DNA of 64,000 bases. It comes from Candidatus Bathyarchaeota archaeon. GTDB taxonomy: Archaea; Thermoproteota; Bathyarchaeia; Bathyarchaeales; Bathycorpusculaceae. The stretch spans positions 1-64,000 of the forward strand of contig CAVYXJ010000020.1 in the NCBI GenBank assembly GCA_963772455.1, in the 5' to 3' direction. Below the pieces are notes generated by a model, which was given only the letters and a program-made list of their open reading frames with translations, was not told the origin of the DNA and did not search any database. Positions 1-64,000 of this stretch are shown here, in pieces (the stretch's first letter is position 1; each line of letters opens with the position of its first letter). A program made the translations under genes and the position numbers.

Positions 1-450
1 TTGTTCAAATGTTGAGCCTCTTTCTGTCGCAATCTTGAATACGATTGGAGAACTACCAAAACTTTGCCAATTGCATGTTGCAATAACCTTCACATGATCA
101 TTAATGGGTATTTCGCCATTTATGTTGAGGGCATTTGTTATCGTTTGTCCATCGAAAGATCTAACTTCAAGATTCAAGCCATTGACATAAATTGCCTTGA
201 CATTTACAGGAAGTTTTCCCACATTGTAAATCCAGAGCTCCACTGTGTTACCACTGCTACCACTGCGGAACCATACGTCTTCTATTGTCAAAGACTCCTT
301 AATCGAACTTCCGATTCCAGCTTTGTAGCTATCAGAGTATGAAATCACAAACCCAAATAGAATCGTCATGCCAGCCATTGTTACTATTATCATCAATACG
401 GTGGCGATGACGGGTGAAACTGCTTTTCTGTTTCTAAATAGTTTCTTCAT
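1..450 (-). CDS. Archaeal type IV pilin-like protein (class III signal peptide); frameshift near 241, runs off window
   Basis: Manual translation from ATG at 450: MKKLFRNRKA|VSPVIATVLMIIVTMAGMTILFGFV (basic N-region, A|VSPVIA prepilin motif). After a 1-nt slip it continues ELWIYNVGKLPVNVKAIYVNG...FKIATERGSTFE. Not in the ORF track. Confidence 0.85.
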   Translation of the reverse strand, partial: MKKLFRNRKAVSPVIATVLMIIVTMAGMTILFGFVISYSDSYKAGIGSSIKESLTIEDVWFRSGSSGNTVELWIYNVGKLPVNVKAIYVNGLNLEVRSFDGQTITNALNINGEIPINDHVKVIATCNWQSFGSSPIVFKIATERGSTFEQ

Positions 451-454
451 TTTT

Positions 455-1306
455 TCACATCCAGTTGGGCGGTATACCTGCAAAGAATATGGCGTATCCA
501 ACTACGACCAGTAAGATTGAATGTTTCATGCCTCCAGCTACTCTGCGTTCCCCGATTTTTCCCGCCATCAATCCTCCTGTTAAACCTGAAACCAACATGT
601 CTTGATAGAAGAAATCCTTTAAGCCGCCCACTCCAGCAATGGTGGTAGTTGCTTGATATTTGCTGAGAACCAGACATGGGAGCAAAAAATGATTGCACCA
701 GCAGAATTGCTGTAACTATAAACACTGCAAAGGCCGCGTAAATTACTATTATGTAAGGTTTCATTTGGGCGTCGGTTTCCCTGTCGATATCTTTCATTTC
801 CTCCATGAACCCTGCAGTTGCTGTGAATACTTTTTTGATTGTTCCTCCTGATCGGCTTGCTTCCAAAACAAGCACACAGAAGCGGTTCACTATAGGTGAG
901 TTTATGCGATTTTTGAAATTGGTTAGTGCATCTTCAAAAGATGTGCCCCAGGACATTTCAATAACTAACTGCTTGACTTCTTTTGAAAGGGGGCCACTGA
1001 CCATTTTGTTGTCGACAACTTTTTCTAAAGCTCTAATTAAGGTCATCCCGGTTTCCTGAGATTCTGCAACTCCTCTAACTAGCAGAGGCATCTGGTTTTC
1101 TATTGAGGATATCCATCTTTGATGTTTCAAATCAAGAATAGCCGAAGGGACTAATATTACTAGTATGCTGACAAAAAAGATTTCATTGATATAAGTTGTT
1201 AATGCCGACGAATGATACGACAGCAATAATTGCTATAGCTACTAATTACGGCAAGTATCGAAAGCCCCACAGTTAATTGTCTTTTCTTAATTGCAACTTT
1301 GCCCAA
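455..1306 (-). CDS. Type II/IV secretion system F family (TadC/ArlJ-like) pilus platform protein; two frameshifts
   Basis: ORFs 447-1226 and 455-685 plus an upstream TTG at 1306 (MGKVAIKKRQ...). T2SS-F motifs GPLSKEVKQLVIEMSWGTSFEDAL, EASRSGG and GLMAGKIGE..VAGGMKH. Confidence 0.85.
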
Positions 1307-1311
1307 TATTA

Positions 1312-2179
1312 TTACCTCGGAGGTGTCATTGAATCGACCATTAGCAACATTATTCCTACACCTGCAGGTGTTACTATGAAGGTCATAAGTATCAAAACTG
1401 TTTGAGGATCCATACCAGCAAGCATTGATCCGCCGCCTAAGAATGACATTACGGAGAGCATAACTACAAGGACCAAGGGCAGTGCAATCATGAAACTAAC
1501 GTAGACTTCAGCCATTCCTGCAAGACTATCTAAGAAAACTTTTCATTGAAGTAACCCGAAGCTTCTTTGCTTTTTCAGACTCATCTCTAAGAAAAGACGC
1601 CAAATCGCCACCCATATGGGAAGTAGTAACAATGCCATCTAACATTGCACCAAACTTTCTTGAAGCAGACCTTACAGATGCGCGTCTCAAAGCATCGTTT
1701 AAATCCAAACCCATCAATTCGGTATCAGCAATTGCACGACGTATTTCTTCTCCAACCCCGAATTCATCGCCGACATTTGCTAAGGATCGAAAAATACGTT
1801 CGGGAGGCATTCCTGAACTTGCTAGTACAGCCATGAAATTGGCGGTTAAGGGCAAATTTGATTCTATCTTTCTTACCTTTGAAGAAATCGTGAGAACAGG
1901 GTAAACATAACAAAACCCAAAGACGGCAATGCCAGCGACCATCGCAGCTATTATTGAAAATACAAATGCAGGTACAACTGGAAGTCTAATTGAGAATATC
2001 AGTAGTGAAACTCCAAAGCCTAACACTGCGGCTAATATTGTGGAGAAGGCCATTAAGCCCAAGTAAGCTTCGAAGGTGATTTTAACGGCGGCTTTAGATA
2101 GATTATCCTGCATGCTCTTTAATTCTGTAACAAGAGATTGAGGAACAAACTTTGCGGTTCTAAGAAAGAGAGAAAGCAA
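1312..2179 (-). CDS. Type II/IV secretion system F family (TadC-like) protein; frameshift near 1525
   Basis: ORFs 1526-2179 and 1312-1515 join. IESNLPLTANFMAVLASSGMPP, GLDLNDALRRASVRSAS, MGGDLASFL, MAEVYVSFMIALPL. Confidence 0.88.
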
Positions 2180-2183
2180 CCGC

Positions 2184-3854
2184 TTATTCGTCTTTTAAAG
2201 CCTCCGCAAGTATGCGAGCAGGATTCTCCATATACGATCGAATTATGTTGGATACGTCTTTGTAATTTCGAATGCCCTTTTTAGCCATCCAGGTTATTAT
2301 TTTTCTTCTATTCTTGAGTTCTTCTTCAGCTTGCTCAATGCTTATTCCTGTTTTTTCAGCGATTTTCTCAAGAATGTAACTTCGACCAGTATAATCGAAT
2401 GTTTCATCAGTCGCGTTCCATCTGTATACTTCGTTTGTTAATATTTCTCCTGAACGAGGATCTAAACCAACGATTTCTGAGGCGGCAACAGTTTTTCTCA
2501 TGGGTTTGCCTTTTATTTCGACTCGTTTTTGAACCAATATGATGTCTATTCCAGCGATGAGAGTTCGAGGAATGTTCATTGGTGCTGATTCTAAACGGTA
2601 AACTGCTGATTCAACTGATTCAGCGTGAACTGTTGACATCCCAAGGTGTCCGGTGCTTACAGCTTGGAAAAGAGTGTATGCTTCTGTTCCTCTGATTTCA
2701 CCCACTATAATGTAGTCGGGTCTTTGTCTCAATGAAGCTTTCAGAAGATCAAATAATGTAACGTCTGCAGAGTCTGTGGCTATTCCAAAATGTGATCTGG
2801 TGGTAGCTGGAATCCAGTTTTCATGTGGAAGGTTAATCTCGGGGGTATCTTCGATGGATACGACTTTTAAGTCGGCTTTTATGAACATGCTTAGGCAGTT
2901 TAGAAGTGTAGTTTTGCCTGCTGCAATACCGCCAGCCACTAGGATTGACACTCGGTTTTCTACTGCATACCATAAGAAAGCAGCCATCTCCGCTGAGAGA
3001 GTGCCAAAAGTAATTAAATCGGTTACTGTGAATGGGTCAAGTTTGAATTTTCTTATTGTAAAAGTTGAGCCTCTACGTGTTACTTCTTTGCCGTAAGTAA
3101 GGTTGATTCTGCTGCCATCGGGAAGACTTGCATCTAATAGCGGTTGAGCTATAGATACGTGACTGCCACACATATATGCGAGTCGCAGAGCAAATGAGTC
3201 AAGTTCCTCTTCAGTCTCAAAACGAATGTTTGTTGGTATAGACTCGGACTTGCGATGCCAAACAAATATTGGAATATTAACTCCATCGCATGAAAGGTCC
3301 TCAATTAATTGGTCATGCATTAAGGAATCTATTTTTCCAAAACCAAGATTATCTCTAACAATACAGTAAAGCAGTTTACCTTGCGTTGCTTCATCTATCT
3401 TAAATTCGTAGTTATCAAAAATTTCTTTACTCTTCTCAACTAAGTATTTTCCAGCGGTCTCTTTTGATTGAAGATCCGATGGCTTTAGGGTTATTACTTG
3501 GTTGAGGATTTCTTTTAGCCGTTTAAGGTGGGCTTCATCTTCAATTGTGAGTTTTGGTTCATCAACCACGTATTTTATGTTTCCTCTGTCTAAATCCTTA
3601 ACAATATTCACATGACAATAAGGCTCAATAAGTGAGTAAGTTTCGAGGATTTTCTCGTTAACTGGTTCAGGGACTGATGTCACTATCTCAGGAACAGGAG
3701 TAACAGGAACAGTCGGTTTGCTTTTTTTAGTGAACAAAGATATTTTTCTGGAGGGGTGACCTTTTTTCTTCTCTATTTTTGTTTTTGAATCTAATTTAGG
3801 TTCCGAAACCTCTGCTGGTTTTTTTAGAGAAAACCGTTTCTTGTTAGATGTCAA
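2184..3854 (-). CDS. Type II/IV secretion ATPase (ArlI/TadA/VirB11 family), pilus assembly motor
   Basis: Walker A GGIAAGKTT, SIEDTPEI, LRQRPDYIIVGEIRG (Walker B), TGHLGMSTVHA (His box), LPDGSRINLT; Lys/Pro-rich N-terminal extension. Confidence 0.95.
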   Translation of the reverse strand: MTSNKKRFSLKKPAEVSEPKLDSKTKIEKKKGHPSRKISLFTKKSKPTVPVTPVPEIVTSVPEPVNEKILETYSLIEPYCHVNIVKDLDRGNIKYVVDEPKLTIEDEAHLKRLKEILNQVITLKPSDLQSKETAGKYLVEKSKEIFDNYEFKIDEATQGKLLYCIVRDNLGFGKIDSLMHDQLIEDLSCDGVNIPIFVWHRKSESIPTNIRFETEEELDSFALRLAYMCGSHVSIAQPLLDASLPDGSRINLTYGKEVTRRGSTFTIRKFKLDPFTVTDLITFGTLSAEMAAFLWYAVENRVSILVAGGIAAGKTTLLNCLSMFIKADLKVVSIEDTPEINLPHENWIPATTRSHFGIATDSADVTLFDLLKASLRQRPDYIIVGEIRGTEAYTLFQAVSTGHLGMSTVHAESVESAVYRLESAPMNIPRTLIAGIDIILVQKRVEIKGKPMRKTVAASEIVGLDPRSGEILTNEVYRWNATDETFDYTGRSYILEKIAEKTGISIEQAEEELKNRRKIITWMAKKGIRNYKDVSNIIRSYMENPARILAEALKDE

Positions 3855-3946
3855 CTCAACGATGCCCCCTCATACATGATCACTCTTCATTTATAAACTA
3901 TGTAAACAAAAAAATAGAAAAAGAAATGACTCAAAACAATCCACGC

Positions 3947-4419
3947 TTATAACGATTGTGAATTGCTGAGTTATTTGGCTGAAAGTTCCGTCTGTAGTTG
4001 TAACTTTGATAGTTACAGATTGTACGCCAGCTGTCAGATCTAAAGCTGTTGCAGTGCAATTGTCACTGTAGCTGCCTTTGCGTTAAAGTATTGCGTTGGA
4101 GTCGTCCAAGTGCCGGATTAGCTACTGCACCGTTTACGAACACACTGTTAGTAGCTGCTAAGCAATTCAACATCTGAATCGCCAACGTTCTGAACATAAA
4201 CTGTGAATATGTCATCAGTAGTTCGCAGCAGTATGATACACTTTGGATTTGTATTGCTTTGCCTGTTTTCTCTGTTGTGAAGTTCATGTATCCCATGACC
4301 CAAGCGTAAGTAACCAAGGATGCAACGACTGCGATGGCTATCATTAGTAGAGTTGCAATTACTGGTGAGATTGCACGTGCGTTTCTACGGAACTTTCTTA
4401 TTGTTTTTCCAAAATTCAT
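3947..4419 (-). CDS. Archaeal type IV pilin (probable major pilin); frameshifted, 3' end approximate
   Basis: MNFGKTIRKFRRNARA|ISPVIATLLMIAIAVVASLVTYAWVMGY. Other frames give VYVQNVGDSDV and SVTIKVTTTDGTFSQIT, typical pilin strands. Lies directly upstream of the ATPase. Confidence 0.9.
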
Positions 4420-4665
4420 TTTTTTATTCTCCCTTTTGATTTCTTGAACCTTTATTGTCTAATGCAGACTTAAAAGCATAATGGAATAATCTTCTACCAG
4501 ATACCGACATATATCAATGACAGCATAAATATTTTGCAATCATTCAACTATTATGATAAAAACCTTGGCAAGAAAAACAAAACTTGAACCTATAATCCAT
4601 ATTTGAATGCTACAAAAGATATAACTATGCAACATCTATTTCTTAGCCAAAAGGGTTAACCTTTC

Positions 4666-5322
4666 ATGAAAACTGTAAAGACTGCGATTGCTGGCCTTGA
4701 CGAATTCTTAATGGGTGGAGTGCCCCCAAAAATCATACTTTTAACGGGTTCGCCGGGTTCAGGAAACGAAGTTTTTGCAAGACAAGTCTTGTTTAACCGA
4801 GTAAAAACGTGCCCAGTCACATACTTTACAGTTAACGTGTCAGCTGAGAGCATTCGAGAGGATATGGCAGCTTATGGATGGGACACTGTGCCTTGTGAGG
4901 AAGCTGGAGCATGGAAATTTAAAAGCCTTAAAAATAAAACATCAAGCGAAATGTTAGAAACTGTTTTGGAGGAAATGAAACAGTGCAGAACCATCGCTAT
5001 TGACTCTGCCTCAGAGCTTTTGCTTATCCACAAAATCAAAGATGTAGCTAACCTAGTAACAGCCATGACACATCAGAATAGAAACAGCCAAAATTTCCAT
5101 CTGCTGCTTACAACAGAGGGCATGCAAGACCCTCAAGCCGAAGCCACCTTGAACCATTTTGCCGAAGGCTCAATATACTTCGCACTTACATGGTCAGCAG
5201 ACTCAACTATGAGGCACCTAATTATTAGGAAAATGTCAGGAACCATAATCCCCACAAGAAGACTCACCTATACCCTGGGCAGAAAAGGATTCATCATAGA
5301 AACAGCAACAAGAATCACATAA
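4666..5322 (+). CDS. Single-domain KaiC/RecA-superfamily ATPase with degenerate Walker A
   Basis: VKTAIAGLDEFLMGGVP, LTGSPGSGNE (GKT replaced by GNE), IAIDS, RHLIIRKMSGT, KGFIIET; KaiC/ArlH-like layout. Confidence 0.85.
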   Translation: MKTVKTAIAGLDEFLMGGVPPKIILLTGSPGSGNEVFARQVLFNRVKTCPVTYFTVNVSAESIREDMAAYGWDTVPCEEAGAWKFKSLKNKTSSEMLETVLEEMKQCRTIAIDSASELLLIHKIKDVANLVTAMTHQNRNSQNFHLLLTTEGMQDPQAEATLNHFAEGSIYFALTWSADSTMRHLIIRKMSGTIIPTRRLTYTLGRKGFIIETATRIT

Positions 5323-5556
5323 CCCACACCCCAAACATCTTTTTGCCTATAACTAAATTTGTGTGCAAAACGCAAAATTGCCTTTACAAGCTATGTCATT
5401 GTCAGTTACTCATCAGCAAATAACTAAAATATCCCAAAAGTATCGAGTTAGTTTAGCCTATGCATTCGAATAAGATTTCATAAATTCTTAATGGATAACT
5501 GATTAAACTTTTTATTTGAAACCAAGAATTTTTAGCTTGAAATTCCTTAACCAAAT

Positions 5557-6420
5557 TTAAAGGTTGAGGTCTTTGTCAATTGCGTCTAGTATTTGGCCAT
5601 CTACTTTTGGATTGAATTTGCGTGCGAAAAAGTAACCTCCTCGTTTTAAGACAGGGTAGTCTTTTATGGTTAGGATCCTGGGGTGTGAATCTATGAAGGA
5701 TACATATCTTTTATTGTCGTTAACTATTCTGTTCTTAAATTGGCTGTTCATGAGAATTGTTTGGAAGAACATTTCACCCGGCGCGAAGACATGTTCATAG
5801 AAGTTTATGACGCTAGGGTTCTTTTCCACAAATTGATCGATATAGCTCACAAATTGCTTTGGCAAGGTGAACCAATTCCATCCGCCGTAAGGTTCTAAGT
5901 GGCAGGGCAATTTTCGTCTTATTCGGGGGATTCGAAGTATCCGTACATAAGGGTATTCTTTCTTGTGGAAAAAGTAATGATTATTGTTTATCCTGTCCAT
6001 TCCACCAAGGTGCCATCCTTTGTATGGCAGTTTCCAAAATGTCATAAAACCCGAAGTTTTGCTTCTAAGCTCATCTCTTATTTGTTGGGGTGTTTTAAGT
6101 GGATAGCAATCCCCAGTTAGATTAAACAAGTAATCATAGTCGTATTTCTCGAAATGCTTCATTGCATTGAGGGTTGATGCAGTGAGCCCGAATGAGCCCC
6201 ATCTACAACAAAACTTTGACTCAACCTTAACATTCGTGTATCCAATTTCCGTGTTTATCAGTTGTTTCCATTCAAGAAATTTTTCTTTGCCAACAGATTT
6301 GTCTATATGAATGTAGAAATAGTCTATAGGTGTAAAGAGCCGTTTCACTAACCGGATTGTTCTTTCTGGTTCTTCATAAATTGTTATACAATAAGCAAAT
6401 TTAATTTTTGTAACCTCCAT
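5557..6420 (-). CDS. Core-2/I-branching beta-1,6-N-acetylglucosaminyltransferase family (GT14-like)
   Basis: AYCIT.Y, FYIHIDK, RWGSFGL, NLTGDCYPLK, YGGWNWFTL, PGEMFFQTIL, FFARKF. Confidence 0.85.
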   Translation of the reverse strand: MEVTKIKFAYCITIYEEPERTIRLVKRLFTPIDYFYIHIDKSVGKEKFLEWKQLINTEIGYTNVKVESKFCCRWGSFGLTASTLNAMKHFEKYDYDYLFNLTGDCYPLKTPQQIRDELRSKTSGFMTFWKLPYKGWHLGGMDRINNNHYFFHKKEYPYVRILRIPRIRRKLPCHLEPYGGWNWFTLPKQFVSYIDQFVEKNPSVINFYEHVFAPGEMFFQTILMNSQFKNRIVNDNKRYVSFIDSHPRILTIKDYPVLKRGGYFFARKFNPKVDGQILDAIDKDLNL

Positions 6421-6447
6421 TCTGTTGACCGTGTGTGATTTAGTCAG

Positions 6448-7419
6448 TTAATAACCCACTTTTTTGTTCACGGTATTTTTCACAGGTTTATTGGTCATAT
6501 ATAATTCTAAATTTTGTAAAAAAGAATCTGTTATACGTTCAAGATAGAAGTTCGATTGACCTGCAATGTGAGGTGTGATTATGACGTTTTTCATTTTCCA
6601 GAGTTTGGAGTTTTCGGATAAAGGTTCTTCTTCGAAAGTGTCCAATCCCGCACCCGATATTTTATGTTCTTCTAAGGCAGTGATTAATTCATTTTCTATT
6701 ATGATTTTTCCCCTGCTCACATTAATCAAATAACTCGTGTTTTTCATATATTGAAACTGGTCTTTTCCAAAAAGTCTTAACGTTTCCTTGGTTAGCGGAG
6801 CAGTTATGATAACAAAGTCTGATTCTTCTAAAAGAATAGGCAAATCTTCAACTGGGATAAGCTTGTCGACGTAATCAATTTTTTGTGAATTAAAGTTCTT
6901 CTTTGAAGCTATTATTTTCATACCCAAATGCTTGGCTTTCTTTGCAGTTTCGGAGCCTATTTTACCCAATCCCACAATTCCCAAAGTTTTTCCAGAGAGT
7001 TCTTCGCAGATTCCCTTTGTGAATCCTCCATAGCGCATCCATTTTTTCTTGGATTGGTTTATGGTGAATAAAGACATTCGTCTACAAAAAGAGAGCATAA
7101 GTAAAATGATATGTTCTGAGACAGGTGTTGCAAAAATGTCTCCAGCATTAGTGATTACAATTGGGCTTTTCACTACGTCTGGAAAAAGGAATTTGTCAAC
7201 CCCTGCACCTGTAGTTTGAATCCATTTTAGTTTTTTAGCCTTCAAAAATAATTCCCGCGAAAAGAATCCAGCAAATAATATTTCAGCATCATCTATTAGT
7301 TGTAGTAATTCAGTCTCATCGCAACTCTTCCTTACCTCAAGTTCCTGAGAGATCGCCTTAATTTTATTTATGAAAGGAACGGGCAAGTCAAATGCGACGA
7401 GTATTTTTGTTTTTTTCAT
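6448..7419 (-). CDS. D-2-hydroxyacid dehydrogenase (NAD-dependent)
   Basis: GAGVD, GIVGLGKIG Rossmann motif, INVSRG, LDTFEEEPL, ITPHIAG. Confidence 0.93.
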   Translation of the reverse strand: MKKTKILVAFDLPVPFINKIKAISQELEVRKSCDETELLQLIDDAEILFAGFFSRELFLKAKKLKWIQTTGAGVDKFLFPDVVKSPIVITNAGDIFATPVSEHIILLMLSFCRRMSLFTINQSKKKWMRYGGFTKGICEELSGKTLGIVGLGKIGSETAKKAKHLGMKIIASKKNFNSQKIDYVDKLIPVEDLPILLEESDFVIITAPLTKETLRLFGKDQFQYMKNTSYLINVSRGKIIIENELITALEEHKISGAGLDTFEEEPLSENSKLWKMKNVIITPHIAGQSNFYLERITDSFLQNLELYMTNKPVKNTVNKKVGY

Positions 7420-7446
7420 TTACATTATCATCTTTTTAGGCAAGCT

Positions 7447-8263
7447 ATGCCTTTGTATCCAAATCGATTAATAAGTAAGGTGGTTACTTTGAAGTTTTTC
7501 CTATTTAACACTGATTTGGAATTGGCACTGAGAGCAGAGAAAGCAGGCATTGATAGTATTGTTGTTGATTGGGAGTTGAAGGGGAAAGAAAAAAGACAAC
7601 AAGGTTACGATTTAGAAAAAAATACAGACACCCCTCAGGACGTACGCATTTTGTCTAGCCATTTGAAGATTCCTGTAACTGTTCGTATCAACTCTTTGTG
7701 GAAGAACACATCGGTGGAGGTGGAGACTGCTATTGAAAACGGTGCGAAAAATATTATGTTGCCCATGGCAAAAAGCGCAGATGAAGTCAAACAATTCTTA
7801 TCTGATTGTCAATGGACGCGCTAAAAGCATTGTGCAAATAGAAACCCCCCAGTTGGTTGAACAACTTGCGGATTTTAAGGATTTAGACTGGGATATTGCG
7901 TATATTGGTTTGAATGATTTGATGGTTGCTAGTGGGCGTTCTTCTATTTGGGAGGCCTTGGCTGACGGAACTGCTGAAAAAATTTGCAGGGGTTTGCATG
8001 GTCGAGTGTATGGTTTTGGAGGATCCACAATTTTGGGCGGCGGGGAGCCAATTATCAATGTTTTGATTCTTCACGAGATGATTCGGCTAGGAGCCAGTGT
8101 GACTATTATGCGGCGTACTTTTAAGCGGGAGTTATTAGATCGTGATTTGAACGCCGAAATTGAGGTTTTAAGGGCCTTTATTAGCAGTAGTGAGAAGCGG
8201 GGTGAGCAAGCCATTTTATTCGATCGAGAACATTTAGTCAGGTTCATACATAATTTGATTTAG
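7447..8263 (+). CDS. HpcH/HpaI aldolase / citrate lyase family protein; frameshift near 7800
   Basis: ORFs 7447-7824 and 7733-8263 join. AGIDSIVVDWE, VRIN, IMLPMAKS, VQIET, YIGLNDL, YGFGG. Confidence 0.82.
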
Positions 8264-8522
8264 CCTTTTTTCCTAACCATTCAATAAATTATATCCAATC
8301 AAGCCCCTTAGCCATCTACTCTACTTCAGAGTTGGCGCTTACCCACAGACTTCAAGATGTAGCTAACTGGGTAAATACTGGAAAAATCAGCATTACAGAT
8401 AAAAATTAACCGGAGCAGCCAAGAAATAAAAATCCAAAATTGAACCAGGTATTTTTCAATAGTCAGAATTTCAAAAAAATAGATATTATGAGAGAATTTG
8501 TTCTTCTTTAATATAATGACAT

Positions 8523-9430
8523 TTAAACGGGATTTCTTTTTTTCTTCATTTTCTCACTAAAGATTATTGCCAATATTATTAAAATGATGATAACATCAAC
8601 AGTGTAGATTACTATAACAAGAAGTAATGCTAATGTCAACATTGAATTAGTCTGATTTTCTACTGAAAGTTGAATCGTGAAAGTTGACGGATCTGTTGTC
8701 GGTGAGCTACTTATTGTTGCTATGGGGGTTGATGTAGGTGTAATGGTGGGAGTGGCTGTTGGTGCGGGTTTTGGTGTGGCAGTTGGACTTGATGTTGGGA
8801 TGGCAGTTGGTGTGGGTGTTTCTGAGGTGTTGGAGAAGGAGTTGCTGTTGGAGTTGGCGTTGGTGATTCAGTGGGTGTTGGTGTTGGACTTTCTGTTGGT
8901 AAAGGTGTAGCGGTTGGAGTAGGCGAAGGGGTTGGAGTTGGAGCAGGTTGTACTTGGTAGATGTAAATCTCGATGTGACAATAGTTGTTGGAAATGTCTT
9001 GATCTATCCAGTCATATACTTGAAAAGTTATCGGCGAACCAGTTCCAACATACGCAATTGAGTATGTGTGATTAGTATCTGCGTTGCTAAATGATCCCCA
9101 ATTCACGTCAGTTCCGTTGATAAGTAAAAACGAGTGACCGTTTGGTGCTGGTGAATTGTTAGTCCAATTCCAATCTGAATTATCTGTGCAATAATATTGT
9201 GCATCTGCTTGAAGACCGCCAGAGTAGTTGTACCAGAAAACAGTTGAAGCAACGATACGATATTCCGTACCTAAGACTAAGGTTGGAGTTGTGACTGCTG
9301 CGCCAGTTGCACTGTATGCGTTATCTGTCCAAAATAGGGATTCTTGAGCGTTGACTTCAGTTCCTGAAATTACTGCAATTGTTAATAGAAGAATCGTTGC
9401 GGCGATTAGGTAAACATATTTGTTTTTCAT
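8523..9430 (-). CDS. Secreted/surface protein: signal peptide, beta-rich (LecA-like?) domain, Pro/Thr stalk, C-terminal TM plus basic tail; frameshift near 8822
   Basis: ORF 8720-9430. After the slip the PT stalk continues to ...MLTLALLLVIVIYTVDVIIILIILAIIFSEKMKKKRNPV* (stop 8523-8525). Confidence 0.8.
8826..8880. repeat. 55-bp perfect inverted repeat, copy 1 (partner 13524-13578)
   Basis: Reverse complement caacacccactgaatcaccaacgccaactccaacagcaactccttctccaacacc is identical to 13524-13578. Confidence 0.9.
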
Positions 9431-9625
9431 TGAAAGTTACTCGAATAGAACTTTTCGAATTCATTATTTAAATATTATTTATTAATAATCAATATTAACT
9501 ATAAGCAGAAAAAACCCCAACAAACAATCAATCCCAAATTCAAAACCTCACCAGAATGCAAAAATCAAAATTTTTTTCCAACTACACTTTTGAAATATAA
9601 AAAACATCAGTTGTATTTGATAATA

Positions 9626-9832
9626 TTATATAAAGCGTAAAGCAATTGTAACTAAAAAAGCAATCCCGCATCCGATGCCAACTATTCTTAGTCTTGTTTT
9701 ATCAATATGCATTTTGCTTGAATATTCTTGTGAGACACCAAGAAATACGGAGGTAACAAGAATCACTATTGCAATAACAGCTAGCAATATACTAATTTCT
9801 GTTAACGTTAAGGGAAAGATCATATAAATCAC
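9626..9832 (-). CDS. Small two-TM membrane protein
   Basis: Two hydrophobic segments; overlaps the stop of the upstream gene (operonic). Confidence 0.7.
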   Translation of the reverse strand: MIYMIFPLTLTEISILLAVIAIVILVTSVFLGVSQEYSSKMHIDKTRLRIVGIGCGIAFLVTIALRFI

Positions 9833-11466
9833 GATTGATTTGACCGCTCAAACCAAGTAAAAAGCTTGTTGAGGTTATTTAATTGGTCTTTAAAGATTCC
9901 TCTGACATCATTAATAGTTGCTTCTAAATTATCCTCAGGATTAATTTTCTCTATACTAGCACGGACCTCTTCAACGTTTACTTTGAAGTCAGTTTCGTTA
10001 GCCAAAGTTTCCAAGGCAGTTTCGAGTTGAATATTCTCATTCTTGTATTCAATATCGCCAACCAACTTGCCAAGCATAGTATCGTTTAATGTATAATACG
10101 CTAAAATTATTGCCTTAGCACTTTGGAAATTTAGAACACTGCCTTTTATATCATCATCAATATTTAAAGAACTAAAATACTCAAAAATCTTTTTAAGAAT
10201 ACTGTAGGCTTCCTTAGAAGTATTTAGAGCATCCAGACTGTTAATCGCTGAAGAGATCTTTAGAAAGTCCAAATTTAAATCAGGCATTGTTTGCAACGCA
10301 AAATTTGAGTTAGGTCCAAAACCTCCAGAATATTTTTCTAACTGTATCCAATTGACCCGCTTCTCTCGCAGACCAATCAGAGTATCAAAAGACAATTCAA
10401 TAAGCCCAATTGAACCCACAACTACCTCTAGCAGTTCCTTTTGCCTTAAATCTGCTTTTCCGTCGGACCAAATAGATTTTGATTTCTCCTCAAATAGCCC
10501 ATATATAATTTTGAATGTTGCAGTTATTGTCTTACCTTCTGGGGAAGCTTCTATTTTTTGTATCAAAGTGGGTTTACCAGTGGATTCTGCAATTATACAA
10601 GCTGCTGCACTAACCATTGGGCATCCAATTATGTTGACACTCTTTAGATCATATTGACTGTATAGATTTCTATAAAGAGAATCATTAATTTGCAGCGTAA
10701 CTATGTTTTCGATTGTAGTCATTTTAATTTCTTTAGCTAAATCAAGATCGCCAAGCAAGAATGGCAGAGTATCGTCAAGTTCGTTTGGAGGAATTTTAGT
10801 TAAATCTATATTACGTTTTTGTTCAATTTTATCCAATAAGCCAATTCCTGGAGATGTTATAAGAAGACCTTTTGGGTTTTCAATTAGAAATTTATCTCTC
10901 GCGATGCTTATTAGAAGCTCCTTAGCGTTTTCAAAAAGCGCTCTTTCTTCAGAACTGACTTTATTATTATCAGGAAAAACCATTTCAGCTGCTCGCGCCG
11001 GAATAAATGTTACTGTTTCTCTTAATCCTTTAAGGTGCTCCGGCAAATAGACGTTTCGAGGAACAGAAGGAATGTTATATGCCTCATTTCTAGGATTTAG
11101 ATCCTTTAGCATCCTATCAATTGTCATATAATTAGGCAAAGTTGAAGTTATCAAGTAACTACCTTCGACATATTTCAAGGGGGTTATAAATAAAAAAAGA
11201 CCACCCCAGAAAGTTAAGCCCAACCCGATTAGGGATAACACTTGTGAGTTTAAAAAAACCGAAATAACAAGTAGACCAATGCCTGACGTAATAAACGAAA
11301 TGGCTAAGGACGAATCACGTTTCATATTTTTAAAGTCAATGCGCATTTTCGTTCCTTTGCCTTGTGAATTTGTTAATAGCTCAATCCAAGATATTCTTTG
11401 TGCGTATAAAAGCATTCCTTTTAGAAGGAAGTCACTTAACCTAAAATTCAACCTCGATTTATTCAA
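9829..11466 (-). CDS. Conserved hypothetical membrane-anchored protein (2 N-terminal TMs, V4R-like GCPxxSA segment, helical C-terminal domain); true start probably near 11343
   Basis: 545-aa ORF; TMs SFITSGIGLLVISVFL and LSLIGLGLTFWGGLFLFI; GCPMVSAAACIIAESTGKP. Confidence 0.7.
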   Translation of the reverse strand: MNKSRLNFRLSDFLLKGMLLYAQRISWIELLTNSQGKGTKMRIDFKNMKRDSSLAISFITSGIGLLVISVFLNSQVLSLIGLGLTFWGGLFLFITPLKYVEGSYLITSTLPNYMTIDRMLKDLNPRNEAYNIPSVPRNVYLPEHLKGLRETVTFIPARAAEMVFPDNNKVSSEERALFENAKELLISIARDKFLIENPKGLLITSPGIGLLDKIEQKRNIDLTKIPPNELDDTLPFLLGDLDLAKEIKMTTIENIVTLQINDSLYRNLYSQYDLKSVNIIGCPMVSAAACIIAESTGKPTLIQKIEASPEGKTITATFKIIYGLFEEKSKSIWSDGKADLRQKELLEVVVGSIGLIELSFDTLIGLREKRVNWIQLEKYSGGFGPNSNFALQTMPDLNLDFLKISSAINSLDALNTSKEAYSILKKIFEYFSSLNIDDDIKGSVLNFQSAKAIILAYYTLNDTMLGKLVGDIEYKNENIQLETALETLANETDFKVNVEEVRASIEKINPEDNLEATINDVRGIFKDQLNNLNKLFTWFERSNQS

Positions 11467-11474
11467 GAAATAGT

Positions 11475-12113
11475 CTAATTAATGATGGATTTTGCATTTT
11501 GTTCACGAAATAGCGCAAGAGTAGCAAAACCAACTACAAAAAACAATAAGCTAAAAGTATATTGAACCGAACCTGTGCCAAAGGGAGTATAGTACAATAT
11601 CAAACCAACTATAGAAGCAAGAGCCAAGCTCATTCCAACACTCAAAACCACCCGTTCGATTGCATCCAAGCTTTCTGAAGAAGTCCCTATTGGAACTTTA
11701 ACGGGAAACAACGCTTTCACGAATGCAAATCCAGGTAAAAACAAAACAAATACAACACCAAGAAGATTGCGAAAGTAAACTAAAGGATACAAATCTTGCG
11801 GAATTGTAAAAGCAGTTATGGCAGTTACTATTGTTAATGCTATTATAGTCCAATACCATGCTGATTCAGATTTAAAAAAATAATTTTTACCCGAAACTAA
11901 AGGAACCTTTTCCCGTTTTACATTAAATTCAATTTTTCCTTCAACTTCCAACTGATTAATTAAATTCATAACATCTTCCGAAAGATCCGTCTTTTTGCGA
12001 ACAAGACTTATAAGTTGACTTTTCGTTTCCGGTTGGTCATCTTTTGCAGTCTTCAAAATTACGTCTTTTATTAACTCTTTGAGCTTTTGATTTTCGGACA
12101 ATTCAAAACGCAC
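11475..12113 (-). CDS. DUF1616-family protein, membrane (N-terminal) half, with a winged-helix-like N-terminal extension
   Basis: RNLLGVVFVLFLPGFAFVKALFP...ERVVLSVGMSLALASIVGLILYYTPFG matches the DUF1616 TM signature. Confidence 0.8.
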   Translation of the reverse strand: MRFELSENQKLKELIKDVILKTAKDDQPETKSQLISLVRKKTDLSEDVMNLINQLEVEGKIEFNVKREKVPLVSGKNYFFKSESAWYWTIIALTIVTAITAFTIPQDLYPLVYFRNLLGVVFVLFLPGFAFVKALFPVKVPIGTSSESLDAIERVVLSVGMSLALASIVGLILYYTPFGTGSVQYTFSLLFFVVGFATLALFREQNAKSIIN

Positions 12114-12244
12114 GCTCTTAATTCTTGCTGCAGCCTTGTGACTTTATTAATACAAGTTTACCCACTGTTATTAAAAGCATTATTCTGCAATCAAAAAAGA
12201 GGTCTTGGAGAATGGCACAATATCGCGAGAAATAAATAAGTAAC

Positions 12245-13894
12245 ATGAATACATACATCTACCAGATGTTAATTAAGAGATCTTGCTTTTCCCCACGAAA
12301 ATTTCGCATATCCAAAAACATAGTTATCAGTTTAATCCTAATTGTAATATTTTCTTTACTATTGGTCAAGATCCCAATGGCTAACAGTGTTGATAGCTCA
12401 ATTAATGAATGGCCTATGTTCCGCAACAACCTGCAACACACAGGATATACATCTTCAACAGCTCCAAATTCAAATGCTTCCCTTTGGAGTTATGCAACTG
12501 GCAGTGCAATATCATCGTCTCCAGCTGTTGTTGATGGCAAAGTATACGTTGGATCTAATGATTCCAAGCTTTACTGCATGAATGCAAGTACTGGCGCATT
12601 CTTATGGAGTTACCTAACTGGAGGCAACGTTTGGTCATGTCCTGCTGTTTCGGATGGCAGAGTATTCGTAGGGTCAAACGATGGTAACGTATATTGCTTA
12701 AATGCCTCAACAGGAACTTTCATTTGGAGCTACCCAACTGGCGACTATGTCGGTCCTTCTCCTGCAGTCTTAGAAGGCAAAGTCTACGTAGGCTCAAAGT
12801 CAGGCAACGTTTATTGTCTGAACGCTTCAACTGGAACAAACATCTGGACCTATACAACAGGGGTTTGGGTCCACAGCTCCCCCGCAGTTGCCGACGGCAA
12901 AGTCTACATAGGATGCGGAGACAACAACCTTTATTGTTTGAATGCCACCTCGGGAACAAAAATATGGAATTACCAAACATCCGGTTCGATATTCTCTTCC
13001 CCTACAGTTGACAACAATAAAGTCTACGTTGGATCCTGGGACCACAACATTTACTGCATAGACGCTACAACTGGAGCAAAAATTTGGAGTTATACAATAG
13101 ACAACTCGATCAGCTCTTCTCCAGCTGTGGCCAATGGCAAGGTCTTCATTGGAGCTGGTGACTACTTTGGACCAACCATTGTCAACAAGATCTATTGTTT
13201 AGATGTCGATGGAAAATCTCAATGGAATTATACAACAATTGATGTAATTGCGTCTTCTCCAGCTATTGCCGATGGCAAAGTGTACGTAGGATCAAGAGAC
13301 CACAATTTTTACTGTTTAGATGTCTTAACTGGCGAAAAGATATGGAGTTATTTGACGAATAATTTGGTTGATTCCTCTCCCGCTATAGCCCTTGGCAATA
13401 TATACGTAGGATCAGATGATGGTAATATCTACTGTTTTGGCTTGCTTCCATCACCTACGCCAACACCTACCCCAACACCCACTGAAACACCAATACCTCC
13501 AACAATTACTCCGACTCCAACAACAACACCCACTGAATCACCAACGCCAACTCCAACAGCAACTCCTTCTCCAACACCCACACCAACGCCAACCCCAAGT
13601 CCCACACCAACGACTCCGCCAACTCCTACACCCACAACCGTTCCTTCACCTACACAGAGCCCCATCCCAACCTCAATACAAACAACTCCACCAACTTCCA
13701 CACCTACAACTCAACCAACCTCCCTACAACCAGAGAATAATCCAATCTCATCCAATACCTATTTAGCTGGTGCAATCGCCGCAATAATAATCGTAATTAC
13801 CTCTATAGTCGCTATTAGTTTTAACAAAAGTAGAAAAAGAAAGTTTTCAAGATTACCAATTAAAAATCAGAAAAACTTAAGAAACTTAAAGTAA
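12245..13894 (+). CDS. PQQ-like beta-propeller repeat surface protein with Pro/Thr stalk and C-terminal TM anchor
   Basis: WPMFRNNLQHTG followed by 8 repeats of W.Y.TG..V.SSPAV.DGKVYVGS.D..LYCLNA.TG; PT linker; TM plus KSRKRK. Confidence 0.92.
   Translation: MNTYIYQMLIKRSCFSPRKFRISKNIVISLILIVIFSLLLVKIPMANSVDSSINEWPMFRNNLQHTGYTSSTAPNSNASLWSYATGSAISSSPAVVDGKVYVGSNDSKLYCMNASTGAFLWSYLTGGNVWSCPAVSDGRVFVGSNDGNVYCLNASTGTFIWSYPTGDYVGPSPAVLEGKVYVGSKSGNVYCLNASTGTNIWTYTTGVWVHSSPAVADGKVYIGCGDNNLYCLNATSGTKIWNYQTSGSIFSSPTVDNNKVYVGSWDHNIYCIDATTGAKIWSYTIDNSISSSPAVANGKVFIGAGDYFGPTIVNKIYCLDVDGKSQWNYTTIDVIASSPAIADGKVYVGSRDHNFYCLDVLTGEKIWSYLTNNLVDSSPAIALGNIYVGSDDGNIYCFGLLPSPTPTPTPTPTETPIPPTITPTPTTTPTESPTPTPTATPSPTPTPTPTPSPTPTTPPTPTPTTVPSPTQSPIPTSIQTTPPTSTPTTQPTSLQPENNPISSNTYLAGAIAAIIIVITSIVAISFNKSRKRKFSRLPIKNQKNLRNLK
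13524..13578. repeat. 55-bp perfect inverted repeat, copy 2 (partner 8826-8880)
   Basis: Direct comparison; encodes [18 protein letters not shown] in both genes. Confidence 0.9.
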
Positions 13895-14239
13895 AAACCA
13901 AATTGAACATATTATGATTAGAGACAAAGTCGCTTTCACACATGAAATTATTTCTATAATAAAAATAAGTGCCTAATTTGAAAAAAGTAAATAAAATATA
14001 AGTTTAAAATTGAAATAAATATTTCTGAGCTTGGCAACTTTTACCATGTTAAAATTAAAAAATCCAAGTTACTCTGAAAGAATTACAGTTTTTTCTGGCA
14101 ATACTTTCAAGTTTTAATAGGTCTTCTCACTATTTGAATACTGGAGAAGCATATAGTCTTGTTCCATGAAAGGCAGTTTAAATAATTCAATAAGAGGCTG
14201 AGTTACATTCGGTTATTTAATTTCTTAATTATTGCTTGC

Positions 14240-14990
14240 TTGGTTAGTTTGCTAGGTTTTGTTCCGCTTGCCAATGCTTCTAACGCCAACATGGTGAGTG
14301 TTAATGATGGTTTATGGTGGAGTGACAGTGACAGTAACAATGCTCCATTGCGAAATATGCAAATAAGTTACAAGGTTAACTTTATGGGTGAGCCTTCTTG
14401 GGAAGTTCCTTTATCATACGCTATTGATTAGCGGTGTTGACAGAGGGATGTTTGATGTCTTTCCCGGTGACCATATAGTTTGGAGTTGCTGGATTAAGAC
14501 TTCTGAGCCAACTGTTGTTGGCGATAATTATTTGGCTGGTGGTCGCATCGGAATTGATTTGTACGGTGATAATGGTGCGTCTTTTGGTATCGGCGACCCT
14601 AAGGGTTTAGGTGTTACCGAAGATATCGCTAATACCTATGTTGTTTTTGGTACTGATGATTGGACTAAGGTGACTATTGATTTTATTGTTGATGATAGTT
14701 ACAGGTCCAATCAGGTGACTAATGGTCAAGGTTTGGGTACCTTGTTTGTACCTACAGGCTGTTGTATTTGGATTCAGACTTGGAGTTGCCAATATTATGC
14801 TTCCGAATATGGAACCGCATGGTTTGCTCATCCAGAGTTATATATCAATCATTCCTACAATAGCCAAATAGATAGCTCAGGAATTAGTGCTTTTACAGCT
14901 GTTGCATTTTTGTCTGCAACGATTTTGATCTTAAAAAAACAATTGATGGAAAACCCTTTTATAAAAAGAGTAATATGTCCAATTAAATAA
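14240..14990 (+). CDS. Secreted protein with uncharacterised CBM-like domain ('domain X') and hydrophobic C-terminus; frameshift near 14425, start uncertain
   Basis: ORFs 14240-14431 and 14388-14990. PGDHIVWSCWIKTS, GGRIGIDLYG, GTAWFAHPELYIN align with the C-termini of the 38622 and 45757 proteins. Confidence 0.72.
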
Positions 14991-15268
14991 CAATTGTAAA
15001 GAATGCTTGGAAAAATTCGATTTTAAACGCAAAAACTGCGCTTTTTATTTGTTTAAGAATAATAATATTTGAAAAATTCGTTTAATAAATAATCTAAATA
15101 CCTCCGTTTCTGGTAACTCTGAATACATAGAGGATTTATGCATTGTTTGGAGACAAAATTTAAGCTCACTTATTTGTGATTATAATCCATCTTATCTCTA
15201 TCCTTTTTAGGAATCACGTAAAGTTGAACCTTGCAATTGTATTTAATATCTCGAGAGTCTTGCAATCT

Positions 15269-16693
15269 TTATTTTCTATTTTTCTTTATGGCTATAACTG
15301 CACATACTGATATGAATAATATTGTTGAAATGTAAGGACTTGCTGTCAACAATAACTCGCTAAATGGAAGGTAGGCACCATTGTTGATTGCTTTTGGATT
15401 TGATGAGGGTGAATCGGGAATTAAACTTGAGGATGCGTTTACTATGGGAGTAGATTGTGGTTGTGTAGTTGGAAATGGGGAAGGAGTTGGTTGATATGGT
15501 TTTGTAGTTGGAGACGGTGTAAAAGTTGGAATAGGATTATTTGTGAACGAAGAAGACTGGGTTGGAATGGATATGGGTGAAAGATTTTCTGTTGTTGGGT
15601 CATTGGAATTAAGAGTGTCAATTGGAGTTGGCTCAAGGGAGGGAAGAGGAGTTGGAGTAGATTCAGATGTAGGAAGAGGAGTTGGTGATGGATCAGCTAC
15701 GCTTTGCAATGAGACTGGCCCGAAAACAAACGAATTCTTTGAATCATTCAACCAAGTTGAATTATACACCAAATATGTTGAAGCAGTGACCATTTTGCTA
15801 TTCATATTAAAACTGTAAATCCTTGCTGAGGCAGCTCCTACGCGAGCTCCTGTACTATTAGTTACTTCCTGCATGTCCCAGAAAATCTGAGTTCTGTTTC
15901 CAACCTGGTTACGGGAAGCAAAAGCCAAACCGTGATCATGTCCATTAAGAGTAAGAAACACATTCGGATATTGGTTGAGAGTATTCACAAAATTATTTTC
16001 CCAAACGCCACTCCCACCGTTGTTATTGTATCCGCCAGAGCTATTTAGTAAACAATGGACTCCAACAATTATATTATAATCAGAATGTGTTGTTATTAGT
16101 TTGTTCATCCAAGAAATTGCACTTGAATTTGCAAAATATTCCATATCAATTATAAGAAACTTGTAATTGCCATAAGAGAATTGAACAGCAGTCTCTTTAC
16201 CATTAAATAAATCACTCACCCAATAAGGTTTAGACCTCATAACTGCAGGATTAAACGCAGCAAAGTTGTTTCCCAACCAACTCGCATTTGGATTTTCCTG
16301 AGGAAACTGATCATGGTTTCCAGCAGTCCATAAATAAGGAACACCATTATTTAGAAGCGTACTTATCGACCTATTCGCATTTTGCCAATTGGCTAAAGAA
16401 TTAGCATAATCAACAATGTCACCTGTATGAATAACCATCGAAACATTATAGGTTACAACATTAGAAGCAATCCACTTTGTCAAATTATCAAACAACTGAG
16501 GATACATATCCGCTAAATGCTGAGTATCAGTAATTTGAATTATAGAAAAAGACGTGTTTTGCACGCCAACAGAAGAAACAGGTTCTGCGTTAACTTCAGA
16601 ATTGAATTGAAACGCAATCACGCTTAGACACAGCAAAATCAGCAAAGCTATAGTTTGAACCATAAACTTTGATTTCGTGCGTAGTTTTTCCAT
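15269..16693 (-). CDS. Secreted calcineurin-like metallophosphoesterase with Pro/Thr/Ser stalk and C-terminal TM
   Basis: Signal peptide; ITDTQH, HTGDIVD, AGNHD, GVH, NGHDH; TM plus KKNRK. Confidence 0.9.
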   Translation of the reverse strand: MEKLRTKSKFMVQTIALLILLCLSVIAFQFNSEVNAEPVSSVGVQNTSFSIIQITDTQHLADMYPQLFDNLTKWIASNVVTYNVSMVIHTGDIVDYANSLANWQNANRSISTLLNNGVPYLWTAGNHDQFPQENPNASWLGNNFAAFNPAVMRSKPYWVSDLFNGKETAVQFSYGNYKFLIIDMEYFANSSAISWMNKLITTHSDYNIIVGVHCLLNSSGGYNNNGGSGVWENNFVNTLNQYPNVFLTLNGHDHGLAFASRNQVGNRTQIFWDMQEVTNSTGARVGAASARIYSFNMNSKMVTASTYLVYNSTWLNDSKNSFVFGPVSLQSVADPSPTPLPTSESTPTPLPSLEPTPIDTLNSNDPTTENLSPISIPTQSSSFTNNPIPTFTPSPTTKPYQPTPSPFPTTQPQSTPIVNASSSLIPDSPSSNPKAINNGAYLPFSELLLTASPYISTILFISVCAVIAIKKNRK

Positions 16694-16899
16694 GAATAAC
16701 CTGCCTTTTAGGAATACTTATGGCGTTTGCTTTTAACATAATTTCGATTTCGCACCTTATTAAGACAACGTCAAACGAAGTTAGTGCATCCTCTACTTTG
16801 ATCTGAGCAGTATATCAGTGTTATTAGTCAATCAATCTACAGTTTTTTCAAAATTGATCAAAAACAATGTATTATCAATTTTTTTCTTTCTTCAAAAGG

Positions 16900-18004
16900 T
16901 TAACTGTAATGTTGATTATTCTTTCTAATGAAGACAATTTCTAAATCAGGATAGAGGGGTAAGCACAAGATTCTGTTCGAAATATCAAAAGCTCTCTTTA
17001 GATCGTACTTCTCGACGAGATTTAGACCTTCTTCAATAAAATATGATGCATTCACAGTTAGAGGGTAAAAATACTTTCTCGACATAATTCCGTTTTTAAA
17101 TAACTCCAAATACAAGTGGTCTCTTGTTTTCATGTCTTCAAAACAAATCGGCATGTAACTGTAATTGTACTTAGACGCAATTACTCTTTTGGAAATTAAT
17201 ATTCTCGATTTCACCTAAGTCTTCCTTGTACTTTTCGTAGATTTCTTTTCTTTTTTCAATTTTTGCCTCAATGTCTTCAAGATTACAGAGACCCATTGCA
17301 GCTTGGAATTCGTTCATCTTAGCATTCGTTCCGGCCAATAGAACTTCTTCCTCGGATTTTATGCCATGATTTCTCAGCAACTTTACTTTCGCATAGACAT
17401 TCATGATCTCTAGCAGAAATAGCTCCACCCTCGATAGTGTTAAAGATTTTTGTAGCATGAAAACTTAACGTGGACATGTCGCCGTATTTCACAATCGGAT
17501 TGATTTTTGATATTCTGTTCCAAAGGCATGTGCGGCGTCGTAGATTAGTTTTATGTGGTGTCTATCTGCGATTTCTTGAAGTTCTTCGACATAGCAGGGG
17601 TTGCCATACGTGTGAACAGCAAGTATTGCACTGGTTCTCTTGGTTATTTTCTTTTCTACATCAGCTGGGTCAATATTGAAGGTTTCTGCATCAATATCGG
17701 CAAAGACTGGTGTTAGTCCCTCCCACACTATGACATTTGTAGTGGCTGCAAATGTGAATGGAGTTGTTATGACTTCACCCTTAATGTCTAGAGCTTTTAA
17801 AGCAATATGAAGAGCTTGAGTACCATTGGAAAGCAAGACAAGATTCTCAGAACTTAAATATTCTTTCAACTTTTCTTCCAATAGTAGAACGAATTCTCCC
17901 TCGTTTGTCAACCATCTTGTTTGCCAAATTCTTTCCAGATATTTCACATATTTTGCTAAATCGGGAAGAACTGGTTTAGTTACCGTTATCTTGTCTTCCA
18001 TCAC
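16900..18004 (-). pseudogene. DegT/DnrJ/EryC1/StrS sugar aminotransferase (VioA-like); split in 3 ORFs (indel errors or decay)
   Basis: TNEGEFV, NGTQAL, TTPFTFAAT, IYDAAHAFG, SFHATK in the bridging frame, GTNAKMNEFQAAMGL, RKYFYP, LCLPLYPDL. Confidence 0.85.
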
Positions 18005-18025
18005 TTTTCCCTGCTATATGAATCG

Positions 18026-19024
18026 CTATAGTTCCTTCGCTTCATTACTAATAAAGCCCTTTAACTTCATCTCTTCGATTTTATTGTTTTCTACAACTAA
18101 TTCTTTCAAATATCTCAGAATAGTCATTTCCTTTATGGTGTATTCTGGATTTCGTATGTCGTTAAAAATATAGTCGCAAATCATTTTCGGCTCATTAAAC
18201 CCCGCTAAAGCACGACAACCAGTTGTTCCAGAACAACGAGCATTTAACTCGAAAATGTAAGGAATATTTTCTCTAATTCTTAATTGAATATTACAAGCCC
18301 CAAATGGCCTCAAAGCATTGATGACATTTTTAAGGAAAGTTGTTAGTTCTTCATTTCTTACAACAAACGCCTTCACGGTATCTCCGTTTCGAAGTTCACG
18401 TTTCATAATTATTGCACCAATACAACCGTCGTCCAAAGTGACTGTTCCGCAAGTATACTCCTCTCCTTCTATGAACTCTTGAACCACATAGTTGTTGAAG
18501 TCTAAATTCTTAGTTATAGCCTTAAATTGCTTATTGCTACAAATTTTATACTCACCTATCGAACGATGACCTCCTTTTTGAGGTTTTAATACAAGTGGAA
18601 ATCCAAGTTCATCGTCATATTCCTTCAATCTAAAAGTCTTGGGTAAGGAAAACCATTCTTCTTCAAAAACTCGCAAGTCCTCAGCTTATCGTCACAGATC
18701 TCAATTATCTCTGGATCACTCACTATAGGAATTATATTCGAATCTTTAAGCTTAGCAATATTATTTGAAAGAGGCGCCAGCTCAATGTCTAACCCTGGAA
18801 AAAGCACTGTGCATTTTTCCTTATTGCAAATTTGAATCAGCCTATCCACAAATCGCGGGTCTGTAGCGTTCAATCCAAGGTAGGATCTTTTAGTCGCGTA
18901 TAATCCTGCTGCCAATACATGCTGTTAATTCCCACAGGTTATAATCTGTTTTTTGCAGAGCCTTAAGAATACTCTGCCCAACGCCGCCACCAACTGCTGT
19001 GACTGCAACGTTATTGATTTTCAA
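18026..19024 (-). pseudogene. ATP-grasp domain protein (carbamoyl-phosphate-synthase-like, polysaccharide-cluster type); 2 frameshifts
   Basis: TTG start MKINNVAVTAVGGGVGQSILKAL; ICDDKLRTCEFL; FPLVLKP; VVQEFIEGEEYT; FELNARCSGT. Confidence 0.82.
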
Positions 19025-19609
19025 AGAATAGCCTCCAATTTTACGAACTCAAAGTTGTCTCCATTTATTAAAACAAAACCTCTTTCAGAATCCTCCCCTT
19101 CCTTTCGCAATGGATCCAGGATTAACAATAACTCCTCTTTTCAAACTTGAAGTAGACCTGTTCGTGAGTATGTCCAAAAAAAACATATTTAATGTCTTTT
19201 GACAAATTGGCAGTAATTGCATGAAAATCGCTCTTCTGTTCTCAAGTAGTTGGTCTCCAATTGAATGTGTAATGTACATATCTTGATACCGAATTTCTTT
19301 TGGTAAGGCAAGAAAGTGCCTTCTTCTGTTCTAAACTTAACTTATCCCTAGATTTAATATAGATTCTTTCACGAGCAGGATGCTACTTTTCCAGATTTTC
19401 ATTTGTTATTGCCAATCTTTCGTGGTTGCCTGAGAACAACAAGATCAATATTTTTCAGATACGTAGTCGAAGCAATAATCAATGTCTTTTCCGTAACCCA
19501 AGAAATCTCCACAACAAATACTAAGATCGACTTTTTCAAGAGTAGGAATTATATCTTCCAAAGCTCTCCTGCTCGCATGCAAATCAGAGAAAATAAGGAT
19601 ACTTTGCAT
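19021..19609 (-). pseudogene. Metallophosphoesterase (YfcE-like); multiple frameshifts
   Basis: Manual translation: MQSILIFSDLHAS...CCGDFLGYG...GNHE...ITHS...IVNPGSI. Confidence 0.75.
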
Positions 19610-19639
19610 TCTGTACCCTTCACAGATCCTATATCTAAA

Positions 19640-20942
19640 CTAAGTCCTTTGGTCAATCAATAACTCAATCATGCTGCAATCAAATGTAGGTATACCGAGT
19701 CTTTCAAAAACAGATTTCCGCTCGCTAAAACTGTCATCGATAAAAATTGATCCATGAGGATTCTATGAAATCTGCTTTTGTTTCGTTTTTTCGCAAACAG
19801 ATAGTCTCATCAAAGATGTTTCCGAGTCTAAATTGTTTTAGTATAGATTGAATGCTGCCCTTTCGGATGGTTTTCGTTATTAAGATTATTTTGCAGCCTT
19901 TGTTTAGACTTTGATACAAAAACTGGATAAGTTGAGGATTAGTTTTATTGTCTATTACTAAAGTATCATCTAAATCCACATACACTTTGTTATACTTCAA
20001 GGTTGTGCTTGTACCTGTTTTCTAAAGCCCGGTCAATTTGCACATTGTAATTGTTAGGCATTATCACGATATCGGTACCCTCATTCTCATAAATGCTTAA
20101 TAAGGCAAAGTTGACCCCTATCGCCCTGTGGGTAGCCATCGTTCCGCTAATTCTGGGAGCAATTTCCATTAAGCTTCAAAGTACCTGTATTGTCAATTTT
20201 CATTTGAAAAAACCATGCACCATGAAACTCCAATTCATTGGAAATTATCTCAGCAATTTTCCGGAATATTTGAGAAGTTTTATCATCGACAGGTTTGCTG
20301 TTCATGGATATCCCTGCCTTAATACGAATTCTTTCCCGACCGCCGCAAAAGAGTAAACCTTTTCTTCTGTCAGTAAAACAATCAATAGTGTACTCCTTTC
20401 CAGGCAAGATACTCTGAAATGATTAAGTTTGGATTGTCTTTGAGCAATACTTTAAGGGTTTCAAGATTTTCCACTTTGGAAGCATATTGTGAACCTTGCC
20501 CAATATCTGGTTTAACAAAAACAGGAAACGCTAACTACCTCCGATGGTTTGCTTAAAGATTCTGGGTACGGGAAGCAAATCTTTGAACTTTTCGTAAGTT
20601 CTAGATTTTGATCTACAAACAACACAGGTGGATAATGGGGAAGAGACAATTTGGGCTGGGATTTTGTTTGCATTTTCAGCTAAGGCTAAAATTACATCGT
20701 CATGCGCTGGAAATACATAGTCTATATGGTTGTTTTTCTATTACAGAAATTAGGGTCTCAAGCCAGTTTTGTTGGTGAACATCTGGAATAATGAAATTCT
20801 CTTGAAAAACATAAGGCGCATGATTGGAAACATCACTCTCCCCTGAGAAAAGCGATATTTCTTTGCAGTACCTCAATGATTTCCATATTTCCAAGCCTAT
20901 TTCTGTTCCACCCGGAAATACGAGTACTCTTTTTTTCTTCAC
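19640..20942 (-). pseudogene. ATP-grasp protein with C-terminal HAD-like domain; multiple frameshifts
   Basis: VLVFPGGTEIGLEI; FPVFVKPDIGQGS; PGKEYTIDCFTD; GAWFFQMK; EIAPRISGT; C-terminal VYVDLDDTL and FIDDSFSER. Confidence 0.82.
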
Positions 20943-21037
20943 TCTAAAGACTCAACCTTAATTCCAATTTACTAAAATCGCAGACTCATTTATTGTTTGG
21001 GTTACCCTGGTCTAAAATTGAGTTTTAACTCGAATAA

Positions 21038-21948
21038 TTAAGTTGCATCCCAATCGGATAAAGCCTGTTTTGAAGTAGACCAAGAAAAACTTGGAATACT
21101 GTCCCACCCATAAGTGCAATACCGACATGTTGAAGGAGCCTTCGTAAGTGCCTTCTTTACTTCCCACCCAGTCAGATTAGGCGCATAAATGTTAACGTAT
21201 GCATCACTTGGAATCTGAGTTTTAAATTTCTTGTTGAAATGCTGAATATAGGTAGGAATTGGACAACTGTAAATCCGCCCATTTCTAAGATTGGTACAAA
21301 TATTCCATTTCGCTTTACAATTCCTGAAAGTTTAACTCCCTATTGGAGTCACCTTTAGGATTATAAAATGCGTAAAAGCTGTCGGCTTTTTTAAATTCAT
21401 TGAGTTTTACGCCCTTTGCACGCAATAATTTATAGAGAAATTTCATTTTGTTTTTTAGAGGAGGATACACAGTAATATCAAAACTAATATTATTGGTCTT
21501 GCAGGTTTCCCAAAAAGAATCTGACATTTTATCTAAAAGAATACCGTTAGTAACAATTCTTATATCCGCTTTAGAAAAAACGCGTCTTGTTTGTAACAAA
21601 AGTTGTTCTACTTTGGGATGAAGTAATGGTTCTCCTCCCATAATCCGTATTACCCGAATTGTTGAAAATAATTTTTTTAGTTGGGTAATATCAGTGCATA
21701 ATTATCTGGATCGATAAACCATTCATCTGCAATAGGAGAGAAATGCCCACAACCCTTGCAGTTCAAGTTGCATTGATCCACAATGTGCACTTCAAGGTAA
21801 GCCAGCACAGGTTTAATTTTAAGTACCGTCCCTATTTTAGGAACTAATATCTGTGATCCAAAACGGTAACTAAATCTTCCGACAAAATGTTCTATATCTA
21901 ATTCATCATACAAATTCAGTTCTTCCTTAGCTTCTTTATTTTAAACAT
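21038..21948 (-). pseudogene. Radical SAM protein with C-terminal Cys cluster; frameshifted, start approximate
   Basis: HIVDQCNLNCKGCGHFSP (CxxxCxxC), MGGEPLLHP, IVTNGILL, then CTNLRNGRIYSCP...CRYC and WDAT* at 21038. Confidence 0.85.
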
Positions 21949-22119
21949 AATCAATAAGACTTTTTCGCTGAAATAGCGAAATATCGAAAGGGATGATCAA
22001 CGACAAATACATAGCTCTTCTTAAGACCTATGGATCTAGCAGTTCGTACTTTATGCCTATATACCGATATAAGCAACCAACACAGTTCTCAAAAATTCAA
22101 TCTTCGGATTGAGATTCAC

Positions 22120-23346
22120 TTATTCACTTGACTTAATACCTTTCTTAAACTCTTTTCTCATTAATTTTAATCCCCATTTTGGATAGTAGCTAATTTGACT
22201 CATAGCCAGATTCAAAAACCAATTCTGCCTCCGAAAGAGCACTTCTAACAGCCATTTTCTGAGGGCAAAGATCTTCACATCTTCCACATCCAACACACTT
22301 CGCGCTTGACTCCTAGGAGTTATATGACTCCCAATACTTGCTTTTGATATTCTTCGGCGTCCCATTATACCGATAATCATGGTAAAGGGATAATATAGCA
22401 GGTATGTCGACGCCCTTTGGACAGGGTAGGCAGTAACCGCAGCCTGAACATTTAATATATCCCAGTTCTTCATACTTTTCTTTCACGCGCTCAACAAGAG
22501 CAAGTTCATTCTCAGTCATAATGCACGGTTTGGAATGATTAGCTATTTCTACAGTTTTCAACAACCTGATTTAGTGTGTTCATACCACTGAGAGCGATTG
22601 ATACTTGAGGGTTGATTCCAGATCCAGCGAAGTGCCCACTCAGGGGGATTTCTCTTAATTTCCGATGTATCCCATAGCGACTTGCACTTCTTTTGGAGGG
22701 GTAGACGGCAATTTTTCCTCCAGCAAGAGGCTCCATAACTACGATGCCTAAACCTTTGGAGGCAGCATATTCAAGACCTCTTGTTCCAGCTTGATTATTC
22801 GCAGTCCATGTAGTTGTATTGAATCTGACTAGAAGGTCCAATCAGAATAACCATCAATGATCTCCTTAAAAACATCAAAATTATCGTGAAAGCTAAAGCC
22901 AATGTATTTTATGACACCTTCATCCATTTTTCTCTCAAGCCAAGCAATAACGTCAAGTTGTCTTAATTTGCTCCATTGACTCTGTTGAGACCATGCAATA
23001 AATAGAAATCAATGTAATTCACATTTAGCCTTTTTATTTGTTCATCAAAATATTTGTCCATATCTTGCTGAGATTGGATTAGCCAAGAGGGCATTTTTGT
23101 AGCAACTTTTACTTTTTCTCTATAACCATCCTTGAGTGCTTCCCCAACAAGGACTTCGCTCATTCCTTGATGATAGGTGTAGGCAGTGTCAATGTAATTA
23201 ACACCATGGTCGATTGCGTACCTAATCATTTTCTTTGATAAAGGCTGATTTAATTCGTTGCTATTCTTGTTAATGGGCAACCTCATGCATCCAAAACCCA
23301 AAGCTGAAGCTTCCCAAGTTAATTTTCCAAACTTCCTATAATTCAT
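22120..23346 (-). pseudogene. Aldo/keto reductase with C-terminal 4Fe-4S dicluster; split into 4 ORFs
   Basis: MNYRKFGK..ASALGFGCMRLP, NYIDTAYTYH, VATKMP, IGFSFHD, VMEPLAGG, LSGMN, CSGCGYCLPCP. Confidence 0.88.
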
Positions 23347-23391
23347 CCTTAACCACTCAATTCCCCATAAATTTCCAAAACATTTTAGAGT

Positions 23392-24327
23392 TTATTGCAC
23401 AGGGAATTTTAACTCCACAGAAGTCAACGATTTAACCGGGTGGAAAATGCCTGCATCTTCATGTTTATAGATTTCTTTTTCTTGCCAAATTGGCCTAAAC
23501 CTGCAAGCGGGAAAATCTAATTTTCCAATTTTGAAGCCCAAATTAGTGATAATAGTAGGAAACCTCATCTCTGCAACACAATAAGGTTCCCCTGAGAAGT
23601 CAATTTTAAGATCAGACAGTTTTTCAAGAATTGAATGCGAGATTAAACTTCCTCCGAAAAGAGACCGAAAGAGATTTGTTTTTAGCTTCCTTTGCCTTAA
23701 CCAATTTCGGGTCGCGGAACTGCAGCCTGGAGGGTAATGATAAAAATACCAACTGGGAGTAGCTTTTTCATAGTTTTTAAAACATGCATCGAATAATTTC
23801 AAATAAGGTTTGTATATTTGTGCAAGCGATTTAGTAGTGTACATATCGAATTCGTAAAAAATCAAATAATCAAAGTCCAGAGCTTTTCCCACGGTGTTGA
23901 ACCAGTTCATTATTGCAGAGTCTCCGTTGAAGTATACCATAGGCGTGTAATCTGCGTATATTGTTTGGATGTTTTCGCGTTTTGAAATTTTTCTTAATTC
24001 TGTCAGAGTGCTATTTCCTGTAAAGGAACCAACTTTGTAGTTGATTTCTTTAGCTAATTTATAAACTCCTGGTATTGACTGAAAAATCGAATTAATTAAA
24101 TGTGAAGATGGACCGATCAAGCGGATTTGTCGCATTGGACCCAACATAAATTCGTCAACGATACCAGGAAAGTATAGGAATTGTCTCATCCCAACAACCG
24201 GAATAAATATTGCATCTGGATTCATTGCGCGAAGTCTTCGTAATCTTTGCAAAGCCATGAATTGAAGTTGCTTCTGAAAACATATAGAAAACAGCAAATT
24301 TGTGTCATTTTCAGCTTGGCACCTCAC
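23392..24327 (-). CDS. Hypothetical protein, probable divergent glycosyltransferase (DUF3405-like motifs)
   Basis: FDYLIFYEFD, AEMRFPT, terminal IFHPVK; glycan-cluster context. Confidence 0.55.
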   Translation of the reverse strand: MRCQAENDTNLLFSICFQKQLQFMALQRLRRLRAMNPDAIFIPVVGMRQFLYFPGIVDEFMLGPMRQIRLIGPSSHLINSIFQSIPGVYKLAKEINYKVGSFTGNSTLTELRKISKRENIQTIYADYTPMVYFNGDSAIMNWFNTVGKALDFDYLIFYEFDMYTTKSLAQIYKPYLKLFDACFKNYEKATPSWYFYHYPPGCSSATRNWLRQRKLKTNLFRSLFGGSLISHSILEKLSDLKIDFSGEPYCVAEMRFPTIITNLGFKIGKLDFPACRFRPIWQEKEIYKHEDAGIFHPVKSLTSVELKFPVQ

Positions 24328-24772
24328 CTAAAATAATATGTTTGCTAACAAGGTTGAAAAGAGAATAGCAGCAGTTCAAGGATATACCGCAACTAAGTAT
24401 TCACATAAGGAGAGTTTATAAACAAATTGCTGGAAAGGCATTAAAACGGCTAATTCTTTGGGCAATCTAACTATCTTGAACATTTTATTCCTTTTCAGAG
24501 TTGCAGCAAACAATTTTCAAGCTTCTAAAAAGTTATAGTCATTCTTAAAATAGAATGCAACTTTTCGTTTATTTCTATTTAGGGCTTTTTAGTTGATCAA
24601 TATTAATTTGTTAAGCTAAAGATGCGATGGCTATAAATTGGTTCAAGTGACAAAACCACGCAAAATGAAGAATTCTGACAAACATTATTTTTTGTAAATA
24701 ACATTGAAAAAAATTCTGAATAATTCTAAGACCACCAGAAATTAATAACCCAATTTGTAAGTGAATAGATGA

Positions 24773-25672
24773 TTGGTTGGAATGTCAAACTTTTTGAGAA
24801 AGATTATGCAAAAGTATCTTGAAAGAAAGCGATTGCTTCTTCTCCCTAATAGTTCTCAATGGTATGAATCGCCGATACCCGATTTAGAGAAGTTAGATAA
24901 TGCTTTTTGGTTGAAGCATACTGAAATGGTTGGCGTTAATATTAACGAGAAAAAGGCGTTAGAACTCCTTGAAATTTTTGAAAACAAGTTTAAAAATGAA
25001 TATGAAGCCTTTCCGATGAATGAGACCGCAGTTCCATACCAATATTATGTAAAAAATCCGATGTTTACCTCAATGGATGCAGAAATACTCTATTGTATGA
25101 TTCGATATTTTAAGCCAAGCAACATAACTGAAATTGGTTCAGGTTACTCTACCCGTCTAGCTGCCGAGGCGATATTAAAGAATCAAAAAGAAGACAGTAG
25201 CTACAGGTGTGAGTTAACAGCAATTGAACCATATCCACAAAATATTTTAAAAACTGGGTTTCCAGGATTAACAAAATTAATATGCAAACCTATTCAGGAA
25301 ATTCCTTTGTCAACATTTGAGAGTCTGAAACAAAACGATATCCTCTTCATTGATTCTTCACATGTATTGCGAACTGGCGGAGATGTTCAGATTGAATATC
25401 TTGAAATTTTGCCAAGACTTAGCAAAGGAGTAGTAGTACAAATACACGATATAATGTTTCCTGAAGATTACCCTATGTACAGACTAAAGCAAAATCGTTT
25501 TTATACTGAACAATATCTACTTCAAGCTTTTTTAGCGTTCAACAACAACTTTGAAATTCTATGGCCAGGAAACTATCTCCACTTGAAATATTCCGACAAA
25601 TTGGAAAAAGCGTTCAGTAGGTACAAAGAAATAAAAGCAAGCGGTAGTTTTTGGATGAGACGAACCATATAG
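24773..25672 (+). CDS. Class I SAM-dependent methyltransferase (Methyltransf_24-like)
   Basis: DAEILYCMIRYFKP, EIGSGYST, AIEPYP, ILFIDSSHV, IHDI, YTEQYLLQAFL. Confidence 0.9.
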   Translation: MVGMSNFLRKIMQKYLERKRLLLLPNSSQWYESPIPDLEKLDNAFWLKHTEMVGVNINEKKALELLEIFENKFKNEYEAFPMNETAVPYQYYVKNPMFTSMDAEILYCMIRYFKPSNITEIGSGYSTRLAAEAILKNQKEDSSYRCELTAIEPYPQNILKTGFPGLTKLICKPIQEIPLSTFESLKQNDILFIDSSHVLRTGGDVQIEYLEILPRLSKGVVVQIHDIMFPEDYPMYRLKQNRFYTEQYLLQAFLAFNNNFEILWPGNYLHLKYSDKLEKAFSRYKEIKASGSFWMRRTI

Positions 25673-25824
25673 TTGTAATAAGGCTGGATCTAACTTTTTG
25701 TTTTTAATCGGCCAGAACTTTACTTGAGCAGCAAAGAGTTCAAGGGTCAAGTTTCCTTTTCTATTATTGCATTAAATCGAATTGTTTTTTTAGCAAACGT
25801 TTCTGAGCATTGAAATAAAGCCAT

Positions 25825-28021
25825 CTATAGAATATAATTTGCGCCAGCTGCAAAGTCATCAACATATCCTATTGGGTGGTAGTACGCTCCGTCTACTTCG
25901 TTAAGACCGAAGGCTACATACCGATAAGGCCCAACTGGAGTATCCGGCGAAGAAACCACAAGTTGTCCATTAATAAAAAGACCGCTACTACCTGCAGACG
26001 CTTTGATCTCTAAACTATACCAGTTATTTATCTGAAAAGTAACAGGCGAACTAAGATATGTATGCCATGAAGATGAGAAAACATCTAATTCCCAATACAG
26101 AACACCCGCAATATTAACTAAACCCCCTGCCACAACAGGATGTTGTGTGGCGCTATTCTCAATCCAGATGACCCCAACGTAGTCATTTGTTGACGATGGA
26201 GCGGAATCCAACATGGCATATGTTCTAGCATACAAAGTAGAATAAGCTTGACCAAGGTCTTTGTAGACGTACGCAAATCTTGCGCTAGTTCCAGAGTTTG
26301 TAATTTTAGCAGAGTAAATTCCCTGATGAATGCTGGTAGTACCGACAACTATGGAACCACCTGACTGGTAAGTTCCAGTCCAAGCATTAAGTCCATTTTC
26401 AAGACCATCAGAAAACACGGTATCGACCCTGCTTTGAATCAATGTAGGAGAGAAAGTAAACGAGTTCTGTGAATCAGTTAACCACGTTGAATTGTACACT
26501 AGATAGGTTGATACGTTGATCAATTTTTTATTCAAATCAAAACTGTAGATTCTTGCTGATGCTGCACCTACCCTATCGCCTGCGCTATTTGTCACTTCCT
26601 GCATGTCCCAGTGGATCTGCATTCTTGTTCCTACTTGATTGCGTGAAGCGAAATTGGTCGAGTGCTCATGCCCATTAAGAGTAAGAAATACGTTCGGATA
26701 GTTGTTAAGAGTGTTCACAAAGTTTGTTTCCCAAGAACCATCGTCTCCCTCGTTTGTGTATACTCCTGACCCACTTAGCAAACTATGGACCCCAATAATA
26801 ACATTGTAATCAGGGTGAGTTGATATCAAGTTGGTCATCCAAGAAATTACGCTTGAATTTGCGTAGAATTCAACGTCAATAATCAGGAACTTAAAATTGC
26901 CGTAGGAAAACTGCACTGCCGTGTTTTTTCCATTGTACAAGTCACTTACCCAATAAGATTTCGCCCTCATAATGGCAGGATTGAATGCAGCGTAATTGTT
27001 CCCCAACCATGATGTGTTAGGGTTTTGTTGAGGATTTTGGTCATGGTTTCCAGCGGTCCAACAATACGGAACTCCACTGTTCAACAATTTACCCATTGAT
27101 TTATTCGCATTTTGCCAGTCCACTGTAGATGTAGAATAATCTACTATGTCACCAGTATGAACTACCATTGAAACATTGTAGTTTTTTACGTTGACGACTA
27201 TCCATTGTGACAAACTATCGAGCAACTGAGGGTACATGTCTGCCAAGTGTTGGGTGTCTGTTATTTGAATTATTGAAAAAGATGTTGAAGATGTAGTTGG
27301 ATTTACAGTTATAAGTCCATTGTAGTTTGCGCCTGCTGTAAAGTCATCAATATATCCTGTTGGATGATAGTCTGCTCCATCTATTTCGTTAAGACCTGTG
27401 GCAACATATCGATATGGTCCAGCTGGAGTGTCTGGTGAAGAGACCACAAGTTGTCCGTTAATATATAAACTGCTGCTGCCCGCAGATGCCTTGATCTCTA
27501 CACTATACCAGTTATTTGTTTGAAAACTAAGAGGTGAACTAAGATATGTGTGCCATGAAGATGAGTAAACATCCAATTCCCAATATAGGATCCCTGCAAG
27601 GTTAACTAAACCTCCTGCTACGACGGGATGTTGTGTGGCGCTATTTTCGATCCAGAGGAATCCAACGTAATCGTTTGTTGATGGCGGAGCGGAATCCAAC
27701 ATGGCATATGTTCTAGCATACAAAGTGGAGTATGCTTGGCCAAGGTCTTTGTAGACGTAGGCAAATCTTGCGCCTGTTCCAGAGTTTGTGATTTTAACTG
27801 AATTGATTCCTTGGTGAGGGTTGGTTGTACCGACAGCTATGGAACCACCTGATTGATAGGTTCCAGTCCAAGCTGTAAATCCATTTTCTAGACCATCAGA
27901 AAACACGCTGTCAGCTCTTACAATTAGATTGACCTCAGAAGCAAAAGTGCTAAAAAATAACAGAAGCGTCAGAACACCGATGCAAAAGATAAGTTTTGAA
28001 TTCTTATCTATGTTCTTTATC
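25825..28021 (-). CDS. Secreted metallophosphoesterase flanked by two copies of a concanavalin/LamG-like beta-sandwich domain; start uncertain
   Basis: ORF 25825-27906. The frame stays open upstream through a signal peptide (KNSKLIFCIGVLTLLLFFSTFA...VRA). Core ITDTQH/HTGDIVD/GNHD/NGHEH; repeat FSDGLENG..AWTG...WYS.EIK...L.INGQLV...Y.DDF. Confidence 0.85.
25834..27906 (-). repeat. Internal domain duplication, 585 bp x2 (27322-27906 and 25834-26418), highly similar but diverged
   Basis: Both copies start gtgttttctgatggtct.gaaaatgga and end at GANY; offset 1488 bp. Confidence 0.9.
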
Positions 28022-28326
28022 CAACAACCACCTTAAATTATCATTTTAGACAAGAAGATGTCTGATACTTTAAGGCTATGGTAAAATCATCGTATACGAA
28101 TAAAAACAGAGAAGAGCAGAATTGATGGACTTCGAAGATAATATCCTACTATTCAACAATCTAGTTAAGCTTCATTTACCAGTTATTATTAAAAATAAAG
28201 ATATGATGAATAAGCGGTTATCTTTGAAAAGAGTTGGGGCTTGACACAAAGACTTAGCATTTGGACATTCTCAAAGTTGATTAGAATATCCTGATAAGTA
28301 ACAACGACTTTTTGTTTTTGAAAAAT

Positions 28327-29436
28327 CTATTTTCTTAATTTTGTTTCTAAAAAATCTTCAAAGTATTCAAGCCAAGACATCTCAAATTCGCAACCAGCCA
28401 TTTTGGCAGCAAATGGCCAACGAACAAAAGGAAATACCATAAGGGCTCTATGGCCGTAATGCTTCTGAAAAGTAATGGGATTCGAAATAGATGAACTTAG
28501 ATATATGGCCATTCTCAAGATCCCAACCACTTCATAGAACTCAAGTCTTGATCGAATTTCCCCCTGATAATTTTTAATATACTCCGAAACAAAATGATCA
28601 GCAGTTTTTTCTTTTAAAGCGAGACTCTTCTCATCTGAAAACAATTTAACATAATGATAAGAATATCCAACATCAAATGCAGGATCGCCTATCTCAGCTC
28701 CCTCCCAATCTATAACGCTTAACCTTGATTTGTCAGTCATTATTACGTTTCCTGGATGAAAATCACCATGAAGAAGAGAATAACGAGGGCAATAAACATC
28801 GGAAGCGTTCGAATCAAGCCAGGAAGCCGCCAAATCAAAACCTTTCTTAAGTTTTCTTTGATGCTTACTAGATTGCAATAATTGATTAATATGAATCTGC
28901 CAAAATTTAGCGAATGCAAACCCATCCTTGGGAAGTCTCAGATATTCTATCCCTAATTGGTTTACATTCAAATTATGAAGACATGCAAGAGTATTAGCAA
29001 AACAATCAAATTTAACGAGATGTTTACAAATAGGCTTTTCTTGGAGCATCAAAATAAAAGGAGACCCAATAAAACTAGAGTTTTTCTCGCAAAGATATAC
29101 TTGCGGAACTGGAAAGCCAATACGACCAAGATTCTTCAAAACTTGAAATTCTCGCTCGCAAATAAGGTAGTCATGATAATCTACATTCAGAATTGGATGA
29201 ATATTTTTCTCATAGATTTTTAGAACGAGATTGCAAACCTGCTTAACTCCGTCAAATGTATAAGCCAATGTGAAAGAGTAGACATTACTTCTAACGCCCC
29301 CACCAACCTTTTTCAATTTTGAAATCGTAAGGTTATTTGCATTTTTAGGTATAAAGTTCAAACTTTCATTGCGTTGAGCTAATTGCAAATAATCTTCAAG
29401 TTTTTTTTGATTCAGTCCTTTGCCTGAAAAACTCAA
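28327..29436 (-). CDS. Aminoglycoside phosphotransferase / choline kinase-like kinase
   Basis: LVLKIY, REFQVL, FPVPQVY, LLHGDFHPGNV (Brenner motif), VIDWEGAEIGDPAFDV. Confidence 0.88.
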   Translation of the reverse strand: MSFSGKGLNQKKLEDYLQLAQRNESLNFIPKNANNLTISKLKKVGGGVRSNVYSFTLAYTFDGVKQVCNLVLKIYEKNIHPILNVDYHDYLICEREFQVLKNLGRIGFPVPQVYLCEKNSSFIGSPFILMLQEKPICKHLVKFDCFANTLACLHNLNVNQLGIEYLRLPKDGFAFAKFWQIHINQLLQSSKHQRKLKKGFDLAASWLDSNASDVYCPRYSLLHGDFHPGNVIMTDKSRLSVIDWEGAEIGDPAFDVGYSYHYVKLFSDEKSLALKEKTADHFVSEYIKNYQGEIRSRLEFYEVVGILRMAIYLSSSISNPITFQKHYGHRALMVFPFVRWPFAAKMAGCEFEMSWLEYFEDFLETKLRK

Positions 29437-29489
29437 TGATGCACCCTCCTCGCCAACTTTTTCATAGTAGAATAATGAGAATAATTAAG

Positions 29490-31091
29490 TTAATGAGATT
29501 TCTCTTTCGATGAAATCAAAGTTTTCAATTTCAGAAGGGTTTCCATTATTTTCAGTGGACCATCCAATAGTGTAGATACTACTCTTAAACTCGAAAACAT
29601 TGTTCGCAAAGTCTTAATGTCCGTTAGACTGATTGCACCAAAAAGAGGAGCTGAAACCAAAAAAGTTATAGCAAAAAGGATTGAACCAAAAGCTAAACTC
29701 AGCCAATAAGGAACAACAATAATACTTAAAGAAAAATAAACAATTAGAGTTGCAGTAGTACAAGCAAGAAAGATTTTAGCAGAAGACCTAATATCCACAT
29801 TTGCATCGTAATGTTTACGTAAAAAGTATAGGCCATAAAAAAGATAAGGCATAGCTGCAACAATACTGCTAACAATTAAACCAATTATACCAAACGTCGG
29901 AATAAGAAATAGACCTAACGGAATTCCTGTAATAAGACTAATCAAATTCATTTTAAATAGCAACTTCGTCTCCCCAAGAGCGTAAAGAATACTTGGAACG
30001 CTTAATGTTCCTAAAAGAATAAACAGATTTCCGAACGATCCTATTGTTAGAAAATCAGAAGAGTAAACCCACTTGTTTCCATAAAGAGTTCCGATAAGAG
30101 GTTGGGAAAGAACCATTATGGCCATTACAAAAGGAACCACAATGAGACCCGAATACTTAACAGACGAGGAGAAAACAGTTCTAAGAAGGATTTTCTCTTT
30201 TTGTGGATCTAGTTTTGAAAAAGCCGGAAACAGTACAGTAGTCAAAGGATAAGTAAACAAAGCAATGAGAAGAGAGAAGTTATTCGCGATCGTATAATTT
30301 CCTATTAAAATAGTGGTACAAAAAGCAGCCATCATAAAAGAATAGAATTGAGATTGAATTCCCTTCAAAATGTTACTAACCGCCACAGGAAAACCAAAAT
30401 GGAGCAAAGGTTTCAAAGTCTCTCTAAAACTCTTGCTTGACGACAATCTACCAAGTTTTGAAAATACTTTGGAATACAAAATAAACGCAGAAATCACACT
30501 TGTTGCAATTGTTCCCAAAGTATAACCGATTACAGCACCAAAAGCCCCATATCCCAAAAAAACTAGTAATGGAGCTGTTACACCCTGGACTACGGCTTGA
30601 AAAATTATTACATAACTACTTAGATCCATGCGCTCAAAACCTATTAAGACACTTTGAACAACACCACTTAATGAAATTGATAAAACGCTAACAGATGCGA
30701 GAGCAATTAAAAACCCTGAATCAGGTTTGCCAAATACTGAAGAGGCGATAATGTTGGACATCAACAATAATGAAACGGTTAACACTATGCCAGTTAACAA
30801 CCCAAACGACAGGGCTACAGTAATAGTTTTTCGCAAACTTGTCCCGTTATTAGTGACTCGATTCTGGGCACAGAATCTTGTTAAAGCGGAGTTTACACCC
30901 CAGTCTTGAAACAAAAGAATTGTCGTTGCAGGAATCAAAGCAATTGTGTAAAGCCCATAATCGCTTTGCAGAATATACCATCCGATAACTATTGTCCCAA
31001 CAGCTAACACAATAGTAGACAGTAATTTTCCAATGAATAACTGAAAACTACCACTAGCTGAGGTCTGACCCATTTCCAACGCTTTTTCCAT
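29490..31091 (-). CDS. Oligosaccharide flippase (Wzx/MOP family)
   Basis: About 14 TMs; DYGLYTIA, DWGVNSALTRF, IGNYTIA, VLFPAFSKL. Confidence 0.9.
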   Translation of the reverse strand: MEKALEMGQTSASGSFQLFIGKLLSTIVLAVGTIVIGWYILQSDYGLYTIALIPATTILLFQDWGVNSALTRFCAQNRVTNNGTSLRKTITVALSFGLLTGIVLTVSLLLMSNIIASSVFGKPDSGFLIALASVSVLSISLSGVVQSVLIGFERMDLSSYVIIFQAVVQGVTAPLLVFLGYGAFGAVIGYTLGTIATSVISAFILYSKVFSKLGRLSSSKSFRETLKPLLHFGFPVAVSNILKGIQSQFYSFMMAAFCTTILIGNYTIANNFSLLIALFTYPLTTVLFPAFSKLDPQKEKILLRTVFSSSVKYSGLIVVPFVMAIMVLSQPLIGTLYGNKWVYSSDFLTIGSFGNLFILLGTLSVPSILYALGETKLLFKMNLISLITGIPLGLFLIPTFGIIGLIVSSIVAAMPYLFYGLYFLRKHYDANVDIRSSAKIFLACTTATLIVYFSLSIIVVPYWLSLAFGSILFAITFLVSAPLFGAISLTDIKTLRTMFSSLRVVSTLLDGPLKIMETLLKLKTLISSKEKSH

Positions 31092-31212
31092 AAACTTCGC
31101 CTAAATGTCTAAAAATAATTCTAACCAAGATACTAAATTGGTATTAATGCTTTTCAAAAGAAAGGTCATTGTATTCTTTTAAGCAGTATTTCTGATTAAA
31201 ACAAGTGAATTT

Positions 31213-32400
31213 TCAAATGTTTCCAACTTCATTTAAGAGTCGAATATAATTATTTTTCATTCTCAATAGGCTAAAGTTTTCTTCGACACGTTTTTTAGCG
31301 TTCTGACCCATTCGCCTAGCAAGTTTTTGATCGAGCAGAAGAGAGCGTACATGAGATGTAAGTTGTTCGACATTCCCCCAATCGGCGAGCAATCCCGTCT
31401 CATTATGAATTATAGCTTCTTTGTTCGCTCCCACATCATATGCAACAACAGGCTTTTCGTGCGCCATTGCTTGTAGAACAGAATAACTCATCGGTTCTGG
31501 CCATAAGGACGGCAAAAGAAGCAAATAACTTGACTGAAATATCTCCTGTAATTCTCTTGCATCCCAGATATAGTCCATGGTTTCAAAGGTGCTTCCTTGA
31601 AAAGTTTTTTGACCAACCCAAAGAAACCGAACATTTGGAAAATCAGGTTTAAGATTCTTTGAGAGCTGAACAAAATGGTGATACCCTTTTTGTTTTGAAA
31701 TATTATTAGACAAGAATAGAACTGTTTTTTTCTCGAATTTAGAAAATGAAGATTCAACGGTTTTGAAATCTACACCATTATAAATCACATTAACTTTGCT
31801 AACGTCATAATTTAAAGACCCCATAATATTCTTCAAAAATAAACTATCACTAACAATAGCTGTGGCGTAGTTAAGTTTTGATTTCAAATTATTGATCTTG
31901 TTTATCTGCATAGTTGAAAATAACTTGCTAGGCATTAGAACAGAAGGCGATGTAGAAGTAAATTCCCCCGCAAGTCGCCCCTGTTTTATGACGCATGGCC
32001 CGCAACTCCAATTGGGTCCTTTGCACGGTGACTCCAGGATCATATTAAAAAGGTCAGCTTTTGGGCAAACAGGCCAAAGAATTTGAGCCTGGACAATCGT
32101 TGGAATCCTAGAAAGAATACTTCCCCAAAAAGCAGAAAGATCATAATCATACCAAGTCATAACAATATTAGGATTAACTTTTTCAATATATTGGCGGTAA
32201 ATCTTAACACACGTCGAATCCACTATAATATTGGGAGGAGACCAAGGATAAATTTTCCAGAAGGGGCGATCGCGTGGAAAATAAGCTATCGAAACATCAT
32301 ATCCACATTGTGAGAGAATAGAAGCCAACAGTTTTGCAATGCGGGGTTCTCCTCCAGGCCAACCTGGCTGGTTTATAATGCCTGTGAATAGAACCTTCAT
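31213..32400 (-). CDS. Glycosyltransferase family 4
   Basis: GGE, VIYNGVD, KGYHHF, PSLWPEPMSYSVLQAMAHEKPVVAYDVG. Confidence 0.92.
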   Translation of the reverse strand: MKVLFTGIINQPGWPGGEPRIAKLLASILSQCGYDVSIAYFPRDRPFWKIYPWSPPNIIVDSTCVKIYRQYIEKVNPNIVMTWYDYDLSAFWGSILSRIPTIVQAQILWPVCPKADLFNMILESPCKGPNWSCGPCVIKQGRLAGEFTSTSPSVLMPSKLFSTMQINKINNLKSKLNYATAIVSDSLFLKNIMGSLNYDVSKVNVIYNGVDFKTVESSFSKFEKKTVLFLSNNISKQKGYHHFVQLSKNLKPDFPNVRFLWVGQKTFQGSTFETMDYIWDARELQEIFQSSYLLLLPSLWPEPMSYSVLQAMAHEKPVVAYDVGANKEAIIHNETGLLADWGNVEQLTSHVRSLLLDQKLARRMGQNAKKRVEENFSLLRMKNNYIRLLNEVGNI

Positions 32401-32456
32401 TTGAATTCAACCTTTAAACAATAATTATCTCGTAAAAATTTAAGATAGAATCTTTT

Positions 32457-33614
32457 CTAGCTTAATTGAGCGCCTGCTTTAAGTGCGTCAATTATCCTTT
32501 GAAATTGCTCATCTGTCATGAATGGAAACATTGGCAGTGAAAGAATTTTTGAGTGCAATTCTTCAGCACAGGGAAAATCGCCTTTTTTATATTTTGTAGT
32601 CTTTTGGTAGTACGAAAAATAATGAAGAGGGATATAATGAACTCCAGTTATAATACCCTGATTTTGAAGAAATTGGTACAATTCATCTCTATTCAAAGGG
32701 TAAGGCTTTTCAACTGTAATTTCAAGCAGATGGTAGACTCCATGCTGGGGACTATCAGAGTCAGGGTCATGAAGCATTTTTAACCCTTCAATTTTTTCCA
32801 ACTCAACTTTATACTTGCGTGCTATTTCCAATCTAGATTCGGTTAATAGATCAAGCTTCTTCATCTGCATTAGACCTATTACGGCGGTAATTTCACTCAT
32901 CCTAAAATTGAAACCCAAATCAGTTACATCATATCTCCAATGGCTAACTTTTTCTTTAGGGGTCCTATTTTGACCATGATTTCTTACCAAAAGGGCGCGC
33001 TCATTCACTTCATTGATATTTGTAACAAGCATACCTCCCTCACCGGTTGTCATGTTTTTTGTAGCATAAAAACTAAAACAACTGGCATCACCAAAACTCC
33101 CGACTCTTCTATCTCCAAACATGGCACCATGAGCCTGAGCGCAGTCTTCCACCATTTTTAAGTTAAAATCTTTTACTAACCTACCGATATTCTTCATATC
33201 ACAAGGAAAACCATACAAATGAACGGGAATAATACAATCAATCGTGTCATCAGCTTTAAGAAGAGCTTCTAGTTTCGCCGAGTCAAGTTCCCCAGTTTCG
33301 TCTACATCGCAAAATACTGGTTCAGCACCATATAGCCTGACAACATTTGCAGTAGCTACAAAAGTATTCACGGGAACCACAACCGAAGCTCCTTTTTTTA
33401 GGTCTATTCCACTCAAAGCCATATACAAAGCAGACGTACAAGAATTTGTAGCTAAACCATATCTACACTGAACATACTCAGAAAACACTTTTTCAAACTC
33501 CAGTGTCTTAGGACCCAAAGTTAGCCATCCAGATTCAAGAACTTCACGAATCCCAGCCAATACTTCGGCTCCTATGGTGTTTTGAGTTTTATACAAAGGA
33601 ATTTGATTTAACAA
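32457..33614 (-). CDS. DegT/DnrJ/EryC1/StrS sugar aminotransferase
   Basis: SGWLTLGP, NSCTSAL, PVHLYG, VEDCAQAHG, FSFYATKNMTTGEGGM, GFNFRM, LSLPMFP. Confidence 0.95.
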   Translation of the reverse strand: MLNQIPLYKTQNTIGAEVLAGIREVLESGWLTLGPKTLEFEKVFSEYVQCRYGLATNSCTSALYMALSGIDLKKGASVVVPVNTFVATANVVRLYGAEPVFCDVDETGELDSAKLEALLKADDTIDCIIPVHLYGFPCDMKNIGRLVKDFNLKMVEDCAQAHGAMFGDRRVGSFGDASCFSFYATKNMTTGEGGMLVTNINEVNERALLVRNHGQNRTPKEKVSHWRYDVTDLGFNFRMSEITAVIGLMQMKKLDLLTESRLEIARKYKVELEKIEGLKMLHDPDSDSPQHGVYHLLEITVEKPYPLNRDELYQFLQNQGIITGVHYIPLHYFSYYQKTTKYKKGDFPCAEELHSKILSLPMFPFMTDEQFQRIIDALKAGAQLS

Positions 33615-33853
33615 GTTTAAACCTCTTTGGAAACTAGTCTCATAGAATAAATAAAATCAAGCATTTATCCTTTCAAAGAATCAATAATAGAAAAAACCAA
33701 ACAGACATTTCCTTAACAGACATAAATAGAAAAAACTCACAACAAATCATAGAATTAAAATTTGGATAAAGATACCAAAATAATTGTAAAAGGGAGAGAA
33801 TATGCTTAATCATTTAATATCGAATGAATAGCTCCTAAAAAGAATACGACAAT

Positions 33854-34786
33854 TCAATTAGCTCTGCAAAGATAAGTCAGCCAAGTTTCAGTCGTGTTGG
33901 TCAGGTCTTTGATTTCTAAGCCGTTTAAACCGTAAATTTTTATTTCTGCAAACCCAGTCGCATTTAACTGTTCAAATTGTTCAACAGGAGAAATGAAATA
34001 TGTTTTTAATCTAAATTCGTGGGTTCCATCATTAAATAAAATATGTTTCTTATCTTTTGATGGACTCCTTATGGTTTCCCAAACTTGTCGCTTATTTAAA
34101 AGTCGCATCTGTAAGACCCAAATTAGACTCCACAAAAATTGACCTGGATCCTTTGAAAAACGAATTGAACAGTTACCTAACTGATAATTCAAGTTATGTG
34201 TTTGAAAACAGAAATAGCCACCAGTTCTAGTGACCCGACGTATTTCCATTAAAATTCTTAACCTATCTTCATGATTCACGTAATCTAATCCACACCAACT
34301 AAATAAAACGAAGTCAAAAAAACCATCATTGAAATTCACCAAATTTCTTGCGTCCATAGTAAGAAAAGATAGTTGCTTTGGATACTTTGCAAATTTCTTG
34401 CGACAAGCTTTAACCATATTGTTCGAATAGTCAATTCCAATATATTCTTTAGTTAAACCTGCAAAATGAGTTGTAGTTCTTCCTGCACCTACCCCGACGT
34501 CAAGCATTTTCATGTCAGGCAATTTAAATCTTAATCTATTCAGTACAGTCTCTTCGGGTTTCTGCAGTCTACTCTGTGGACAAAAAACGTTCACAACATC
34601 TTCAGATTCGAAAACCTCTTTGTTTTGCTTAATTGAATCTCCTTGTTTAGTTAACACATTCTTAATGACTTTTTTGTTAAATTTGAGAAAAGTCGAAATG
34701 AAACGTGTTTTTTCACAATTCGAAATACCTGAGAATAAATCTGAAATCTCAGTTTTAACCTTTCTTTTTAAAAGAAGTACCTCCAA
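33854..34786 (-). CDS. Class I SAM-dependent methyltransferase
   Basis: MLDVGVGAGRTT, YIGIDYS, DARNL, FDFVLFS, EIRRV.R.GGYF. Confidence 0.9.
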   Translation of the reverse strand: MEVLLLKRKVKTEISDLFSGISNCEKTRFISTFLKFNKKVIKNVLTKQGDSIKQNKEVFESEDVVNVFCPQSRLQKPEETVLNRLRFKLPDMKMLDVGVGAGRTTTHFAGLTKEYIGIDYSNNMVKACRKKFAKYPKQLSFLTMDARNLVNFNDGFFDFVLFSWCGLDYVNHEDRLRILMEIRRVTRTGGYFCFQTHNLNYQLGNCSIRFSKDPGQFLWSLIWVLQMRLLNKRQVWETIRSPSKDKKHILFNDGTHEFRLKTYFISPVEQFEQLNATGFAEIKIYGLNGLEIKDLTNTTETWLTYLCRAN

Positions 34787-34873
34787 GGTAAACTTGTTAT
34801 TCGGTTGAACCTAACAATCAATGATGCAGCTAATAACAAAATAAACTATGAATAATAAATATTGAAGTCGTTT

Positions 34874-35869
34874 TTATCGTTTTCTAACCTGCATCTTGCA
34901 CATAATATCCTGATCAGACACTCGCCTCACCAAGCTCTGAATGTAAACTCTTTTTTTCCATATGCCTTGGAAGTGTTTCAGGTTCCAAAGAATTGCCCTT
35001 GAAGCTTCTTTCGAATAAACAAGATCTTTACCCCTTAGCAAATTATCAAATCCTATTATCACAATTTGGGAACACTCGTAAACCAATGATAATGACAGAT
35101 ATTTTATTAGATTTTGAATTTCGTAGTTCTTCAAGAGAGTTGTAATTCGATTTCTTTTCATTAAGTAAACTTGGAAAAAGAGTGACTTAATGCCAACCGT
35201 TGGAATGCTTCCACTACCTTTATGATAAACAATAGAAGTAGGAACATACAATATTTTGTAACCAGCCAATCTTATTCGCCAACAAAGGTCTGTGTCTTCA
35301 TAGTATGTGAAAAAATCAGAATCGAAAGTGCCAACTTGTTCTATGACTTTGCGACGAACTATCATTGACGCACCTTTGCAAGTAAAAATTTCGTCACATT
35401 CATATTTTCCTACATCTTTTTCGCCAAGACCCCGAGCAAATGTAATTGCATAAAAGTCTGAAAAGTTTCCAGCGCAATCTAATATAGAAGGAGAATCCAA
35501 TAGCAAAAGTTTACTTTGAGCTGCCCCTATAGTAAAATTTGACTCTAATACTTTAACAAATTCAGTAATCCAGTTTGGCTCGACAATTGTGTCGTTATTC
35601 AAAAAGACAACATAATCCCCTGCTGCTAACTCAATTCCGACATTGTTGCCTTGTGCAAAGCCCAAGTTTTTTTCATTCATTATTAGTTTAATTCTTGAAT
35701 CATATGAGAAGCTTCTCAATAGCTCAGAGCTACCATCTGTTGACCCATTGTCTACCACTATTACCTCAATATTAGAATAGTTAGTTTTAAGAACAGACGT
35801 TAAACATTTTTGGAGAAAAATTTCACCGTTGAAGTTAACGATAATAATTGAAACTAACGAATCAAACAA
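34874..35869 (-). CDS. Glycosyltransferase family 2
   Basis: VSIIIVNFNG, VVDNGSTDGS, NLGFAQGNN, FLNNDT, YYEDTDLCWR. Confidence 0.95.
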   Translation of the reverse strand: MFDSLVSIIIVNFNGEIFLQKCLTSVLKTNYSNIEVIVVDNGSTDGSSELLRSFSYDSRIKLIMNEKNLGFAQGNNVGIELAAGDYVVFLNNDTIVEPNWITEFVKVLESNFTIGAAQSKLLLLDSPSILDCAGNFSDFYAITFARGLGEKDVGKYECDEIFTCKGASMIVRRKVIEQVGTFDSDFFTYYEDTDLCWRIRLAGYKILYVPTSIVYHKGSGSIPTVGIKSLFFQVYLMKRNRITTLLKNYEIQNLIKYLSLSLVYECSQIVIIGFDNLLRGKDLVYSKEASRAILWNLKHFQGIWKKRVYIQSLVRRVSDQDIMCKMQVRKR

Positions 35870-35922
35870 TAGCTCTATTTTCCTCCTTCCACAAACTTAA
35901 AAACATGTCAAACAAGTAACAG

Positions 35923-37122
35923 CTAAGATTTTCGAAGTGTTAATTCGTTGACTTCACTTAAGAGTATCTTTCTTTGCTTTTCAGCCAAATAAATAGCTTG
36001 CTTTCGGTTGCTTAATCCCATCTCTGTAATTTGCTCTTTTCCATATTCTAATATTTGTTCCAATTTGGCGGTTAAGTCCTGACGATCCACATACGTGTAT
36101 TCGTGAGGCAGAAGATCTCCTCTAGATCCGAAAAAATCGGAAAATACAACAAGACCTGCAATTGCATAGTCATATTTCCGTTCGTTTGTGCCACCTAAAT
36201 GAACACCTACATTTATGCCGATCCAAGACTTGCTAAGTATTGTTAAATAATCCATTTTACTTGGGACGTACTCATAATGATGCAGTTCGATATTCTTGGG
36301 GATATATTTGGATTCTATACCAATTAAATTAACTCTAATTTTTTTATTGATAAATGATAGCGCTTGGAATATTTCTTTAAGAGATTCTTTGACTTTTGGC
36401 CCCCAATGACCTCGCAAAACTATGCTTATACAGGGTTCCATGTCCTTGGAAGCTGGTTCAAATTCTGCAATTGGGTAAATATTTGGATAAAAAAGCACTT
36501 TTTTAGCACCCATTTCTAAGTATTTAATTCTATCTCTCTCACTGCTAGTAACAACCATATCTGATAATGCAACAGCTTTACTCTCCAATGTATACATTAG
36601 TGTTTTAGTTATGATATTATTTCCGAAATTGTACCGGTCATAAGCAACATCTTGAGACACATAAATAATCGGTCCAAAAATTTTAAGAGTTTTAAAATTA
36701 ACAATACCTATACTCACTGATTCATCTATAAAAAAAATTTTTGGTGAGGCAAGTTTTTCCAAAAAACTTTTCAATACATCTGTTTGAGCAGGTTTATCAA
36801 AATATTCACCTAAAGCTTGGGAAAGATCGGATAAGAAACCCTCAACGAATAAAGATTTTGAGGTCTTTACTCGTAAAAGTCGCATGATTAATCCATCACG
36901 CATGTTCTTAGGGCTTTTTATTAACATTAGAAAAAAATGCATAAAATGTCCAAAGGCAGAAGCAGGCAAACTTATTTGATTATTCTCAATTTTTTCTCCA
37001 AATCGAGCATTGTTTCTTCTAAAAACATAAAGATATTCTTCGTTTGATTTCAATTTATATGATTGAACTACGAAATTCATTTTTGGTGATAGTTTACCGT
37101 AGTAATTAATAACTATGATCAC
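35923..37122 (-). CDS. Hypothetical protein, divergent GT-B glycosyltransferase
   Basis: SDMVVTSSERD, YPN, GTNERKYDYAIAGLVV (GT4-like motif); cluster context. Confidence 0.6.
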   Translation of the reverse strand: MIIVINYYGKLSPKMNFVVQSYKLKSNEEYLYVFRRNNARFGEKIENNQISLPASAFGHFMHFFLMLIKSPKNMRDGLIMRLLRVKTSKSLFVEGFLSDLSQALGEYFDKPAQTDVLKSFLEKLASPKIFFIDESVSIGIVNFKTLKIFGPIIYVSQDVAYDRYNFGNNIITKTLMYTLESKAVALSDMVVTSSERDRIKYLEMGAKKVLFYPNIYPIAEFEPASKDMEPCISIVLRGHWGPKVKESLKEIFQALSFINKKIRVNLIGIESKYIPKNIELHHYEYVPSKMDYLTILSKSWIGINVGVHLGGTNERKYDYAIAGLVVFSDFFGSRGDLLPHEYTYVDRQDLTAKLEQILEYGKEQITEMGLSNRKQAIYLAEKQRKILLSEVNELTLRKS

Positions 37123-37417
37123 TTGAAATCAGCTTCCAAAGACACAATGCTTACTCCATGAACATCTTTATCTATTCTAAACAAGACACTCACTTGATAC
37201 ATACTTGAGCTTGTCTTAATTGATTATCATTTACTTCACTAAAGAATCTTGACTCGTATCTTTAATGATTATCAACATTACAAAGAACTATTCTTGAATT
37301 CTTTTGAATAATCTAATTAAACTTTCTGCTCAAAATCTGACTTTAGTGAAGAAGACCTATCTTGTCATTTCTAGACAAAAAAAACATCTCTATACTCAAA
37401 CCCTAAAAAAAGTTTTT

Positions 37418-38290
37418 TTAGACAAGGAAAACTCGCTCTCTTACACACATATCCCAGAAACAAATTCGTTCATAGACAAGTCTCACATAAATATATGGAA
37501 ATATCCGAAAATCCGCGGCAGTTTGATATTTGTTTTTTAGGAGACTACCAAATATCAATGGTGGGAAAATAATTTTTGCGAAATCTGATGGATTAACAAG
37601 TTTACCTAAACATGAAAGTCTACGTTTTTCGCCATATTTTTTATAAAGTAAGACCATATTTCTGAGTCTTTTTCCACTTTGTACGAATTGGTTTTTGTTA
37701 AAAACCTTTTTCTGATGGTACACTATCATTTTTGGGTTGAATATTATTTTCCCATTCTTGATTACCCTAAGAGCAATATCTCTATCTTCATGATAGGTAA
37801 ACTTTTTATCGAAACCGCCGACTAGTTCAAGAACATCTTTGGTATAGGCAATGTTACAAGTCATGAACTCTCCTCCAAACTTGTTTTCCATTACACTATC
37901 TGAACGAGTTGGTTTGTACGTCTCAGAAACATAAAATGTCCTTCCTTCAACTCCAACAATTCCAGGAGTTTTAAAATATGGAAGCCCTTCTTTAATCCAG
38001 TTTTTGGATACTTGGCAGTCAGCGTCAGTGAAGAAAACATACCTGCTTTTTGCATACTTTATGCTTTGATTTCTGCTTCTAGAAAGCCCAAGTAATTCAG
38101 TATTTCTATAATACCGTATTCGTTTATCTTTAAAATCTTCAATTATTCTCTGGGTATTATCAGTACTTAGATCATCAACTATTATTATCTCGAAGTCAGT
38201 AAACGACTGATTCAAGAGCGACGTTATACAATCATGAATATATATTTCCATATTTCTGACGCATACTAAAACACTCACTTCTGGCGTCAC
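37418..38290 (-). CDS. Glycosyltransferase family 2
   Basis: VSVLVCVRN, IVDDLSTD, FFTDADC, GGFD, EDRDIALR. Confidence 0.93.
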   Translation of the reverse strand: MTPEVSVLVCVRNMEIYIHDCITSLLNQSFTDFEIIIVDDLSTDNTQRIIEDFKDKRIRYYRNTELLGLSRSRNQSIKYAKSRYVFFTDADCQVSKNWIKEGLPYFKTPGIVGVEGRTFYVSETYKPTRSDSVMENKFGGEFMTCNIAYTKDVLELVGGFDKKFTYHEDRDIALRVIKNGKIIFNPKMIVYHQKKVFNKNQFVQSGKRLRNMVLLYKKYGEKRRLSCLGKLVNPSDFAKIIFPPLIFGSLLKNKYQTAADFRIFPYIYVRLVYERICFWDMCVRERVFLV

Positions 38291-38621
38291 TTTGCCGCAC
38301 CCTGTAGTTTAACCAATAAAAATAATCGAACAAATTCAGACGACAAGCTTACCATGTTCTATTTCCTATAATGTTGTTCTTATTAAGGAAATCTACGATC
38401 AAAAAAGCTGGATTTTAAATTCAAGAGATCGTTTTTGCAACCACTAATTAGAATAAAACAAGTATGTTGAAAAAAGTGCAATATAGACTTCTCAAGCTTT
38501 GTTAAATCGGCTTCGCAAGACCTGTGGTGAGTTGACAATTAGTGTTAACCTGATTTTTCAAAAAGTTATAAGAACAAAGTTTTTATAAATAGCTTTAAAA
38601 ATTCTGGGAAAAGAGAGAAAA

Positions 38622-40319
38622 ATGAAACAAAACCATTCAAGAAGAACTCTTAATTTCATGGATTTCAAAAAACCCGCCGCTCTATTTTTCAGCGCAATCT
38701 TCGTTATTAGCATGCTATCAATCTTCTCATTTACAACAGTTCAAGCTGCAAATCCGAATGAGTCTACATTTGGAAATACAGCTTTTGGAAACTCAGCTAA
38801 TCCTTTTTACGGAACTAAAGACGCAACCAGATTTCAGCTTACTCAATCAGGCACAATTCAAAGCATCACAGTTTATTTTGCAAATTCCGGTTTCAATGCT
38901 AAGACAGCAATTTACTCCGATTCAAATGGTGCTCCAAGTCAATTAATCGCTCAAAGCAGCAGCCAATACATATATGCAACTGGTTGGCAAACATTTACTG
39001 TTCCACAAACATCACTTTCTTCCGGATACTATTGGCTAAGCTGTGCAGCAAGTACTTACAATGCAGCTGGAGTAATGAGTTGGATAGGCACTGCAAACTC
39101 ACATCGCTGGATAAGCTCGACTTATAACAATGATTTTACAAGCTCATTCGGGACAACTTCCGGTAGCGATTCAGCCGTTCCAAGCATATACGCAACCTAC
39201 ACAACTACAACAACTACAAGCTCAGCTACATTTGGAAATACAGCCCTTGGAAACTCAGCTAATCCTTTTTACGGAACTAAAGACGCAACCAGATTTCAGC
39301 TTACTCAATCAGGCACAATTCAAAGCATCACAGTTTATTTTGCAAATTCCGGTTTCAATGCTAAGACAGCAATTTACTCCGATTCAAATGGTGCTCCAAG
39401 TCAATTAATCGCTCAAAGCAGCAGCCAATACATATATGCAACTGGTTGGCAAACATTTACTGTTCCACAAACATCACTTTCTTCCGGATACTATTGGCTA
39501 AGCTGTGCAGCAAGTACTTACAATGCAGCTGGAGTAATGAGTTGGATAGGCACTGCAAACTCACATCGCTGGATAAGCTCGACTTATAACAATGATTTTA
39601 CAAGCTCATTCGGGACAACTTCCGGTAGCGATTCAGCCGTTCCAAGCATATACGCAACCTACACAACTACAGGTGACCCTCAAACAGTGATAGAGCCACC
39701 TTCATCTAATTTGGCGCCTAGCCCTAGTGGCTGGAGCACCTTAACGAATGGAATGCACCTAGCAATCGGAGGAGTATCAAACGACGTTCTTGACTACAAT
39801 GTACAGTACAATGGAAACCCAACAATAAGACAAGACCCCGTAGGATCAACAAACAACTATCACAGAGAGGTAGATGGACCTTACATCAAAGTAAACCCTG
39901 GAGATCGCATAGTATTTTCAGTGTGGATAAAAACTTCAGCAAGTTCTTTTGGCGACAAATCAGATTTTAGCGGCGCAAGGTTCGGCATTGACTTCTATGG
40001 AGCACAAGGAGCAATAACTGGAACAGCATCGCCAGACGGCTCAGCCATGTGGACTCCATGGGGTGGTTGGGCAGAAACCACAGAGTTAAACTATGTGCAT
40101 TGGGGAACAAGTACCTGGACACAGAAAGTAATGAGTTTCACAGTTGCCTCAGGCTATCCAGCTTACCCAGGATACGCAGGCAACTGGAACTATGCATCAG
40201 GACAATGGGTCACACCCATCGCCATAATTCCATGCATGCAAGTCTGGAGCTCAACATACGGAGCCGCGGATAATGGTCAAGCTTGGTTCGCTAATCCTGA
40301 ACTGACCATAAATCCCTAA
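38622..40319 (+). CDS. Secreted protein: two near-identical beta-sandwich domains (DUF4082/choice-of-anchor R-like) plus C-terminal domain X
   Basis: Signal peptide; repeat TRFQL...SGTIQSITVY...AIYSDSNGAP...GWQTF...LSSGYYWL; C-terminal [14 protein letters not shown]...GQAWFANPELTINP. Confidence 0.82.
   Translation: MKQNHSRRTLNFMDFKKPAALFFSAIFVISMLSIFSFTTVQAANPNESTFGNTAFGNSANPFYGTKDATRFQLTQSGTIQSITVYFANSGFNAKTAIYSDSNGAPSQLIAQSSSQYIYATGWQTFTVPQTSLSSGYYWLSCAASTYNAAGVMSWIGTANSHRWISSTYNNDFTSSFGTTSGSDSAVPSIYATYTTTTTTSSATFGNTALGNSANPFYGTKDATRFQLTQSGTIQSITVYFANSGFNAKTAIYSDSNGAPSQLIAQSSSQYIYATGWQTFTVPQTSLSSGYYWLSCAASTYNAAGVMSWIGTANSHRWISSTYNNDFTSSFGTTSGSDSAVPSIYATYTTTGDPQTVIEPPSSNLAPSPSGWSTLTNGMHLAIGGVSNDVLDYNVQYNGNPTIRQDPVGSTNNYHREVDGPYIKVNPGDRIVFSVWIKTSASSFGDKSDFSGARFGIDFYGAQGAITGTASPDGSAMWTPWGGWAETTELNYVHWGTSTWTQKVMSFTVASGYPAYPGYAGNWNYASGQWVTPIAIIPCMQVWSSTYGAADNGQAWFANPELTINP
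38764..39671 (+). repeat. 446-bp near-perfect direct repeat (38764-39209 / 39226-39671; period 462 bp)
   Basis: Only two adjacent differences seen (gcttttgga vs gcccttgga). Confidence 0.93.
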
Positions 40320-40696
40320 ACTCTAATCTTCAACCATTTTTTTATTTCTAAGAAATTAAAACAAAAAAAGTTATTCAATGTTTATTGAGAAGTAAGTAAT
40401 TATTTGTAATAATTTATCAATTAAGAATAATAATTCAAAGGAAATAATTGTCCTGGGTACCAAGAATTTGATAAGTAGGCAAAGTCCTTAATGAAACAAT
40501 GATAATCTCTATCGGGTTTGGAAGCTGTTCAAGTAAATACTGAGAAAATATATTTTGAGCTAAATGAAGCTAAATATTTAGATTGAAATCACGTTCGAGA
40601 AAAGAATACTCTTCAGTTTGTTTTAAAATATTCACGTGCTGCCGACATTGACTGCAAAATCAATTCTGAATTTTAGTTATTTATTGACAAGAATCC

Positions 40697-42265
40697 TTAA
40701 GGATTAGCATTCATGATCACGTAGGATATACCGTCATTATATAACAAATCTAATCCTTCGCCTTGTGAAAGGGTCTCCATAGAACTATAATTTCCCAATT
40801 GACCACCTACGAACTGGGGAGTATAGAGTATGACATCTGGTCTGTTATTCTCCAGCACCCAAGAATCGTATATAAATACATAATTGCTCAGTTTAGACTG
40901 CACATATTGTATCGTTCTAAAGTCTGCAATAACAAAGCCGGGCTTTTCCCAATGATAATTGTCGATTAAAAAGTTATCAGCTATGTAGGTTTCTTTTGTT
41001 TGAAAATATATTTCGGGATTAAATGACAAGTGAAGCGGAACAAATAGAACCAGAATCGACAAGACCACGAGTAATCCTCCAATGTGTCTTTTGAATTTAC
41101 TCTTGAAGAGAAATGCTGCTCCCAAAGAAATAGGAATGAAAGCTATTGATATTCCACGATACCCAATAGTATTTAATATGACACCAGAAACTGAATAGAG
41201 CACACCAATTAAAAGAATGGCTTTGTCAATAGCATCCATTTCTTTTCTGATAAACAAGAAAATAAAGCCAACAAAGCATAATCCAACCGAGGTAATCGTT
41301 ACTGCCCTGGAAAAATATTGAGCTATAATATCTGTAAAGACTGGATGGGCAGATGCAGTGGTCTGAGAGACAATACTAGAATACGTTGTAGGCGATAATG
41401 TAATGTTTGCAAGGATTTGATCGAAATTAAATTGAGCTATTGTAATTTGAACAATAAAGTAGCTAACCAAAGTAAAAAGGAAAAAGTTTCTGTAAAAACT
41501 TTTATTTTGCTTATTTTTATCAAAAAGACTCCGAATTAATGAATACAAAACAAAAAACACGGGCACAAAAAGGTGAGTAAACAAAAGACAAGCGTACAAG
41601 ACTAGCATTATTGCCATTAAAGCTGGGGTCTTTTTCCGAGTTTCTAGCATGAACAGAAGAAATAAAATTCCGAGTGCAAGCGAAAATGGTGCTGATTGAT
41701 AATCGAGAAAGTAAACCATTGAAAGAAAGAAGACAGCAACAGTAAGAAAGCCAGCCATCTTGTGTTTTTTGGTGGCATAGACAAACAGGGTAGTAGCAAG
41801 CAGGAAGGCTATAATTGTGTATATTAAAAATTCGTAACTAGCAAGAGTCAAACCGCTTATCGAAGTTACAACATCGGCTAATAGAAAATATCCGGGCCAT
41901 TGGTAATACATGAGATTTAATTGGGAAGCATCCAAACTTCTTGTTTTTATAAAGTATTCCGTTAATCCTCTAAAGAATTGTGAATCTGCCACTGGCATTA
42001 AAGAATAGAAGTAAGATAAAGAGTATAGTGCTACTACAAAACCTATTGAGAGTAACCATTTCAAAATGGTACTTTTGGTGGTTAAAGCCATTAAAAACAT
42101 TGATACTAATAATATCGGCAGTCCAAACCAATAAAATATGGATATGTGATAAAAGACAAAGTCGTTTTCAGCAATCGTTGTTATTGGATAACTTAAGTAC
42201 CATGACAATATAATTAGAATTAAGCCAACGAAAAATGGCAAAAGTAATAGTTTAGTTTTTTCCAA
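40697..42265 (-). CDS. Polytopic membrane protein, GT-C/Wzy-like (putative glycan polymerase or lipid-linked sugar transferase)
   Basis: About 12-13 TMs; early loop D (PVADSQFFRG), YYQWPGYFLL, LLFTH; C-terminal soluble domain ending LLYNDG. Confidence 0.6.
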   Translation of the reverse strand: MEKTKLLLLPFFVGLILIILSWYLSYPITTIAENDFVFYHISIFYWFGLPILLVSMFLMALTTKSTILKWLLSIGFVVALYSLSYFYSLMPVADSQFFRGLTEYFIKTRSLDASQLNLMYYQWPGYFLLADVVTSISGLTLASYEFLIYTIIAFLLATTLFVYATKKHKMAGFLTVAVFFLSMVYFLDYQSAPFSLALGILFLLFMLETRKKTPALMAIMLVLYACLLFTHLFVPVFFVLYSLIRSLFDKNKQNKSFYRNFFLFTLVSYFIVQITIAQFNFDQILANITLSPTTYSSIVSQTTASAHPVFTDIIAQYFSRAVTITSVGLCFVGFIFLFIRKEMDAIDKAILLIGVLYSVSGVILNTIGYRGISIAFIPISLGAAFLFKSKFKRHIGGLLVVLSILVLFVPLHLSFNPEIYFQTKETYIADNFLIDNYHWEKPGFVIADFRTIQYVQSKLSNYVFIYDSWVLENNRPDVILYTPQFVGGQLGNYSSMETLSQGEGLDLLYNDGISYVIMNANP

Positions 42266-42308
42266 CTTACGTCTACTCCAAAAAGGATTTATAAATAAAA
42301 AATTTTAC

Positions 42309-43307
42309 TCAACTAAAATAGGAATGTAGTTTAGAGCCTACACGTTTGAATATCCCAAAATAGAATCCAGTTATTCTTGCTAAAGTAAATAAAACAACTA
42401 ATGGATAATACAGGATACGCCTGTCATGAATTCTGGTACGTATTGCTGTAAATGTGAAGTGCCCTAACAATGTAAAGGCTAAAAGTAAAGCAAAGATAAT
42501 TGGAGAAAGAAATATAGTGATAAGTAAAACTAGAAATAGGAAATTTGAGAGATAATAAGAAGCAAAGAAAGATTCATAACGCGAATATTTCAATGTTCTC
42601 CATGATAAGAAAAAAGGAACCAAATTAGAGCTATTCCAAAAGGCATGCTTCAGGCCTTGTCTATGATGCCAGACCGATATCCTTGGATCAAAACGAATAT
42701 CATAACCATTTTCACATAAACGAATGTGAAAATCCCAGTCTTCTGCTGACCTTAGTTTCTCATTTAATGGTCCTATTTTATCAAATATCGATTTTCGGTA
42801 AGCAACGTTACACCCAGCAATCTTCCCTACTGCAGAACGTCCGAGAATAACAACCTCACCCATCTGTGACTCAGCAAATGAACCTTCAACAAATCGTAGA
42901 GGATTGCTCTTGCTTTCATCAAGAGGAGTTAGATGCGATCCTCCTAAACAAATCAAAGATGGATATTGTTGAAAAGTTGAAAATATTTTGCTCAACCAAT
43001 CATCAGGAGCTTCTGCGTCATCGTCAATAAAAATAACAATGTCTCCTTTTGCATTCTTTACCCCCAAGTTTCTCGCCGCACCTAACGAGTGGCCATTTTC
43101 TTTTAAAGTTAGAATTTTACATTCTTCAAAAAGTTTGCTAAGCCCCTCAGGATAGATAGAATACACTAAAATTGTTTCAAACTGCTGAAATGTCTGACGT
43201 TGCAGAGATTTAATGCATCTCTCCAGTAACATCGTTTTATTACCTTTGGTCGCCAAAATAATGCTTAACAAAGGCTTAACATTTTTTTCAATCACGCCAT
43301 CAGACAT
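42309..43307 (-). CDS. Glycosyltransferase family 2 with C-terminal TMs
   Basis: LGAARNLG, FIDDDA, GCNVAYRK, AEDWDF. Confidence 0.92.
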   Translation of the reverse strand: MSDGVIEKNVKPLLSIILATKGNKTMLLERCIKSLQRQTFQQFETILVYSIYPEGLSKLFEECKILTLKENGHSLGAARNLGVKNAKGDIVIFIDDDAEAPDDWLSKIFSTFQQYPSLICLGGSHLTPLDESKSNPLRFVEGSFAESQMGEVVILGRSAVGKIAGCNVAYRKSIFDKIGPLNEKLRSAEDWDFHIRLCENGYDIRFDPRISVWHHRQGLKHAFWNSSNLVPFFLSWRTLKYSRYESFFASYYLSNFLFLVLLITIFLSPIIFALLLAFTLLGHFTFTAIRTRIHDRRILYYPLVVLFTLARITGFYFGIFKRVGSKLHSYFS

Positions 43308-43381
43308 ATCAAGCGCTGACTCCTTCTTATCGTAGGAATATACCTAAAGCTAGTTGATAAAGAAATGAGAAAATTCCAAAA

Positions 43382-44089
43382 CTAAATTCTTTTCTTAGCA
43401 ATAATGATAAAACCAAAAGGATCAACCTTTGAAATCAAACTATTAAATGGAAAACCCTGAAAAGGTATTCCGTACTTTACAATTCTCACCGTGAACCCAC
43501 AATTATTCAGCTCTTTAGCTATTTCTTTTAGAGAAGGAACGCTAACGTAGTCATAATAAAATAATTTATGCAATCTAGAAGGTAAATACCCAACAAAGGG
43601 TAGAAAAGAATGCTGCTCAATTAGAAAATAACGATTTGGAAGCTGGATAGCAAAAATACCATCATCTGTCAAAACTTCGCGTATTTCTTTATAAAATCCT
43701 CTTCGGCAGTCTTCTTCTATATGTTCAAGGAGACTGAATGCTGTAACCACACTAAAGGACTTAGACTTAAAAGGCAATATACAACTATCTGCAATCAAGA
43801 AAATTGCTCGACTATCAGTAATAAACCATCTATTCAGGTCGACACCAATTGTATCCAAATTATAGATGTCAGAAATCTTTTCAGTTATATTTCCCGTTCC
43901 ACACCCAATATCCAATAACTTAAGTTCGGAAGAATTATCATCGTTAATTTTAAGACCTTGTTTTAGCTCGCTTAATAAATCTACCATAAAAGCATCTCTC
44001 TTGCCATAGAACAACGTCCCAAACGCTTTCCAAATGTTGCTCTTAACTGTCCAGTATAGACCCTCACTAGCTGAATTATCTTTAGTCAT
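43382..44089 (-). CDS. Class I SAM-dependent methyltransferase
   Basis: LLDIGCGTG, GVD, LPFKSKSF, LLEHI, LPNRYF. Confidence 0.9.
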   Translation of the reverse strand: MTKDNSASEGLYWTVKSNIWKAFGTLFYGKRDAFMVDLLSELKQGLKINDDNSSELKLLDIGCGTGNITEKISDIYNLDTIGVDLNRWFITDSRAIFLIADSCILPFKSKSFSVVTAFSLLEHIEEDCRRGFYKEIREVLTDDGIFAIQLPNRYFLIEQHSFLPFVGYLPSRLHKLFYYDYVSVPSLKEIAKELNNCGFTVRIVKYGIPFQGFPFNSLISKVDPFGFIIIAKKRI

Positions 44090-44218
44090 AATGACCCACT
44101 ATCATAATTTAAGATTATTACAAGGATATTTGTAAAGCTTGAGAACAAGGGGGACTTTTTTGTAAATAAATCAACAGTTGATCAATCAATAGAAACCCAA
44201 GTAAGCACGCTGCAAAAT

Positions 44219-45427
44219 TCATGCTTTCTTTAAATTTTGAATTACTGCCAGATACTTATCAACATATACTTGGGGTGAAAAATTCTGCTGGTAAACATTC
44301 TTAACTTTTAAAGCAGAAAAATCATTTCGGGAAAAAGTAAGCAATATATCTCTTAATTCGTTCGTACTATTAAAAATTAGTTTTTTGTCAACTTTTTCAA
44401 TTATTTCAGGCAATCCTCCCAGATTTGAAGTAATTACTGGCGTCCCAACTGAGAGAGCTTCCAAAGCTACTAAAGGCGCATTTTCCGACCAAATAGAAGG
44501 AATTATTACAGCTAATGCATTTGAGTACAAGGAATATTTGGTTTGGTTGTCAACAAAGCCTAAAAACAAAACAAGATTACTTAGAGAATTTTTCTTGATG
44601 AATTCACGAATATACGGACTGAGACTCCCGCCACCTGCAATTATTAATTTTGTTTTTAAATTGTCCCTTTGTTCTTTGAAAAGTTCTAAAAGTGTTAGAA
44701 TTCCTTTATGTTTTTCTAGCATACCTAGAAAAAGAAAATAATTCTCATAATTTGAAGAAACGATATTATCGGGTGGGGATGGAACAAAATTAGGCAAAGT
44801 AATGCTAGAAACGTCTACTTCTTTTATGAGCTGTTTTCGAAGGTATTCACTTGGAGATATCAGAAGATCAATATTCTTTATAGCCATCTTGAAGTTTCTA
44901 CATGAACGCCAAATCTGAGGAACTTTTCTATATTTAAGGGAACATGAAGAACAATTCTTCACTTTACAAATCTCTTCTTGATTCTTGAGTAGGTTATTTG
45001 TAGGACAGATTAACCAATAGTCATGAGCTGTATACAAAGAAAGATAGTCGGATCTTTTCCTTAGAACGTCATAACCCAAAAGAGAAATGTTATGATGATG
45101 AACCACATCAGGGCGAATTGCTTTTACAGCTTCTGAAAATTTTCTACTCACCCACAAAGAATTGCCAAAAGTGTAAATAATTAATGGATCCAGAGTTCTT
45201 AGCGGCGATTCAAGTGTGTTAATAAAGAGATTTTTTTGTGCTTGAATTTGTTTTCTGGGTAATTGTTCGCCTCGTTTTATCTTATAAGCATCTAAACTAT
45301 GTATTACGTGCACTTCGTGGCCGCGCTTTACGAGCTCTTCTGCTAAATATTTAACATGAGTAGCATCTCCACCAATATGATACGGTGGATAGAAACTACT
45401 CGATAAAAGAAATTTTAGACCCTTCAT
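44219..45427 (-). CDS. Glycosyltransferase family 4
   Basis: FYPPYHIGG, PDVVHHHN, TAHDYWLICP, HKGI, PSIWSENAPLVALEALSVGTPVI. Confidence 0.95.
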   Translation of the reverse strand: MKGLKFLLSSSFYPPYHIGGDATHVKYLAEELVKRGHEVHVIHSLDAYKIKRGEQLPRKQIQAQKNLFINTLESPLRTLDPLIIYTFGNSLWVSRKFSEAVKAIRPDVVHHHNISLLGYDVLRKRSDYLSLYTAHDYWLICPTNNLLKNQEEICKVKNCSSCSLKYRKVPQIWRSCRNFKMAIKNIDLLISPSEYLRKQLIKEVDVSSITLPNFVPSPPDNIVSSNYENYFLFLGMLEKHKGILTLLELFKEQRDNLKTKLIIAGGGSLSPYIREFIKKNSLSNLVLFLGFVDNQTKYSLYSNALAVIIPSIWSENAPLVALEALSVGTPVITSNLGGLPEIIEKVDKKLIFNSTNELRDILLTFSRNDFSALKVKNVYQQNFSPQVYVDKYLAVIQNLKKA

Positions 45428-45756
45428 ATCAAATTCTTTTCTCTTTAATAATTATGGAACTGTAAGCAAAAAATATGAAAATTCTATTTAGGAAACCTGG
45501 AAACACTAAATTTTATCACCATTGTTGAAACTTTAATAACATATTTAATTTTTGATTTTTGTAGGTTAAAGAAATTCAATGTTTCTGTTTCTTTTTAATT
45601 AAAATTGATTTTTATTCAAGTGGTTTCAATTTTTTAAGTTATATTACTAAACCGAAGAGCCAAATATTGTATTTGTGTTAAACAAGTTAGCATCTTTGTT
45701 GTAGGTAATTAAACTTTATATATTGAACCTTAAGATTCAATATAGTTGTTGAGCCC

Positions 45757-46965
45757 TTGATGAAGAAGTGTCAAACTCTTGCAATTGCTGTGTTTTTTAT
45801 CACTATATTTTTATTAATTGGTCCAGTGCTTGCAGCAAGACCAACGCCAACACACAGTCCGTCTCCAAGCCCAACCCCTACGCCAACCCAATCTCCAACA
45901 CCTACACCCAGCCCTTCTCCAAGTCCAACTCCAACCATTACACCAACACCAAGTCCCTCTCCTACACCTACAATAAGTCCATCACCAACTCCAACAATAA
46001 GCCCGACACCATCGCCTTCTCCGACACCAACCATTACTCCAAGTCCAACCCCTGCGCCAACGCCATCTTCAATACCCACACCCAGCTCTTCTCCTACTCC
46101 AACCCCAACTCCGGTTCCAACAGCCACCCCCTCACCAACACCCACGCCAACAACAGTTCCAACGCCTATTCCAACCGTCACTCCTAACCCAACCCCAACT
46201 CCAACACCCACGCCAACACCGACACCCTCAATTACTCCAACTCCAACCCCAACGCCCACACCAACACCTAAAAAAGAAGTTATCTCGTTTCTTTCCCACG
46301 GCATATTCATCAATACAACTCCCACTCCAACGCCTTCACCCACTCCATCTCAAATTAATTTAGTACCTATCCCTACCGGTTGGAGCACATCAACTAACGG
46401 AATGCATCTAGCAATTGGCGGAGTATCAAACGACGTTCTTGACTACAATGTAAAATACAATGGAAACCCAACAATAAGACAAGACCCCGTAGGATCAACA
46501 GATAATTACTGCCGAGAAGTAGATGGACCATATATCACCGTAAAACCAGGAGACCATATCGTATTCTCAGTATGGATAAAAACATCAGCAAGCACACTCG
46601 GCGATCCAAGCAATCAAGCAGGTGGAGCATACGGCATTGATATTTATGGTTCTAATGGACGTATAACAGGACTTAATTCTCCGAGTGGAGGAGCAAACTG
46701 GACTCCATCAGGAGGATGGAATCTAGATAGTTACTTGAATTTTGTACCTTGGGGAACAAATACATGGGTTCTGCGAACAATGGATTTTGTGGTACCTGCT
46801 AACTATTTTGCAGATCCATTCAACGGTGCTGGTGGATACACAGCTGGAACAGTTGTAGTACCTACTGGAATAATTCCGGTACTCACAGTTTACAGTATAA
46901 CCAATGGTTACACGGATGGTGGTTCGGCATGGTTCGCCGATCCCAAGCTGACGATTAATCCATAA
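45757..46965 (+). CDS. Secreted protein: signal peptide, long Pro/Thr/Ser stalk, C-terminal domain X; no TM anchor
   Basis: PT repeats over ~45841-46350; [11 protein letters not shown]...[14 protein letters not shown]...[14 protein letters not shown]. Confidence 0.82.
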
Positions 46966-47082
46966 AACAGAATATGAATCTTTTTTCAAACAAATTTAAG
47001 CGTTAAAGGAATCGTTCACATTCGACGGCTCCATAATAGGAGAGTAAACTCAACAACTCTTCTTTTTTTTCTTGATAATGCA

Positions 47083-48270
47083 TTATTGTAAAATTCCTTT
47101 GAAAAATTTATCAATCTTTGGAAAATTATTTTCTAAAGAGAAAACGTCTGGATTTTTAAGAGCGTTTTTCCGATAATTAACTAATAAAGACTTATCATAT
47201 AATTTGTTCTTCAGATCAAGATAATCTTTGTAGGCAAAACCTATCTGATATTCGTTTATTGTATCTTCACACCCCTGGAGATAACCTTCTGGAAGAATGA
47301 TCGGAATTCCTGCGAGCAGAGCAGCTGAAAACCTTTGGGGTACGCTATTACGATACCTTGCTAAGTCTGAAGACAACCAGAAATTGTATGTAACTAAACA
47401 TGCATCGAATTGCGTTAAAAAAGTCGTAAAAGTGCCATCTGCAATTTCTTCATGACTAAATCGGTTGAATTGATGAATAAAAGCTTCGTTTTTTACCGTA
47501 CGCCCTTTTCTTTGACGTTCTTGTGCATGTCCATACCAACCTAGTTGGTCTAGATTGCACATATGTACGTGAATTTTCATGGAGGCAATTTCTTCAATTT
47601 GTGGAAGAATCTCGCGATCGTCAATTCCGATGAAGACTATATGAGGTTGACCGTCAACTTCCGAGAGAAGAGGTAATCTTTTTTGGTAATATAGCTTTTT
47701 AGGGAAACATTCTAAAAAAATCAAATTTTGGCCAAGAGGAATACCAAACGTACTTTGCATATAGTTGTACATTACTCGAGTAGGAAATATCCGTCCTTCT
47801 AGTTTATTCACTATTCTTTTATTGAAGAAGTTTTCAGTTTTAGAACTGAACCTATTGCTGTTGCATGGATATGTCAGAAACTCATAAACAATAGGTTTAT
47901 GGAATTTTTGCACCTTTCCTATCTCGGGAAGACCGAAAGAGCCCCAGTTTCCATAAATTAAATCTATATCCTTTATTTCGTTCTTAATTTGTGAGAGATT
48001 ATCCCACTTAAAGTCGAAGTTTTTTGTCATGCTGTAAAAAATAGCTTTTCTATACCATTTTAGAGGACCCTTTAAAATAGCTCTAATCTTACTGTTTTCA
48101 TAAAGATTTTTGACAGGAATGTTTGTCCCAAAAACTCTCTCACGAAACGCCCAATCTGAAGTATTTATCACTGTAACTTCATAGCCATGTTCTGACAAGT
48201 AAGGTAGAAAAAATTCAACTGCTTGGGTTAATTGACCTAGAAATAATAATTTTACAGACATTACAAGCAC
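47083..48270 (-). CDS. Hypothetical protein, divergent GT-B glycosyltransferase
   Basis: PHIVFIG, FDACLV, SVPQRFSAALLAGIPII, YQIGF; cluster context. Confidence 0.6.
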   Translation of the reverse strand: MLVMSVKLLFLGQLTQAVEFFLPYLSEHGYEVTVINTSDWAFRERVFGTNIPVKNLYENSKIRAILKGPLKWYRKAIFYSMTKNFDFKWDNLSQIKNEIKDIDLIYGNWGSFGLPEIGKVQKFHKPIVYEFLTYPCNSNRFSSKTENFFNKRIVNKLEGRIFPTRVMYNYMQSTFGIPLGQNLIFLECFPKKLYYQKRLPLLSEVDGQPHIVFIGIDDREILPQIEEIASMKIHVHMCNLDQLGWYGHAQERQRKGRTVKNEAFIHQFNRFSHEEIADGTFTTFLTQFDACLVTYNFWLSSDLARYRNSVPQRFSAALLAGIPIILPEGYLQGCEDTINEYQIGFAYKDYLDLKNKLYDKSLLVNYRKNALKNPDVFSLENNFPKIDKFFKGILQ

Positions 48271-48459
48271 TCAAATCTATTAAAAAAATCTAAATCTCAA
48301 AATTTCTTCGTTATCCGTTTGTGCATTATAAAATTAATTTGCCATAACAAAGTTGTAAAAGTTTTCAGCATCAGAAATTTTCAGCTTGATATTTTACTTG
48401 CAACTTCTTACCTAGAAGTAATCCTTTACCAAATATCATGATCTATTTACGCTCTAAAG

Positions 48460-49557
48460 TCATTTGGCGATCGCGAAATATATTTTTTCTATCTGATTTG
48501 TTATTTTATCCCAATCATAATTATTCCTAATTCGATCAATAGCTTTTTGTTGCATTCTATCAACTAATTCTGGATTTTCAATTAAAAACTGAAGCTTTTC
48601 CTTCAGATCCCCAGAATCGCCATGCTTGAATAAATAACCTGCATCTCCAACAGTTTCAATATTTTCTGGAATATCACTCACTAAAACGCATTTCCCTAAC
48701 GCCATTGCCGTGAGCAAAGCCGGAGAAGTACCTTCGAGCTCAGATGGCGTTACATAAATATATGCGTTTTTAACCAAGTTTTCGTAATCTTTTCCATAAA
48801 CGTATCCTAAAAACTTTGTATTTTTATTAGCATTTTTCTTTAGAGACCTTTCGTATTCTTTATCATATGGGTCGCTACCGACAATAACTAACTCAAAATC
48901 TGTGTTTATTCTCTTGAATGCCTCAACTAAAAAGTGAACACCCTTCTCATGCACTAATCTACCAACAAAAATTATGTATTTTTTATCTTTAAGTTTTTTT
49001 ATGTTAAGAATACTTTTATCAGGCTCTGATATATCGACGTTAGCTCCATAAGGAACATAGATTGGAGATCTTCCAAAGTTCTCACCATACCAAGCTTGGA
49101 CAGACTTAGAATCTACAATTGTAGCATTTGGAAAGTATAGAGCGAATTGAGCGGTTGAACGGAGAATTTTTCTCACCCATGAAGGGTAACTTAATCTTTT
49201 CCAAACTAATCCGTCAAGAGTAAGAACAGATTTAGAGGAAAATATTCTGGGAATAGAAGTAAAAGGCCAAGCATCAGAACCAAAAAAATGAACAACATCA
49301 AATTTTGTAGGTAATGTATCTAAAGCAGAGATAAATCCGCGAAAAGGAAAATCTAAAAATTTATTTTTTAGACAAGGGACATATTTCAATTGAACGTTTT
49401 TGTAGGATTTCTCCTGTGGTTTTTGATTTCTGTAACCACAATAAACAGTTACTTCATGCCCTTTATCAGCAAGCCGTGTAGCAACTTCTTCTACGCATGT
49501 CTCAAAACCACCGTAATTGGCAGGTATGCCCATAGTACCTACATAAGCAATTTTCAT
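48460..49557 (-). CDS. Glycosyltransferase family 4 (DUF1972-type N-terminus)
   Basis: GTMGIPANYGGFET, DGLVWKR, FVGRLVHEKG, PSELEGTSPALLTAMALG, SDIPEN. Confidence 0.93.
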   Translation of the reverse strand: MKIAYVGTMGIPANYGGFETCVEEVATRLADKGHEVTVYCGYRNQKPQEKSYKNVQLKYVPCLKNKFLDFPFRGFISALDTLPTKFDVVHFFGSDAWPFTSIPRIFSSKSVLTLDGLVWKRLSYPSWVRKILRSTAQFALYFPNATIVDSKSVQAWYGENFGRSPIYVPYGANVDISEPDKSILNIKKLKDKKYIIFVGRLVHEKGVHFLVEAFKRINTDFELVIVGSDPYDKEYERSLKKNANKNTKFLGYVYGKDYENLVKNAYIYVTPSELEGTSPALLTAMALGKCVLVSDIPENIETVGDAGYLFKHGDSGDLKEKLQFLIENPELVDRMQQKAIDRIRNNYDWDKITNQIEKIYFAIAK

Positions 49558-49707
49558 AAAATCAACATCAAAAAAATTTTGTTTAAGACTAATTATAAAA
49601 ATAACGTTATTTTTCTTGACCAGTCAATTGTTGATAAACGAGAAGTGTTTTTTTTAAATATAACACTGAACCCTATTAATGTAAATTAACTAATTACAAT
49701 TAGTTTT

Positions 49708-50590
49708 TCATGCACGTTTCCAAAAGGTGTTAATGTATTCTTTCAAAGCTTCTTCCCAATGTCTAGTTGAATCTAACCCAAGTAGTTCGAGCTTGTAATT
49801 CCTTGACATTTCTGATCTAGCTCTTGCAGCGGGCAAAGGAAAATACGCTGAACTAACCGGTTCTACAGTCACATCTGCACCCATGAATTCAACAATTTTT
49901 TTTGCCACATCAAACCTTGATCCAATACCTTTGTTAGTACAATGATAAAGTCCATAAAACCCAGTTTGTGTCAAATCAATCAAACATTTAGAAAAGTCAT
50001 AAACATACGTTGGACTGCCGATTTTATCATTAACCGCTTTTAGTTTTTTTGTGTCAGATATTTGTTTGATGATTTTTCCGATGAACTTTTTGTCTTTTTC
50101 TGGTCCACCGCCCACCATCCAACCTGCACGAATAATGTAGAATCTTTTTAATAGATTCTGAACAATTTTTTCGCCTTCAAGTTTGCTGCGGCCATAAACA
50201 TTAATCGGATTTGGTTCATCAAATTCAGTGTAAGGTTCTGGTTTGTCACCGTAAAATACACCTAAAGTACTAATGTATACCATGTCTATGTTCAACTTTT
50301 GACAGACTAAGGCAACATTCTGTGTTCCTATAGTGTTTGTCATAAAGGCATGGTCAGGTTCGACTTCACATTTATCAACGTCGGTTTCTGCTGCTAAATG
50401 CATTACAATATCGGGTTTAATTTTTTCCACCATGTCGTTTACTTGATTGAAATTACGTACATCCATGTATTTGGTTTCGTTATTTGAAGGTGTAAGATCT
50501 GTTGCTATTACATTGTAATTTCTCTTTTTAAGCGCAGGACATAATGCGCTACCTAGGCATTCCATCTGAACCTGTTACAAGCACTATCAT
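49708..50590 (-). CDS. rmlD: dTDP-4-dehydrorhamnose reductase; frameshift near 50560
   Basis: ATG 50590 MIVLVTGSDGM-LG; HLAAETDVDKCE, YIST, PNPINVYGRSKLEGE (YxxxK), GSPTY. Confidence 0.9.
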
Positions 50591-50816
50591 TTCAAGTCAT
50601 CCTATGGTTGAAATCTATTCTCTTAACTATCTTGATGCTATATTTAAACCGTTTAGAATTGAAATAAAGATGACTTGTCAGTATTGGGGATACTCAAATC
50701 TACCATTAAAAATATAATTTTAGCTGTGTCAGACCTTAAATAATCTTGAAATCCAAAAAACTTCTCCAGCTTCTATAACCGCTGAAATCAAGACATCAAA
50801 GTCATTGGAAAAAAAT

Positions 50817-51416
50817 TTATTGGATCATATTCAAAACTAAATTTACATATCTATTATGATATTGTGAAGCACCAATAGTAGAATTGTAGATCCAAAGTTC
50901 AACAAGAAGACTATAATAATAACCTGTTTTGTCTGAGTTCCATTCTGATTCTTTGATCGTTGAATAATTTACTCCATTAATAGTTATACTAGATAAGCGA
51001 GAAAAGCCGTTAGTAGCAATAAAGTCATTTACCTGGAACGTTATCTTTTGTTCCCATTTTTCGCCGCTCGCGATAAATAAATTGGTTTCGTACAATTTAG
51101 GAATGGAGCTTGAAGTTCCTAGAGTTGCATTAGGGAGAGAATCAGTTACGTTTCGAATCTTAACAACACATGTATAATACGAAGAGGAACCCATCTCGTT
51201 GAGAACACCTAAATAAACAGAATATACAACCCCACTTTTGATGTTAAACGGAACATCTTTCAAAACGTGATTGGGTCCAAGGACATAGATACCCGAAAAT
51301 TGCTCCCCTACAGGAGGATTAACCAAAATAGCAATTGTTGGAGAAGCAAACAATAAGACACCTATCAAACCAATTGCTACAAAGATAATCCGTAAATTAT
51401 CAAGTTGTATTCTCAA
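50817..51416 (-). CDS. DUF1616-family protein, C-terminal (one TM plus soluble beta-sandwich) half
   Basis: PPVGEQFSGIYVLGP...VPFNI...VYLGVLNEMG...Y matches the DUF1616 C-terminal signature (E.F..fYiLG...P....G..N.E). Confidence 0.72.
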   Translation of the reverse strand: MRIQLDNLRIIFVAIGLIGVLLFASPTIAILVNPPVGEQFSGIYVLGPNHVLKDVPFNIKSGVVYSVYLGVLNEMGSSSYYTCVVKIRNVTDSLPNATLGTSSSIPKLYETNLFIASGEKWEQKITFQVNDFIATNGFSRLSSITINGVNYSTIKESEWNSDKTGYYYSLLVELWIYNSTIGASQYHNRYVNLVLNMIQ

Positions 51417-51925
51417 TCACCTTAGGCTTCATATGAAGTTGTTTTCTCAAATGAGCATGCTTAAGTTTGCGCCAAACAAAAAACAATAATATCCCGAATA
51501 TTATTGAGCCAGCAATGCTAAAAATTAGAGTAAAAAATACATTAATCTGTGAGTTACTTAGGCTTTCATTTCGCAGAATAACAGCGTCAGCATTAACCTG
51601 ATCTGCTATCTGATGAACATTTTTCAAAATCGATGTAACGTTTTCTAAATTACCACTATTGTATTTGTTTTGAGCTTCGGATAAAAATTCGCCTGCAATA
51701 TTTAGTTTTACTAAGAGTTCGCTGATGTCTGCACCAGCTTTTTCAGCATTTAAAACAGAGTTGAAAGCTTGTTTCAGTGCATCATTAGTTGTCTGAAAAT
51801 TCAATATGGTCTGATCGGTTTGAGCGAAAACAAAACGTTCATCATTAAAAAAAGATCCTAAAAAAACAAATACAAATAATGTTAAAACAAGATATCTGGA
51901 AATAAACCTTATTTTTTGAAGCCTC
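51400..51925 (-). CDS. Hypothetical exported helical protein with C-terminal TM; start uncertain
   Basis: ORF 51400-51804 (AFNSVLNAEKAGADISEL...TM). The frame is open upstream through a signal-like segment (RYLVLTLFVFVFLGSF...VFA). Confidence 0.65.
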
Positions 51926-51964
51926 CTAGATCAACAGTTAAAATTTATTTTATAAAAAATGGCT

Positions 51965-52684
51965 TTAGTATGTTGTTTCTAATATTATTCGTTTTAGAAT
52001 TTCGGCGCCGTTCTTGATCCCTAATTTTTTTTCGCCTAATCTTTCGCGATATTTAATTGGAACCTCCACAGTGCTAAATCCTTCCCGTTCGACATGTTGA
52101 TTAAGCTCTACTTCTATATCAAAACCCTTTGATTTTACTTTCCAGTTTTTGATAATTTTCGCACGAACTACTCGTAACCCAGTGAGAGGATCGGCTAATG
52201 TGATTCCATTTAGTAGGTTGTGTGTAAAGGCTATGAGACGGTTTCCCAGGTAAAAAACGGTGTTAAGCGATTTCATATCTTCGTAACCGTTGAATCGGTT
52301 ACCACAGACCATGCCCACATCGGGGTTTCTGTCTAAAATCTTGATCATCTCAGGAAGATATTGGGCTGGGTATGTGTAGTCAGCATCTGTTAGAACTATG
52401 TAATCAACTGTTGAATCAATATGTTCAATAGCCTTGGCGATTGCGTCGCCCTTTCCTAAGCCATCCTGCAAAGCAATTTCTGCACCCAAATTTTTAGCTA
52501 TCTCTAAAGTTCTATCCGTGCTTCTTCCATCAACAACCAGAACACGTGGACACCCAAGGGTATCTATAAGTTCCGTAATTGTGAGACCTATACCTTCTTC
52601 CTCGTTTAACGCAGCTATGATTACCTGCGTTGAGAAGATATCCTGTTTTTCAGCTTTGGCCAAACAATCAGCACGCCTTTGCAA
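51965..52684 (-). CDS. Glycosyltransferase family 2, dolichol-phosphate sugar synthase (DPM1-like)
   Basis: AALNEEEGI, VVDGRSTD, GKGDA, TDADYTYP, DPLTGLR, FDIEVEL, VPIKYRERLGEKKL. Confidence 0.92.
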   Translation of the reverse strand: MQRRADCLAKAEKQDIFSTQVIIAALNEEEGIGLTITELIDTLGCPRVLVVDGRSTDRTLEIAKNLGAEIALQDGLGKGDAIAKAIEHIDSTVDYIVLTDADYTYPAQYLPEMIKILDRNPDVGMVCGNRFNGYEDMKSLNTVFYLGNRLIAFTHNLLNGITLADPLTGLRVVRAKIIKNWKVKSKGFDIEVELNQHVEREGFSTVEVPIKYRERLGEKKLGIKNGAEILKRIILETTY

Positions 52685-52825
52685 TATACCTTGATGATAA
52701 AGTCTTATTTAAGACGATATACAAAAAAATGGAATATGTCATCAAAATCAACTCTAATTATTAAATAGATATTTTGAATTTTTTGGGTTAATCTAATTCT
52801 AAGCCAAGAGTCGGGTCAAAATAAT

Positions 52826-52969
52826 TTAATTTTGGTGAATTATCATTATAGTTTTTGGTTTGATTGCTTGTTTTTTGGATCCGACTAAGTATGTGCCCCA
52901 ACCAATAACCCATAAAAGAACAGCAATTGGCATGACAATGTATGATATGGTTTTGTTATGTCTTGGCAT
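52826..52969 (-). CDS. Small single-TM hypothetical protein; 3' end uncertain
   Basis: Manual translation MPRHNKTISYIVMPIAVLLWVIGWGTYLVGSKKQ...; below the ORF-track cutoff. Confidence 0.45.
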   Translation of the reverse strand: MPRHNKTISYIVMPIAVLLWVIGWGTYLVGSKKQAIKPKTIMIIHQN

Positions 52970-53392
52970 ATTCAATCTAAAATACTGAGAAAGTTATTAA
53001 GAATGTTATTACAAGTGCATTTAAATTATAAATTCATAATATTTCAGTATTTAGTTATTTGTGTAAATTTTTTTAAATCAAGAAATTTAAATTTGAAGCT
53101 AATAATATAGCAAAATGCATCAAAAAAAGCAATTTTTAACATGCAAAGATAGGGCTTGAATTTTAAAAACTTAAAGTCACCACTGTAAAATCCCTTCCTG
53201 ACAGAAGTGGAAAAATCTAGAAAGTCAGCTAATTGAAAATCTTTCATTCATGCTCCTAGGATAGTCATCACTTTTTGGATGAACCATCTTTTAAGTTTTG
53301 TGCATCATAGGATCTGGAAACTTGGAAACAAACAAGTGATAATATTCGCAGGTTTACCAATTTCATTAACTTAGAGTGATTTCCGAATTTTG

Positions 53393-54529
53393 TTATTGAT
53401 CGTTTATTTGAAGCCATTGTCTTCTCAAAAACTGTGGAGTTGGTATTGCCCAATTCGTTTGTTTTTTTATCCCGCTAAATATGGTATTGAATTTATTTAC
53501 TGTGAACGTTTGGATATTTTTAGGGCTTGATAAGACAATGGGGGCATTCAAAGCTTGTGCGCCAAATCTCTTTTTGAAAGTCTTTACACCATCAAGTCCA
53601 GCGCTTGGATTAAAATCAAACCAAGTATACCCTTTTTCGCATGCATGCTTGATAAGTTCGTAATATAGGAGGTTTGTCGGTCTAAGATTTAAGAAGTTTT
53701 CTAAAGATGCACCACTCCAAGCAACAAAATGTTTTTCAGAATGGAAACAAAGTGACCCCGAAATAACTTTATCTTGATAAGTGGCTAACCAGAGTTCGAT
53801 ATTAGGTGAATTCCTCAGGAAGATTTCGTGGAAAAGCTCCCAAGAATATTTTTCGCTTACTAACTGTTTTCCCCATCTGGTAACAGAGGCTTCATAGAGT
53901 TTATAATAGTCCAGCCAATCTTCAATTGAATTTGAGATTCTAACTGATACTCCATTTCGACTTGCATTTCTTACAGCCCTTTTATTCGAGTTAGACATGT
54001 TGGGCACAATTACATCAAATCCTTTTTCCAAATTGATTGCATGGGTCTCATCTTCAGAGCTGATTCTTATGTTGGATTTTGAGAGTGTATCATCGTAAGG
54101 ATTTAATCTCCAAGATAGAGGACCAAATTTCTCAATTATCAGATTTGAAAGTAAAATTGAATGATTAATATCTAGATTATTAGCTGAAATCCAGCCGCCG
54201 TAAGTATACTCAGGAGACGAAATATAAAATTTTCTTACGCCCATTAAATTTGTAGCTAAGCTGTCTTTAGTTAAACAAGAAAAAGGCAGCAAAGCCCTTT
54301 TACCATCAGAGAACAAAACAAGAAAAGGTGTTGGTGACATTCTTCCTTTAGTGTATTTGCTCCATATTTCAGCCCATTCCCTAGAATGAAAATATGTGGA
54401 AAAATGACATTCTTTCCAAATTTTGTCCCATTCAGATATGGAAGCAATACGAACATTTGTTATTGAAATGTTTTTTTGAACTAATTGTTTGGGTTCAACA
54501 TGTAACTCAATTTGGGGGTTTGCCAACAT
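53393..54529 (-). CDS. GNAT superfamily protein (FemAB/Acetyltransf_6-like)
   Basis: TYFHSREW, TYGGWI, RAVRNASRNGV, RPTNLLYYELIKHACEKGYTWFDFNPS, GVKTFKKRFGA. Confidence 0.85.
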   Translation of the reverse strand: MLANPQIELHVEPKQLVQKNISITNVRIASISEWDKIWKECHFSTYFHSREWAEIWSKYTKGRMSPTPFLVLFSDGKRALLPFSCLTKDSLATNLMGVRKFYISSPEYTYGGWISANNLDINHSILLSNLIIEKFGPLSWRLNPYDDTLSKSNIRISSEDETHAINLEKGFDVIVPNMSNSNKRAVRNASRNGVSVRISNSIEDWLDYYKLYEASVTRWGKQLVSEKYSWELFHEIFLRNSPNIELWLATYQDKVISGSLCFHSEKHFVAWSGASLENFLNLRPTNLLYYELIKHACEKGYTWFDFNPSAGLDGVKTFKKRFGAQALNAPIVLSSPKNIQTFTVNKFNTIFSGIKKQTNWAIPTPQFLRRQWLQINDQ

Positions 54530-55003
54530 TATTAAATCACCTTAAGAAATTTTGAAACCTTTTCTGAAACCCATTTGATAAGTTATTGCGAATTGAAAAA
54601 GGTAAAAACTGAATTTTTAATGTTTTAGTCGGAGGATTGACTAAATTACGTTTCACCCTAAAGTAATGAGACCAATTAATTACTTTTCTTTCCATTTAAC
54701 TCATCCTTTGAAACAATATTGTTTCTTAATAAATCGGTTATTCCAATGAGAATCATATATCAAAAATCGTTACATTAACGCTGAAGCATAATTCACCCTA
54801 AATCTGACTTTTTGCCTTACTCAAACCTGCATTTTAACTAAACTTTTAGTTTTTTCCGTGTTTAAAAATTGCAGATCAGCGTTTTATTTTGGGTTTAGAA
54901 GACATTTGGTGTTTTGCCGTTTTTATCACACCACCCCCTTGTGAAAACTAATTAGCGCATTTGGTCAAGAAAACGAAATAATAAAAATGAGATTGATGAT
55001 TTA

Positions 55004-55459
55004 TTATGCTGTGGTTCCTGAGATTAGTATTTGTACGCTGAAATTTGTTATGTCAACTATGCTTGATGAAGATGTCAATGTTATGATTGCTGTGGTTGAT
55101 TGTCCTGGTGAAAGTCTTGTGCCTTCTTTATCCCAGCTTATTGTTATAGGTCCATTTGCATTAGTTGGTGTCCAATTGCTTGTTGAAAGGCTCAATGTTA
55201 ATGATGTGCCAGATCCTGTGTTTTTGACATAGACTGTTTTAGTTATGTTGTTGCCTGCTGTTAATGCTCCCCAATCAAGTGATGCAAGACCTGTAGTGCA
55301 GCTGCTGTCAGAGTATAGGCCTAAGTTTGGTGTTACATTGATTGAGCCGTTGGTGACTAGACTTTTGTTGACAGAGATTGCTCCGTAGGTTGTGGCGGAT
55401 AAGGCTATGGCTACAAGTGTTAGGGCGAATACTGATATTGGGATTTTGCGTTTGGACAT
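55004..55459 (-). CDS. Small secreted Ser/Thr-rich beta protein (TasA/bundling-pilin-like?)
   Basis: Signal peptide ending TTYG; LDWGALTAG, VYVKNTG, LSPGQS; own promoter region. Confidence 0.7.
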   Translation of the reverse strand: MSKRKIPISVFALTLVAIALSATTYGAISVNKSLVTNGSINVTPNLGLYSDSSCTTGLASLDWGALTAGNNITKTVYVKNTGSGTSLTLSLSTSNWTPTNANGPITISWDKEGTRLSPGQSTTAIITLTSSSSIVDITNFSVQILISGTTA

Positions 55460-55618
55460 TTTGTTGTTCTCAAAAACAAATTGTATATTATGTCTTAATA
55501 AACATTATTAGAAGTCATTATAATATGACTGCAGAACAACACATATACATATTAAAATTAAAAAACATGAATAAAACAAATATAACAAAAGAAAAACGTC
55601 AAAATTGATAAGAAAAAA

Positions 55619-55768
55619 CTACTTCTTTAGCATAAGATCTCTTCGCCTTTCTTCACAGCGTTTTATCCTTTCGTCAAGTCGCCTGTTGCGTTCTTTTGTC
55701 TCAACCCCAGATAATGAAGCTACCGCAAGAATAGAGATACTTCGGTTAATTTTCTTGAGTAAATTCAT
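55619..55768 (-). CDS. Possible small basic protein (49 aa)
   Basis: MNLLKKINRSISILAVASLSGVETKERNRRLDERIKRCEERRRDLMLKK*; SD-like gtgagg and TATA-like tttaaaag upstream. Confidence 0.4.
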   Translation of the reverse strand: MNLLKKINRSISILAVASLSGVETKERNRRLDERIKRCEERRRDLMLKK

Positions 55769-56113
55769 GTTCCAATTCCTCACTATGATATATTACGATT
55801 CCATGCTTTTAAACTGAGTTTCAAAAAACAAAATATATCAAAACACGACATATGTCCAAAAAAAGCCTCAACCTACATTTTTAAAAGACTAATGCAATAT
55901 TCAGAATTTCTTTTTATATCTTAAGTAAATTAGACATTAATATGAAACGAGTTCTGATTTCTGGTTCAGGAATAGTTTAGCTCTTTTTTGGTGGGGCGAA
56001 CTGCAAATGGGTTTAAAGGCAAAAGTCATGTAATTTAGCTAAAATTTAATTTATTTAAGATTCTTATCTCAAACTTGAACGATTTCACTTCTATAGTCAG
56101 TGATAAAAAAAAA

Positions 56114-56695
56114 TTATTTTTGGAGGTTTAAGGAGCCTTCTATAACATTTCCTTCAACAATGCCAATTTGCTTAGACAACCAGGTTTTAACGATTATGGC
56201 GAAGTTTGGAAGAATCCCTGAAAAAAGAATCAATTGATTTCCTTTAAGGGCTTCAACCTGGAAGACTTTCTCAGTCTCTTTGAAGCTAAAAGAAAGTGTT
56301 TGTGCATTCATGGCTAAAGATTGAAAGTCTTTCCATTGTTTGCAATGCAAAGTCACCAAAGGTCCACTTTGAACCATTGCAACTGTTGCTAAAGTTGCTG
56401 CCTCTGTTTGAAGGTCAGGTTTTTTTGATGCAGTCGAAAATGAGTTGGGTGAATTTGACAAGATTCCAATTAGGTTCGTTATTTCTTTTTGCAGGCTATC
56501 TATTTTTTCTTCAACTTTTTCTACTCTGCCATTTAATACATCTATATTTCCCATTTGTTCAGTTACTGATGCAAACTCGCTAATCGATTTGTCAAGATTT
56601 TGTTCATGTTCTTTTAGAACATTAATTATGAAATCTAAAGCCTCAAAAGATTTATCTTTCGAACCTGGGTTTGCTGCCATTTCTTCCATTTCCAA
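56114..56695 (-). CDS. Conserved hypothetical protein with N-terminal coiled coil
   Basis: EALDFIINVLKEHEQNLDKSI...VEKVEEKIDSLQKEI heptads; C-terminal CKQWKDF domain; SD-like gaggt. Confidence 0.75.
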   Translation of the reverse strand: MEMEEMAANPGSKDKSFEALDFIINVLKEHEQNLDKSISEFASVTEQMGNIDVLNGRVEKVEEKIDSLQKEITNLIGILSNSPNSFSTASKKPDLQTEAATLATVAMVQSGPLVTLHCKQWKDFQSLAMNAQTLSFSFKETEKVFQVEALKGNQLILFSGILPNFAIIVKTWLSKQIGIVEGNVIEGSLNLQK

Positions 56696-57019
56696 GCAAC
56701 CTCATCCTTTTTTGGCTTCTTAAGGCATATTTCTATAACTGAAATATGTCGATAAACACAACCTTGAAAACTTTGAAAAATGAAAGTGAAAATGTTGTTG
56801 AGGATGAGATCTGGAACAGGTTTGCGTTGATTGCCCTGAGAGGTATGTTTAGAAAAGTTGTTTGGTTTGTTTGAAAATTTTTTATGAAAAAAGTAAGAGA
56901 TCGGAGTGGGCTTTGTGTGAAGTTTGTTTTGGGAAGAATGTGTGATTTGTTTGGTGTTGTATGATCCATATTAGTAAGTATTGTGACTTCATAAATCATA
57001 TAAATTTGTTTTGGCTTTG

Positions 57020-57108
57020 TTTGAGCAGTTAAGGTTGGCCGTGATTGGTGTTTCATTCAGCCTCCCAGTCATCCCCGTTTGAAGCAACACGGCCCCTTAG
57101 CCCTCAAA
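57020..57108 (-). ncRNA. Candidate structured RNA: GC-rich ~90-nt imperfect hairpin in AT-rich intergenic DNA
   Basis: Paired arms tttgag/ctcaaa, taagg/cctta, ggccgtg/cacggcc, ttg/caa, ttca/tgaa. Minus-strand TATA (tatataaa, 57132-57139) lies ~24 nt upstream. Confidence 0.45.
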
Positions 57109-57231
57109 GTATTGTATCTTGAGTATTAATATTTATATAGAAGTCAAGATATTAAAAATAAATAATGAATCCAAAATTCATCAACCTTATCTACATAATC
57201 AAATAATAAAACAAAAAAGAAAGGCGACACA

Positions 57232-57822
57232 ATGGCAAAACGCAACGATCCAAAAAAAAACTTAGACTATACAGAAGAAGACATGTCGGAAACAGAAGAA
57301 TATTTCCAAACCGCCTCTACAACAAACCCCACCAACAAAAATAATTCAACTGACAACAGTTTTGAGTTGCTAAACACACAAAAAGTCGATGACGGAGTAA
57401 CAATAGGGGTCTTACCATCGAAAAAAACGGATACGAAGAGGAATTTGATGACATCCTGCTTGAAACTATCGATGAGACATTATCATCGCTTGGAGAACCC
57501 GTCAAGAACGCGGTATATTTCCATCTTCAAACTAATTTTGGCATAAACAAGAATGAAATCCCAAAAAAGATAAACGAGTTTCTCAAATATTATTCAGAAA
57601 ATATTTGGTTCTGGCGCCGGTAGACTTGAAATAAAGTTGATGAAGACGCTTCATTCAAAAATCAATGTCAGTATAAAATGGCCCGAATATGAAGCACCAT
57701 TATCCAAGTGGTTAGTTGTGGATATGACCTTCATTGAATACGTGAATAATGCGCGTCAGAATTTTGAGGCAAATGCTAAAAAAACTTTGCTTGCTGACCA
57801 GAAAACTGTTGAAGCAATATGA
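57232..57822 (+). CDS. NitrOD5/DUF3227-like domain protein; frameshifts near 57400 and 57580
   Basis: Bridging frame EEEFDDILLETIDETLSSLGEPVKNAVYFHLQTNFGINKNEIPKKINEF, then IQKIFGSGAGRLEIKLMKTLHSK. Confidence 0.7.
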
Positions 57823-58102
57823 GGGCTATAATAGAACAAAAATTAAAGCATAAACTTGAAACGGTTTTGAAATTGATGAATTATCTGGCTGTATCTGAAA
57901 TTCATAATGTTTTATTATATTCTCACGGTTAGATTTTATCGTTCCAGGGAAGGTTACTAGCAATCATGAACATTAAGAATTCAATTAAAGCAAGAAATGT
58001 CAACCAAAGAGATAAAATTGACTATCTTTACGTGTCCAGAAGTGAAACTACGGATGCACCTGATTTCACAGTAGAAAATATGTTGATTGGTGAGATTTAA
58101 AA

Positions 58103-60019
58103 GTGGAAAACGAAGAAAAATTTCAGCTTATAACAAATTCTGTTAAAGACGCCATTATTTTAGTTGATGAAGAATCAAAGGTAGCCTACTGGAATCCAGC
58201 GTCAGAAAAAACTTTTGGTTACACCAGTAAAGAGGCAATCGGTAAAAAAATACATGAACTTGTAGTTCCAACTTCAATGTGCCAAGAAGGACGCGATCGA
58301 ATTGAACAAAGCGTGAAGATTTTTAATGAAACTGGCATGGGTTACTTCACTGTTGGAGACGTAGAGTTAATTGGTCGCCACAAGAATGGGACCGAATTCC
58401 CAGTGGAATTATCAATTTCACCTATAGAGTTATCGGGTAAATGGAACGCCGTTGGGGTAGTAAAAAACCTTAGCGAGAGAAAAAAAAGTGATCAGAAAAC
58501 AAAAGAGGCTGAACAACGTTACCATGCTTTATTTAATCAGTCTCCTTTGGGAGTTTTGATTGTTGATCCAAAAACCTTGGGTTTTGTTGAATTCAACGAT
58601 GTTGCTCATCAGCAATTAGGGTATAGCCGAGAAGAATTTGAAAAGTTAACATTAATAGATATAGAAGCTAAAGAATCTGAATATCAAGTAAAGTCTCATA
58701 TTGCCAAGATGCTCAAGGATGGCAAAGAAGAGTTTGAGACCGAACACCAAACAAAAGATTGCCGCATTAAGAATATTTTGGTTAGTACAAGAGCTATAGA
58801 AATGAAAAATAGAAAATTGCTCCACTGCGTTTTTCACGATATAACTGAGATTAGAAATACACAAAAGTCGCTTATGGAAAGTGAGGCGCAATATCGTAAT
58901 TTAGTTGAGCTTGCGCAAGAGGGTGTTTGGGTATTTGATAAGGAATATAATACAACGTTTGTGAATCCTCGTATGGCTCAAATGTTGGGTTATGTTCAAA
59001 GTGAAATGCTCGGTAGGAGAGCTTTTGAGTTTTTGGACGCAAGTGTTGTTGAGCAAGCAGAGAATTTCCTTGGCAAATACGAATCGGGTCTGAGTGGTAA
59101 TTTTGAGTATGAGATCAACCGGAAAGATGGATCCCGAATTTATGCAAGCATAGTGGCTTCTCCTATTAATGATGATCAGGGAATTTATATTGGGACTCTT
59201 GCTCTGGTTGCAGACGTTACTTTGCGAAAAGATATGGAGAAAAAGTTAGAGAAATATTCTAAAAATCTTGAGGAAATAGTTCAGCAAAAAACCAGTCAGC
59301 TTGCTGATGCTCAAGCTCAAATAATAAAGTCGGAGAGGTTAACTGCTATTGGCGAATTAGCTGGAATGGTGGGGCATGATCTTCGCAATCCTTTAGCGGG
59401 CATTAAAAACGCTTCTTACTTCTTAAAAAAGAAGGAGACGCAAGGTTTGTCTGCTCAGTCTATAGAAATGCTTGAAATAATCAACCGATGCGTTGAACAC
59501 TCTAACAAAATCATTAATGACCTTTTGGATTATTCTAGAGAAATGCGTTTGGATAAAAAAGAAACTTCAATTGATAAACTGCTTATCCAGACTTTAGCTA
59601 TGGTTCAAATTCCAAATAAAGTGACTGTAGTAAAAAAAGTTCCAGGTTCATCTAAATTGATGGCTGATCCGGACAGGCTTGAACGTGTCTTTATTAATTT
59701 AGTAAAGAACGCTGTTGACGCAATGCCTGATGGAGGGGTAATTTCGATTATCTGCAGGGAAGAGAATAACTATTTAGAACTTTCCTTTACTGATACTGGA
59801 ATGGGAATTCCTGATGAGGCTTTGCCAAAGCTTTTCTCGCCTTTGTCAACTACAAAAGCGCAAGGAATGGGTTTTGGTTTAGCGATATGTAAACGTATCG
59901 TGGAAGCTCATGGGGGAACTATTGGTTTTAAGACCTCTAAAGGGAAGGGCACAACTTTCACAGTTACATTGCCAGTTGAAACAGCGCAGAAATTGGAGGT
60001 GAAAATGATTGAACAATGA
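58103..60019 (+). CDS. Cytoplasmic sensor histidine kinase with three PAS domains
   Basis: PAS motifs WNPASEKTFGY, FNDVAHQQLGY, VNPRMAQMLGY; H-box VGHDLRNPL; N-box NLVKNAVDAM; DTGMGI; GMGFGLAIC. Confidence 0.95.
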   Translation: MENEEKFQLITNSVKDAIILVDEESKVAYWNPASEKTFGYTSKEAIGKKIHELVVPTSMCQEGRDRIEQSVKIFNETGMGYFTVGDVELIGRHKNGTEFPVELSISPIELSGKWNAVGVVKNLSERKKSDQKTKEAEQRYHALFNQSPLGVLIVDPKTLGFVEFNDVAHQQLGYSREEFEKLTLIDIEAKESEYQVKSHIAKMLKDGKEEFETEHQTKDCRIKNILVSTRAIEMKNRKLLHCVFHDITEIRNTQKSLMESEAQYRNLVELAQEGVWVFDKEYNTTFVNPRMAQMLGYVQSEMLGRRAFEFLDASVVEQAENFLGKYESGLSGNFEYEINRKDGSRIYASIVASPINDDQGIYIGTLALVADVTLRKDMEKKLEKYSKNLEEIVQQKTSQLADAQAQIIKSERLTAIGELAGMVGHDLRNPLAGIKNASYFLKKKETQGLSAQSIEMLEIINRCVEHSNKIINDLLDYSREMRLDKKETSIDKLLIQTLAMVQIPNKVTVVKKVPGSSKLMADPDRLERVFINLVKNAVDAMPDGGVISIICREENNYLELSFTDTGMGIPDEALPKLFSPLSTTKAQGMGFGLAICKRIVEAHGGTIGFKTSKGKGTTFTVTLPVETAQKLEVKMIEQ

Positions 60020-60449
60020 AACTAGAATACTAATTGTTGATGACGATGACACCATAAGATCTACCATGAAAGCAATTCTTGAAGATGAAGGATACGAAGT
60101 TGATTTAGCTGCAAGTGGAAAAGAAGGCGTACAAAAAGCAAAAGACACATCCTACAATATAGCTCTCTTAGACATCCGATTGCCCGACATGGAAGGCGTA
60201 GAACTACTAAAACTCATGAAACCCGCCGTACCTAGAACCCGAAAAATAATGGTAACAGGATACCCCTCAACGCAAAACGCTATAGAAGCTTTAAACAAGA
60301 ATGCAGACGCATACCTGATAAAACCTGTAGATATCGAGAAACTGCTTAACACAATAAAAGAGCAGTTGAAGTTGCAGGAAGAAGAAAAAAGCTTCAATGA
60401 AGAAAAGGTAGCTGAATTTATTGAATCTCGAGTCAAAGAAATTATCTAA
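60009..60449 (+). CDS. Response regulator (stand-alone receiver with short helical tail)
   Basis: ILIVDDD, LLDIRLPD, MVTG, YLIKP; overlaps the kinase stop. Confidence 0.95.
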   Translation: MNNETRILIVDDDDTIRSTMKAILEDEGYEVDLAASGKEGVQKAKDTSYNIALLDIRLPDMEGVELLKLMKPAVPRTRKIMVTGYPSTQNAIEALNKNADAYLIKPVDIEKLLNTIKEQLKLQEEEKSFNEEKVAEFIESRVKEII

Positions 60450-60480
60450 TTTTTTTCTTTTCTTTGTTTTTTAATATTTT
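60450..60480 (+). terminator. Oligo-T tract, probable archaeal terminator
   Basis: tttttttcttttctttgttttttaatatttt immediately after the receiver gene stop. Confidence 0.5.
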
Positions 60481-61139
60481 GTAGAGAGCTTTCCAGTTGA
60501 TAGGGAAATTTTAATGAATTGTTTTTTGGATAAAATCTTGGCTTTAATATTGATGAGTGCAAAAAACATGTATAGGATAAATTCTTAAAATAAATTGTAG
60601 ACCTAATATAATTCTAAATGCAAAGTTTCACTTAGCTTACACGGGTTTCGAATAAATTCAGTGGCTCTAAAAATTATGCCGTTTCTATAGGAAGAGCTCA
60701 ATACCGCTTAATAAGAAAAATCGACCTAAGTTGATTGTTAAGTCAGATGTGCTTTTAGTAAAAATATCAAAGATTGACAGATGCATTGTCATTGAAAAAA
60801 AGGAGCTGAGATAATTGTGATTAGTATTCCCGAGGCAAAGACCTGAATAATCCAATGTTCGCGCTCTCTTGATTTGACTCAAGTTATTTTCTTAACAAAA
60901 TGCTGACCAGGAGCCCAAAAATTGTTACCCAGAAGAGATTTCTGTCAAATAGAATTATTTTTTATATAGGCTTGCTAGTTGTTAATACATAGCCACTAAG
61001 AATGCCTGTTGAATAGAATATCAACAGAAGAGAAATAAAAATAAAACAGATTGAGTTTTTTTCTATGTTGTAAATTAGGGCTTTGAGTGATTCATAGGGC
61101 TTCAAATGTTTCGACTACTGATGTGGAAATTTTAGGAGA

Positions 61140-62355
61140 CTATCTTTTTTTTACGCCCATAAATTTATTTAGGAAGGATTTCTTTTGTGTTTTATCCTGT
61201 TTTGGTTGTTGATCAGAGGAAGAAACTTTGGCTTGTTTTGTTGTTTCTAAGTTCTTTTCAATTTCGCTCTTTATTCGCGCTATTACTTCTGGTTCTTCGA
61301 TTGAGCCTTCAATAAGTAGAATGTTATGACCTTGTGCAATTTTCTTGGCAGTTTCATTTAGTTGGGGAATGGCAACAAAAATTGGAACATCGACGTTGAC
61401 TTCGGAAGTTTTGTATAGATACAAAATTATTGGCGATGTAGCAACTTCGGTTTCACTCACTGCATGATCTAATGCAATAACCTTTTCTTGTCCATCTATT
61501 AGTTTCTTAGCAATTAGACTAAAATGATGTTGCATTCCACTTTTTTGACCGAATACTAATCCAGGAATTTCAACGCTGAATCCTAAATCTGTTAGAAGAT
61601 TTTGAATATTTTCTAAGCTTTCTACGTTTTGCCTAATTTCTTTTCGTCGTTGCAGGTTTAATGAGAATTTTGGTATATCAATAACTTGAGCTTCTTTTAT
61701 CGTGAAGTTTTTATTGCAGCTTCTGCAGACTAGGTCAAACTCGGGATTTTCAAATTTTTCGCTGCATTCTTGACATACATACCAGCGTCCCATGTTTCTG
61801 TATTGACGTTCAACAAGGACTTCTCCACATTTGGGACATGTATCATTAATGTACTTGTCTCTTTGGTCGATGTATCCGCAAGGAATATGTTCGGTTAAGC
61901 TTGTTTTGTTAACGTTGTGGCTTTTACATTTTGGACATCGATTGTGTAATGTAAGGAGTGTTGATTGACAATTTGGACATATTGAAACTGAATCAAAGAA
62001 AGTTTTTTTGAGTATGCCTAGTTGCGCGAGGTTTTCTAAAGTGGTTTTTGAGAGTTTATCTGTTTCGGCAATATTTAATGTGCTAATAGTTGAATGATAT
62101 TCGAATCCTAAGCCTGGATTGTATTTGGGAATTATTTCTACGTTATTTCCATCTTCGAGTAATCTTCTTAGGAGGTCGCGCGTTTGGGGTTCAATATATG
62201 CTCCTCTTCTCTCCTAGTTCTATTTTGTCTTCTTGAGAGATAGTCTTTGCTACTTCAGTATTTTTTTCTGCACCAATTTTTTCCTTTGGCTGCTCTGCTA
62301 TCTTTTTTGGATCGGTTTTTTGTTGTTGATTTTTCATTTCTTTAACGACGTCCAT
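61140..62355 (-). CDS. TackOD1-like multi-zinc-ribbon protein with C-terminal restriction-endonuclease-like (Mrr-type) domain; frameshift near 62214
   Basis: Frame open upstream of the tracked ORF: CPNCQS...RCPKCKS..V.K.SLTEHIPCGYID...CPKCG...YVCQEC...VCRSC; C-terminal GQKSGMQHHFSL; ATG at 62355. Confidence 0.78.
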
Positions 62356-62389
62356 TTTGATTATCTATTTGTATTTTATATCGGTTTGT

Positions 62390-63220
62390 TTAACTAAGGA
62401 ATAAATAGAATGCTATTCCTGAAGCTATTGATAATATTGTTACGTGTTTTAACCCGTCGATGAATGAGTCTTCGTTGATTTTTCCCGCGATTAATCCTCC
62501 GAAGAGGGCTTCGATCAATGAGGCATGAAGAAATAGTCGTCTTGATGCTTCTTGGGATATTATGGGTTTAATAAAAGATACGCTGCCTGCGCCAGTTTGA
62601 CTCAAGGGAGTAAACATCATGTTGGAAATGATGATAATTATGAATAGAAACATGAAGACTGAGAAGTAGAAATATTAAAACATAAGGTGTGGTTTGTTGT
62701 CGTCTTTTTGCTGTCCAAGAGTTAATGCTATCAAGGTACTTTGCTGTGGAGTCAAAGATGTTGGATAGGTCGCCTCCGTGTTTTGCTGCTTCATTGATCA
62801 GTACAGTTGCTTTTTTGATTAGGGGTAAATCTATTCTATTACCTAATTCGTCTAGAGCATCGTTGAAGTTCATGCCCCAACTCATGTGAGCAACTAATAG
62901 TTTCAGTTCGTAGGTTAGTGGACCGTAGATTCGGTTTGAAGCGTGTTCAAGGGCTACTTGCAGGGGTATTCCTGTTCTTGATGCAGTTGCTAAGTCTCTT
63001 AGAAAGTCGGGAGTTGCTTTTTCAATTTTGATTTTCCAGCGGTTATGAATTATGCTTGCTATGCTTGGAGGTAAAACGCCTATTGTTAGATGCTATTACT
63101 ATCATGTAGTCTAATGTGGGGGATGTTAGATAGAAAACTGAGGCAATAACGAAGAAGAATATGGCTGCAGCTGCAGAAATGATGGATATTCGTTTCATGG
63201 TCTTTTTTGGTTACTTTCAT
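62390..63220 (-). CDS. Type II/IV secretion system F family (TadC-like) protein of a second pilus locus; several frameshifts
   Basis: IEKATPDFLRDLATASRTGIPL, YGPLTYEL..LVAHMSWGMNFNDAL, EAAKHGG, GGLIAGKINEDSFIDGLKH. Confidence 0.85.
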
Positions 63221-63228
63221 ATTTGCTC

Positions 63229-64000
63229 TCACTTTTCGAATGTTGACATTATTACCATCATTATTGCACCCATTATGGGGATTCCAAGGTAGGTTAGCAA
63301 ATAGAGAATTAGTGACATGCTAAAGCCTCCAAATGAGCTGCTGCCTATCATACCTAAGGTAACGAAGAGCACTATGAATAGTAGTGGAGCGGCGACTAGC
63401 ATCATAATGTAGATTTCTGCCATTGCTGAGAGTGATTCTAGCATCATGTCTAGTTTACCTATTCGCTCTTTTGTCACGGCTTCGGTTGTAATTTTTAGGT
63501 ATTCTGTTGGGTTTCCTCCGGTTCTAACTGTAGCTACGTAGCCTTCGAGAATTTCGCCAAGTTGATCATTGGGTGTTAGTTTGGCGTTGTCAACAATTGA
63601 ACTTAGAAGGTCTCCGCCAAAGACTTCTACATCTCTTATTATATTGCTAAATTCTAAGCGTACTTCTTTGAGGGTATCAATTTTGGCCATTGATTCGAAA
63701 ATAATACTTGGTGGAACGTTTGAGCTTGAAAGAAGAGTTAGAAAATTGCTTACATATGGTAAGTTTCTATCGATTGGTCCTTTTCTACTGCTTGCTTTCA
63801 TACCTGGATAAAGGTACATTATCATTAGTGTTATCAGCGCTGCTGAGGCTGCAATTACTAAACTAAATGATAAATTCAATATCTGATAGTAAGGGAATAC
63901 CGCTTAGAAGTGGCAAGAGAATGAAATGCTATGGGGATTGTGGCTGCAAAAACAATTATCGAGGTTAATATCATGAAGGCGATGTATGCTTTGAATGCGA
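63229..64000 (-). CDS. Type II/IV secretion system F family (TadC-like) protein, 5'-truncated by window edge
   Basis: IDRNLPYVSNFLTLLSSS, FGGDLLSSI, TGGNPTEYL, LSAMAEIYIMMLVAAPL; paralogue of 1312-2179. Confidence 0.88.

Follow-up and report, generated by a model that had tools for sequence, protein, structure and literature searches.

What does an archaeon do with some 50 kb of glycan genes that lie between two sets of pilus genes? The question is raised by a 64-kb window (the whole stretch of DNA analysed) on contig C20 of an uncultured soil Bathyarchaeia archaeon, whose bin also holds contigs C1, C4 and C10. A sequence-only reading had taken the window for an integrated adhesion and exopolysaccharide system. 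On the basis of gene content, folds, synteny and variability, we favour another reading, to which we give a probability of about 0.6: the window holds a flexible glycosylation island of ~47-55 kb, low in GC and specific to a strain or species, which sits in a plastic region bounded by two Epd/Tad-like type IV pilus loci and is exchanged as a block. The type of exchange is best read as replacement.

The left end carries type IV pilus module 1 (1-5322), with two pilins, two T2SSF platform genes, a T2SSE ATPase and a KaiC/FlaH-like gene:

1..501, minus strand: type IV pilin, truncated at the edge of the contig (Pilin_N 24.1 bits; TIGR02537 20.4 bits, cut-off 20)
447..1232, minus strand: second pilus-1 platform gene, one T2SSF domain, TadB/TadC-like (PF00482, 1.4e-17)
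1312..2179, minus strand: first pilus-1 platform gene, one T2SSF domain (PF00482)
2184..3854, minus strand: pilus-1 assembly ATPase (T2SSE), intact (PF00437, 6.5e-43)
4063..4419, minus strand: short type IV pilin, 118 aa (TIGR02537, 35.6 bits)
4666..5322, plus strand: KaiC/FlaH-like secondary ATPase of the pilus module (PF06745, 1.4e-22)

Both pilins have class III signal peptides, with the N-termini ...RKA/VSPVIATVLMI (1..501) and ...RNARA/ISPVIATLLMI (4063..4419). The ATPase scored 425.8 bits against the FlaI model, below the cut-off of 550, and is 85-98% identical to its relatives in Candidatus Bathyarchaeota/Bathyarchaeia MAGs, which bears out the host proposed earlier. In 12 of 20 related loci, the KaiC/FlaH-like gene has kept its position next to the pilin. 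As in Epd-like archaeal and bacterial Tad pili (PMC6668835, in its accessible part), two contiguous one-domain platform genes are followed by the ATPase, a FlaH/KaiC-like second ATPase and short pilins; the window differs in that its platform genes are frame-broken, the sole prepilin peptidase of the genome is on C4 and pilus function is predicted from the genes. Alignment placed +1 insertions at ~1242, 1208 and 648 in the second platform gene, where related metagenome contigs lack one base at 648, 1209/1210 and 1244. The first is broken near 1531, giving pieces 1526-2179 and 1312-1542, and related contigs lack one base at 1531-1535. The G010 orthologs are intact ORFs of 282 aa (447..1232) and 288 aa (1312..2179).

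The right flank carries the second pilus locus:

58103..60449, plus strand: histidine kinase with three PAS domains (58103-60019) and single-domain response regulator (60009-60449)
61140..62213, minus strand: TackOD1-domain protein, frame open for 358 codons, 5′ end lost
62390..64000, minus strand: two pilus-2 platform genes, each frame-broken twice (T2SSF pieces 62390-63879)

The pilus-2 ATPase, also broken, lies beyond the window (C20:64115-65753). Thus, pilus genes are present at both ends, as had been proposed, but the second locus cannot be read as intact genes here. G001 has unbroken orthologs of its genes (274, 293 and 543 aa); the TackOD1 protein has 398 aa in G001, and its counterpart in L024 matches TackOD1 at 2.2e-24. 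The kinase and regulator are colinear with TackOD1 and pilus 2 in G001:C6 and G012:C1, where no glycan genes adjoin. The kinase is therefore part of a conserved kinase–regulator–TackOD1–pilus-2 module separate from the glycan genes; the signalling module of the earlier reading exists, but it accompanies the pilus. Kinase, regulator and TackOD1 protein probably control the second pilus module. The TackOD1 response-regulator output domain occurs in thaumarchaeal type IV pilus loci (PMC5847659). In the accessible part of that source, as in the window, the immediate neighbours of a TackOD1 protein are pilus platform and ATPase genes, with kinase and receiver adjoining; the module of the window differs in that it belongs to Bathyarchaeia and has its receiver as a protein of its own with a single domain.

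Between pilus module 1 and the second locus (from 61.1 kb), a low-GC glycan cluster was found at ~5.5-54.5 kb, in agreement with the ~50 kb of glycan genes reported before. Entries that name no strand have none assigned:

5557..16693: left part of the island, with GT14 (5557-6420), 2-hydroxyacid dehydrogenase, split HpcH aldolase (7447-8263), a membrane protein and DUF1616 (9829-12113), a secreted Pro/Thr-tail protein (8720-9430), an anchored PQQ-type propeller (12245-13894) and an anchored metallophosphoesterase (15269-16693)
16903..23391, minus strand: frame-broken block of 6.5 kb, with DegT (four colinear pieces), two ATP-grasp genes, metallophosphoesterase, radical SAM and aldo-keto reductase, each of them fragmented
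23392..52684: core glycan cluster, free of frame breaks, with methyltransferases, APH kinase, GT4, DegT, GT2 genes, RmlD, DUF1616 pieces and unknown proteins
25825-27906: LamG plus metallophosphoesterase protein, inside the core
29490-31091: Wzx flippase, inside the core
38622-40319 and 45757-46965: two secreted proteins, inside the core
40697..42265, minus strand: predicted 13-TM glycosyltransferase, GT-C fold, of a family without a Pfam model (AF2 pLDDT 75.5, pTM 0.78)
51965-52684: AglJ/DPM-like GT2 (TIGR04182, 148 bits, cut-off of 325 not reached)
53393..54529, minus strand: FemAB/GNAT-like acyltransferase (PF13480, 7.9e-16; TIGR03019, 2.9e-19, 69 bits, cut-off of 260 not reached)
55004..55459, minus strand: small secreted/anchored Ig-sandwich protein (model pLDDT 81; 127 homologs)

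The cluster holds ten GT2/GT4/GT14 glycosyltransferases (five GT2, four GT4 with one weak, one GT14), two DegT genes, RmlD, methyltransferases, the APH-type kinase and the FemAB-like gene. The last resembles, below cut-off, a family tied to bacterial exopolysaccharide loci, which counts against the island reading, and it is missing from the C1 copy of the right flank. GC is mostly 0.33-0.37 in the island (in 23392-52684, except for two 2-kb bins at 0.39-0.41) versus 0.39-0.41 in the large contigs, and no tRNA, integrase or transposase was found within the window; both points count for a glycosylation island, whereas the below-cut-off AglJ assignment counts against it.

The genes listed earlier were mostly present, including the Wzx flippase and the DPM-like GT; the exceptions were the TasA-like protein, Wzy and an intact second pilus. 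For the protein at 40697-42265, proposed as GT-C/Wzy-like, the best 33 Foldseek matches of the model were all GT-C enzymes (best AftA, 8if8, E 1.1e-4, TMq 0.50), and D94 is invariant and D35 nearly so among 42 sequences of the family. The structural model thus supports a GT-C enzyme. No Wzy family, priming phosphoglycosyltransferase, chain-length gene or export gene was found in the window, and Wzy_C and Bac_transf had no match in the whole genome. The window also lacks AglB, as had been observed. No STT3 is on C20, and the single AglB of the genome (C10:313378-314508) adjoins the sole PF00953 (AglH-like) gene, an arrangement that, like the missing Wzy_C and Bac_transf matches, fits N-glycosylation logic.

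Where seven modular secreted proteins had been counted, we found 8-10, with secreted or anchored proteins starting at 8720, 12245, 14388, 15269, 25825, 38622, 45757 and 55004; the secreted proteins hold 44 sequons in 3555 aa, versus 55 in 7577 aa of cytoplasmic ones, a point for the glycosylation island. The protein at 55004..55459 (six N-X-S/T sequons in 151 aa) is probably the one that had been called TasA-like. It shares with TasA/AbpA matrix fibres (PDB 7ueg) that it is a small secreted beta-sandwich protein, but in structure comparison (VIA) PapD/MSP/ASH-type domains matched best (Z 8.3-8.6), and TasA-like pilins ranked 38 and 40 (Z 6.2). TasA/camelysin PF12389 had no match in the whole genome. 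We therefore rejected the TasA-like identity in favour of a generic PapD/MSP-type Ig sandwich.

Among 16 relatives, pilus 1 adjoins glycan genes in three, all different sets, lies near the second pilus locus in three, and has unrelated genes beside it in ten. Screens used tblastn with the window's own proteins as queries (E <1e-6 in one screen, <1e-8 in the others); strongly divergent glycan genes in G016 and G040 could escape them, which counts against the island reading. In L028 (ATPase 98% identical), L029 and G008:C13, the same KaiC gene adjoins other glycan sets, whose Wzx is only 36% identical. C1 is colinear with C20:51977-88753 at 77-97% identity and then continues into a different glycan set. 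The 16.7-24.4 kb stretch had any match in only 13 of 41 genomes, in short pieces (best 715 bases, 71% identity). Summed depth of metagenome contigs with at least 88% likeness was 20-270 in X1, X2 and X4 and 1-12 in X3 over 1-5336, and about 0-13 in X1-X4 over 5337-20000. Conserved ends with a variable glycosyltransferase interior were thus found, as the sequence-only reading had suggested looking for; conserved linkage of pilus and glycan genes was not, an outcome that this reading had itself named as refuting it. A distance of 3-13 kb separates the two pilus loci in L023, L024 and G020:C149, which counts for the ends belonging together; because the window begins at a contig end, their bracketing of the island rests on a single contig. 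C1 and C20 may stem from two co-binned organisms rather than reflect replacement within one population.

Frame breaks affect both pilus-1 platform genes, the pilus-2 platform genes and ATPase, TackOD1, HpcH and at least six genes in 16.9-23.4 kb; in the 16903..23391 block, ORFs of at least 150 aa cover 0.15-0.47, versus 0.83-0.89 in adjoining sequence. All 15 breaks that could be placed were +1 insertions, which makes consensus errors a possible source. With these genes broken, parts of the region may be non-functional, a point against the island reading. That the contig is chimeric or mis-binned, and the juxtaposition unreal, we consider very unlikely. Such an artefact would fit the duplication of parts of C20 on C1 and C4 (77-98% identity), the bin contamination of 3.4%, the locally confined, insertion-only frameshifts and the lower GC and ORF coverage of C20 than of the large contigs, but pilus 1 adjoins pilus 2 independently in L023, L024 and G020 and a glycan island independently in L028, L029 and G008, the right flank adjoins a glycan island on C1 too, and none of 30 ABC_tran matches of the genome contains stops.

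Two functional alternatives remain to be weighed against an exchangeable island, and we regard each as improbable. The matrix system first proposed, in which pili, Wzx-dependent exopolysaccharide, lectin-like secreted proteins and the kinase jointly build a biofilm, has all its part types on one contig, among them Wzx, a FemAB-like gene similar to the XrtA/PEP-CTERM-associated family (2.9e-19) and secreted proteins of the LamG/ConA-like and propeller types that have long Pro/Thr stalks. Glycan genes lie beside pilus 1 in 3 of 16 relatives, but with other gene sets, and the linkage is missing in 13; the island that resembles it most, G001:C8, lacks pilus genes over the 60 kb read, frame breaks affect pilus 2 on C1 as on C20, and the absent polymerization and export genes, the failed TasA call and the kinase's attachment to pilus 2 all argue against this system. 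Alternatively, the GT-C enzyme and a lipid-sugar synthase would decorate the neighbouring pilins, as in bacterial TfpW-type systems. This dedicated pilin or filament glycosylation gains from the GT-C fold, from the pairing of the GT-C gene with an AglJ-like GT2 10-20 kb away in all four islands read (window, C1, G008:C13 and G001:C8), from the recurrence of islands beside pilus 1 in L028, L029 and G008 and from a pilin-like gene inside the G008 island (12702-12869). The first two of these points count for the favoured island too. However, the nearest pilin gene is 36 kb from the GT-C gene, the two window pilins carry 0 and 1 N-X-S/T sequons, only G008 of seven same-genus genomes with the GT-C family has it within ~20 kb of a pilus-1-type ATPase, and ~40 genes go far beyond the need for pilin modification. 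Glycan islands stand beside pilus 1 in 4 of 17 genomes, including the window; this recurrence counts against the favoured reading, as it could have a functional cause instead of marking a recombination hot spot.

For the glycosylation island we propose a pathway whose lipid carrier, step order, targets and regulation we infer. Soluble GT2, GT4 and GT14 enzymes would assemble an oligosaccharide on dolichol phosphate, with aminotransferase, reductase, methyltransferase, kinase and acyltransferase genes tailoring its sugars. A Wzx/AglR-like flippase would turn the glycan outward, and the AglJ/DPM-like GT2 would make a dolichol-phosphate sugar for the GT-C-fold enzyme to attach at the outer face; alternatively, this enzyme could lengthen a polymer, as AftA and EmbB do. 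Transfer of the glycan to surface proteins would fall mainly to the single AglB, whose gene is on another contig; likely targets are pilins, the envelope and the island's own secreted proteins. The Agl pathway of Haloferax volcanii comprises the Dol-P GT2 enzymes AglJ and AglD, the MOP-type flippase AglR, the outer-face multi-pass transferase AglS and AglB. The proposed pathway would share each of these types of component, and soluble glycosyltransferases as well; here, however, AglB and the AglH-like gene are on another contig, the AglJ match is below cut-off, and the role of AglS would fall to a GT-C family that has no Pfam model.

Glycosyltransferase-rich flexible islands occur in marine ammonia-oxidising archaea (for example, fGI1; 10.1101/2024.04.23.590705), and variable second N-glycosylation clusters in close Haloferax relatives (reviewed in PMC11407970). 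In the accessible parts of these sources, both resemble the window as large, glycosyltransferase-rich, low-recruiting blocks with conserved flanks, content that differs in close relatives and no mobility genes seen, whereas the window is in soil Bathyarchaeia, between two pilus loci, with secreted-protein genes, a GT-C enzyme of an unnamed family and a frame-broken segment. Swappable, strain-specific sugar-coat islands are thus of a kind already known, and the window would be one of them rather than a fixed biofilm machine. We propose block-wise exchange of the island, with the flanks conserved, so that related cells would wear different coats.

The low-GC block of glycan genes that separates the left type IV pilus module (pilus 1) from the right one (pilus 2) is best read as a flexible glycosylation island of the replacement type, set between two Epd-like pilus loci. 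It lies on contig C20 (88,753 bp), one of the 24 contigs in a 2.45-Mb bin (92.4% complete, 3.4% contamination), and the 5′ end of the window is the contig end. The Bathyarchaeal origin proposed from the sequence alone was borne out by the relatives of the pilus 1 ATPase: those at 85–98% identity were all titled Candidatus Bathyarchaeota or Bathyarchaeia MAGs, with identity to hot-spring Bathyarchaeia at 56–57%. Gene content was established by Pfam and NCBIfam scans together with reading of N-termini and hydrophobicity. The pili, glycan genes, secreted proteins and kinase that the sequence-only reading had listed are all present, but its TasA-like and Wzy-like calls failed. Island GC is mostly 0.33–0.37 versus 0.39–0.41 in the large contigs, and no tRNA, integrase or transposase was seen in the window.

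Features of the window (C20 coordinates)
1–501: pilin, pilus 1
447–2179: two platform genes, pilus 1
2184–3854: T2SSE ATPase (PF00437), pilus 1
4063–4419: pilin, pilus 1
4666–5322: KaiC/FlaH-like gene (PF06745), pilus 1
about 5.5–54.5 kb: glycan block, with glycosyltransferases (one GT14, five GT2, four GT4 of which one weak), tailoring genes (two DegT aminotransferases, RmlD, four methyltransferases, an APH-type kinase, a FemAB-like acyltransferase) and DUF1616 proteins
29490–31091: Wzx flippase (PF13440, PF01943, MOP flippase model)
51965–52684: AglJ-/Dol-P-hexose-transferase-like GT2, scoring under the model cut-offs
secreted or anchored proteins of the window: a PQQ-type propeller, two metallophosphoesterases (one of them carrying a LamG/ConA-like domain), proteins whose Pro/Thr/Ser stalks are very long, and an Ig-like protein of 151 aa
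58103–60449: histidine kinase with three PAS domains, and receiver protein
61140–62213: TackOD1 gene
pilus 2: second platform gene set, then the ATPase just past the window end

DUF1616 proteins with adjoining membrane or coiled-coil pieces (9829–12113 and 50817–51804) recur in each related island examined (contigs C13, C8 and C10 of the archaeal genomes G008, G001 and G023, respectively), and the DUF1616 genes of the window may be split genes. The products of 45757–46965 and 14388–14990 share a C-terminal domain with the motif ...PGDHIV.S.WIKTS...; in the former, this domain follows a Pro/Thr/Ser stalk of ~170 aa. No Pfam family matches the domain, which may represent a lectin-like module. 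Pfam at E values up to 5 returned nothing useful for these two proteins or for 35923–37122 and 23392–24327. The rest of the contig (64–88.7 kb) carries a TFIIB-like gene, Ig-like (Invasin_D3) proteins, PadR, a second PQQ propeller, PIN, Lrp, SnoaL, a presenilin-type protease and a beta-CASP/RNase-like gene in three pieces.

In both pili the assembly ATPase adjoins the platform genes, and pilus 1 adds a KaiC/FlaH-like second ATPase, for which no counterpart was found at pilus 2. Both platform pairs are present in the window, each frame-broken; in relatives they are intact, with one T2SSF domain per gene (288 and 282 aa in G010, 293 and 274 aa in G001). Two adjacent one-domain platform genes of ~280 aa beside the ATPase, with the KaiC/FlaH-like gene in the case of pilus 1, correspond to the Epd/Tad organisation outlined by Denise et al. 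(PMC6668835), so that the comparison with bacterial Tad pili drawn earlier was apt. Both window pilins scored over the TIGR02537 cut-off, and their class III signal peptide N-termini could be read directly; the single prepilin peptidase gene of the genome (PF01478) is on contig C4, outside the pilus locus. An archaellum was considered and rejected: archaellin (PF01917) had no match in the genome (92% complete), and the FlaI model score was below cut-off.

The histidine kinase and response regulator, TackOD1, the two platform genes, the ATPase and the downstream genes are colinear and intact in G001:C6 and G012:C1, whereas the set is rearranged in G023:C10 and partial in G020. On the kinase side, the neighbours in these four genomes are not glycan genes, except for one GT2 in G023. 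Published work already describes TackOD1 proteins encoded within type IV pilus loci (PMC5847659). Because the kinase and regulator are colinear with the TackOD1–pilus 2 set in relatives and lack glycan neighbours there, and because TackOD1 is known from pilus loci, this gene order indicates that the signalling module belongs to pilus 2. The kinase noted in the sequence-only reading does not go with the glycan genes. In the G001:C6 locus, a T4 gp19-type tail-tube gene (1636–2133 of that locus; PF06841, 2.3e-41) is located 3 kb away from the pilus 2 module kinase and may be a contractile-injection or prophage element.

The 13-TM protein encoded at 40697–42265 has no Pfam match even at an E value of 5. 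A model built from 42 homologs (pLDDT 75.5, pTM 0.78) was compared with known structures by Foldseek, and all of the best 33 matches were GT-C enzymes (TMq 0.36–0.50; 11 at E ≤ 0.001), including AftA, DPY19, STT3/PglB/AglB, ArnT, ALG9/12 and AftB/D. The product is accordingly modelled as having the GT-C membrane fold. Among the 42 family sequences D94 is invariant and D35 nearly so; the two are candidates for the conserved acidic residue that GT-C enzymes carry in the first outer loop. The family comprises 210 proteins at E ≤ 0.001. With the window protein as query, it was found in 7 of the 24 genomes of the same genus and in none of 16 from other genera. Its Atlas clusters are archaeal and unnamed, with members from Bathyarchaeota, Thermoplasmatota and Methanobacteriota; DUF2206, found on 10% of the members of one cluster, is a weak lead. 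In all four islands examined, the GT-C gene lies 10–20 kb from the AglJ-like GT2. Of the earlier description of this protein as GT-C/Wzy-like, the structural comparison upheld the first half but not the second: no Wzy-type Pfam family occurs on window ORFs and PF04932 (Wzy_C) has no match in the genome, although Wzy is diverse and a highly divergent one could escape such a search.

The flippase expected of a Wzx/Wzy locus is present at 29490–31091. Priming phosphoglycosyltransferase, chain-length and export families are missing from the window, and PF02397 (Bac_transf) has no match in the genome. The only STT3 gene of the genome, AglB, is not on C20 but on contig C10, where AglB (761 aa) and the only AglH-like gene (296 aa; PF00953, C10:311740–312204, directly beside AglB) form a locus at C10:311485–314676 flanked by DNA polymerase B, topoisomerase and RsmB, which puts the core N-glycosylation pair among housekeeping genes. 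We infer that this AglB serves the island. The GT2 at 51965–52684 scored 148.5 bits with TIGR04182 (cut-off 325) and 103.5 bits with NF041391 (cut-off 375). Sequons are denser in the secreted proteins of the island than in cytoplasmic ones (44 in 3555 aa versus 55 in 7577 aa, or 1.24 versus 0.73 per 100 aa), a weak hint of N-glycosylation. The island combines a flippase with a Dol-P-type GT2 and an outer-face GT-C enzyme but is without primer, polymerase or exporter. Judged by this gene complement, it fits the logic of archaeal protein glycosylation better than that of Wzx/Wzy polysaccharide synthesis. A capsule-like product could nevertheless arise if the GT-C enzyme extended a polymer.

The small protein encoded at 55004–55459 had been called TasA-like. 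Its model (pLDDT 81) consists of an N-terminal helix and a seven-strand sandwich, for which Foldseek returned nothing at E ≤ 0.001. In a full structure scan (VIA), PapD/MSP/ASH-type Ig domains came out on top (Z 8.3–8.6), whereas 7ueg and 9p0a, two archaeal pilins of TasA-like type, each scored Z 6.2 (ranks 38 and 40, respectively); for the TasA-like fold, Foldseek gave an E value of 0.026. The TasA/camelysin family PF12389 had no match on window ORFs or in the genome, in a search whose control found Bacillus subtilis. The protein is thus not demonstrably related to TasA; it belongs to a family of ~150-aa proteins that is common in Bathyarchaeia (127 members).

To place the island among relatives, we examined the KaiC-side neighbourhood of the orthologous pilus 1 locus in 16 of them (G010 (= L020), G016, G040, L018, L019, L022, L023, L024, L025, L027, L028, L029, L030, L037, G020 and G008), leaving out L021 and L026, which are without sequence on that side, and L031–L036 (ATPase 56–57% identical), in which the KaiC ortholog was not found. 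Glycan genes adjoin pilus 1 in 3 of the 16: L028 (RmlC, APH, Wzx), L029 (radical SAM, two GT2, Wzx) and G008:C13. Another three (L023, L024 and G020, on its contig C149) have the pilus 2 locus 3–13 kb from pilus 1, and in the remaining 10 large secreted proteins or unrelated genes adjoin it. Glycan islands beside pilus 1 are thus found in 4 of 17 genomes, window included. The G008:C13 island is colinear over about 30 kb (GT2, DUF1616, GT-C at 42% identity, GT4, AglJ-like at 55%, DegT), and the Wzx proteins of L028 and L029 share only 36% identity with that of the window. The island most like that of the window, G001:C8 (AglJ-like 74%, DegT 71%, FemAB 63%, GT4 54–59%, GT-C 39–51%, Wzx 37%), has no pilus genes near it in the 60 kb examined. 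The synteny comparison proposed earlier thus yielded the anticipated conserved ends and variable glycan interior, but the linkage of glycan genes to pilus 1 is infrequent and involves different gene sets.

Three observations mark the island as replacement-type. The two flanks neighbour each other where the island is missing (L023, L024 and G020:C149). Other sets of the same function occupy the same site, on the KaiC side in L028, L029 and G008:C13 and on the right flank in contig C1 of the same bin. Last, the island is under-recruited relative to its flank over the first 20 kb of the window, where contigs of four metagenome runs from four studies (X1–X4) were recruited at ≥88% likeness: summed depth over 1–5336 was 20–270 in X1, X2 and X4 and 1–12 in X3, versus about 0–13 in all four runs over 5337–20000. 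The stretch at 16.7–24.4 kb was found as short pieces only, in 13 of 41 genomes.

The right flank is also present elsewhere in the bin. C20:51977–88753 is colinear with C1:36739–2313 at 77–97% identity, and C20:80406–88753 matches C4:16160–24501 at 98%, so that a 37-kb segment occurs in the bin in two or three versions (77–98% identity); C20 and C4 both end within the shared 8.3-kb piece. Past the shared AglJ-like GT2, C1 carries another glycan set, with a polysaccharide deacetylase, a GFO/IDH/MocA oxidoreductase, a GlpA-like flavoprotein trio, three GT4, one GT2 and a broken GT-C homolog at 36–39% identity. As judged from the alignments, the duplication may reflect either a second, co-binned organism or a paralogous region or large duplication.

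Frame breaks affect both pilus 1 platform genes, the pilus 2 platform genes and ATPase, and TackOD1, whose frame at 61140–62213 is open without an internal stop. In the block at 16903–23391, DegT lies in four colinear pieces (profile positions 8–348 of 360), and two ATP-grasp genes, a metallophosphoesterase, a radical SAM gene and an aldo-keto reductase are broken too; a split of HpcH is read only from the overlapping ORFs 7447–7824 and 7733–8263, the first with a partial HpcH_HpaI match. Against intact orthologs, 15 breaks could be positioned, each of them a single-base insertion and none a deletion: 4 in the pilus 1 platform genes, 7 in the C20 pilus 2 ATPase (2 of them in its poorly aligned N-terminal part) and 4 in the C1 copy of that ATPase (C1:23350–24990). 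Related metagenome contigs from four studies are one base shorter at 648, 1209/1210, 1244 and 1531–1535. The breaks cluster in a few stretches (447–2179, 16903–23391, 61140–64000 and C20:64115–65753), with no broken genes in 24–50 kb, and genome-wide, stops interrupt 0 of 30 ABC_tran and 1 of 26 GT2 matches. An alternative genetic code was rejected, as the breaks are frame changes and not one recurrent stop codon. Natural gene decay favours deletions, whereas these breaks are insertion-only, patchy and in strongly scoring genes; on this pattern, consensus error in strain-mixed parts of the assembly is somewhat favoured over old pseudogenes. True decay retains a sizeable share of the probability. 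Similar splits occur in related bins (ATPase 1 in L028 and G003, ATPase 2 in L023). The insertion sites common to C1 and C20, which could have pointed to real decay, are too few to decide on it (only alignment column 347, perhaps 92).

What the island does for the cell can be weighed against these results. The sequence-only reading took the whole window for an integrated biofilm system; with glycan genes beside pilus 1 in 3 of 16 relatives, the kinase tied to pilus 2, no Wzy, primer or exporter and the TasA call gone, that proposal is unsupported. Glycosylation of the pilus itself has low odds, the recurrence of glycan islands beside pilus 1 speaking for it. In its fullest form, that recurrence would be functional: in soil Bathyarchaeia the GT-C enzyme, supplied by the AglJ-like lipid-sugar synthase, would act outside the cell and independently of AglB to glycosylate both pilins and the lectin-like proteins with Pro/Thr stalks and, together with the kinase-controlled pilus 2, would form a strain-specific adhesion and recognition coat. 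We consider this improbable; if true, such coupling would parallel, in archaea, the GT-C glycosylation systems linked to pili in bacteria. The flexible glycosylation island remains our best reading of the window. Islands of this type are known from marine ammonia-oxidising archaea (10.1101/2024.04.23.590705) and, as flexible or variable glycosylation gene clusters, from haloarchaea (PMC11407970); in the non-subscription literature searched, neither a description of a pilus-flanked glycan layout in Bathyarchaeia nor, among the papers listed, any work on the pili or matrix of this group was found.

Gene breaks in such bins are possibly consensus errors, and 'pseudogene' calls in variable regions therefore need reads. 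The unnamed GT-C enzyme family, which is without a Pfam model, offers a bench-testable target, and the window supplies a concrete example of a conserved pilus module that comes with a two-component control of its own. Bathyarchaeia abound in soils and sediments, but most are uncultured, and next to nothing is known of their cell surface. Swappable sugar-coat islands are commonly interpreted as a response to viruses and to cell–cell recognition. On our best reading, Bathyarchaeia carry such an island, of the kind known in haloarchaea, marine ammonia oxidisers and many bacteria.
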